A stretch of 32,000 bases of DNA. Origin: Methanothermobacter marburgensis str. Marburg. Lineage in GTDB: Archaea > Methanobacteriota > Methanobacteria > Methanobacteriales > Methanothermobacteraceae. The first letter of the stretch is position 1; every line of letters starts with the position of its first letter. The notes under the pieces are model-generated. The model did no database searches. It was not told the DNA's origin and worked only from the letters and a program-made list of their open reading frames with translations. Where the stretch lies: positions 870,001 through 902,000 of the forward strand of contig NC_014408.1 in assembly GCF_000145295.1 (NCBI RefSeq). Direction: 5' to 3'. Below are positions 1-32,000 of the stretch, piece by piece. Both the position numbers and the translations under genes were made by a program.

Positions 1-2679
1 TTCAAAGGTTTCAAGTATCCTCTCATATTTTGTGTCGTCCATCTCCCCATCCCGTGCCACTATCCTTATCTCTGCCACTGCATCAACGTCACTGAAGTCC
101 TCGCTGATGGTCCTCTTGATCCTGATGATATTTGACATGTTTTCAAGGGCGGTGGTGAATTCCAGTTCAATCCATTTAATGTGCCCATTCTCATCTTCCA
201 CTAGCTCATCTTCCACTAGCTGCAGTACCTCACCCTCTGTGAAGTCCGGCATATCCTTCCCATCAACCCTTAGCTTACCCTTCTGTATACCCTCATCTAT
301 GACCTCTCTGAGTTTCTCCTTAACGATTTCAGGTTCACACCCCATACCCCTGTACTTCTCCGTATATTCTCTCAGTATCTCAATTGTTGCCATTTTCATC
401 CGGGCCCGTTTTTCAAGTTCACCAACACCTATATCTATGGCATCAGGGGGGCACTCCTCACAGAGTTTTGGATTAACTATTATTTCGGGCGGCTTCAATG
501 AGACACTGCAATCCTCACCGATATGTCTGCACTTTGGGTCGCCTGGGTCGCCTTCCAGTACGCCGAGCCCAAAGAGCCTCCTCTTCACACCCTTCCTTAT
601 TGCTTCCTCCAGTACACTAGGACTCATTATCCTCATGGCACCGGGTGTGGTGTGGAAGCTCCTGAGTATCCTCTCTGTCTCAATATAGTCTTCCTGAAGG
701 TATTTCCTCTCGATTATCACAGGATCCAGGGATTCAAGGAGTTTATCCTCCTCAATGAGCCTGCTTTTTATCTCATAGTCAACCTTCACATCTGCACCGT
801 AGCTTGCCATCCCAAGGTCTATCCTTTCAAGTCCTGAACGTGAGGGTACAAATACCATCCTGTAAAGGTTCCTTATACTCTCCCTGTCCTCAGCTGAGAC
901 TGACTTTATCTTCTCCCTCACCTCCCTTTTCTGTTCATCTGTAAGGGAGAGTTGCCTGTCTGATTCAACAGCCATCCAGGCAAGTTTTGTCTTTATGTGT
1001 TCAACAAGCTGGTACCTGTGTGTATCATCCGCCTTGAGGAATATCAGGGTATTCTTGTAGACCCTGGGCTTTTCGCCCTTAAACTCAAGGAAACCAGTAC
1101 AGTCATCGGCGTCCTCAAGTACTATGAGCTTGAGTTTCATGTCATCAGGGACATCGGAGGCGGAAGATGGCCAGATGTAGACACTGAAAATCTTCTTACC
1201 TGTTATCTCGCCGAGAAGGCGCCTCTCCTCATCCCTGACATCCTCATCCCTTATGTTCTCCTTCTTCCTGAGGACTATGGCGTTGAGGTTGGCCTCAGCA
1301 GAGAAGTAGTAGAGGTCCACCTGCTTGTGTATGTAGAATAGCCTCTCAATCATCATGTTGAGGGCCCCGTCTATGATGGACATGGGGATCTCAGACTCCA
1401 GGCAGGCCATCTTTATATCCCTTATGGTTGCACCGTCCCTTACCCCTCCCCCTGAGAATGAGTACAGGAATATTGATCTCGCTATCCTTGTGCCTATCAT
1501 GTAGGGCTCGTACCCCCTGAGTTCCCTGTCAATGATCCTGGCACCTGCATCGGGGGATGTTATATCGGCGGCTATGATGCTATCAAAATTGTTACCTGTG
1601 AACCTCAGGAACTCCCTTTTGAGGTTACCTGACTCCAGTGGAAAGTCTGATAGCCTTATAACTGGTGTGCTGGATGATATGAGCCGGTTCACCACCATGG
1701 CAAGTAGTCTCAGCACACCCCTTGTCCTCTGGAAGTTTGGGAACGAACCCCATCTCTCATAGAGGACGTCTATAACCTCTGGCTGGAAGGGGTAGCTCTT
1801 CCTGAATACCTCACGATAGTCGGCTGCGTTCATACCCTCAGGGAGGATGCCCTCAGATTCTGCCTTTTCAGTGAACTCCGCTATAACATCAATGGCCGCT
1901 GATTCATCCACCCTCTTAAACAGCCTCTTCCTTATGACAGAGTAGATCTCGTCGTCCTCGACGGGTGTGAAGATCTTCTCTGTCCTCCCCAGAACCTTTG
2001 TGAGCTGATGGAAGAGTTTCTCTGCGGCTTCATCATAGTGTTCAAGGGAACTTGATGGGAGTGTCACCACCAGTGAAACTCTCTCGAGGGCTGATGCTGC
2101 CTGGCTTAGCTCCTGCATGAATGCCAGGAGCTGGCCTGCAAGTGTGGACTCCCCAACAGTCACACCGCTTGCCTTCACCGCGTACTCGAGGAGTTCATCC
2201 ATGAGTATCAGCACCGGCTGCTTCTCTCGGAGGAGCCCCATGATCTTATCCATACCCGGGGAGGTCATCCCTGAGAATTCCCTTACCTCCCCACGGAGCT
2301 GCCTCTCCATTTCAGCCCAGAGTGTTGTTTCACTGGCGTCCAGGGCGTCGCCTGAGAGCACAACTCTGGAAGCCCCTATATCACCTGCCCTGTGGTAGAG
2401 GGATATGAGGGTATGGGTTTTACCCCCACCGAAGGGTGTCTGGAGCTGTATCACAGGGTCGCCGCCCCTGCCCTCGAGTCTGTCACCAACGATATCCATT
2501 ATGTTCCTGAGTCCACGGGTCATGTAGGTTTTCCTGAAGAAGACATCAGGGTCCTGGTACTCTGCTGGTGCCTCCCCCTTGTGGACACTCCACAGGTTGG
2601 CTGCGAAGACGTCCAGTGAGAGCCTTTCCCCCATTATGTCCTCATGTGGCTCAGCAATGTTTACAAATGGCCTCATCAT
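1..2679 (-). CDS. DUF499-type P-loop ATPase (BrxC/PglY-like). The first 893 codons are in the window; the 3' end lies beyond the left edge.
   Basis: The gene is absent from the ORF track because it has no stop codon inside the window. The reverse strand is open from ATGATG at 2679 (SD TGGAGGAGG at 2682-2690) down to position 1, spot-checked at both ends. My translation gives MMRPFVNIAEPHEDIMGERLSLDVFAANLWSVHKGEAPAEYQDPDVFFRKTYMTRGLRNIMDIVGDRLEGRGGDPVIQLQTPFGGGKTHTLISLYH. Walker A is FGGGKTH (about 2410-2433), followed by a Walker-B-like VLILMDELLEY. The Ser-rich plus-strand ORFs over this span look like antisense shadows. Confidence 0.75.
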   Translation of the reverse strand, partial: MMRPFVNIAEPHEDIMGERLSLDVFAANLWSVHKGEAPAEYQDPDVFFRKTYMTRGLRNIMDIVGDRLEGRGGDPVIQLQTPFGGGKTHTLISLYHRAGDIGASRVVLSGDALDASETTLWAEMERQLRGEVREFSGMTSPGMDKIMGLLREKQPVLILMDELLEYAVKASGVTVGESTLAGQLLAFMQELSQAASALERVSLVVTLPSSSLEHYDEAAEKLFHQLTKVLGRTEKIFTPVEDDEIYSVIRKRLFKRVDESAAIDVIAEFTEKAESEGILPEGMNAADYREVFRKSYPFQPEVIDVLYERWGSFPNFQRTRGVLRLLAMVVNRLISSSTPVIRLSDFPLESGNLKREFLRFTGNNFDSIIAADITSPDAGARIIDRELRGYEPYMIGTRIARSIFLYSFSGGGVRDGATIRDIKMACLESEIPMSIIDGALNMMIERLFYIHKQVDLYYFSAEANLNAIVLRKKENIRDEDVRDEERRLLGEITGKKIFSVYIWPSSASDVPDDMKLKLIVLEDADDCTGFLEFKGEKPRVYKNTLIFLKADDTHRYQLVEHIKTKLAWMAVESDRQLSLTDEQKREVREKIKSVSAEDRESIRNLYRMVFVPSRSGLERIDLGMASYGADVKVDYEIKSRLIEEDKLLESLDPVIIERKYLQEDYIETERILRSFHTTPGAMRIMSPSVLEEAIRKGVKRRLFGLGVLEGDPGDPKCRHIGEDCSVSLKPPEIIVNPKLCEECPPDAIDIGVGELEKRARMKMATIEILREYTEKYRGMGCEPEIVKEKLREVIDEGIQKGKLRVDGKDMPDFTEGEVLQLVEDELVEDENGHIKWIELEFTTALENMSNIIRIKRTISEDFSDVDAVAEIRIVARDGEMDDTKYERILETFE

Positions 2680-2692
2680 AACCTCCTCCAGT

Positions 2693-5353
2693 TCATTTAT
2701 AATCCTTCAGTGTTTTCTGTCTTGTTTTCTCCTTGAGGCTCTTCATCATGGTCTCCCTGTTCACAATTAAACCCTCAAGCCACTGCTTTTCCATGCAGTT
2801 TGGCAGGAACTCTATTATTGCCTGGGCGACACGGTAGAAGCTTTCACTTGTACCGTAACCTGTCTCTAGGAGAAGTTTCTCAAGTTCTTCCTTTCTGCCC
2901 TCACTCCATAACCTGGCTGCAAGGTGAAGGGCGTCTATGAGTTCTGTGGTGTCATGGTCCTCACCCCTTTTATCAGGTCCTAGGACTGTGACCTTACCCC
3001 TCTGTATCCTTATGAAGCCTGCCCGGCTGGTGTTGAGGTCTATGCCAAGGCTACCAGCCAGTTTCCTTGCCTCATCGAATTCCACTTTGGAGTTCTCGAA
3101 GTTCCACCTGTAGAAGAGGTAGAACCTTGTGAGGGGTGATAGTTCATCTGCAAACCCATTATCCAGGATCCTCCTTATGGCGAAGTCGGCCGCGACACTC
3201 CTTATATCATCCAGGAGCCTGGAGCCCCTGACCTCCTCGCCATTGTATTTGAGGATCTCACTGTACTTCCCTATAACCTCCAGGCCGGCGCCTATGGCTG
3301 CTATGAAGAAGTCAGGGCCGCTTATACCCTCCTCCCAGAGGTACTCCAGCTTCTCACCGAGGACCTCCTTCAGTTCGGCCTGGACCTCCTCATAGTAGCC
3401 CGTTTTCTTCTCAAAGTCCGGTTTACGCGCCACGATGTAAATGGATGATGCAAGGGCTGCTGATTTCTGGGCGCGCATACGGGCCCTCATCTCGGTGAAT
3501 ATAGGCCATGAAGCCGTTACTATCAACCCGGAGTCCAGGAGGGAGTTTATAACGGTCTCCCAGCCGTGGGTGGTCTTATGGGCGTATACTATGTTTGCAA
3601 TACCTCCCGGTCTGAGTACACGGTGAATTTCCCTGAAGGAGTCCCTCAGCATTGATTCAAACTCCTCACTTGCCTCATCCATACTCTTATCATTGGTGTA
3701 GGCAACCATTTCACCCCGCTTGGGGGTGAGGGGTGTTATGAAGAGGTCAGGGTAGAGGTCACCGATGGCCCTCTTAAGCCACACGTAAAAGAAATCTGAT
3801 AGGTAAGAGTATGGGACATTATCATAGTATGGTGGATCAGTGAAAACAGCATCAAAATACTCATCATCAAACGGAAGGGAAGTTGCGGAACCTTGAACAA
3901 CCTTGGGGGTATTCTCATTTTTATTGAGTTTACTCAAGTGCTCTAATGGTCTAAGTATCTGTCTTTTCATACTATACCATGTCCCTGAAAGGATTGGTGA
4001 AAATGGATTTAGCTCTGAATAATCAAAAGACATTGGCAAAGCTTGCCTTGCGAATGTGTTAGGTATAAACTCCCACTGAGGATGCCATCTACACAAATTA
4101 GTAGTAAAATCACTCATTCTACTAACCACTAAAGTTATATAAGACACTAAAGCTTTTGCATAACCTTCATCATATCCTTCATCAAGCATCAAATGGTGTG
4201 CCTGACGGATTTTCTCGGTGAATGTTATGAGTGCAAGTTTTTGTCTTGAATTGAAAAGATCACCCCAGGTGTTAAGGCCATAATTTCTAACAGAAAATGC
4301 TCTTTCAGCCCCACTACCCTTCCCCCGGGGTGTTGGCTCATCTGGGACCGGGTCTATTCCCCACCGGTCCATGAGTTCATCTCTTTTCTTTTCCAGGTAT
4401 CCATTGGCTTCCATGTAGGCTTCCAGATCCTTTTCTGTCGCGAGGCGGTAGGTTTTGCCACGGCGCCTTGGGTGTGTGAGTACCACGGCTATGAGCCTCT
4501 CCCCGGCCTTTCCCTCCTGAAAGAGTCTGCGGGTGTCAGGGGCGGGTATGGTTGAACCGCAGACCGGGCATGTCACGATGGCACTTGAGATGGTTCCCCT
4601 TGAGGGGTCAAAGTCAGGGTCCTCCACGATTTCAAAGTCAACACCAGCACTGGACACCACTGGTTTAAGGGCTATCTGTCTGTTCTTTTTCTTAGCAAGC
4701 CAGTACTGTCTCATGAGAGGTACCTCCACTCCACAGTCAGGGTTCTGGCAGGGGAGTGTCCTGGCCCATATATATGCTGCGGGTACTGAACCATCCTCAT
4801 CAGGTGGATAGAAGCGTGAGAGCTCCTCCTCAGCCTCCTCACGGACCCATTCACCCCACCTCTTAACATCCCTCAGGAGTGGTGGTTCACTGTCAGCCCA
4901 GGACTCATCAACCCCATACTTCTGGGGGTACTCAAGGGTGCACTTCTGTATCAGGACAGCCACCGGGTTGAGGTCCATACTGTAGGTTTCACACCCCAGA
5001 CGGAGGGCCTCAAGTGGTATGCTGCCACCACCACCGAAGGGGTCCAGGACACGTGGTGGGCGACCATGGTACTCCCTTATATCCCTCCGGGCCCTTTCAA
5101 TCATCCCCTGATTCAGGCTGTTTTCCCATAGGCTCAGATCCTCGATGAACCTCTTAACCTTAACCTCCTCCAGGTCATCATCGGCGACCGGGATCAGGCT
5201 GGCGTAGATGGTGGCCCGGCTGCTTGCAAGGGGCCTCCTTGCCCACCAGATGTGCAGTGTTGATATGTGGCCGTGCCTGATGTTCTTTTCCCGGGCAGAA
5301 TTCTCACTCACCTTTGAAACTGGGAACGTCCTCTCAATGAATCTCTCATCCAT
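2693..5353 (-). CDS. DNA methyltransferase with a DUF1156-type N-terminus and an internal Zn-ribbon (N6-adenine/N4-cytosine class, DPPY motif)
   Basis: An 886-aa ORF. The N-terminus reads FPV...HIWWARRPL. SAM motif I is VLDPFGGGGSIPLEA, the Zn-ribbon is CQNPDCG...CPVCGS, and catalytic motif IV is FTDPPYYDNVPY. The ATG at 5353 follows a GGAGGAA that lies within the last codons of the upstream helicase gene, 3 nt after that gene's stop. Confidence 0.85.
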   Translation of the reverse strand: MDERFIERTFPVSKVSENSAREKNIRHGHISTLHIWWARRPLASSRATIYASLIPVADDDLEEVKVKRFIEDLSLWENSLNQGMIERARRDIREYHGRPPRVLDPFGGGGSIPLEALRLGCETYSMDLNPVAVLIQKCTLEYPQKYGVDESWADSEPPLLRDVKRWGEWVREEAEEELSRFYPPDEDGSVPAAYIWARTLPCQNPDCGVEVPLMRQYWLAKKKNRQIALKPVVSSAGVDFEIVEDPDFDPSRGTISSAIVTCPVCGSTIPAPDTRRLFQEGKAGERLIAVVLTHPRRRGKTYRLATEKDLEAYMEANGYLEKKRDELMDRWGIDPVPDEPTPRGKGSGAERAFSVRNYGLNTWGDLFNSRQKLALITFTEKIRQAHHLMLDEGYDEGYAKALVSYITLVVSRMSDFTTNLCRWHPQWEFIPNTFARQALPMSFDYSELNPFSPILSGTWYSMKRQILRPLEHLSKLNKNENTPKVVQGSATSLPFDDEYFDAVFTDPPYYDNVPYSYLSDFFYVWLKRAIGDLYPDLFITPLTPKRGEMVAYTNDKSMDEASEEFESMLRDSFREIHRVLRPGGIANIVYAHKTTHGWETVINSLLDSGLIVTASWPIFTEMRARMRAQKSAALASSIYIVARKPDFEKKTGYYEEVQAELKEVLGEKLEYLWEEGISGPDFFIAAIGAGLEVIGKYSEILKYNGEEVRGSRLLDDIRSVAADFAIRRILDNGFADELSPLTRFYLFYRWNFENSKVEFDEARKLAGSLGIDLNTSRAGFIRIQRGKVTVLGPDKRGEDHDTTELIDALHLAARLWSEGRKEELEKLLLETGYGTSESFYRVAQAIIEFLPNCMEKQWLEGLIVNRETMMKSLKEKTRQKTLKDYK

Positions 5354-5356
5354 GAA

Positions 5357-7681
5357 TTATTCCTCCATTCTCCTTATCTGTTCAGCGGGTACAATGTACC
5401 TTACCTCCTCTCTCCTGAGGGGTTCAAGGTTACTGTATGGGTCCTGTATCACTGTGAGTTCCGGATCGGTGCCGGCATTGTAGACCACGTACAGCCAGTA
5501 GTTCTCCCTGAACCTCCGGGCCTTGAGCCATTCATTCTGTGTCAGTTCAACATTATCCCTTCCTCTCCTTGCCTTGACCTCAATGTATCTGATCTCTGAA
5601 TCAGAGATTGATCTGACATCGAATCCAAGGTTCTCCCCTGATACGTCCTCGGGGATCCTTCCGTGTCTCCTCTCATGTTCCATTGTAATCTTCATGCCTA
5701 TCATCTCTATGTCCTCTCTCCCCGGTATCTCAGGGGCTTCCACGTGTATAACTCCGAGGAGTTCTGGTGGTGAGGCTGTGAGGGTCTCCTCCATCTCCAT
5801 CTCCCTTTCAAGTTCCCTCATTCTCTCCTTGTATTCCTCGAGTCTTTCCTCCTCGTTTCTTATGGCTATGCCCATGTCCTCCCCCTGGTCGAGGCGATCG
5901 TAGTATTCAAGGAGTTTTTCCTGTGATGTGTCTATGAGGTATTTTATGGATCTCAGGCCGTACTTCCTCTTTATACCTGTTTTCCTCTTCCTTTCATCCT
6001 TGAGTTTATCCATGTACCTCATCACGGATTCGGTTGCGGCTGCGGTGACCCCTTCCTCATTTATTTCATCAACAACGGGGTGTCTGTCGGGTACGAGGTC
6101 CCAGAGGATCATGGGGCTTACCTCCACAACCTCTTCGCCGTTATCGTATAGGGCGAATACCCTTTCACCTGCACTTTCGTTCCTTCCATCTGTGACTCTG
6201 CCCCTGTAGAACCACACCGTCCCCCTGTACCTGCCGGAGGGATCCCTGAAGGTCGAACCCCTCAGGAGCGAGTCTCCAAACCTCTTACCTGTGTACCTTA
6301 TGGTGGCCTCAAGGAGGGGGTGGCCGAAGGATATGAACTCTCCTTCATCTACTCCGGGGTTGAAGGTGAGGTTCCTGTATTCCTTCCTGAGTGCCCCGTA
6401 CCGCCTTCTGAGTTCATCGTCCCAGAGGCGAAGGAGTTGCCTGGGTGTTCTGAGGGTGTACATTCCATTCCTTTCAGTGTATTTCCACCCCATCTTTTTG
6501 AACACTGCTCTGAAGAATTCCTCCACATACTCTGGTGCAAGTTTTCTCTCCTTTATTATGCGCTGTATATCCTTCATCCGGGTGTAGTCCACTTCAACTG
6601 CCAGCTGTTCATCCATTATCCTCTTAAGTATATCCTCCTGTGGCTTGAGGAGTTCTTCTATCTCCTCATCCCTGATTTCTCCCCGGAGGGTCATCTCTAT
6701 TATCCTTGATATGTCGCGTTCGGTGTATATCTCACCGATTACATCGTAGACCTTATCCGATCCTATGTCCTGTCTGATGCTGTCCAGTTTCTCAAGGAGC
6801 CTCCTCATTACGAGGCCCTCACGGGTGTTACCGGCCACGAGATTGTATATGTGTACATCCCTTCTCTGCTTGTACCTGTGTATCCTCCCCATCCTCTGCT
6901 CAAGGCGGTTGGGGTTCCATGGGATGTCATAGTTGACCATTATATGGCAGAACTGCAGGTTTATGCCCTCACCCGCGGCCTCGGTTGCAACCATGACCTG
7001 TTTGTTTCTGCGGAAATCATCCTCTGCTGCTATGCGTTCATCCATGCTCATCCCGCCGTGTATGGTGCATACGCTGTATCCCCATGACTCTATCTTTTCG
7101 AGAAGGTAATCGACGGTGTCCTTTGATTCACTGAATATGAGGATCTTCTCATGGCCTATCTCCTCAAGGATCTTTTGAAGCTCCATTAGCTTGGTCTCGG
7201 ATCCGGATTTGAGGAGTCTCTCTGCATCCTCTATCAGTCCTTCGAGTGTCGAAACCTCGGCTTTAAGTTCAGGGATGGAGTCCGCCAGTGTGCTGCCCTC
7301 GAGGGAGCTTTCGATCTCCCATATCCTCCTCTCCTCAAGGTCGCTGTAGTCAACCGACGGCAGGTCGCTGTAGTCGCCAGACACCTCTCTCATGGATAGT
7401 GATTCAATGTTCTCCATGAGCTGGATGCACCTGTCCCTCTTCCTCATGAGGGACCTCATCACCGCGTATATGCTTGAGGCCATCCTCCTCTGCAGGAGCA
7501 TCATGGCGAATGCATGGGCCCTCCTATCAGTTGCGATGGCCCTGTTGTATTGCTCTGTTATGTAGCGTGAGATCTCATTGTAGAGTTCCATCTCGGCGTC
7601 ACTGAGGTTGAAGCTGTGGGTGTGTGTATATCTCCTGGGGAATATGGGTTTCCCATCGAAGTCCCTGAGTTCCTCCTTCAC
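5357..7681 (-). CDS. SNF2-family helicase, C-terminal fragment: helicase-C lobe, long coiled region and a C-terminal PD-(D/E)xK (DUF3883-like) nuclease-type domain
   Basis: A 774-aa ORF. Helicase motifs are MVATEAAGEGINLQ (motif V) and RMGRIHRYKQ (motif VI). The C-terminus reads GFDVRS...IRYIEVKARRG...WLYVVY, giving a D...EVK signature. The reading frame stays open upstream of the nominal GTG start and continues the helicase sequence (RFLLKPELIQEARRNRDNPLFIRRVKEELRDF). Confidence 0.8.
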   Translation of the reverse strand: MKEELRDFDGKPIFPRRYTHTHSFNLSDAEMELYNEISRYITEQYNRAIATDRRAHAFAMMLLQRRMASSIYAVMRSLMRKRDRCIQLMENIESLSMREVSGDYSDLPSVDYSDLEERRIWEIESSLEGSTLADSIPELKAEVSTLEGLIEDAERLLKSGSETKLMELQKILEEIGHEKILIFSESKDTVDYLLEKIESWGYSVCTIHGGMSMDERIAAEDDFRRNKQVMVATEAAGEGINLQFCHIMVNYDIPWNPNRLEQRMGRIHRYKQRRDVHIYNLVAGNTREGLVMRRLLEKLDSIRQDIGSDKVYDVIGEIYTERDISRIIEMTLRGEIRDEEIEELLKPQEDILKRIMDEQLAVEVDYTRMKDIQRIIKERKLAPEYVEEFFRAVFKKMGWKYTERNGMYTLRTPRQLLRLWDDELRRRYGALRKEYRNLTFNPGVDEGEFISFGHPLLEATIRYTGKRFGDSLLRGSTFRDPSGRYRGTVWFYRGRVTDGRNESAGERVFALYDNGEEVVEVSPMILWDLVPDRHPVVDEINEEGVTAAATESVMRYMDKLKDERKRKTGIKRKYGLRSIKYLIDTSQEKLLEYYDRLDQGEDMGIAIRNEEERLEEYKERMRELEREMEMEETLTASPPELLGVIHVEAPEIPGREDIEMIGMKITMEHERRHGRIPEDVSGENLGFDVRSISDSEIRYIEVKARRGRDNVELTQNEWLKARRFRENYWLYVVYNAGTDPELTVIQDPYSNLEPLRREEVRYIVPAEQIRRMEE

Positions 7682-7686
7682 CCTTC

Positions 7687-8571
7687 TTATGAAGAGTGGG
7701 TTATCCCTGTTCCTCCTCGCCTCCTGTATGAGTTCAGGTTTGAGAAGAAACCTGGTCTGAGGAGGTCCAGGAGGAGGCGGAATGCGTCGGGGTCCCCGCT
7801 GTGTGGAGTTGCGGTGAGGAGCAGCATATGGTCTGATGTCCTGGAGAGTATCTGCCCCAGTCTGTACCTCCTTGTCATGTCCTTCTTGTTCTCCGACCTG
7901 ATCCGTGCACTCATCTTGTGTGCCTCGTCAACCACTACGAGGTCCCACCTTGTTGATGAGAGGGATGACATTACATCTTCCTGTTTTGCGAAGTCAATGG
8001 AGGTTATGTAGCTGTTCTCAACCATCCATGGGTTTTCACCCTGCCTTGAACTCATATAGGGGCGGTCCATGATCACGAAGTTCTCCTGGAATTTATCCTT
8101 CATTTCACGCTGCCACTGGGCCTTGAGGTGTCCCGGTGTTACTATGAGGACCCTGCTGGCGACTCCCCTTAACTTCAGTTCCTTTATGATCATCCCCGCC
8201 ATTATGGTTTTACCGGCGCCGGGGTCATCGGCTATCATGAACCTCATATGGGGCATCCTTAGGGCGTAGCCGTATACTGCCTCAAGCTGAAAGGGCAGGG
8301 GGTCTATGCGGGATGTGTTCATTGCGAGGTAGCTGTCAAAGAGTGATGCGTTCCTGAGGCGGTAGGACTCGATGCCCATGAAGAATTCATGTGGTTCAGC
8401 CCCGAAATCCGTGGTCCTCATCACCTCAACCCGTTCAAGGTCCTCCCTGGTGAGTATGCTGTTTACAGTGGAGTTGGTATCCACTGTGGTCCCGAAGATT
8501 ATTATATTCTCTCCGCTCTTCTTGGAGTTAAGGACCCTGACCGGTTCCGGCCAGAATGGGCCCCTTATCAC
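7687..8571 (-). CDS. SNF2-family helicase, N-terminal fragment (motifs I-III)
   Basis: A 294-aa ORF with a GTG start at 8571, 5 nt after GAGGAGGGA. Motif I is ADDPGAGKT, motif II is VVVDEAHKM (DEAH), and motif III is LLLTATPHSGDPDAF. It ends in an out-of-frame tail (SNLNSYRRRGGTGITHSS*). Confidence 0.8.
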   Translation of the reverse strand: MIRGPFWPEPVRVLNSKKSGENIIIFGTTVDTNSTVNSILTREDLERVEVMRTTDFGAEPHEFFMGIESYRLRNASLFDSYLAMNTSRIDPLPFQLEAVYGYALRMPHMRFMIADDPGAGKTIMAGMIIKELKLRGVASRVLIVTPGHLKAQWQREMKDKFQENFVIMDRPYMSSRQGENPWMVENSYITSIDFAKQEDVMSSLSSTRWDLVVVDEAHKMSARIRSENKKDMTRRYRLGQILSRTSDHMLLLTATPHSGDPDAFRLLLDLLRPGFFSNLNSYRRRGGTGITHSS

Positions 8572-8796
8572 GCATCCCTCCTCTATCAGACGACCACCCC
8601 TGTAAATGTAATTTCTTAATGCATTATGTTTAAGCTTAGATTGTCCAATTTTTTCATTTATTCTATTAATCTATAAAGGTTTCCATTTTTGGTTCCCCCC
8701 ATCAAATAAGGCTGTCTTAAAATGGATCTGATGAACTGACGGTTGATGGGAACTGCATCAACAACTATTAAGGTTGTCTTACATTAATTATAATCC

Positions 8797-10068
8797 ATGA
8801 AGCCCCACCTGAGGAGGGAACTTAGCCTCTTTGACACCCTTAACCTTGTAATAGGGACCATAGTGGGGGCCGACATCTACATCGTGGCGGCCTATGGTGC
8901 AGGTAGCCTTGGCCCTGCCTCCGTACTGGCCTGGATCCTCGCAGGACTCATGGCCATGGTTATTGCACTTGTATTCTCTGAGGCCTCCAGGATCCTTCCT
9001 GTGACGGGGGGCCCCTACGCCTATACATGTGAGGCCCTTGGACGTTTCGCAGGGTTCATAACTGGATGGTCCCTCTGGGTTTCCTCGTGGATAGCCATAG
9101 CGGTGTTCCCCATAGCCTTCGTCTACTACCTTGAATACTTCATCCCCCTGAATGTTATCTGGGAGGCCGTCATCAAGGTCCTCTTCATAGTCTCACTCAC
9201 CCTCATAAACATCGCCGGGGTTGGGAGGGCCGGTAAGGTGAACGATGTCCTCACGGTCCTCAAGGTGGCGCCGGTACTCCTCTTTGCAATCCTGGGGGCG
9301 GTGCACCTTGCCCTCAACCCCGCAATCCTTACAGGTAATTACACCCCCCTGGCACCTATGGGCCTGGGGGCCCTTGGAGGTGTCACTGTACTGGTTTTCT
9401 GGGCCTACGTTGGATTTGAACTTGTAACGGTCCCTGCAGACGAGGTTAAAAACCCTGAAAGGAACATACCCCTGGCCATAACCCTTGGGATGGTCTTTGT
9501 GATGCTATTCTATCTCATCACCAATGCCGTTATCCTTGGGCTTGTACCATGGGGGGTCCTTGCGGCCTCAAACGCACCCCTCACGGTTGCCGGCTACAGC
9601 CTCATGGGTGGGCTCGGGGCCCTTATACTCACTGCAGGTGCTGTGTTTTCGATTGCCGGTTCAGAGGAGGCCGGGATGCTCTCAACCGCCAGGCTGCTCT
9701 TTGCCATGTCCAGGGATGGTTTCCTGCCGCGTGCCCTCTCCAGGGTGCACGGGAGGTTCGGCACGCCCCACGTCAGCATCCTGGTTCAGAACCTCACGGC
9801 CCTTGCAGCCGCACTCACCGGTACAGCGGCTGGGCTCATCGAACTATCAGTTTTAACCCTTCTACTCCCCTACGCAACAACCTGCGTTTCACTGGGGATA
9901 CTTCGGAGGAGAGATGGCACTGGAGTTCCGGTGAAGAGTGTCCTGGGTGTTCTTATCTGTGTTTACCTCCTTCTGAATACAACACCAGGGACCATCATCG
10001 CCGGCTTACTCCTGGTCATGGGGGGCGTGCCCCTCTACCTGATCTTCAGAAAAAAGAATCTAAAGTAG
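8797..10068 (+). CDS. APC-superfamily amino acid/polyamine permease
   Basis: A 423-aa polytopic membrane protein. Its N-terminus, LSLFDTLNLVIGTIVGADIY...GPASVLAWILAGLMAMVIALVFSE...TGGPYAY, is typical of APC transporters. Confidence 0.8.
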   Translation: MKPHLRRELSLFDTLNLVIGTIVGADIYIVAAYGAGSLGPASVLAWILAGLMAMVIALVFSEASRILPVTGGPYAYTCEALGRFAGFITGWSLWVSSWIAIAVFPIAFVYYLEYFIPLNVIWEAVIKVLFIVSLTLINIAGVGRAGKVNDVLTVLKVAPVLLFAILGAVHLALNPAILTGNYTPLAPMGLGALGGVTVLVFWAYVGFELVTVPADEVKNPERNIPLAITLGMVFVMLFYLITNAVILGLVPWGVLAASNAPLTVAGYSLMGGLGALILTAGAVFSIAGSEEAGMLSTARLLFAMSRDGFLPRALSRVHGRFGTPHVSILVQNLTALAAALTGTAAGLIELSVLTLLLPYATTCVSLGILRRRDGTGVPVKSVLGVLICVYLLLNTTPGTIIAGLLLVMGGVPLYLIFRKKNLK

Positions 10069-10074
10069 CTGTGG

Positions 10075-10171
10075 GTTCAGTACCCACTAAATGATGTGTG
10101 GAAGTCAGGCTATCCTTGCGTGTGAGTTTGTGTTTGATGATGTTCAGTGCCCCCTAAATGATGTGTGGAAG
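10075..10171. repeat. Two-copy direct repeat (30 nt, period 67). Copy 2 contains the stop codon and last 5 codons of the TPR gene.
   Basis: Copy 1 (10075-10104) is gttcagtacccactaaatgatgtgtggaag and copy 2 (10142-10171) is gttcagtgccccctaaatgatgtgtggaag. They match at 28 of 30 positions. The TPR gene stop (cta on the plus strand) is at 10154-10156. Confidence 0.7.
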
Positions 10172-11404
10172 GAGTAGCAGGATAAAAATGTAGGTTAACA
10201 GTACACAGATCATTATTGTGGAGTGTCTCAGGGCACGTGGATGTCCACCATTTACACGCAGGTAGCATGGCCCAAGAACAAAAAGGATGGAACTCAAAAA
10301 CCCATCAATGTGTTCCAGGGCCCATTCAAAAAGTAAATGCAGGTCTCCGGTTTTCCATGTCATGGTGAGGGTGTACATGACCCTGCTACTCTCCTGTGCC
10401 AGGTATGGCAGGATAAGCGCCATGAGAAGAATCAGCGGCCCGAAGAGGATGGGAAGGGATACTGCTGCCAGGATACGATCCCCTGACTCCTCAGGCTTTA
10501 TCAGTTGCCGGATTGATAGATACAGAAATGCGAATGGGGTGAAAATCAGGGCCCCCAGGACCATTAGCAGTTCACTACGTGGCCTTTCCTTCAGTAATAT
10601 GTATATGGCTGCAGCCGTAAGGGCTCCCATTACCAAGGTGCCCGCAAACTCAGCTCTGAAAATTATCAGTATGAACTGGGCGAGGGTGATTGCCGTGAAG
10701 GCGTATGAGATGACTGTGAGTGCCCTGAAGGGGTATGGGTAGATGGACTCAGGGAGGTCCTCCTCGATGGGGACACCGTTGGCTGTATCAAGTGCTATTT
10801 TAAGACATTTCTCAGAGGCCCATTGGTTCCCGAGTGCCTCAAAAGCCTCTGCCTTGCCGATCCATACCGGGACATTCCCTGCATCCAGCCTGATGGCCCT
10901 ATCAAAGCATTCCAGTGCCTCCCGGTATCTCCCATGTTTATTCAGGGAGAACCCCATGTAGACCCATGATTGGGCATGGAGTGGATCAATGGCTGTGGCC
11001 TTTTCAAATGACTTCAGTGCCCCTTCATCTTCGCCCCACTGGTGAAGTATCAGACCCCTTCCATACCATAGGGTGGCGTTACTGGGGTTCTCATTGATGG
11101 ATGATTCATAGAGTTCAAGGGCCCTCCGGTAACATGCGTCTCTCTCCTCATCCTCCCCGAGGATACTGTGGATGTAGCCCATCTTATGCCAGGCCCGTGG
11201 ATGGGGACTTATTTCCGTCAGTCTCTCAAGGGCCTTCAGGGCATCCCTGTATCTTCCCATATTCTGGTTTATGTTACTCAGGAGCATCCATGCCGCCGGG
11301 TTTTCAGGGTCAGCCTCCGTAACCCTCCTGGCAATGTGGAGGGCCCTCTCAGGGGCACCCCACCCCACCAGAAATTCGGCAACTGCAAGCATGACCCTCT
11401 TCAT
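10154..11404 (-). CDS. TPR-repeat protein with a C-terminal polytopic membrane domain
   Basis: A 416-aa ORF. The N-terminal ~210 aa show repeated TPR-like A..W...G......Y.EA...F..A....P patterns. The C-terminal ~200 aa are hydrophobic, with multiple predicted TM helices. Confidence 0.7.
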   Translation of the reverse strand: MKRVMLAVAEFLVGWGAPERALHIARRVTEADPENPAAWMLLSNINQNMGRYRDALKALERLTEISPHPRAWHKMGYIHSILGEDEERDACYRRALELYESSINENPSNATLWYGRGLILHQWGEDEGALKSFEKATAIDPLHAQSWVYMGFSLNKHGRYREALECFDRAIRLDAGNVPVWIGKAEAFEALGNQWASEKCLKIALDTANGVPIEEDLPESIYPYPFRALTVISYAFTAITLAQFILIIFRAEFAGTLVMGALTAAAIYILLKERPRSELLMVLGALIFTPFAFLYLSIRQLIKPEESGDRILAAVSLPILFGPLILLMALILPYLAQESSRVMYTLTMTWKTGDLHLLFEWALEHIDGFLSSILFVLGPCYLRVNGGHPRALRHSTIMICVLLTYIFILLLLPHII

Positions 11405-11427
11405 AATACATATTCAAATATTAATAA

Positions 11428-11435
11428 TATATAAA
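11428..11435 (-). promoter_or_regulatory. TATA box (TTTATATA) for the TPR-membrane gene, probably giving a leaderless mRNA
   Basis: The reverse complement of tatataaa is TTTATATA. Its centre is about 27 nt upstream of the ATG at 11404, and no SD lies between them. Confidence 0.4.
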
Positions 11436-11496
11436 TGGTGGCTTAAGGATTCCCTGTCCCCCTCCCTGGAATAAACTCCGCAATGCTCTGATACTA

Positions 11497-13620
11497 TTAT
11501 TCTGAACCTTCACCCTCCCCCCTGTGGACAGTCTTGGCCCAGCGCCTCTCGCGCCTCCGTAGCATGTGAACTGTCGCAGCCACAAAGAGCGGGATTAGGT
11601 ATAGGCAGTAGGCCCAGTACTCAATGGATAACAGGATGGTACGGGGTATGCTGTAGCCGTCCATCCTTATACCGCTCATTGTGAGGGGGAAGAACGCCAC
11701 GGTTGATATGAGGCCTATTATGAAGGGGGCCTCCATCCTGAATCCGAAACCAGCAAGGTTCAGAATGAATACAATGTACCCCAGCATGACGAACCCTATG
11801 AAGATCATGGAGAAGAGGTAGAATATGGCGTCAAGCCTCCTGTGGAGTGCTATGGGGGCATCGATCATCGGGGCAAGGTATACGAAGAGTGTCTCCAGGT
11901 TACCTGTGAGCCAGCGGGTCCTCTGCCTGAAGAAGGCCGGCCACTCACTCACGGCCTCCTGGAAGACCTCCGCCTCCGGGGAATACCTGACATGGTAGCC
12001 CCTGAGCATCAGCTTGACGCTGAGATTCAGGTCCTCTGTAACCGCGTAGCCATCCCAGCCACCTATCTCCTCAACAACCCTCCTCTTAACCATCTGGCCG
12101 TTACCCCCAAGGAAGGCAGGTACATCCATGTTCATCCTTGACCTCATGATTACGTTGCCGAATATGGCGAACTCAAGGTCCTGCATCCTGGTGAGGAGGT
12201 TCTCATCTGCATTGTACATCCTCACCCTGGACTGGGCGCCGGCCACATCATCACCATCAAGGTAGGGGACTATATTCCTGAGGAAGTCCGGTTCAACCCT
12301 GGCGTCGGCGTCAAAGACCGCTATGATGTCGCCCTCGGCCAGTGTCACCCCATCGTTTAGGGCGTACCCCTTACCGTTGAAGGCGAAGGGGGCCCTCCTT
12401 GTCACAACCTTCAGGTGCCTGTACCTCTTCACCAGTTCCTCGAGGATCTCACCGGTACGGTCCGTTGACCCGTCGTTCACAACTATGATCTCATAGTTCC
12501 TCCTCCCGTTTACATGGTAGTCCAGGGATGAGAGGGTCTCAACGCACCTCTCAATGGTGTTCTCCTCGTTGTTGGCGGGGACTATAATGCTCACCATGGG
12601 CATTGAATCTGAAACAGGCCTTTCGGGTTTCCTGTAACTGAATGAAAGATGCAGGAGACTGTAGACCACCGGTATGAAGAGTGTGTACATGAGCCAGGTC
12701 ATGCTCCGTGTTATGAAGCCGTAGGCTGCAAGGCCGAGTATCAGCGATGATACAAAGAAGACGCCGGTCTTCTCTATCTTCATCTCCTCAGCCTTGGTGA
12801 CGATGACCTCATGCATCCTCCTTGAGTAGTCCTCCATGTCCCTGATGTTCTGTAGTACCACCTCGATCTCGGCCCTCAGCTGCTCGGTGCTGAAGGGCTT
12901 GAGTAGGTAACCGTAGGGTTCCGTCTCCAGTATCCTGGCGAGGGTCGAGTCATCTGAGTAGGCTGTCAGGTATATTACAGGGATCCCGTGTTCACCCTGT
13001 ATCACCTCAGCGGCCTCTATACCATCCATCTCACCACGGAGGTAGACGTCCATGATGACAACATCGGGCTGGAGTTCCGCGGCCGCTGATACAGCGCCCT
13101 CACCTGTATCCTCAACCCCCACTACCCTGAACCCTGCATCCTCCAGTTTATGGGAGAGGTCGGCTGCGACGATCGCCTCATCCTCCACCACAAGGACACC
13201 GGGGACTGCACCGGTCTTCCTCTCCTTCGGAACCTTCAGGAGGTCCCTTATATCAGCCCTGTACCGTTTGAGGGCTGTTTCAACCGTCACCTTAAGTGTC
13301 CGGTCATCGTAGGGTTTGAGGAGGTAACCGTAGGCCCCGGCCCTCCTGGCCCTCCCTATGGTCTCCGGGTCAGAGTAGGCTGTGAGGAACACCACCGGGA
13401 CCCTGAGTTCCTTCACCCTCCGGGCCACATCCACACCATCCATCTCACCCCTCAGGACTATGTCCATGAGTACAAGGTCCGGCCTCTTCTCTGCTATCAG
13501 CTTAAGGGCCTCTTTACCTGTGGCTGCAACCCCAACGACCCTGTAGCCCATATCCTCCAGTCTCATCTGGAGGTCCGATGCTATGAGTGCCTCATCCTCC
13601 ACTATCAGAATTGACGTCAT
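11497..13620 (-). CDS. Fusion of two response-regulator receiver domains to a membrane-bound processive family-2 glycosyltransferase
   Basis: REC1 reads ILIVEDE...LVLMDIVL...FLTAYSD...YLLKP and REC2 reads VLVVEDE...VVIMDVYL...YLTAYSD...YLLKP. TM helices follow, then a GT2 domain with VNDGSTD, FDADA, VTEDLNLS and RQRTRW (the D,D,D,QxxRW signature). I prefer the ATG at 13620 (SD GAAGGTGAGG, 10 nt after the polX stop) over the ORF-track TTG at 13641. Confidence 0.8.
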   Translation of the reverse strand: MTSILIVEDEALIASDLQMRLEDMGYRVVGVAATGKEALKLIAEKRPDLVLMDIVLRGEMDGVDVARRVKELRVPVVFLTAYSDPETIGRARRAGAYGYLLKPYDDRTLKVTVETALKRYRADIRDLLKVPKERKTGAVPGVLVVEDEAIVAADLSHKLEDAGFRVVGVEDTGEGAVSAAAELQPDVVIMDVYLRGEMDGIEAAEVIQGEHGIPVIYLTAYSDDSTLARILETEPYGYLLKPFSTEQLRAEIEVVLQNIRDMEDYSRRMHEVIVTKAEEMKIEKTGVFFVSSLILGLAAYGFITRSMTWLMYTLFIPVVYSLLHLSFSYRKPERPVSDSMPMVSIIVPANNEENTIERCVETLSSLDYHVNGRRNYEIIVVNDGSTDRTGEILEELVKRYRHLKVVTRRAPFAFNGKGYALNDGVTLAEGDIIAVFDADARVEPDFLRNIVPYLDGDDVAGAQSRVRMYNADENLLTRMQDLEFAIFGNVIMRSRMNMDVPAFLGGNGQMVKRRVVEEIGGWDGYAVTEDLNLSVKLMLRGYHVRYSPEAEVFQEAVSEWPAFFRQRTRWLTGNLETLFVYLAPMIDAPIALHRRLDAIFYLFSMIFIGFVMLGYIVFILNLAGFGFRMEAPFIIGLISTVAFFPLTMSGIRMDGYSIPRTILLSIEYWAYCLYLIPLFVAATVHMLRRRERRWAKTVHRGEGEGSE

Positions 13621-13630
13621 GTCCTCACCT

Positions 13631-15304
13631 TCAGTTACCAAGCCACCTTCTGAGTTTCCTGATGCCCATGGTGTTTATCACATCGTCTGGCTCTGCCCAG
13701 CCACGCCTTGCGGTTATAACACCCCACCTGATGTTCTCAAGGGCACCCCTTGAGTGGGCGTCACTGTTTATTGCGATCCTGCAGCCTGCATCAACCGCCA
13801 TCCTGACATGGGTGTCCCTGAGGTCCAGGCGGAGGGGGTTGGAGTTCACCTCCAGGGCGACTCCCAGTTCAGAGGCGCGTTCAACCACCCTTTCCATGTC
13901 AACCAGGGGGTCAGGTGACCCAAGGACTCGCCCGGTGGGGTGGCCTATTATATCCACAGGGTCATGCTCCATTGCCCTGAGTAGCCTCTCTGTGATGTTC
14001 CCGGGGTCATGGATGCTTGCAACAACCAGGTCAAAGTCCTGCAGAATTTTATCAGGGACCTCGAGGCTCCCATCGTACAGTATGTTGACTTCGACACCTG
14101 CAAGGACCTCAACGTCCTCGATACGCTCGGCGGCCCTGAGGTATGCATCCACATCGTCGATGTACCTTGCATGGTCAGTGAAGGCAATGTACTCCCTCCC
14201 CAGGATGGATGCGTACTCTGCCATGTACTCCATTGCATCGATGCCGTCACTGAAGAGGGTGTGCATGTGGAGGTCCCCCCTGATATCTGAGAGGTTTACA
14301 AGGTCCGGGAGTTTCCCCTCTGCTGCAGCGGCCACCTCGCCACGGTTCTCCCTGAGTTCAGGTTCAATGTATGTGAGGCCAAGGGCCTCCAGAACCTCGG
14401 CCTCTGTCCTCCCGGCGACCCTCTCATCCCCCCTGAAGAGGCCGTATTCACTGAGCTTCATCGAGGAGGAAATGGCTATCCTACGTAGCTCCACGTTGAA
14501 CTCCCATGAGCCTGTGAAGTATAGGAGTGCCGCGCCAAAGACCTCGTCGTCGAAGACCCTGAGGTCACAGTCAAGGCCCTCCCTGAGGCGCACGGTTGAC
14601 TTCTTGGGGCCCTTAACCACTACCTCCTCCACCAGGTCCATGGAGGTGAAGTGGTCCATGACCCTATGGGGGTCGGTGGCTGTCACCAGTATGTCGATGT
14701 CCCCGACGGTCTCCCGGCCCCTCCTTATGGATCCTGCCACCTCAACCCTCCTGACACCCTCAAGTTCAAGGAGCTCTGATTTTATCCTGGATGCCAGGGG
14801 TACCACGTAGGCGAGGGGTCTTCTGGAGATCCTTGACCTTGCAAGTTCAATGTTACGGAGTATCATTGCCTCCTTCTTCTCACCCATCCCCCTGAGTCTC
14901 CTTATACGGTGCCTCCTTGCCTGTTCTTCTAGGTCGTCCAGTGTCTTTATCCCCAGTTCCTCGTAGAGGAGTTTAACCGTCTTTGGACCCACACCCTCCA
15001 CCGAGAGCAGGGAGTCAAGGTCCACCGGGTATTCCCCTGCAAGTCTCTCAAGGAGTGAGAGTGAACCTGTTGATAGTATCTCCTCTATCTTTGCTGCGAT
15101 GTTCTCCCCTATACCGGGGAGTTCCCTGAGTCTTCCCTGGGCTGCCACATCCTCTATGTCCTCCCCGAGAAATTCAACCGTCCTCGCAGCCCTCCTGTAG
15201 GCCTTTGTCCTGAATTCATCGCCCCTGAGTTCCATGTAGTCAGCAACACGGTTCAGAATATGGGCCACCAGATGGTTCTTCATAAGGGCATATATATTGT
15301 GCAT
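13631..15304 (-). CDS. polX: Family X DNA polymerase with a C-terminal PHP domain
   Basis: A 557-aa ORF. HhH motifs (LPGIGENIAAKI, VEGVGPKTVKLL), the catalytic GSIRRGRETVGDIDILV and the PHP motif GDLHMHTLFSDG are all present. The start could instead be the second Met (MKNHL, 15283). Confidence 0.85.
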   Translation of the reverse strand: MHNIYALMKNHLVAHILNRVADYMELRGDEFRTKAYRRAARTVEFLGEDIEDVAAQGRLRELPGIGENIAAKIEEILSTGSLSLLERLAGEYPVDLDSLLSVEGVGPKTVKLLYEELGIKTLDDLEEQARRHRIRRLRGMGEKKEAMILRNIELARSRISRRPLAYVVPLASRIKSELLELEGVRRVEVAGSIRRGRETVGDIDILVTATDPHRVMDHFTSMDLVEEVVVKGPKKSTVRLREGLDCDLRVFDDEVFGAALLYFTGSWEFNVELRRIAISSSMKLSEYGLFRGDERVAGRTEAEVLEALGLTYIEPELRENRGEVAAAAEGKLPDLVNLSDIRGDLHMHTLFSDGIDAMEYMAEYASILGREYIAFTDHARYIDDVDAYLRAAERIEDVEVLAGVEVNILYDGSLEVPDKILQDFDLVVASIHDPGNITERLLRAMEHDPVDIIGHPTGRVLGSPDPLVDMERVVERASELGVALEVNSNPLRLDLRDTHVRMAVDAGCRIAINSDAHSRGALENIRWGVITARRGWAEPDDVINTMGIRKLRRWLGN

Positions 15305-15645
15305 ATTAGTTAACCGTTTTTGCTTTCAGGCAAATGGCAAGGCCCTCAATACAGCCGTATTCTCGTTGGGTGAATAGATGGTTTAAATGCAGATTAAGAT
15401 GCAGAATCTGAGTTGTGGTGAAGAGATTCATCTAGTTTGAAGAAACCACCCTGGGAAATTAAAAAAAGCATTTTATGAATTGATGATTGGACCATTTAAG
15501 TAGAAGACCTCTGATCCATCGAAATATCAGTAAAATCAAATGAAAGGCCAAAATTTAGAGTTCCTGGATTACTGGGAAAAGAACATCAAAAAACTGAATT
15601 TTAGATGCCAGCTATACTCTGGATCAGTTAAAAGATAAAATATGA

Positions 15646-16392
15646 CTAGAGGGACCCCATACCCTCAACGATCTCACGGATCTTATCCTCAACGTTTGAG
15701 CTGTTCTCAACCACAGTACCCGTGACTATGATATCTGCACCTGCACCTGCAACCCTTGCGGCATCTGCACCGGTCCTTATACCGCCGCCCACTATGAGTA
15801 TCTGGTCTGTGCACCTCTTAACAAGGGATATCATCTCCTCAGGCACATGCTGTGGGGCACCTGAACCCGCCTCAAGGTAGAAGAGCCTCATACCAAGGAA
15901 CTCTGCGGCCATGGCATATGCTGCCGCAATGTCCGGCTTGTTTCTGGGAACAGGCTTTGTATCTCCAACCCAGCCCACCGTACCCCCTGGTTCAACCACA
16001 AGGTAACCCATTGGGAGGGCCTCTATCCCCATCTTCTTAACGGCTGGCGCACCCAGGGCCTGGGCACCTATGATCCAGTAGGGGTTGTTTGAGTTGAGGA
16101 GACTCATGAAGAATATCGCATCTGCGTGGCGGCTGACACCTGTGGTGTTCCCAGGGAAAAGTATTATCGGGACATCTATGTTCTCCCTCAGAGCCCCTGC
16201 GGTGGCATCAAGTTCACTGGAATCGGTGGTTGACCCCCCGAGCATTATACCATCGGTACCGCCCCTTATGGCAGCCTCTGCGATTTCAACGGCCTCCTCA
16301 GGGGTCTGCTCCTCAGGGTCGATGAGGGTAAGGTGTATCTTCCTCTCCCCAAGAATATCATGGAAATAATCTTCAACCTTCATTTTGAACAC
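15646..16392 (-). CDS. Geranylgeranylglyceryl phosphate synthase (archaeal lipid biosynthesis, PcrB/GGGPS family)
   Basis: A 248-aa TIM-barrel protein. The segments IHLTLIDPEE, GGTDGIMLGGS, FYLEAGSG and ILIVGGGIR match the GGGPS I know from Methanothermobacter. Confidence 0.9.
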   Translation of the reverse strand: MFKMKVEDYFHDILGERKIHLTLIDPEEQTPEEAVEIAEAAIRGGTDGIMLGGSTTDSSELDATAGALRENIDVPIILFPGNTTGVSRHADAIFFMSLLNSNNPYWIIGAQALGAPAVKKMGIEALPMGYLVVEPGGTVGWVGDTKPVPRNKPDIAAAYAMAAEFLGMRLFYLEAGSGAPQHVPEEMISLVKRCTDQILIVGGGIRTGADAARVAGAGADIIVTGTVVENSSNVEDKIREIVEGMGSL

Positions 16393-16425
16393 TCAGAAAA
16401 GTAATAAATGGGGGAGTGGGGCTGT

Positions 16426-16572
16426 TTAACCCCTTGGTTCCTTTGCCTTGTACCTTAATCCCTTGTAACCGCACTTCCTGCATGTCTTTGCAGTTGGTGG
16501 GTTCCTGGCGTTACATTTAAGGCAGATCTTGATATTGAATAGTCTGTTTTCTGCTTCCTCAAATCTTGCCAT
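16426..16572 (-). CDS. rpl40e: 50S ribosomal protein L40e
   Basis: This gene falls below the ORF-track size cut-off. My translation is [48 protein letters not shown] (48 aa) with a CxxC...CxxC zinc ribbon. The ATG is 2 nt after the tsr3 stop, and its SD GGAGGC lies in the last tsr3 codons. Confidence 0.8.
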
Positions 16573-16574
16573 AA

Positions 16575-17084
16575 TTAGCCTCCTATGTATTTGTTCTGAA
16601 TCTCAACAACCTCACGGCTATCCCTAGCCCGGGAGTAAGCTTCAAGAAGTTCACGGTTGAGGTCCAGGAAGTGTGGACCCCACTTGAAGTAGGACATGAT
16701 GTCAGACGCTATATCTTTCAGTCCAACTATATAAAGGGTTGCCGCCACAGCCTCCGCAGTTGATAGTATGCAGGGCTTTCCATAGTTGGTGGGGTTTGCG
16801 GCCACCAGGAACGGCAGCGACCTGTGGTTCCCTGCGGTCTGGAATATGACCGATGACTTTCTGACCTTTTTCCATGAGCAGTCCAGGGCTGCGATGCCCC
16901 TCCTCATGACCATGTCACGGTCCTCGGGTGAGACTGCCTTCTCAGAAAAAGGGTTGAGGACAAGTGCACCTCTGGGTATCTGGTTGAGACTATTTACTAT
17001 TTTAAATTTTCCCTTCCTCCCCAGTTTGAGGCTGGTGCACTTCTTCCTGTCACACTCCTCTGCATGGTATACCACGATTCTCAT
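16575..17084 (-). CDS. tsr3: Tsr3-like 16S rRNA aminocarboxypropyltransferase (DUF367 with an RLI-type N-terminal motif)
   Basis: A 169-aa ORF. It contains [17 protein letters not shown] and the [16 protein letters not shown] pattern typical of Tsr3/DUF367. Confidence 0.7.
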
Positions 17085-17108
17085 CAGGGTGATATTGGAA
17101 TGTCCATG

Positions 17109-17116
17109 TATAAATA
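17109..17116 (-). promoter_or_regulatory. TATA box (TATTTATA) for the tsr3-rpl40e-GGGPS transcription unit, probably leaderless
   Basis: The reverse complement of tataaata is TATTTATA. It ends 24 nt upstream of the tsr3 ATG (17084), and no SD is present. Confidence 0.4.
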
Positions 17117-17120
17117 ATTT

Positions 17121-17376
17121 GGATGGATAGGGGATCCTAAGTGGTCTGTCCTAGAACATCTCCCTCTCATGCTCCAGATGGTGTTCCGAAGTAACCTCTG
17201 CTAGAACATCTCCCTCTCATGCTCCAGATGGTGTTCCGAAGTAACCTCTGCTAGAACATCTCCCTCTCATGCTCCAGATGGTGTTCCGAAGTAACCTCTG
17301 CTAGAACATCTCCCTCTCATGCTCCAGATGGTGTTCCGAAGTAACCTCTGCTAGAACATCTCCCTCTCATGCTCCA
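17121..17376. repeat. 50-bp tandem array: one degenerate copy, 4 perfect copies and a 26-nt partial copy that forms the 3' end of the chelatase-like gene
   Basis: The unit ctagaacatctccctctcatgctccagatggtgttccgaagtaacctctg occurs at 17151, 17201, 17251 and 17301, all identical. Positions 17351-17376 repeat its first 26 nt and encode ...EHEREMF plus the stop. Positions 17121-17150 are a decayed copy of the unit's distal half. Confidence 0.95.
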
Positions 17377-19342
17377 TTATCCTTGGAACAGCCATGGATG
17401 GGTCCTCAAGGTCATGGAGGTCATAGTAGCTGCCACCTGAGGCCAGGGCTATCTCCATGTTGAGGTCCCTTCCACCCCTTGAGCCCTGCTCAAAGTTTAT
17501 GACAGCGGAGGGTATATCCTCCTCCCTGAGCCTGGCTGCTGCTTCAACCGCCTCCCTCTTGGGGTTCCTCTCAACCCCCACGTTTGGCATACCGTCGCTG
17601 AGGATAACCATGAACGGGACGTACTCGCTGTGTCTCTTCTCCTCCCTGAGTATCTCAAGGCCCCTCTTTATGCCCTGTGCCATTGGTGTTGTACCACCAA
17701 CCCGTATACTGTCCACTGTATCCCTGAATGATGATGCCCGGGCTGTTGAGGGTATTATAACCTTCGCGTCCCTTCCACGGAAACCCACAACACTTATCCT
17801 GTCCTTATGCCTCTGGGCGTCCTCTATGAACCTCTCTATGAGGCCCTTGACCCTGGCGGCCTTCTTCTCAGAGAACATGGACCCGCTTATATCCACCACC
17901 AGGACGATTGATGCCCTTGCACCGTGTTTGCGTATCTTCTCCCTTATATCGCCGGGTTCTATTTTAAGTTCCCCCCTTGAGGCGGCGGCCCTCAGTGTGG
18001 CGTCAACAGCAACGTCACCTGAGCCCCTGGGGAACCTGCTCTTCACGTACCTGCCCTTGATGGTCTTCGACTCAACCCTTGAACCGTAGAGGCGCTCCTT
18101 CTTCTTACCCCTGATCCTGAGGAGCCTCTTTATATCAACGTCCATGTCCTGGGTTTCAGGTTCCCTGCCCTCCACGTCAGCGGCAAGGGCCCCCAGGGAT
18201 GATGCCGAAGGTGAAGCACCTGAATCTCCACTGCTACCTTCCCCCGGTGAACCCTCTGCAGGGGTTTCATCCTCTTCACCCTCACCTGGGCCACTTCCTG
18301 AGTCACCACTTTCTGATTCAGACTCTCTTTCACGCTCCATCTCCTCACGGGCCCTCTGCATCTCCCTTCTCGTGTTTTCACGGTTATAGGTCCTTCCAGG
18401 TATTCTCTCCCCCAGAACCAGTATTATTGCATCCTCGACGTCCTCCTCACGGACCCTCCTCCTGCCGTTGAAGGCCGCTATGGCCTTTGAGGTCCTCACG
18501 ATTGCAATATCGGACCTGTGCCCATCGACCCCTGCATCGACACAGACCCTTGCTATCAGCTCAAGGAGGTCGTCGTCAATGGTGACCGCTGGAAGGAGCT
18601 TCCTGGCCTCCATTATCCTCTCCCTGAGTTCCCGCTGACTTTCAGCGAACCTCTCAACGAATCCCTCAGGGTCATCCTCGAATTCATCCCTCCGCTTCAT
18701 TATGAGGATTCTCTGCCTGATGTCGGTGACCGTGCCAACATTTATGTGTATACCTATCCTGTCTGAGAGCTGGGGCCGGAGTTCGCCCTCAGCGGGGTTC
18801 ATGGTCCCAACCAGGATGAACCTTGATGGGTGCTGAAGGGATATTCCCTCCCTCTCAACTGTGTTCACACCGTAGGCAGCCGCATCAAGCAGGACATCCA
18901 CCAGGTGGTCGTCCAGTAGGTTTATCTCGTCAACGTAGAGTATGTTCCTGTTGGCCTCTGCAAGTATACCCGGCTCAAGGGCCTTTATACCCTCTGTGAG
19001 AGCCTTCCCTATGTCAAGGGAACCCACAACCCGGTCCTCTGTTGCACCCAGTGGTAGCTCAACCACCCGCATCTTCCGGTACTCCACCTCCAGGTCACCT
19101 GAACGGCACACCTCACATGCCTCTTCAGGTTCATCAGGGTCGCAGTTGAAGGGGCAGCCCTTAACTGTCCGCAGTGATGGAAGAAGGTCTGCCAGGGCCC
19201 TCACGGCGGTTGTTTTACCTGTCCCCTTATCACCCTTTATGAGTACACCGCCTATCCTGGGATTTATTGCATTGAGTATAAGGGCCTTTTTCACCCTTTC
19301 CTGTCCAACTATAGCTGTGAATGGAAAAATAAGGTTCTTCAT
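17351..19342 (-). CDS. Mg-chelatase-like ChlI/ChlD fusion protein (AAA+ module, acidic linker, vWA domain)
   Basis: A 663-aa ORF. Walker A is GDKGTGKT, a Cys cluster reads GCPFNCDP...CEVC, and Walker B is [10 protein letters not shown] long acidic Glu/Ser/Gly linker is followed by a vWA domain ([10 protein letters not shown]...GGTTP...ILSDG). Confidence 0.8.
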
Positions 19343-19403
19343 TAACTCACCTGGTTTTTATAACCATATAATTCTATCTTTATTCTCAATAATAAGTTTT
19401 TAC

Positions 19404-19503
19404 GTGGAATGGTATTAAAATGGGGTTCTGGTTTAGGAATCAATCTGGATATGGTGGATGATGGTATTAAAATAGGGGTCCGGGGTAGGAATCCCTCTGG
19501 ATA
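19404..19503. repeat. Two diverged ~50-bp tandem copies in the divergent promoter region between the chelatase-like gene and the Zn-ribbon gene
   Basis: Copy 1 is gtggaatggtattaaaatggggttctggtttaggaatcaatctggata (19404-) and copy 2 is gtggatgatggtattaaaataggggtccggggtaggaatccctctggata (19454-). Identity is roughly 80-85%. Each copy carries a TATA-like TATTAAAAT. Confidence 0.6.
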
Positions 19504-19568
19504 AAGTAGATAAGGGATGCCAAAGATAAATTGAGCTGGTGATAGATATGTGCACTGTTGGAGGTCCA

Positions 19569-19703
19569 ATGGCTGATATTGACATCAAGAAGATGAAGAC
19601 CCGTAAATGTAAGTGCCTTGACTGTGGAAATGAGTTCAAGGGTGTTGGAAGGCGGATAATCTGCCCATCATGCCAGTCAGATAATGTTGAATGTGAAGGC
19701 TAG
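19569..19703 (+). CDS. Small zinc-ribbon protein (44 aa)
   Basis: This gene falls below the ORF-track cut-off. The ATG at 19569 lies 3 nt after GGAGGT (19560-19565). My translation is MADIDIKKMKTRKCKCLDCGNEFKGVGRRIICPSCQSDNVECEG, containing CxxC...CxxC. Its stop is 3 nt before the next gene's GTG. Confidence 0.5.
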   Translation: MADIDIKKMKTRKCKCLDCGNEFKGVGRRIICPSCQSDNVECEG

Positions 19704-19706
19704 AGG

Positions 19707-20183
19707 GTGAGTGGTCTGGAATTCAATCTGAGGGATGACAGGATACTCTTTGTGGAGTCGGATTCAGGTACACTTGGCATAATACCGTCCGGCAGGAGGA
19801 GAACCCTCTTCATGAATACCCCAGATGACGAGGTCGCCCTGTTTCTTGAACCAGATGACCTCATAGTCATATCCGCATTCAGCTCAGGGGAAAAGGCAAG
19901 GAGGGGTATAATGGCCCTCGCCTACCTCCTCCTTGAGATAGAAAATCCCCTTGTTGTTCTCCCTGAGAACCATCCAGGGTCCAGGAGGCTGAAGATGGTG
20001 GTCTCTGCCTCAGATACAATAAGACTGAGCTGCGAGATAACCCCTGGCACCCACCCGGACCACCACCTGCTCTGCTCGGTGAGTGAACTCTCAGGGATGG
20101 AGATAGTCTCGGAGAATGGCCTGGTTAAACTCTTAAACACGCCACCGGGTATCAGGTCGCGGGTGACAAAACTTGAGTGGTGA
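19707..20183 (+). CDS. Hypothetical protein (158 aa), family not recognised
   Basis: The ORF has normal local codon composition and is tightly coupled to the upstream Zn-ribbon ORF. I see no motif I can name. Confidence 0.5.
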   Translation: MSGLEFNLRDDRILFVESDSGTLGIIPSGRRRTLFMNTPDDEVALFLEPDDLIVISAFSSGEKARRGIMALAYLLLEIENPLVVLPENHPGSRRLKMVVSASDTIRLSCEITPGTHPDHHLLCSVSELSGMEIVSENGLVKLLNTPPGIRSRVTKLEW

Positions 20184-20186
20184 GGC

Positions 20187-20390
20187 GGGAAAACTATTTT
20201 TAAGTACACCCACATAAACCATCAATGTGAATATGATCAACGAATTCTATCAGGGAAACTATTTTTAAGTACACCCACATAAACCATCAACGTGAATGAT
20301 TATGATCAACGAATTCTATCAGGGAAACTATTTTTAAGTACACGCACATAAACCATGAACGTGAATGATTATGATCAACGAATTCTATCA
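20187..20390. repeat. Tandem triplication (66 + 69 + 69 bp) of the promoter and first 9 codons of the DUF116 gene
   Basis: The copies start at 20187, 20253 and 20322. The unit is gggaaactatttttaagtacacccacataaaccatcaacgtgaatgattatgatcaacgaattctatca, with only a few substitutions or indels between copies. Copy 3 runs into the real CDS (ATG at 20365). Confidence 0.9.
20331..20338 (+). promoter_or_regulatory. TATA-like box (TTTTTAAG, preceded by GAAAC) about 30 nt upstream of the DUF116 ATG. Identical boxes lie at 20197-20204 and 20262-20269.
   Basis: The spacing fits an archaeal TATA-to-TSS distance and a near-leaderless mRNA. No SD precedes the ATG at 20365. Confidence 0.4.
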
Positions 20391-21063
20391 GATATTCGGG
20401 CAGCTGGTATTCATCGCGGGTCTGGGCCTCATTGTGATGCTAGCCTCAAGCCTATTCCTTGGGAGGCTCCTTCTCAATGAGGACCGGTTGATATTTCCCA
20501 GACTCCTCCTTATCACAGTGGACATGTTCTACGGTCCATTCAAGAAGTTCTCAGAGACACTGGGACTCAACAGCCGCATAGTGGACCAGATAGGGGTTGA
20601 GGTGAGGAACAAGATCAACGAGAAGAGGTTCCGGTCAATAGACCCCCATGAAAAGGCACTCGTGTTGCCCCACTGCCTCAGAAACCCAAAATGTGAGGCA
20701 AGGCTTGACAGGACAGGGCTTGTCTGCACGGGGTGCAACCGCTGCATAATAGGTAAGATCAAGGAGCGGGCCGAGAGCATAGGGTACACAGTATTCGTGA
20801 TACCGGGGTCAACCTTCATAAAGAAGATAATGGAGGAGCGTAGGTTCAAGGCGGTCCTCGGGGTGGCCTGCTACCAGGACCTCAACCTGGCCATGATGAA
20901 GCTCTCAAGGTTCACACCACAGGGTGTCCCCCTCCTCAGGGACGGGTGCTTCAAGACAAAGGTGGACTTCAGGGCCGTCCTCGAGAAGATGGGGCTTGAA
21001 GGTGAGATGAGAAGACCACGTGGTTGCATGAACCAGGTACCCGAGAAAACCCTGGAGCGGTGA
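20365..21063 (+). CDS. DUF116-family Cys-rich membrane-anchored protein
   Basis: A 232-aa ORF with an N-terminal TM helix. The segment [32 protein letters not shown]...VFVIPGSTF...[10 protein letters not shown] matches my recollection of DUF116 (COG1852). Confidence 0.6.
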
Positions 21064-21067
21064 TAGA

Positions 21068-21901
21068 TTGGACATACCAATCACCGATAACCACATACAC
21101 GTTGACCCCATCAACGGCGAGGGACCGAAAGCCGTGGCCCTTAAATTTCAGAGGTCCGGTGGTAGGAGGATGATAATCCCCAACAAGCCATCCTGGACCA
21201 TAAACGCCGGCACAGACTACAAAAAAACCATGGATACGGTGCTTAAGTACGCTGACATCATCAACCATGAGACAGAGGTTGAAGCATATGCTGTGGTGGG
21301 ACTCCACCCGGCGGAGCTATCAAGGCTCCTTGAGGCCGGTCACGACCCTGAGAGGGGCGAGGAGATGATAAGGGAGGGCCTGGAATATGCCCAGTCACTG
21401 GTCCTTGAGGGGAGGGCCGTTGCAATAGGTGAGGTTGGAAGACCCCACTACCCTGTCCCCGCTGAGGAGATGGCCATCCACAACAGGCTGATGGTGTATG
21501 CCATGGAACTTGCAGCCGAGGCCTCATGTCCTGTGCAGCTCCACACCGAGACCTCAGGACCTGAAGAGTTCAGGGAATTCGCAGGGATGGCCTCTAAGGC
21601 AGGTATAAAGAAGCATATGGTCATAAAGCACTTCTCCGGTCCCCTGACAGGAAGGGATGAGAACCATGGACTCACACCATCCCTCATTGCATCCGGGGAT
21701 GTCATAAGGGAGGGTATCAGGAAGGGGTCATGCTTCCTCATGGAAACCGATTACCTAGATGATAGCAGCAGACCCGGCGCGGTCCTCGGACCCAAGACCG
21801 TCCCACGGAGGACAATTGAATTCCTGAATAAGGGGATCTTCACCGAGGAGGACGCCTACAGGATACACCAGGAGACCGTTGAAAGGGTATACGGTTTATA
21901 A
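21068..21901 (+). CDS. TatD-related metal-dependent hydrolase (TIM-barrel amidohydrolase superfamily)
   Basis: A 277-aa ORF with a TTG start 4 nt after the DUF116 stop. It contains ITDNHIHVDP (the HxH motif), AIGEVGRP, VQLHTE and VIKHFSG. Confidence 0.65.
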   Translation: MDIPITDNHIHVDPINGEGPKAVALKFQRSGGRRMIIPNKPSWTINAGTDYKKTMDTVLKYADIINHETEVEAYAVVGLHPAELSRLLEAGHDPERGEEMIREGLEYAQSLVLEGRAVAIGEVGRPHYPVPAEEMAIHNRLMVYAMELAAEASCPVQLHTETSGPEEFREFAGMASKAGIKKHMVIKHFSGPLTGRDENHGLTPSLIASGDVIREGIRKGSCFLMETDYLDDSSRPGAVLGPKTVPRRTIEFLNKGIFTEEDAYRIHQETVERVYGL

Positions 21902-21984
21902 ATCGCCAAGTTCTGACCTCAGAGGTACTCAATGAAATCATATATCACACCCTCGCCTATGGTTTATAAATCGCCAAGTTCTGA
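21893..21984. repeat. Two-copy 24-nt direct repeat (period 68). Copy 1 contains the last 2 codons and stop of the TatD-like gene.
   Basis: ggtttataaatcgccaagttctga occurs at 21893-21916 and again, identically, at 21961-21984. The TAA stop is at 21899-21901. Confidence 0.75.
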
Positions 21985-22063
21985 ACCACCGTTAATTTTA
22001 TGGATAAAGCATTTCAGGAAAAATAAAATCTGTTAAACTTTTGCATCTACAAAAAAATCTTTT

Positions 22064-22642
22064 TCAGTGGGATCCCCCGAGGAAGATGCTGACAAGGCCT
22101 ATGAGGATCCCTATCACAACAACCTCAAGGCTCGTCCTGTAGATGTTCTCCCTTGAAACCCTCCCGAGGTAAACGCCAAGGACCAGGAGGGCTGCGAGGC
22201 ACAGTACAACGGTCACAATGGTTGCTGTCATCCTCTCAGATAACACAAGAAATGGGAGTACAGGTACAAAGGAGCCGAGGAAGCTTGAGAATCCATGTGT
22301 GAACATGCTCATGTACACGCGGCGCCTTGCCTGCTGGTGGATGATGGTGTCATCCAGTTTACCCTCATCCATCATCATCTTCCTCTCAAGCTCACGCATT
22401 GTCCTTGTTTCTTCAGCCCTCTCACCTATGAATGAACCGAAGGCATTGGACATTGCAAGGGCCACGCCCCCGCTGAGTCCTGTCAGGGCTATGAGGTGGT
22501 TGTCCACACTGAGACCACCGGCACCTGCAACTCCACTGGCGGTGAGTGTAACACCCATCACAGCCAGTATACCGTCAAGTGTCCCGAGAGCCACATAGCG
22601 GCTCATGTTGATGTACTCATGAAGAAATTCACGTATATCCAT
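22064..22642 (-). CDS. VIT1/CCC1-family (DUF125) predicted Fe/Mn transporter
   Basis: A 192-aa ORF. It contains LGTLDGILAVMGVTLTASGVAGAG, a Glu-rich cytoplasmic segment (GERAEETRTMRELERKM) and C-terminal TM helices. Confidence 0.6.
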   Translation of the reverse strand: MDIREFLHEYINMSRYVALGTLDGILAVMGVTLTASGVAGAGGLSVDNHLIALTGLSGGVALAMSNAFGSFIGERAEETRTMRELERKMMMDEGKLDDTIIHQQARRRVYMSMFTHGFSSFLGSFVPVLPFLVLSERMTATIVTVVLCLAALLVLGVYLGRVSRENIYRTSLEVVVIGILIGLVSIFLGGSH

Positions 22643-22674
22643 CTCTGATCATCCATCATTTCAGTCAATGAGGG

Positions 22675-23868
22675 CTAACCCCTCCCCAGTTCACTGTGCG
22701 CACGTGCAAGGTGACCTGCTGCAAGGGCACCCATGAGGGATAGTTCACCTGCAAGGACAGCTCCCCCAACGATCTCTGCAAACTCATGTACACCCCCTGA
22801 ACCCCGGACACCCATGATATCAAGACACTCGGATGCCGTCTCAAGTCCCGTGCCACCACCAACAGTTGCGAGGGGCACATCAGGGAGGTTGACTGAGAAG
22901 TAAAGGTCACCGTTTTTCTCCTCTGCAACGGTAACCCCGAGGCTACCTTCAACAATATGGGCCTCATCCTGTCCAGTTGCAAGGAATATGGCGCCTATTA
23001 TGTTGGCGTAGTGGGCATTGAATCCCATGCTCCCAGCGAGGGCTGATCCCAGGAGGTTCTTTGCGGTGTTAACCTCAACAACAGCCTCTGGTGTTGTCTT
23101 GAGGACCCTCTCAACCATCTCCCCGGGTACAGTTACCTCTGCACTGATGCTCTTACCCCGACCCTCAACCAGGTTTATGGATGCTGGTTTCTTGTCGGTG
23201 CAGAGGTTTCCGCTCAGGGCAATCACATGGGCGCCTGTCTCCTCTGTGAGGAGCTCAAGGGCCTTCTCTGTGGCGATGGTGACCATGTTCATCCCCATGC
23301 TATCACCTGTTGTGTAGACGAACCTGGGGTAAACGTAGGGCCCCGCCACGATGATGGGATCTATCTTTATGAGTTTTCCGTGCCTCGTTGTTGACTCCGC
23401 CTCCTCCCTGAGGGCATCAATGTTCTCCTGGATCCATTCCCTGAGCTTTAAGGCCTCAACAACAGAACCAGTCCTTATTACAGGGGCCCTTGTCATAGAG
23501 TCACCGGTTATTCTGACAGATGCACCCCCGCACCCTGTGATCACCGAGCAACCCCTGTTCACAGAGGCCACCAGTGCACCCTCTGAGGTTGCAAGGGGTA
23601 CATAATACTCGCCGTCTGCATGTTCACCCTTAACCAGCAGTGGCCCAGCAACCCCCAGGGGAATCTGAACGGCGCCTATGGGGTTTTCAATGTTCCTCCT
23701 TGACGCCCTATCCATGTCAATTGTATAGTGGGATACATGCTCAAGTCTGGCACCTGAGACCCTCTCAATGAACTCCCTTCTTATCCTGACAGCCTCATCA
23801 ACAGGTACGTGCCTTTCAATTTCATAGAGCTTTATCTTACCCTCAAGGAGGTCATCCATGAGTGACAT
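22675..23868 (-). CDS. hmgA: Hydroxymethylglutaryl-CoA reductase (class I, archaeal mevalonate pathway)
   Basis: A 397-aa ORF. It contains ENPIGAVQIPLGVAGPL, VPLATSEGALVAS, TGDSMGMNMV and DKKPASINLVEGRGKS. Confidence 0.9.
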   Translation of the reverse strand: MSLMDDLLEGKIKLYEIERHVPVDEAVRIRREFIERVSGARLEHVSHYTIDMDRASRRNIENPIGAVQIPLGVAGPLLVKGEHADGEYYVPLATSEGALVASVNRGCSVITGCGGASVRITGDSMTRAPVIRTGSVVEALKLREWIQENIDALREEAESTTRHGKLIKIDPIIVAGPYVYPRFVYTTGDSMGMNMVTIATEKALELLTEETGAHVIALSGNLCTDKKPASINLVEGRGKSISAEVTVPGEMVERVLKTTPEAVVEVNTAKNLLGSALAGSMGFNAHYANIIGAIFLATGQDEAHIVEGSLGVTVAEEKNGDLYFSVNLPDVPLATVGGGTGLETASECLDIMGVRGSGGVHEFAEIVGGAVLAGELSLMGALAAGHLARAHSELGRG

Positions 23869-24737
23869 CAGAGAGCCCCCTCCATGCGCCTGAGTTCCCT
23901 GACTATGGCGGATGGCCTGTCAACAACCACTGCACCTGCGGCTTCAAGGGCCTCCCTTTTACTCTGCGCGGTTCCTGCACCGCCCTCTATGATGGCCCCT
24001 GCATGGCCCATCCTCTTACCTGGAGGTGCAGTTGAGCCTGAGATGAAGGCAAAGACCGGCTTTGACATGTGGTCACCTATGTACTCTGCGGCCCTCTCCT
24101 CTGCGTCTCCCCCTATTTCACCTATGAGGACAACTGCGTCGGTCTGGGGGTCTTCCTCAAACCTCTCAAGGACATCCACAAATCCCAGGCCAGTGACAGG
24201 GTCGCCCCCTATCCCCACACATGTGCTCTGGCCGAAGCCCGCCTCTGTGAGCTGGGCAGCGAATTCATAGGTCAGTGTCCCGCTCCTTGAGACTATCCCT
24301 ATGTTGCCCTCGGTGAAAATGTTTGTGGGCATTATACCCAGTTTACCAACACCGGGGGTTATTATACCAGGTGTGTTGGGCCCTATAACTGTCTTACCCA
24401 TCCTTTCAGCGTATTCCATTATCTGCATTGAGTCATGGACCGGTATGTGCTCTGTTATTATAACCACAAGGTCAAGGTGCCTTATGGACTCAAAGGCCGC
24501 GTCCTTGGCAAAGGGGGCCGGTACGAAGATTATGGATGCATTGACATCCATCTCCTCCCTGACCTCCTCAACCGAGTTGTAGACGCCGAGGCCAAGGAAC
24601 TCCTGGCCGCCCTTACCAGGTGTCACGCCGGCCACTATCCTTGTTCCGTATTCAAGCATCTGTTCTGTATGAAATGATCCCTGTTTACCTGTTATGCCCT
24701 GAACCAGGCATCTGGTATCCTCATCAAGCAGTATCAT
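23868..24737 (-). CDS. sucD: Succinyl-CoA synthetase alpha subunit (CoA-binding/ligase-CoA family)
   Basis: The sequence [23 protein letters not shown]...SRSGTLTYE...GIGGDP...MGHAGAI includes the catalytic His loop. I place the start at ATG 24737 (SD GAGGGGA) rather than the ORF-track start at 24893. The stop shares one nucleotide with the hmgA ATG. Confidence 0.9.
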
Positions 24738-24861
24738 GATAAATCCCCTCAATACTATGTTGTTAAAATCTAAAATACTTGGTGATAATGAATCATTTAA
24801 CCCACCCCGTGGATCCCATAATACGTCAAGCGGACCATCGGAATCCCTACCATGCAGAGGT

Positions 24862-25599
24862 TCAGACCATAAGTATTCTTGTTCTCTCCTCAAATGGCAC
24901 CGAAAGGTCGATGAGGTTTCCGTTGAGGAATGCCGTTGCAGAGACTATTACACTTCCGGGTATCACATGTGAGGGTGAGCCCCTCCTTACAAGGTACACG
25001 TTCTTGTGTCCAAGGGCTGCCCCCAGCATTGCCCCTGCCACGACCCCGACACTCTCCATGTCCTCTATGGTCGCCACAACAACAGGGTCATCGGTCTTAT
25101 CTGAAACGTAACCCACTCCTGGAATCCTGCGGACCCCTGGTTTGATCTCCTGGCTCACATCTGTAACTCCATCCATCCCGCCGGCAGCCTGTATGGCTGA
25201 ATTTGCAACATCAGCCACGAATTCTTCACCACCATAGGTGTCAAATGCCAGTATAACTGCATCAGGGTAACGATCCTGCCTCACAAGTGCCTCTGCATAG
25301 GATATACCCTCGCCTGCACCGTCAGGTTCATCTGATATCCCCTCAAGGTCGCCGAGGTTCTCTGATGAGTCCCTGAGTATCTCAACTATTGCCCTGTTCA
25401 CGTCCTCCAGCATATCATCCTCTACAAATGCACTTATAACCACATCGTCGCCTGTTATGTTTGTGAGTGCTGCGCTCTCTGCACCCGCGTCAAGGAGACC
25501 TGGTATCGAGGCCTCCAGTGCATTTATAAGTTCCCTGCTGCAGCTTGTATCATTATCTGATATATCTGCACCTATGGAAGTTATCCTCAAATCAATCAC
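24862..25599 (-). CDS. Conserved-looking acidic hypothetical protein (245 aa), family not recognised
   Basis: A long ORF with normal codon composition. The start is GTG at 25599 or TTG at 25590. I see no motif I can name. Confidence 0.5.
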
Positions 25600-25795
25600 C
25601 TGATACCTAATTTGAGGTGCGGGAATAAATAGGTTACAGCAGAACCCTGTGGAATGTGGAAGTTCCTGAGTACTGCCGCTTATGATAGAAATAGACGCAC
25701 CTCACCCATGCAAAATTTAATTACCAGAAATAACATATAGAAGTTAGTGTAAACTATTGGTTCTCGAGACTCCACAAACTAAGGAGAAATAATTA

Positions 25796-26461
25796 ATGGA
25801 AACCATGATCTGTGTCCCCATCTTTGAAAGGACATGTGAAGCTGTTATCAAATCCGCAGAAAGGGCCATAGAGGCCGGAGCCGATATCCTGGAGCTCAGA
25901 ATAGACGCCCTCAAAGGGGCATCGGGGGCTGAGGTGAAAGGGGTCATAGAGGATATTGGCTTTCCTGTAATAGCAACAAACAGGTCCCCCACGGAGGGGG
26001 GCCACTTCAGTGGCACTGAAACTGAAAGGATAGAACTCCTGAGCTCCGCTGCCGAGGTGGCCCTCTATGTTGATGTTGAACTCAGCACCGACCCTGAGTA
26101 CATCGAGAGGGTCACGGCAGTTGCCGCCGGGAGCATCATATCCTACCATAACTTCACCGGGACACCATCACTTGAGGCCCTTCTGAGGATAGTCCGGATG
26201 GAGAAGGAATTTGGGGACATTGCAAAGGTGGCGGTCATGCCCCGGAACATGGCAGACACCATCGTGGTTCTCCAGCTGCTCTCGGTGGAAGACAATACAA
26301 TAGCAATATCCATGGGGGAAGCCGGGAAATACACGAGGGTCGCAGCTGCCCTCTTCGGTGCCCCAATAACCTTTGCATCAGCGGACCGTTCAACAGCACC
26401 AGGACAGATGGACGTCCGTATCACCAGGAAAATGATTGATGAACTCATGCCGGAGGATTGA
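25796..26461 (+). CDS. aroD: Type I 3-dehydroquinate dehydratase
   Basis: A 221-aa ORF with SD AAGGAG 9 nt upstream. It contains ICVPI, DILELRID, IATNR, SYHNF and AKVAVMP, the last carrying the Schiff-base Lys context. Confidence 0.85.
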   Translation: METMICVPIFERTCEAVIKSAERAIEAGADILELRIDALKGASGAEVKGVIEDIGFPVIATNRSPTEGGHFSGTETERIELLSSAAEVALYVDVELSTDPEYIERVTAVAAGSIISYHNFTGTPSLEALLRIVRMEKEFGDIAKVAVMPRNMADTIVVLQLLSVEDNTIAISMGEAGKYTRVAAALFGAPITFASADRSTAPGQMDVRITRKMIDELMPED

Positions 26462-26463
26462 AG

Positions 26464-27075
26464 ATGAAGAAGGTTCTGATTATCCTTGCAGTGCTTGTCA
26501 TCGCTTTTGCAGGTGCATTTTACTATACTGAGAACGCCAATTCGGTTGATATCACAATAAAGACTGACGGGGTTAACATCACGGTCGAGGCAGACACCAT
26601 ATTCTTCCAGAAAACTCCACCTGAGATGGAGCAGAAGATCGGTGAATACATGGCGGACGTCATCAACGACCCTGACAGTACCGTTGAAACGATAAAGGCC
26701 AATGTCACAGAGATAGCAAAGAGTTACGGCTACAGTAAGGTTGATGTGACCATTGAGTCACAGTTCGGTGTTGACCAGCTCCCCATGCCAGCCGTTGTGA
26801 GCGGTGACTCCATGTACCCGACGCTCAGAGATGGGCAGGAACTCATAGTGCTCAAGACAGACGACTACAAGGTTGGGGATATAGTTATAGCCAAGCACCC
26901 AGAGTATGGCCTCATCGTGAAGAGGGTGGGTAAGATAGAGCCCACCAGGGTGTACCTAATGAGTGACAACAAGAAGGTTGAGCGCATCTACACACCAACA
27001 TCGGTGATTGTCAGGACACCACTCAACACATGGGTTCCGAAGTCAGCCATTGTGGGTGTTGTGAAGAAGTACTGA
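26464..27075 (+). CDS. Signal peptidase I-like (S26/S24 family) membrane-anchored serine peptidase
   Basis: An N-terminal TM helix (VLIILAVLVIAFAGAFYY) is followed by VVSGDSMYPTLRDGQ...GDIVI...IVKRV. I prefer the ATG at 26464 (7 nt after GGAGG) over the ORF-track TTG at 26458. Confidence 0.7.
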   Translation: MKKVLIILAVLVIAFAGAFYYTENANSVDITIKTDGVNITVEADTIFFQKTPPEMEQKIGEYMADVINDPDSTVETIKANVTEIAKSYGYSKVDVTIESQFGVDQLPMPAVVSGDSMYPTLRDGQELIVLKTDDYKVGDIVIAKHPEYGLIVKRVGKIEPTRVYLMSDNKKVERIYTPTSVIVRTPLNTWVPKSAIVGVVKKY

Positions 27076-27154
27076 AAACCCACACACCTACTCCCTACCT
27101 TTTCTACAATACTGAAACCCCAAACCTCCTCCCTAACCTTTCTACGTTTTCTAC
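27070..27154. repeat. Diverged ~40-bp tandem duplication. Copy 1 contains the stop codon of the peptidase gene.
   Basis: Copy 1 is tactgaaaacccacacacctactccctaccttttctaca (27070-27108) and copy 2 is tactgaaaccccaaacctcctccctaacctttctacg (27110-27146), followed by an extra ttttctac. Identity is roughly 80%. Confidence 0.5.
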
Positions 27155-27196
27155 TTGCCTGGAACGATGATGCTGATGAAGAAACCTGTCATGAGG

Positions 27197-27532
27197 ATCA
27201 GTGAAGTTGTTTTGAACGTCTGCATCATTGCTGAACTCACAGCTCTATTCACATCAGTGAAGTTGTTTTGAACGTCTGCATCATTGCTGAACTCACAGCT
27301 CTATTCACATCAGTGAAGTTGTTTTGAACGTCTGCATCATTGCTGAACTCACAGCTCTATTCACATCAGTGAAGTTGTTTTGAACGTCTGCATCATTGCT
27401 GAACTCACAGCTCTATTCACATCAGTGAAGTTGTTTTGAACGTCTGCATCATTGCTGAACTCACAGCTTTATTCACATCAGTGAAGTTGTTTTGAACGTC
27501 TGCATCATTGCTGAACTCACAGCTTTATTCAC
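27197..27532. repeat. Six-copy 56-bp tandem array in a convergent intergenic region
   Basis: The unit atcagtgaagttgttttgaacgtctgcatcattgctgaactcacagctctattcac starts at 27197, 27253, 27309, 27365, 27421 and 27477. Copies 1-4 are identical. Copies 5 and 6 share one C-to-T change (agctttattcac). There are no unique spacers. Confidence 0.95.
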
Positions 27533-27634
27533 AATTTCCTGCCGATCCGCTATATGTTCCAGAACCGAATACAGTCCCCCTGCAAGAATCAGATCATATT
27601 GCAAAAAAAGTTGAATTCCAAGATAAAAAATTAA

Positions 27635-28609
27635 TCAGGTGAACTCAGAGAGCCTCTCAATCCTTCTGAGCATGTTTGGGTGTGTTGAGAGAAGTTCAAG
27701 TATCCTTGCGCCCACACCAACCTTTACTCCACTGTACTTCACTCTCTGAAGCTCGGCCATGCTTATGGTGCCGTCCATGTCAATGTCAAGCTGGCTGAGA
27801 TCATTTATCTCATTTCTGGCGTCGGATACATCGTTGAGGAAGAATGCCTTAACACCCTCAACCTGCTTCAGATCATCCCTGTCAAATGCAGCGGAGCCAT
27901 AAACCAGTTTGTAGAGTGCACTTGCAAGTTTGTGTGGCTGGCCACCGATCTCCACGCTGCCCTGGTCCGCATAGTACTCCCTTGTCCTTGATATGAAGAG
28001 TACTATCAGCTGGCCAAGGAAGTAGGCTATGAGTGCCGCGATTCCAATCAGGGTTGCATCGTCGTCCCTGCTGTATATGGTGCTCCAGAATATGTAGTAG
28101 CAGATAAGTGGAACCGCGCTCACAAGGGTCATGACTATCATGTCACTGTGCCTTATGTGGGATATCTCGTGTCCAAGGACGGCCCGGAGTTCCTCCTCAT
28201 CAAGGAGGTTCAGTATGCCCCTTGTTACACATACCCTGCCGTCTGATTTTGTTCTCCCAAAGGCAAAGGCGTTGGGCACTGCAATCTCTGCAATTCCAAC
28301 CCGGGGTTTGGGTATTCCTGCATTCCTTGCAAGTTCATCCACCATGGCGTGAAGCCTGGGGGCCTCTGCCTCACTGACGTAGTGGACGTTCATTGTGAGT
28401 TCCACTATCTTGGGGGAGAGGAGGTACTGAAGGAACACTATGCCAAAACCAAGCAGGGCATAGAACAGTGGACCGCCGAATCCCATGAGGGCCCCTATTG
28501 CTATGAGTATGGCGTAGATTATACCAAATAAAAGTGCTGTTGCCAGGAACATCCTTAGCTTCAGTTTCCATGTGCTGAGTTTTCTCATTTTGGCTTTTTC
28601 CTCCATCAT
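27635..28609 (-). CDS. htpX: HtpX-family M48 zinc metalloprotease (membrane)
   Basis: A 324-aa ORF with N-terminal TM helices. It contains HEISHIRHSD (HExxH), EYYAD and the C-terminal LSTHPNMLRRIERL. Confidence 0.85.
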   Translation of the reverse strand: MMEEKAKMRKLSTWKLKLRMFLATALLFGIIYAILIAIGALMGFGGPLFYALLGFGIVFLQYLLSPKIVELTMNVHYVSEAEAPRLHAMVDELARNAGIPKPRVGIAEIAVPNAFAFGRTKSDGRVCVTRGILNLLDEEELRAVLGHEISHIRHSDMIVMTLVSAVPLICYYIFWSTIYSRDDDATLIGIAALIAYFLGQLIVLFISRTREYYADQGSVEIGGQPHKLASALYKLVYGSAAFDRDDLKQVEGVKAFFLNDVSDARNEINDLSQLDIDMDGTISMAELQRVKYSGVKVGVGARILELLSTHPNMLRRIERLSEFT

Positions 28610-28941
28610 GGTATTAGTTACAATGAGTTATTTTATTCTGAGAGGATATAAACTTTTTGTTATTTATTGACATCAAATTATTAAAAGTCGGATCACTGCG
28701 TTCAGTTATATGGGTGCAGATATATAAACTCCAGAGGTGCAGCTAATTAGAAATATTCTTATTAATTTGCCATCATTCCTTTTATCCCTTACTTTTATTT
28801 CAACGGTCAACGGTCCATACTGTGATGGCGGGTAACAGAAGGTATTTGGTGAGAAGACATTTTTAGGGTAACAGCTCACGGTGTTGTGTTCCTTCTCTGG
28901 GAGGATGTTATCTGGTCGCTGATCTAATCATTATCACAGTA

Positions 28942-28949
28942 TTTATATA
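28942..28949 (+). promoter_or_regulatory. TATA box (TTTATATA) upstream of the secreted-protein gene
   Basis: A strong consensus box in an AT-rich 346-bp divergent intergenic region, about 50 nt upstream of the ATG at 28995. Confidence 0.4.
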
Positions 28950-28994
28950 TCTTCTTTGACATATTTTTCATTAAATGAGTTCCAGTTGATCAAT

Positions 28995-29951
28995 ATGAAG
29001 CATCTATGGAAACTTTTAATTGTTTTAATGGTCTTTGCCCTCATGGGATCCTCACAGGCCGTGCATCTTGGAAACAGGACCTACGGCTATGTCGAAAAGG
29101 ATTACTATGGGGATCTCAACTCAAACGAAACCATTGCAGTCATCATAGGCGTCCACCCCCAGGAGTCAGGTATACACAACGCAGTGAGGGAGAAGATCCA
29201 GACATCTAACCTCACAAAGAGGTATGTCCTCTACAGTGTCCACGTAACCCGAGACGTGAATGATTACTCAAGGGGCCGTATGAACGGCCAGCTCCTTGCA
29301 AGGGACTTCGTAGTGCCTGATATAAAGAACGAGAAACCCATGCTCGTCATAGACTGCCATGAGAACCACTACCATGACAGTGGATACGCCTATCCACGAT
29401 TCCTGGACATAATATCAGAGAACACCGCAACCATCAACTACACTGACCAGATAATAGCCCGCATGAATTTCCTGAAAATCTACAGACCCCCAAAACCAAC
29501 AAGCCCCCAGTATGTTACAATACCAATAGCGTCACAGGGTTACAATACCGTGATCTATGAAACATACTTCTATGACACCTACTCAAGGAAACTCAGCGAC
29601 GCGGGTCTTCTGGTAAAAGCACTTGACAGCCTCCAGAGATACACGGCAACCGGGCCCAGTGTAACCTCAAGCAATCCCAGATGGGGGGGTATGACCACAA
29701 GAAGGCCCCTCATCAGGGTCACATTCTCTGGTCGCATAACACCGGGCAGATACTGGAACAGCATAACACTCAGGAACCAGTTCGGGAAAACCGTGAGGAT
29801 TAAAAAGTGGGTGAGTGGCAACACCCTCAATGTGAAACCCCTATCCAGACTCTCAGGAAACAGGTGGTACACCCTCGTGGTGCCCGCTGCAGCACTGGTG
29901 GATTCCCCCCAGAAGAGATGGACCCTGAAGTTCAGAACGGGGCGAAGGTGA
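28995..29951 (+). CDS. Secreted protein: putative HxxE...H metallo-hydrolase-like N-domain plus a C-terminal Ig-like (SbsA/Big-type) domain
   Basis: I prefer the Met at 28995, which gives the signal peptide MKHLWKLLIVLMVFALMGSSQA. The N-domain has GVHPQE and DCHENHY. The C-terminus (IRVTFSGRITPG...ITLRN..GKTV...SGNTLNVKP...YTLVVPAAALVD) resembles bacterial Ig-like domains. The functional call is tentative. Confidence 0.55.
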   Translation: MKHLWKLLIVLMVFALMGSSQAVHLGNRTYGYVEKDYYGDLNSNETIAVIIGVHPQESGIHNAVREKIQTSNLTKRYVLYSVHVTRDVNDYSRGRMNGQLLARDFVVPDIKNEKPMLVIDCHENHYHDSGYAYPRFLDIISENTATINYTDQIIARMNFLKIYRPPKPTSPQYVTIPIASQGYNTVIYETYFYDTYSRKLSDAGLLVKALDSLQRYTATGPSVTSSNPRWGGMTTRRPLIRVTFSGRITPGRYWNSITLRNQFGKTVRIKKWVSGNTLNVKPLSRLSGNRWYTLVVPAAALVDSPQKRWTLKFRTGRR

Positions 29952-30085
29952 AGACACATTAAATTCACTTATTAAATTCTTTTTTCTAGATCCGTTAAAT
30001 CCCCTTAATTTACCAATCATTCACGCGTTTTTCCAATACTGAAAAATGGAAAGCTCAGAAAAATTAATTTATTAAAAATAATAGC

Positions 30086-30751
30086 TCATATAATGCCATT
30101 ACCCTTAAGAAGTTTCCTGGGGTTCTTAACAAGGGCTTCCTCAACCTCTGATTCATCGAGTCCAGCTCCAAGACCCACGCGGCGTGCCATGTCATAGTCA
30201 AGGAGGTCACCAGGTGCATGGGTGTCGGTGTCAATGACAACTGGAACCCCAACCTCACGGGCAACACCTGCAACATGCCCGTTACCCAGGCAGTGCCCCT
30301 TCCTTGCGCTTAGCTCAAGTGTAACACCATTCTCACGGGCAAGTTCAGCATCATCCACCGTTATGAGGCCAGGGTGGGCCAGTATATCAACCTCCGGGCA
30401 GCTAACAGCCACATGATTGGTGCCGGGAATCACAGGTTCAACGATTGTTTCCCCGTGCACAACTATGATCTCAGCCCCCAGGCCCCTTGCCCTCACTGCA
30501 AGCTTTTCAATTATCTCAACAGGCGCATGTGTTATCTCAGCCCCCGGTATGACCCTGATGTCCCAGTTATCTCCGATATCCTCAACCGCGTCTATTAGGG
30601 ATGTTATGGTGTTTATATTCGAGGCGTCTATGTGGTCTGTGATGGCTATGGCCTCATGTCCCAGGACACATGCCCTCCTTGCAAGTTCAGATGGCAGGAG
30701 CTCACCGTCACTCAGGAGGCTGTGGGTGTGAAGATCGATCCTCTTTCTGAT
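30086..30751 (-). CDS. PHP-domain metal-dependent phosphoesterase (histidinol-phosphatase-like family)
   Basis: The ORF track starts at an internal GTG (30496), but the frame is open upstream. There it encodes [38 protein letters not shown]..., which is PHP motif I. No ATG, GTG or TTG lies between the upstream stop and that motif. AAGGAGG sits 7 nt before an ATC at 30751-30749, which I take as the start. Confidence 0.6.
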
Positions 30752-30832
30752 GTCAGGTCCTCCTTAAAAATCATTATATTTATGTTACAATATACCAGTG
30801 AACAGTTAGAGTATGTCCAGGGAAGTATTTAA

Positions 30833-31687
30833 ATGAAGCCCTCAGTCTTTGTCCCAGCACATATAACCGGATTCTTTGAGGTTGTAAGGGTCGATGATCC
30901 CCTGAGAACAGGTTCCAGGGGCGCCGGGGTCGTCCTTGACCGTGGAGTTGAAACCTCCATAAAGGTCAGGGGTTCCGAAGATAAAACGGTTGTAAGGGTC
31001 AACGGAAAGAAAGAAAACGGGGAATCAGTTAGCCTGCGTTCCCTTGAAATACTAAGGGAAATAACAGGATTCAGGGAGGGTGTGAGCATACACCACAGGG
31101 TTGATGTCCCCATAGGGTGTGGTTTCGGGGCATCCGCGGCCTGCGCCCTGGGAAGTGTCCTTGCAGTTGTAAGGGAACTTGAACTCCCTGTCACGGTCAA
31201 CACTGCAGGTTCAGTGGCCCACAGGGCCGAGGTGGAACTTGGAACAGGACTGGGGGACCTGATAGCCGAGATGACCGGCGGGATAGTCATAAGAACCAGG
31301 GAGGGCCCGCCTGGATACGGGAGGACAGACCGGATCACTGACAGGGGCCTCTATGTCTTAACAGAGACCCTTGGGGAGCTTGACACGGCATCGGTCATCC
31401 GTGATGAAACAAAGGTTGGGGAGATAAACCGGATGGGTGCCGGGATGATCCGGAGACTCCTCAGGGAGCCGACACCTAGGATGTTCATGGAACTCTCCCG
31501 TGAGTTTGCCACAGGAACCTCACTCATAACCCCTGAACTCAGAGAACCCCTGGAGGCCCTCTCTGAGGGGACGCTGGGGGCATCCATGGCGATGCTGGGT
31601 AACACGGTATTCGCCCTGTCAGAAGACCCTGATGCCGGGGGCGATGATGTGTATGGAATTGACTTTTCAGGTGCAAGGTTTCTGTGA
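30833..31687 (+). CDS. GHMP-family kinase, probably archaeal pantoate kinase (CoA biosynthesis, COG1829-like)
   Basis: A 284-aa ORF. It contains FVPAHITGFF, SRGAGV and the GHMP motif VPIGCGFGASAACALG. Confidence 0.65.
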   Translation: MKPSVFVPAHITGFFEVVRVDDPLRTGSRGAGVVLDRGVETSIKVRGSEDKTVVRVNGKKENGESVSLRSLEILREITGFREGVSIHHRVDVPIGCGFGASAACALGSVLAVVRELELPVTVNTAGSVAHRAEVELGTGLGDLIAEMTGGIVIRTREGPPGYGRTDRITDRGLYVLTETLGELDTASVIRDETKVGEINRMGAGMIRRLLREPTPRMFMELSREFATGTSLITPELREPLEALSEGTLGASMAMLGNTVFALSEDPDAGGDDVYGIDFSGARFL

Positions 31688-31811
31688 TGCTGGAGTTAAA
31701 GTGTAGAAGACCATCTGGGGGGGTTTTATGGGTGATAATGAACATATCTGTGGATTTAGGGGGAAAATACTTTAAATTAAAAGATTATATTAATCACTGT
31801 TCCCATCTCTG

Positions 31812-31829
31812 CATCAGGGGCCCCTGATG
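31812..31829. promoter_or_regulatory. Perfect 18-bp palindrome CATCAGGGGCCCCTGATG between TATA-like sequences and the downstream gene's start
   Basis: The sequence is self-complementary across all 18 nt. It lies 31 nt upstream of the ATG at 31861, 20 nt upstream of the SD AGGTGA, and downstream of AT-rich TATA-like tracts (31765-31800). Confidence 0.4.
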
Positions 31830-31860
31830 AATTGTGTTAAGGGAATGGTCAGGTGAAGCC

Positions 31861-32000
31861 ATGATAAGACTGGTATATGATATAAACATCTACCGGGACG
31901 TCCTCAGGGAGGTCCTGAGGCCCGGGGATACCGTTGTTGAACTGGGGTGTCACATAGGAAACTCAACACGCATAATATCTGACCTTGTGCAGGAGGGCAG
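31861..32000 (+). CDS. Probable SAM-dependent methyltransferase, N-terminal 46 codons (continues beyond the right edge)
   Basis: The ATG follows SD AGGTGA. My translation is MIRLVYDINIYRDVLREVLRPGDTVVELGCHIGNSTRIISDLVQEG, in which VVELGCHIG resembles SAM-binding motif I. The gene is truncated by the window end. Confidence 0.45.
   Translation, partial: MIRLVYDINIYRDVLREVLRPGDTVVELGCHIGNSTRIISDLVQEG

Follow-up and report, generated by a model that had tools for sequence, protein, structure and literature searches.

The chromosome of Methanothermobacter marburgensis Marburg (CP069376) carries three tightly packed, co-oriented genes which, according to an earlier note based on the DNA letters, encode a helicase-nuclease, a DNA methyltransferase and a large ATPase. 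This raises the question of which defence system the genes form and whether it still works in this strain. The window that we analysed comprises 32,000 nucleotides, with the three genes at its left end. We conclude, with a probability of about 0.8, that the locus is a degraded member of the known anti-virus system Hma (helicase–methylase–ATPase), because there are three independent full-length profile matches, each being the best match of its protein, and Pfam provides additional support. As a circumstantial observation on the strain, Marburg hosts the virus PsiM2 and can receive DNA from E. coli by conjugation. The locus is composed as follows:

8572 to 8796, no strand: intergenic region between hmaA and the divergent amino-acid permease gene, 225 bp, AT-rich
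5357 to 8571, minus strand: hmaA pseudogene, SNF2 translocase with a C-terminal NOV_C/PD-(D/E)xK nuclease (PADLOC, Pfam, alignment of homologues)
2693 to 5353, minus strand: hmaB, predicted DUF1156 N6-adenine-type DNA methyltransferase of 886 aa (PADLOC, Pfam)
1 to 2679, minus strand: hmaC, DUF499 ORC/Cdc6-like (BrxC-like) AAA+ ATPase of 904/905 aa (PADLOC, Pfam, AF2 model)

Both hmaA fragments have the HmaA profile PDLC00659 as their best PADLOC match (E 7.6e-72 for the N piece, 2.3e-102 for the C piece) and jointly cover its positions 20-1138 of 1176. HmaB (ADL58529/WBF09126) matches PDLC00661 (E 3e-129) and PDLC00660 (E 1.3e-123) over nearly its full length, and HmaC matches PDLC00662 (E 1.5e-124), followed by the generic DUF499 profile (1.6e-38). 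These calls bear out the defence character akin to restriction-modification (R-M) that the earlier note had proposed. Pfam recovers all domain families named there, with SNF2-rel_dom (1e-17), Helicase_C (7e-28) and NOV_C (1.5e-24) in hmaA, DUF1156 (2.8e-22, aa 10-60) together with N6_N4_Mtase in HmaB, and DUF499 (1.7e-37) in HmaC. NOV_C, the Pfam name, corresponds to DUF3883 in the source annotations of the hmaA protein and its relatives. The genes also have the PADLOC Hma layout, lying adjacent on one strand with no embedded gene (up to three are allowed). The curated set of the 2024 preprint contains loci without pseudogenes in which each gene occurs once; the Marburg locus falls outside this set because hmaA is split by a deletion at 7737-7738.

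Hma was proposed as a system in 2021 (Payne 2021, PMC8565338). HmaA was shown in 2024 to be an anti-T4 nickase that combines an SNF2 motor with a NOV_C nickase; in E. coli, HmaA of Halomonas meridiana protects against T4 on its own, for which motif VI and the nuclease residues are required (PMC11232893). A paper of 2026 describes Hma anew as a "Type-1 BREX-related" (BR) system occurring in 203 archaeal taxa and proposes an R-M-like model for it (PMC12839542). Thus, the earlier description of the triad as merely predicted is out of date. Its statement that experiments are lacking still applies to the methylated motif, to the role of the ATPase and to archaea, for which we found no Hma experiment in the literature, but not to HmaA. 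Compared with the H. meridiana and PADLOC Hma loci, the Marburg locus has the same three families in the order A-B-C on one strand, and SNF2 motifs I, II and VI as well as the nuclease residues D, E-x-K and E of the H. meridiana system are kept. However, the Marburg host is archaeal and thermophilic, hmaA is frameshifted, and Marburg-type HmaA (1071 aa) is about 100 aa shorter than Halomonas HmaA (about 1190 aa). Moreover, inserts are present in 62.7% of the Hma loci, and the Halomonas locus has Septu and others, whereas the Marburg locus has none.

The hmaA-hmaB-hmaC genes form a compact operon. As claimed before, the ORF calls leave stop-to-start gaps of only 3 nt between hmaA and hmaB (5354-5356) and 13 nt between hmaB and hmaC (2680-2692), and a GGAGG motif precedes each downstream gene, within the final hmaA codons (5362-5366) and directly past the hmaB stop (2682-2689). 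A further GGAGG is located upstream of the hmaA start (8577-8581). Since GGAGG is common in the window (198 observed versus 129 expected), a single site is weak evidence, but three sites at the correct spacing are not. The hmaC gene extends beyond position 1, by only 39 nt, which hold the final 12 codons and the stop codon. The AT-rich gap is likewise as described, having a GC content of 34.7% as compared to about 51% on both sides, and is presumed to be the promoter region for hmaA and the permease gene. It is 99% identical to that of CaT2 and only partly alignable with THM-2 and M. wolfeii.

Alternatively, the locus could be a reduced BREX or DISARM system. Indeed, hmaA matches DrmD (E 5.5e-55 / 9.5e-86) and BrxHII, HmaB weakly matches PglXI (1e-12), and HmaC matches BrxC (5e-8) and folds like it. 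However, the Hma profiles by far outscore the BREX and DISARM profiles for all three proteins, the NCBIfam scores for DrmD (375, cut-off 610) and PglY (15 bits, cut-off 1700) are too low, and the literature places the family as BREX-related rather than BREX. Moreover, none of the partner genes for PglZ, BrxL, BrxA/B, DrmA/B/C and DUF1998 is present within 10 kb on either side of hma, nor is PglZ encoded elsewhere in the window. We consider this reading scarcely credible. The BrxC and PglY scores also led us to reject hmaC as a BREX BrxC/PglY, and DISARM was rejected because DrmA, DrmB (DUF1998) and DrmC are missing nearby and DrmD scores weaker than HmaA. The distant relationship of the ATPase to BrxC/PglY and the missing PglZ and BrxL partners had been correctly anticipated.

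The locus is akin to several other systems. Like the Type-1 BR systems (PMC12839542), it has a DUF499 ATPase with a BrxC-like ORC/Cdc6 AAA+ core that is distinct from BrxC/DUF6079, a DUF1156 N6-methyltransferase with a Zn-finger insert nested after core strand 2, and a Swi2/Snf2 helicase with a C-terminal PD-(D/E)xK nuclease whose active-site residues are kept. It also lacks PglZ, iSTAND and DUF3780, as these systems do, and represents the variant without an N-terminal HEPN fusion on the ATPase. The helicase of these systems has been described as having an N-terminal Tudor domain and an internal inactive REase (PMC12839542). Type-3 BREX (BrxC, BrxXI/PglXI, BrxHII) contains a homologous ATPase, methyltransferase and helicase, but at the distant level of sequence kinship given above; in contrast to it, the Marburg locus lacks PglZ, BrxA and BrxF, and its nuclease is fused to the helicase. 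The PLD-helicase/DUF1156/DUF499 'anti-phage' triad (NCBIfam NF042962-4; Type-2 BR) shares the ATPase and methyltransferase families. However, the Marburg proteins reach only 169-208 bits against cut-offs of 1000-1200, the helicase has a PD-(D/E)xK instead of an HKD/PLD nuclease, and there is no DUF3780 gene.

The state of the effector can be read from the features of hmaA:

7687 to 8571, minus strand: 5' ORF of 294 aa, N-terminal region and RecA-like lobe 1 (ORF, Pfam, motifs)
8206 to 8220, 7918 to 7929 and 7804 to 7815, minus strand: GAGKT, DEAH and TATP of the 5' ORF (motif search)
7737 to 7738, minus strand: frameshift, CC where intact alleles have CCC (alignments to intact alleles)
5357 to 7681, minus strand: 3' ORF of 774 aa from GTG 7681, RecA-like lobe 2 and nuclease (ORF, Pfam, motifs)
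6866 to 6898, minus strand: helicase motif VI, QRMGRIHRYKQ (motif search)
5609 to 5626, 5570 to 5584 and 5528 to 5539, minus strand: nuclease residues D in GFDVRS, E-x-K in IEVKA and E in QNEW

The earlier note had drawn a single helicase-nuclease gene from 8571 to 5357 that needs repair. The extent and the need for repair stand, but the single reading frame does not because a 1-nt deletion (tcaaaCCtgaa in Marburg, tcaaaCCCtgaa in intact alleles) splits hmaA into two ORFs. The lesion was placed by alignment to four intact homologues and to an intact allele of 99.75% identity, and it is the sole indel in a 3216-nt alignment with CaT2 and the JGI contig L037. It is found in two deposits of the genome (ADL58530/31 from 2010 and WBF09127/28 from 2023) and in the assemblies of two separate runs of sequencing (Logan SRR22315765/7). 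The deletion is thus real. Marburg hmaA aligns end to end with intact homologues of 1108-1138 aa, and the intact 1071-aa protein occurs in CaT2, whose gene is 99.75% identical to that of Marburg at the nucleotide level, in a further assembly of M. marburgensis and in metagenomes. The nuclease residues correspond to D1084/E1104/K1106/E1121 of H. meridiana HmaA and are kept in all aligned homologues.

It could be argued that the system still restricts, either by a SNF2 motor made of two chains of 294 and 774 aa or by ribosomal frameshifting. Both ORFs are free of further lesions, the GTG of the 3' ORF is located 5 nt past the stop of the 5' ORF, and both fragments have been deposited and annotated as proteins. 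However, the break cuts the conserved 'NPLFIRRxKE' block between the RecA lobes, GTG 7681 lacks a GGAGG within 30 nt upstream, unlike the three real starts, and no slippery heptamer of the form X XXY YYZ occurs at the site. Moreover, Marburg hmaA is only 7 substitutions away from an intact allele, so the absence of further decay just means that the lesion is recent, and all 120 relatives of comparable length among the matches listed are single chains (120/120). A working split gene is therefore very unlikely, and hmaA is in all likelihood inactive in Marburg. Given the deletion and the intact, near-identical CaT2 allele, restriction has probably been lost. The break lies past helicase motif III and would most probably have killed the effector, whereas no damage is apparent in hmaB and hmaC. 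The Marburg locus would thus be reduced to a modification-only remnant (HmaB) and an orphaned ATPase.

The hmaB gene contains the following features:

5024 to 5044, minus strand: motif I FGGGG, aa 104-110 (motif search)
4559 to 4750, minus strand: Zn-ribbon cysteines, aa 202/207/262/265 (motif search)
3854 to 4201, minus strand: variable cassette, aa ~385-500, C-terminal end of the nested insert, directly before DPPY
3827 to 3838, minus strand: DPPY, aa 506-509 (motif search)

In the AF2 model of HmaB, a large insert is placed between strand 2 (aa 122-126) and the DPPY strand (aa 500-504). The cassette of about 115 aa at the end of this insert is the stretch of highest entropy in the family alignment and occurs in at least 8 types in the genus, uncoupled from the backbone type. 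Marburg, CaT2 and the JGI contig L037 share hmaA genes of at least 99.75% and hmaC genes of at least 99.8% nucleotide identity, with hmaA being intact in the latter two. By contrast, their hmaB cassettes all differ, with 33-56% nucleotide identity as compared to 95-100% in the flanking hmaB sequence. That the cassette is swapped between alleles with virtually the same hmaA and hmaC points to HmaB as the carrier of target specificity, and the cassette is a probable target-recognition module. Likewise, in HsdS of Type I systems, Mod of Type III systems and PglX of BREX, a variable module is exchanged inside a conserved modification gene and the motor and nuclease genes remain unchanged. In contrast to these proteins, the HmaB module shows no homology to known target-recognition domains (TRDs), and its recognition role is proposed from the pattern of exchange.

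The cassette might instead be a surface that was diversified to escape viral inhibitors such as Ocr-like decoys, specificity being located elsewhere or absent. In line with this idea, the cassette is poorly modelled (AF2 pLDDT <50), no solved structural relative was found and it has no recognisable DNA-binding fold. Moreover, the C-terminal third of HmaC is variable as well, and a role in invader sensing has been assigned to HmaC (PMC12839542). However, the cassette belongs to the MTase-nested insert that has been named TRD (PMC12839542). Sharp cassette borders in genes that are 95-100% identical and the re-use of modules on different backbones are also classic for the shuffling of specificity domains, and HmaC is identical between two alleles with differing cassettes. 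We regard the escape surface as rather unlikely.

Like HmaA and HmaB, HmaC has kept its catalytic motifs:

2416 to 2430, minus strand: Walker A, GGGKT (motif search)
2194 to 2208, minus strand: Walker B, ILMDE (motif search)

The AF2 model of HmaC (pLDDT 85) is most similar to the N-terminal region of BrxC (Foldseek, 9zll, TM 0.52-0.53 normalised to the target), followed by ORC/Cdc6. As judged from this model, the kinship to BrxC is at the fold level only. In Type-1 BR ATPases, a C-terminal RRM/ferredoxin-like domain has been described (PMC12839542). The C-terminal, most variable part of the HmaC model contains helices at 844-860 and 881-893 and loops at the places expected for the strands, and DSSP called no strands.

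In each of the five Methanothermobacter genomes compared (Marburg, CaT2, THM-2, M. wolfeii and sp. DP), hma is found at the same position. The locus may be absent from M. thermautotrophicus Delta-H, a name missing from the hit lists. Marburg and CaT2 share a 12.6-kb tract of 99-100% identity within flanks of 85-93%, whereas the flanks are 96-100% and the hma region 43-91% identical between Marburg and THM-2 or DP. The Hma proteins are 73-89% identical, as compared to 93-100% for the genes of the right flank in the same pairs of genomes. These patterns are signs of exchange between lineages. The accessory island proposed in the earlier note finds no support in the GC content, which shows no anomaly. 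The locus is at the same site, mosaic and far more divergent than its flanks; it thus behaves as a defence locus with hypervariable alleles and not as an island that is either present or absent.

Within 10 kb, hma is neighboured on one side by genes for the permease, a TPR protein, a GT-response regulator and PolX, and on the other by those for a membrane protein, YbjQ, NurA, HerA, Mre11 and Rad50. The constant position next to a DNA-end-resection operon and the normal GC content would also fit a housekeeping chromatin or repair module, in which an SNF2 remodeller and a methylase work with NurA-HerA-Mre11-Rad50. However, besides the divergence of the Hma proteins, cassette shuffling and a near-identical tract common to separate lineages are defence-like patterns, and beyond the genus, the closest relatives (51-63% identity) belong to scattered thermophilic bacteria and archaea. 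Moreover, the type strain apparently suffers no harm from its inactivated effector, and anti-phage activity is experimentally known for the Hma family. A housekeeping role is extremely unlikely.

From knowledge of the family and the present comparisons, the following working of Hma can be proposed. HmaB would methylate adenines in a short host motif that is read via the insert nested in the catalytic domain, HmaA, a SNF2 DNA translocase with a PD-(D/E)xK nickase, would attack unmarked DNA, and HmaC, a BrxC/ORC-like AAA+ ATPase, would serve as scaffold or sensor of the complex. Recombination in the conserved flanks appears to carry whole hma alleles from one lineage to another, and the HmaB cassette is swapped independently of HmaA and HmaC. 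The latter implies that HmaB, with its predicted activity and specificity, may alone direct both protection and attack, as do HsdS, Mod and PglX. However, phage from an HmaB-expressing host remained unchanged in HmaA sensitivity (PMC11232893), which lends no support to an R-M link between HmaB and HmaA. An R-M-like mechanism in which specificity comes from the HmaB subunit alone is thus nearly, but not quite, an even bet. As a member of a known family, the Marburg locus is ordinary and partly dead, and the swapping of the hmaB cassette is the most useful new point that it provides.

The hma locus consists of three minus-strand genes, hmaA, hmaB and hmaC, which encode a helicase-nuclease, a DUF1156 methyltransferase and a DUF499 ATPase, respectively.

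Open reading frames of the hma locus, from the ORF listing and translation (window positions)
8571-7687, minus strand: hmaA 5' ORF, 294 aa
7681-5357, minus strand, different frame: hmaA 3' ORF, 774 aa
5353-2693, minus strand: hmaB ORF, 886 aa
2679 (start), continuing past the left end, minus strand: hmaC ORF

The gene junctions are as described in the earlier note, with 3 nt separating the hmaA stop codon from the hmaB ATG, 13 nt separating the hmaB stop codon from the hmaC ATG and a GGAGG at 5-8 nt before both start codons. The hmaA GTG at 8571 is likewise preceded by a GGAGG. Since this motif is abundant in the window (198 occurrences vs 129 expected from shuffles), the argument for ribosome-binding sites rests on the spacing and not on the occurrence. 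The AT-rich gap reported previously is the spacer between hmaA and a divergent permease gene (225 bp, 34.7% GC). However, the composition of the locus itself is not anomalous (50.7% GC vs 51.3% in the remaining window). The spacer contains an imperfect 20-nt direct repeat (8700-8719 and 8762-8781; 80% identity, 62-nt spacing), which may be a regulatory site or due to chance. Scans of the window for tRNAs and Rfam families revealed nothing.

Pfam searches supported each of the domain families that had been named from the sequence alone, with matches to SNF2-rel_dom, Helicase_C, NOV_C, DUF1156 and DUF499 and a weak match to N6_N4_Mtase. NOV_C is a PD-(D/E)xK domain that is called DUF3883 in the source annotations of HmaA and its relatives. 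The best PADLOC match of each protein was an Hma profile: HmaA with 7.6e-72 for the N-terminal and 2.3e-102 for the C-terminal piece, HmaB with 3e-129 and HmaC with 1.5e-124, far ahead of DrmD/BrxH for HmaA, of generic Type II methylases for HmaB and of BrxC for HmaC. Hma (helicase, methylase, ATPase) has been proposed as a candidate system from 26 phyla (PMC8565338), and Hma loci served as a scaffold for finding "embedded" defences (bioRxiv 2024.01.29.577857). Moreover, HmaA from Halomonas meridiana defends E. coli from T4, an activity that requires SNF2 motif VI and the NOV_C residues D1084, E1104, K1106 and E1121, and its NOV_C domain nicks supercoiled DNA (PMC11232893). A 2026 comparative survey has renamed the triad "Type-1 DUF499-centred BREX-related system", recorded it in 2446 taxa, among them 203 archaea, and put forward a restriction-modification-like mechanism (PMC12839542).

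The Marburg locus fits this Type-1 BREX-related (Hma) system for the following reasons. PglZ, iSTAND, DUF3780, PLD and DISARM genes were found neither within 10 kb of the locus nor elsewhere in the window, and scores against the NCBIfam models of the PLD/DUF1156/DUF499 triad, DrmD and PglY all fell short of the respective cut-offs. Furthermore, the nuclease is fused to the HmaA helicase and retains the conserved residues D, E-x-K and E, while HmaC possesses the Walker A/B motifs and lacks a HEPN extension. The AlphaFold model of HmaC (pLDDT 85) superimposed best on the BrxC-BrxB-PglZ complex 9zll, followed by ORC/Cdc6; an RRM at the C-terminus, as reported for the family, was not confirmed in this model. 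Outside the locus, the window contains housekeeping genes. Thus, the families and the defence character proposed in the earlier note stand, but the system is neither unknown nor un-named, because it has been named Hma, surveyed and, in the case of HmaA, validated against T4. The Marburg locus is a degraded copy of this already partly validated system.

Strain Marburg has a full-length hmaB (protein WBF09126) and a full-length hmaC, both with every motif present, and a split hmaA. When HmaA is aligned with four intact homologues (1108-1138 aa), its reading frame changes between "...LLDLLRPGFFS" and "PELIQEARRNRDNPLFIRR...". Methanothermobacter sp. CaT2 has a syntenic intact hmaA encoding 1071 aa, which, over 3216 nt, differs from the window gene at seven substituted positions and by a single indel. 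This sole indel is a CC at window 7737-7738 that reads CCC in CaT2. An intact HmaA is also present in another M. marburgensis assembly (P0246). The window stems from M. marburgensis Marburg (re-sequenced chromosome CP069376). Separate hmaA fragments were deposited in 2010 (ADL58531, ADL58530) and again in the 2023 PacBio deposit (WBF09128, WBF09127), and the assemblies of the runs SRR22315765 and SRR22315767 carry the identical split sequence. Because the split recurs in both deposits and both run assemblies, the type strain genuinely carries this mutation, and an assembly error does not account for it. The lesion is recent. It falls in a conserved block and severs the connection of the two RecA lobes; no Shine-Dalgarno motif was found within 30 nt upstream of the GTG of the downstream ORF, and no slippery heptamer at the break. 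Taken together, these features point to a Marburg HmaA effector that is very probably inactive. Programmed frameshifting was rejected because such a heptamer is missing and the difference from the intact allele is one of simple C-run length. Phase variation was rejected as well, since slipped-strand switching needs longer tracts than two to three C.

The gene order permease, hmaABC, a 439-aa membrane protein, YbjQ and NurA-HerA-Mre11-Rad50 is common to Marburg, CaT2, THM-2, M. wolfeii and sp. DP. The term "accessory island" used in the earlier note needs qualification: of the counter-evidence that the note named, the shared position applies (five genomes), but conservation is mosaic and not at the housekeeping level. 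Between Marburg and THM-2 or M. wolfeii, protein identity amounts to 93-100% in the right flank, 73-89% for the Hma proteins and 55% for the adjoining membrane protein. In the comparison with CaT2, DNA identity is 85-90% for polX, the glycosyltransferase (GT)-response regulator gene and herA; it reaches 97-100% along a 12.6-kb tract (permease gene, hmaABC and on to nurA), except for one hmaB segment. Beyond the genus, the closest HmaB relatives in species-representative genomes share 51-63% identity and have a scattered distribution among thermophilic bacteria and archaea. These comparisons depict hma as a fixed-site hypervariable locus with alleles that pass from one lineage to another through homologous recombination. 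No protein named as M. thermautotrophicus occurred among the close matches to HmaA, HmaB and HmaC, which suggests that the locus is missing from strain Delta-H.

The neighbourhood shows further variation. The 439-aa protein (L001:15404-16723 of the Marburg locus record), which adjoins the window on the left on the strand opposite hmaC, is polytopic, belongs to no Pfam family and resembles STT3 only faintly. Its gene is the most divergent of the region, shares 99% nt identity with CaT2 and travels with the hma allele. In M. wolfeii (L028:17438-22634 vs L001:17381-21239), NurA, HerA and Mre11 share only 57%, 76% and 66% identity with Marburg, against 98.5% for PolX at a distance of 10 kb; a divergent allele seems to have taken the place of the DNA-end-resection operon adjoining hma. 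A TPR gene (window 10154-11404) has 100% DNA identity to THM-2 and is missing in M. wolfeii and sp. DP; in both, the permease gene comes directly after the response-regulator glycosyltransferase gene. A second variable spot lies close to the locus, upstream of polX: biogas-fermenter metagenome contigs with a CaT2-type hma (L029, L031 and L034, ~680-3240) carry a gene for an 850-aa UvrD-like helicase, CaT2 carries two small unannotated genes (L030:1612-3084) and the window carries none. The THM-2 assembly (CP043480) contains three split genes in 22 kb, namely the GT-response regulator (495+212 aa), hmaC (328+595 aa) and NurA (97+269 aa). The split hmaC was dropped as a case of independent decay because three splits in such a short region make assembly error as likely; they may be assembly indel errors.

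The hmaB segment that interrupts the tract shared with CaT2 leads to the question of specificity. Sliding comparisons revealed that HmaB alleles with 95-100% identical backbones diverge sharply at residues ~385-500 (window 3854-4201, the "cassette"), with lesser variable patches near 201-240 and 321-357. The cassette region also has the highest entropy in the family alignment of 52 sequences. At least eight cassette types occur among 17 Methanothermobacter-type HmaB sequences, with 33-49% identity between cassette types and 86-98% between backbones. Cassette and backbone are uncoupled, as the Marburg backbone equals those of CaT2 and the HmaB sequence P0003 and the Marburg cassette equals that of THM-2. 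In the AlphaFold model, the cassette forms the final stretch of a large insert that separates core strand 2 from the DPPY strand; the 2026 study (PMC12839542) names this insert the nested TRD.

Marburg, CaT2 and the JGI metagenome contig L037 share hmaA with 99.75-99.81% and hmaC with 99.8-99.9% nt identity, and they carry three different hmaB cassettes (33-56% nt identity over about 350 nt). CaT2 and the JGI contig both have an intact hmaA; their HmaC proteins are identical and their HmaA proteins differ by one residue. Judging from these alleles, the cassette would set the methylated sequence. Near-identical HmaA and HmaC alongside three unrelated cassettes imply that neither of the two could hold a matching specificity, and a cassette that is replaceable without compensating changes in HmaA or HmaC suggests that the HmaA attack arm must also read its targets via HmaB. 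We thus propose, with a probability of about 0.45, that a self-contained, exchangeable cassette of ~115 aa alone determines which DNA the entire Hma system targets. Diversification of the cassette to escape viral inhibitors would be another explanation for its variability, which we consider rather unlikely. Casini 2023 places the methylation motifs of strain Marburg in its Data S1 Table S2; literature searches yielded nothing further on Methanothermobacter methylomes.

M. marburgensis possesses a second HmaB paralogue (P0017; ADL57687/WBF09916) of 881 aa with 82% identity and another cassette type. The sp. DP counterpart (L035:10001-12652) is flanked by genes for LysE and a hydrolase, surrounded by housekeeping genes and without hmaA or hmaC. 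Since this equivalent gene is solitary and the named matches include no second M. marburgensis HmaA or HmaC, the second Marburg hmaB is probably solitary, too. It may be an orphan methylase left after loss of a system or provide protection from other Hma alleles. HmaB-like methylase genes are also present in the Sulfolobus spindle-shaped viruses STSV1 (AJ783769/NC_006268, 12883-15045) and STSV2 (JQ287645/NC_020077, 9705-11849). The viral methylase is 27% identical to HmaB over 73% of its length (E 2e-55) and may serve viral self-protection from Hma-type systems.

In strains with intact alleles, HmaB would mark self DNA and the BrxC-like ATPase HmaC would, according to its fold and family, assemble or license the complex. 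HmaA would then translocate and nick unmarked DNA, as demonstrated for the bacterial homologue only. In strain Marburg, this HmaA step is very probably lost, and HmaB probably still methylates the DNA of the host. According to the literature, this strain supports the virus PsiM2 and takes up conjugal DNA from E. coli, which agrees with a restriction-less Marburg but does not prove it. Strain Marburg serves as an industrial and genetic model besides hosting PsiM2; the broken effector, with hmaB and the second, probably solitary hmaB kept, may help to explain its permissiveness. The hmaA status is also relevant for the design of DNA transfer into intact-allele strains such as CaT2. If the cassette indeed fixes the target, HmaB would be part of a restriction complex, similar to Type I/III systems, and not a free-standing protective methylase. 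Moreover, published Methanothermobacter PacBio data together with the cassette types would then allow the direct assignment of Hma recognition motifs. With its natural series of HmaB cassette swaps on constant HmaA and HmaC, the genus provides an inexpensive way to learn which target HmaB recognises and if restriction relies on that determinant, too.

Follow-up and report, generated by a model that had tools for sequence, protein, structure and literature searches.

Gene-end echo repeats in a Methanothermobacter lineage as likely by-products of short tandem duplication in spacers and dead DNA

Lineage-specific head-to-tail repeats of 40–100 bp, inflating spacers that are only a few bp long in relatives, have been described in the Mycobacterium tuberculosis complex as ETR-F/VNTR3239 and MIRU-VNTR loci (PMC2734929). 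The rnc-fpg1 spacer measures 279–358 bp in this complex, with variable tandem repeats that end at the fpg1 start codon, compared with 1–54 bp in other mycobacteria (PMC2734929). The repeats analysed here, from a 32-kb stretch of NC_014408.1 (the window) and from related loci (L numbers), resemble these VNTRs in the aforementioned features, in abutting or overlapping the start or stop of a neighbouring gene and in varying in copy number between isolates. They differ from MIRUs, whose related sequences are dispersed over 41 loci, in that each locus has its own local unit, and from the M. tuberculosis VNTRs in that neither a function nor a use in typing is established for the present repeats. Short tandem duplications with little or no flanking homology characterise the duplication mutator phenotype of yeast rad27/FEN1 mutants. 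Tandem duplications are also a recorded class of spontaneous mutations at pyrE of Sulfolobus acidocaldarius (PMC3139894). As in both of these systems, the duplications here are short, native and tandem, have little flanking homology and would arise in replication; those of yeast and Sulfolobus are, however, laboratory mutations in a selected gene, whereas the present ones are fixed in natural strains where selection permits, and the 69-bp ceiling and filler class reported below are not described there. Finally, Nivala et al. 2018 (as outlined in 10.1101/148544) demonstrated in E. coli that off-target integration can seed new CRISPR arrays, and these neo-CRISPR loci are similar to two of our sites (1 and 4) in having a target duplication of presumed repeat length around one unique spacer-length insert, the unit length at both sites being equal to that of the CRISPR arrays of the genus. 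The differences lie in the variable repeat length, the two repeats per locus, the high apparent frequency and the fact that no protospacer was found here.

All seven repeats proposed in the initial annotation were present in the window at their coordinates, and an ORF-level reading of the sequence bore out their overlaps with CDS ends. Tandem Repeats Finder (TRF) returned four arrays (17151–17376, 20191–20391, 27070–27145 and 27197–27533), and a direct-repeat search added three further repeats (10075–10104/10142–10171, 21890–21916/21958–21984 and 19409–19460/19461–19512). At sites 2, 2b, 3, 5 and 6 the copies are head-to-tail repetitions of a native unit, and the single-copy alleles of relatives hold the entire unit of the window arrays. 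These arrays are of the VNTR/minisatellite type, and we agree that they are not products of microsatellite-type slippage. Their features, with that of an associated gene relic, are as follows.

Site 2, 17130..17376, minus strand: a degenerate distal unit (17130–17150) and 4.5 perfect 50-bp units, located by TRF and direct-repeat search.
Site 2b, 19409..19512, no strand: diverged duplication of 2 × 52 bp in the divergent promoter spacer preceding the chelatase-like gene, with no gene terminus.
Site 3, 20187..20391, plus strand: three copies (65/69 bp) of a TATA-like box, 5' leader, ATG and the first 7 codons of DUF116.
Site 5, 27070..27149, no strand: diverged duplication of 2 × ~40 bp, beginning one codon ahead of the stop of the S24 peptidase gene.
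MFS relic, 27152..27252, minus strand: 3' end of a deleted 511-aa MFS transporter gene, reading ...VNRAVSSAMMQTFKTTSLILMTGFFISIIVPGK and then a stop.
Site 6, 27197..27533, no strand: near-perfect array of 6 × 56 bp derived from the MFS relic, with no functional gene terminus.

The TRF values were 17151–17376, period 50, 4.5 copies and 100% for site 2; 27197–27533, period 56, 6.0 copies and 99% for site 6; 20191–20391, period 69, 3.0 copies and 94% for site 3; and 27070–27145, period 38–40, 2 copies and 84% for site 5. The unit of site 2 consists of the stop and ~7.7 last codons of the chelatase-like gene (26 nt) together with 24 nt of the spacer beyond it, much as first described (7 codons, then perfect 50-mers), and the true gene end is the last partial copy; the C-terminus MEHER[E/A]MF followed by the stop is native to the chelatase-like protein of single-copy strains. 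Relatives carry one, two or three copies, the three-copy form occurring in five loci, two complete genomes among them. Between strains, the 26-nt gene-derived part is more conserved than the 24-nt spacer part, a contrast that may, we infer, come from turnover of the array from the selected proximal copy. The duplicate of about 50 bp reported upstream of the same gene is the 2 × 52 nt of site 2b, whose copies are 79% identical and which is found in L001 and all close strains and is absent in the L081/L082 type. At site 3, the claimed triplication of the DUF116 promoter and start codon was confirmed, with 7 codons included rather than 9; the upstream copies encode just an 11-codon ORF (MINEFYQGNYF and stop). 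One copy is present in L001, L083, L085, L091, L092 and L094, two in L107 (a JGI metagenome contig) and three in L084 (a MAG). The echo of the S24 peptidase stop at period 40 (site 5) was likewise found as described; it occupies a former convergent spacer of ~12 bp between the peptidase and MFS transporter genes, is present in one copy in L001, and in L107 an intact MFS gene ends within the second copy. The MFS relic matches the C-terminus of this intact L107 gene (16139–17674), and the gene is fragmented in L001. The sixfold array proposed at 27197 is real, and its 56-bp unit is single-copy in L091, L092 and L001. A reading in which this unit opens a gene for a small membrane protein was rejected, the unit being a C-terminal relic of the MFS transporter gene.

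Scoring of copy number between strains that are 93–98% identical revealed polymorphism at site 2 (1/2/3/5), site 3 (1/2/3), site 5 (1/2) and site 6 (1/6). All indels of at least 40 bp between the window and five relatives were repeat events in spacers, and the CDSs displayed only in-frame indels of 6–9 bp. The density of arrays with a period of at least 30 had been called unexpected and proved so: four lie in this 32-kb window, against a mean of 1.65 per 100 kb in 1.39 Mb of Methanobacterium loci. The pooled Methanothermobacter loci, redundant strains included, gave a mean of 5.6 per 100 kb, and among the more distant loci of this genus (L081, L082, L086, L088, L089 and L097–L101) TRF found no arrays. 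The density is unusual for the family, and the arrays are restricted to one Methanothermobacter lineage.

The perfection of the units at sites 2 and 6, together with short-read contigs that break at both arrays (three in the first unit of the 56-mer array; L087 at window position 17181, inside site 2), might be taken as the mark of assembly or amplification artefacts. Nevertheless, the arrays and their internal variant order recur in two complete genomes, MAGs and JGI, ENA and Logan contigs, and the older copies carry substitutions common to several strains. Independent assemblies reproduce six of the seven window repeats, and L103, an independent metagenome contig, contains at least 4.3 copies of the 56-mer in unchanged variant order. 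The arrays are almost certainly not artefacts, as had been argued before, and the breaks in short-read assemblies are explained by the intergenic VNTRs themselves.

Selection for multiplied boundary signals, in the form of extra promoters, terminators or 3'-end structures, was one of two causes suggested for the echoes. The site 3 unit does contain a TATA-like box, a leader and an ATG in full, so that promoters could be added with extra copies, and the duplication at site 2b has been retained since the L001 split. Many close strains, however, are single-copy with intact genes; since arrays are absent or single-copy in such relatives, they are not required boundary signals. The largest array (6 × 56 bp) lies in dead DNA, and the turnover of arrays is faster than point substitution, which is the behaviour of neutral VNTRs. 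Additionally, terminator tracts of oligo-T are missing from the units, and those units and fillers that were tested folded no better than shuffled sequences except in one marginal case (z from −2.2 to +0.9; +0.3 for the site 2 unit). No Rfam family reached its gathering score among the units, as a terminator, 3'-end element or cis-RNA might have done. The only Rfam match of the ~67-bp units was SNORD100 at E=2, and their reading as C/D-box sRNAs was rejected, with C and D boxes on opposite strands. Selection of this kind is therefore regarded as very unlikely. Unlike the members of a MIRU-like dispersed family, the units and fillers have no relation from site to site. The sole similarity between sites was a marginally significant 11-nt match that rests on a common hexamer, and a junction motif common to sites 2 and 4 (GTTCT..CAGAGGT.ACT) was discounted, given that CAGAGG occurs 51 times in the window and the pattern was defined post hoc.

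Related loci contain further repeats at places where the window has a single copy, and three such stretches are located in the window as follows.

PcrB-end stretch, 15600..15655, minus strand: 55 bp comprising the PcrB stop, 2 codons and downstream spacer.
Target of ~25–33 bp, 25620..25650, no strand: terminus-free, in a divergent promoter spacer.
Homologous 68-bp stretch, 29977..30051, no strand: purely intergenic.

The first of these is duplicated in L083, L085, L090, L091 and L092. The second is duplicated in L091 around a unique filler of 33–41 bp (66 bp in total); the window, L092 and L001 all lack this event, so that its polarity as an insertion is clear. The third is present three times, at 100% identity, in L091 and L092. 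Additionally, M. wolfeii carries a 65 × 2.4 array in a duplicated Big_5 gene fragment, with no terminus. Window and relatives together gave 14 independent events in ~45 kb of one genomic neighbourhood, and with these the placement of the repeats was compared with a geometric null, which admits a duplication at any position that is not wholly inside a CDS, with equal harm assumed for straddling and intergenic events. The probability of including a gene end is then 1−(I−L+1)/(I+L−1), with I for the length of the ancestral spacer and L for that of the duplicated segment. For the 14 events, 8.9 inclusions of a terminus were expected and 8 observed (P(≥8)=0.85); for the window alone, 5.2 were expected and 5 of 7 observed. 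The ancestral spacers measured 12–94 bp and were mostly shorter than the units, so that a duplication that survives has to extend across a stop or start. The remaining six events lie away from termini, in a gene relic and a pseudogene fragment among other places, and terminus-free arrays occur in long spacers or dead DNA (for example the 68 × 3 of L091/L092, the 2 × 52 at 19409, the 6 × 56 and the 65 × 2.4 of M. wolfeii). In this small sample there was no excess of terminus overlap of the kind that the initial annotation had proposed to look for, and its claim that the inclusion of stops and starts calls for a boundary-targeted process or for selection was not upheld. A mutational process targeted to transcription-unit boundaries, such as breaks or polymerase stalling at terminators or promoters, would agree with 7 of the 8 terminus-including events taking in a stop codon, and with the 55-bp PcrB event, which contains the stop despite a spacer of 341 bp and a prior of just 0.27. 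Against it stand the count, which equals the geometric expectation, the six events outside any terminus, unit borders that fall 1 to 8 codons inside the gene at varying distances and units that share neither sequence nor structure. Such targeting is considered highly improbable.

The echoes are probably by-products of a duplication process at work in all non-essential DNA of this lineage. It would duplicate stretches of 40–69 bp head to tail; once two copies were present, copy number would drift up and down fast, as in VNTRs and minisatellites. Selection would remove duplications lying wholly inside genes, whereas a duplication straddling a stop would be tolerated with its first copy remaining as the intact gene end, and one straddling a promoter and start would be tolerated with its last copy remaining as the intact gene start. 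Nearly all surviving duplications would then include a gene end, the spacers being shorter than the unit. Those junctions for which single-copy and array alleles allowed a direct reading have a microhomology of just 0–2 nt, and for this reason replication-associated strand slippage or flap misprocessing is favoured as the probable molecular cause. As for size, no event exceeded 69 bp and the mode was 65–69 bp, neither of which is predicted by generic slippage.

Two of the sites, at the ends of the TPR and TatD genes, are of another construction.

Site 1 distal copy R1, 10075..10104, no strand: 30 bp in the convergent spacer that separates the permease stop (10068) from the TPR stop, located by direct-repeat search.
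Site 1 filler, 10105..10141, no strand: 37 bp of unique sequence between the repeat copies, unlike either flank.
Site 1 proximal copy R2, 10142..10171, minus strand: 30 bp comprising the last 5 codons of the TPR gene, its stop and 12 nt downstream.
Site 4 proximal copy R1, 21890..21918, plus strand: 29 bp comprising the last 3 codons of the TatD gene, its stop and 17 nt, located by direct-repeat search.
Site 4 filler, 21919..21957, no strand: 39 bp of unique sequence between the repeat copies, unlike the flanks.
Site 4 distal copy R2, 21958..21987, no strand: 30 bp, located by direct-repeat search.

At least five CDS termini had been placed in tandem repeats; the overlaps are real, but these two sites are not tandem duplications, as only ~30 bp of each 67–68 bp period is repeated. 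The echo of the TPR stop and 5 codons at period 67 consists of copies of 30 nt with 93% identity, the stop (10154–10156) lying inside the second, and the rest of the period is unique. Similarly, the TatD echo at period 68 (3 codons and stop) consists of copies of 27 nt with 96% identity around 39 unique bp. The site 1 block is identical in 10 other related loci, and no outgroup has a TPR gene beside the permease. The site 4 repeat is present in L091–L093 and L107, with extra substitutions in R2 of L091 and L107, and the filler is absent in L001, where a single repeat runs directly into the shared downstream sequence. With three events in relatives, this class comprises five events with totals of 60, 66, 67, 67 and 68 bp and apparent repeat lengths of 20–24, 25–33, 28, 29–30 and 30 bp. 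Plain duplication cannot produce these five events with their unique filler, and this minority class (a ~30-bp target duplication and a unique filler of 32–47 bp) needs a second step or a second mechanism.

Several origins of the fillers were considered. Derivation from the flanks as a diverged copy was rejected on local and semi-global alignments against shuffles (p = 0.25–0.99; p>0.6 for the site 1 filler against its flanks), and a patchwork from nearby DNA was rejected as well, with no excess of shared 6–8-mers within ±200 bp. No filler had a match longer than ~15 nt in the loci compared outside its own orthologous position. A hairpin or miniature element was also discarded, one of five fillers folding better than shuffles, and weakly. 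One-sided homologous recombination with the TatD spacer of a divergent strain was not supported for site 4, the L001, L108 and M. wolfeii spacers being unrelated. As for a phage, plasmid or metagenome source, no matches were found in phage, plasmid, viral-contig or metagenome collections; the site 1 filler had none in viral contigs or in phage and plasmid records, and the site 4 filler none in the viral, phage, plasmid and metagenome collections.

The repeats of M. thermautotrophicus CRISPR arrays are ~30 bp long, and most genuine CRISPR spacers are likewise without a protospacer match. Direct repeats around unique sequence of spacer length, as in a CRISPR unit, are present at site 1 (30 + 37 bp) and site 4 (29/30 + 38/39 bp). 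CRISPR-1 of M. thermautotrophicus, with 123 spacers in ~8 kb, has a unit of ~65–66 bp (PMC1635066, PMC4613674), and the match of the five totals to this genus unit of ~66 bp makes ectopic spacer integration possible. Sites 1 and 4 and at least three sites in relatives could, on a tentative reading that we hold to be unlikely, be footprints of off-target Cas1-Cas2 integration, two-repeat 'seeds' that survive only in spacers and gene ends. Ectopic integration that duplicates a ~30-bp non-CRISPR target is compatible with duplication as the main explanation, covers this subset only and is similarly doubtful. It agrees with the ~30-bp direct repeats flanking unique inserts of 37–39 bp at sites 1 and 4, with totals confined to 60–68 bp, with the insertion polarity of the L091 event and the absence of the site 4 insert in L001, with fillers unrelated to flanks or nearby DNA and with the precedent in E. 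coli as outlined in 10.1101/148544. The arguments against it are that no filler matches phage, plasmid, viral or metagenome sequence, that the repeat lengths vary while the total stays constant and that four events in ~45 kb would extrapolate to over 100 in a genome, a very high number for off-target integration. No CRISPR direct-repeat family of Rfam matched, even at E≤10, and an approximate CRISPR repeat sequence used as query had no hit. Furthermore, plain tandem duplications of native sequence are also of 65–69 bp, and this equality in size with the insertions points to a common, non-CRISPR ruler; as a weaker variant, a ~67-bp ruler of another nature may govern both. In favour of integration, we know of no other mechanism that gives a ~30-bp target duplication.

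If integration were the cause and equally frequent genome-wide, the lineage would carry about a hundred CRISPR seeds and would offer a natural system for the birth of CRISPR arrays and for the host cost of off-target adaptation. For the echoes as a whole, the boundary-targeting hypothesis is unnecessary. Neutral duplication combined with purifying selection predicts such echoes in compact genomes, and the overlap of repeats with gene termini should therefore always be tested against spacer length. The DUF116 promoter and start codon, present in one to three copies, provide naturally occurring alleles on which promoter dosage in archaea can be tested. The Methanothermobacter lineage is common in thermophilic digesters and biomethanation reactors, and its fast-evolving intergenic VNTRs of 40–69 bp could serve for strain typing.

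The window was found to be a compact stretch of Methanothermobacter chromosome, with genes for an amino-acid permease, a TPR protein, a response-regulator glycosyltransferase, PolX, PcrB, Tsr3, a chelatase-like AAA/VWA protein, a DUF116 protein, TatD, VIT1, HMG-CoA reductase, an S24 peptidase and an M48 peptidase. All the repeats listed in the initial annotation were recovered at their positions by Tandem Repeats Finder (TRF) and a direct-repeat search, and reading the sequence against the genes confirmed that the exact ends or start of adjoining genes lie within repeat copies. The same neighbourhood was compared in about 25 other assemblies with 82–100% identity to the window, including two complete genomes (CP042937.1 and CP043480.1), several MAGs and Logan/ENA/JGI contigs, and the orthologous spacers were extracted (loci are cited by numbers such as L001 or L107).

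Repeat sites (forward-strand coordinates), with their state in the window and in relatives
Site 1, 10075–10171, end of the TPR gene: repeat-filler-repeat; identical in 10 of 10 loci with the TPR gene
Site 2, 17130–17376, end of the chelatase-like gene: 5 copies of the gene-end segment; 3 in five loci, 2 in L001, 1 in strains of the L081/L082 type
Site 2b, 19409–19512: 2 copies of 52 bp
Site 3, 20187–20391, promoter and start of the DUF116 gene: 3 copies; 3 in L084, 2 in L107, 1 in six other loci
Site 4, 21890–21987, end of the TatD gene: repeat-filler-repeat; present in close strains, absent in L001
Site 5, 27070–27149, 40-mer at the S24 peptidase stop: 2 copies; duplicated in close strains, 1 in L001
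Site 6, 27197–27533, array of a 56-mer: 6 copies; 1 each in L091, L092 and L001

Copy number was polymorphic between strains, for example at sites 2 (1, 2, 3 or 5), 3 (1, 2 or 3) and 6 (1 or 6). The C-terminus of the chelatase-like protein is the same, MEHER[E/A]MF*, in the strains with a single copy at site 2, and at site 4 the L001 locus has one repeat followed directly by the downstream sequence common to the window. Other strains carry a 55-bp duplication including the PcrB stop, a perfect 68 bp × 3 array in the spacer at about 29977–30051 and, in L091, a 66-bp insertion at about 25620; the window is single-copy at the first two and lacks the insertion. In an indel survey against five relatives, every length difference of at least 40 bp was a spacer event of these kinds, and coding regions differed only by in-frame indels of 6–9 bp. 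Since L103, an independent JGI metagenome contig, holds at least 4.3 copies of the 56-mer in the same variant order as the window, and three short-read contigs end within the first unit of this array, an assembly artefact is excluded as the source of the arrays, as the initial annotation had argued. Two contigs of a Kamchatka MAG, L095 (11813–11907) and L096 (10071–10147), each terminate in a perfect 47-bp × 2 repeat, where a further tandem array probably interrupted the assembly.

The density of arrays is specific to one lineage. Four TRF arrays with a period of at least 30 were found in the 32 kb of the window, and the means were 5.6 arrays per 100 kb for pooled Methanothermobacter loci, which include redundant strains, and 1.65 per 100 kb for 1.39 Mb of Methanobacterium loci. 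In Methanothermobacter loci at a greater distance (L081, L082, L086, L088, L089 and L097–L101), TRF found no arrays.

Most events were plain tandem duplications of native sequence (class A), comprising sites 2, 2b, 3, 5 and 6 in the window and events of 55, 68, 65 and 44 bp in relatives. Those of their junctions that could be read directly from single-copy and array alleles show 0–2 nt of microhomology. Within the site 2 unit, strains differ more in the spacer-derived half than in the gene-derived half, a contrast that would be explained if spacers diverge fast and the array turns over from the proximal copy, which is under selection. The 56-bp unit of site 6 might be taken for the 5' end of a gene for a small membrane protein; this was ruled out, as the unit is left over from the C-terminal part of the gene for a 511-aa MFS transporter. 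The transporter gene is intact in L107 (16139–17674), scattered as fragments in L001 (1660–2400) and deleted in the window, where only its last ~30 codons remain (within 27152–27634). The S24–M48 peptidase intergenic spacer is a hot spot for structural change.

The echoes at 10075/10142 and 21890/21958 are real, but they are not the 67–68 bp tandem duplications that had been described; each consists of a direct repeat of about 30 bp on either side of a unique filler of 37–39 bp. Such events form a minority insertion class with the geometry of CRISPR units (class B).

Class B insertions
Site 1: repeat 30 bp, filler 37 bp, total 67 bp
Site 4: repeat 29/30 bp, filler 38/39 bp, total 68 bp
L091: repeat 25–33 bp, filler 33–41 bp, total 66 bp
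Mre11 stop/Rad50 start in L095 (diverged orthologue in L083, CP042937.1): repeat 20–24 bp, filler 43–47 bp, total 67 bp
L100: repeat 28 bp, filler 32 bp, total 60 bp

The Mre11-Rad50 insertion (L095 4043–4129; L083 18470–18540) gives Mre11 one additional codon and a new stop, and separates the two genes, which in the outgroup L097 share a 4-bp overlap. The class B fillers showed no similarity to either flank and no enrichment of k-mers common to nearby DNA; they mostly lack hairpins, and no match was found among phage, plasmid, viral-contig and metagenome collections. An origin by plain duplication is ruled out for them. To our knowledge, Cas1-Cas2 spacer integration is the sole mechanism that duplicates a target of about 30 bp around an insert of about 37 bp, and the class B geometry fits off-target integration of this kind. 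New arrays arising from off-target integration are described for E. coli in the work of Nivala et al. 2018, as cited in 10.1101/148544, and CRISPR-1 of M. thermautotrophicus (~8 kb, 123 spacers) has a unit of ~65–66 bp (PMC1635066, PMC4613674). However, the constant quantity in class B is the total length and not the repeat length, the same 65–69 bp size is found in plain duplications and the implied frequency of integration would be very high, which makes this origin unlikely. Over both classes, the events measured 40, 44, 50, 52, 55, 56, 57, 60, 65, 66, 67, 67, 68, 68 and 69 bp, with a mode at 65–69 bp. No event longer than 69 bp was found, though the searches were capable of finding longer periods; generic slippage does not predict this ceiling.

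That a stop or start codon was so regularly included had been taken as a sign of mutation targeted to gene boundaries or of selection. If a duplication spans a stop codon, its first copy still ends the gene intact, and if it spans a promoter and start codon, its last copy still supplies a complete gene start; disruption is confined to duplications lying wholly within a CDS. With placement otherwise uniform, the probability that a terminus is included is 1-(I-L+1)/(I+L-1), where I is the ancestral spacer length and L the duplicated length. The ancestral spacers of the five terminus-containing window sites measure 18, 66, 46, 94 and 12 bp and the duplicated lengths 30–69 bp, and inclusion is therefore certain or likely. 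For the window alone, 5.2 inclusions were expected and five of seven events had one; for the 14 independent events counted across the window and its relatives, 8.9 were expected and 8 observed. The six terminus-free events all lie at places that the null model allows.

Terminus-free events
2 × 52 bp: 154-bp divergent promoter spacer
68 bp × 3: 133-bp spacer
L091 insertion: 217-bp spacer
L100: 108-bp spacer
65 bp × 2.4: duplicated Big_5 gene fragment of M. wolfeii
56-bp unit array (site 6): relic of the deleted MFS transporter gene

The geometric expectation being matched and the terminus-free events placed as modelled, the earlier inference fails; terminus inclusion is the expected survivorship outcome in a compact genome and implies neither targeting nor selection. 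In M. wolfeii (L110), the Big_5 fragment is a partial copy of the 5' region of the gene, upstream of it (17527–17743, 18408–18499), and itself holds the perfect 65-bp array.

The companion proposal of multiplied boundary signals found no support either. Units of different sites showed no sequence relation to one another, no Rfam family matched the units or fillers, and in close relatives the genes are intact with single copies. Folding was no better than that of shuffled sequence for the site 2 unit and for all fillers but one, the marginal exception being the L091 filler (z -2.15 against shuffles). The junctions of sites 2 (17190–17357, minus strand) and 4 (21910–21929) share GTTCT(2–5 nt)CAGAGGT(0–1 nt)ACT directly after the gene end, probably by chance, because the hexamer CAGAGG is very common in the window (51 occurrences); an 11-nt similarity at these junctions is built on this hexamer. 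Since the site 3 unit includes a TATA-like box, a leader, the ATG and seven codons, additional copies would bring further potential promoters and, upstream, an ORF of 11 codons.

Further structural differences were observed around the sites. The segment 8785–17125 shows 96–98% identity to L081, L082, L086, L088 and L089, with only ~82–86% on both sides, and resembles a tract of recombination or transfer, with one border in the spacer upstream of the permease gene and the other in the site 2 spacer. The TPR gene (10154–11404) is missing between the permease and glycosyltransferase/PolX genes of the distant relatives L097–L100, which makes it a lineage-specific insertion with the site 1 repeat at its border. 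Left of the permease gene (1–8571) lies a defence-island-like cluster (SNF2/NOV_C helicase, DUF1156 methyltransferase-like protein, DUF499), in place of which CP042937.1 has a 427-aa protein, YbjQ and NurA-HerA-Mre11-Rad50. The helicase is two ORFs in different frames in the window (5357–7681, 7687–8571) and one 1071-aa ORF in L084. The glycosyltransferase gene (11497–13641), one 714-aa ORF in the window, is split into 2–3 ORFs in several close strains (orthologues in L082, L084, L085 and L087), which suggests pseudogenisation or sequencing frameshifts. The PolX-PcrB spacer, 341 bp in the window (15305–15645), holds an 853-aa UvrD-family helicase gene in L086, L097 and L108.

Tandem duplications are the hallmark of FEN1/rad27 deficiency in yeast. 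At pyrE of Sulfolobus acidocaldarius, they have been recorded among the classes of spontaneous mutation (PMC3139894). Among described systems, the intergenic VNTRs of the M. tuberculosis complex come closest; there the rnc-fpg1 spacer consists of 279–358 bp of variable tandem repeats reaching up to the fpg1 start codon, and measures 1–54 bp in other mycobacteria (PMC2734929). The units described here do not form a dispersed family as MIRUs do. The repeats are best classed as lineage-specific intergenic duplications of VNTR type, whose overlap with gene ends is geometric.
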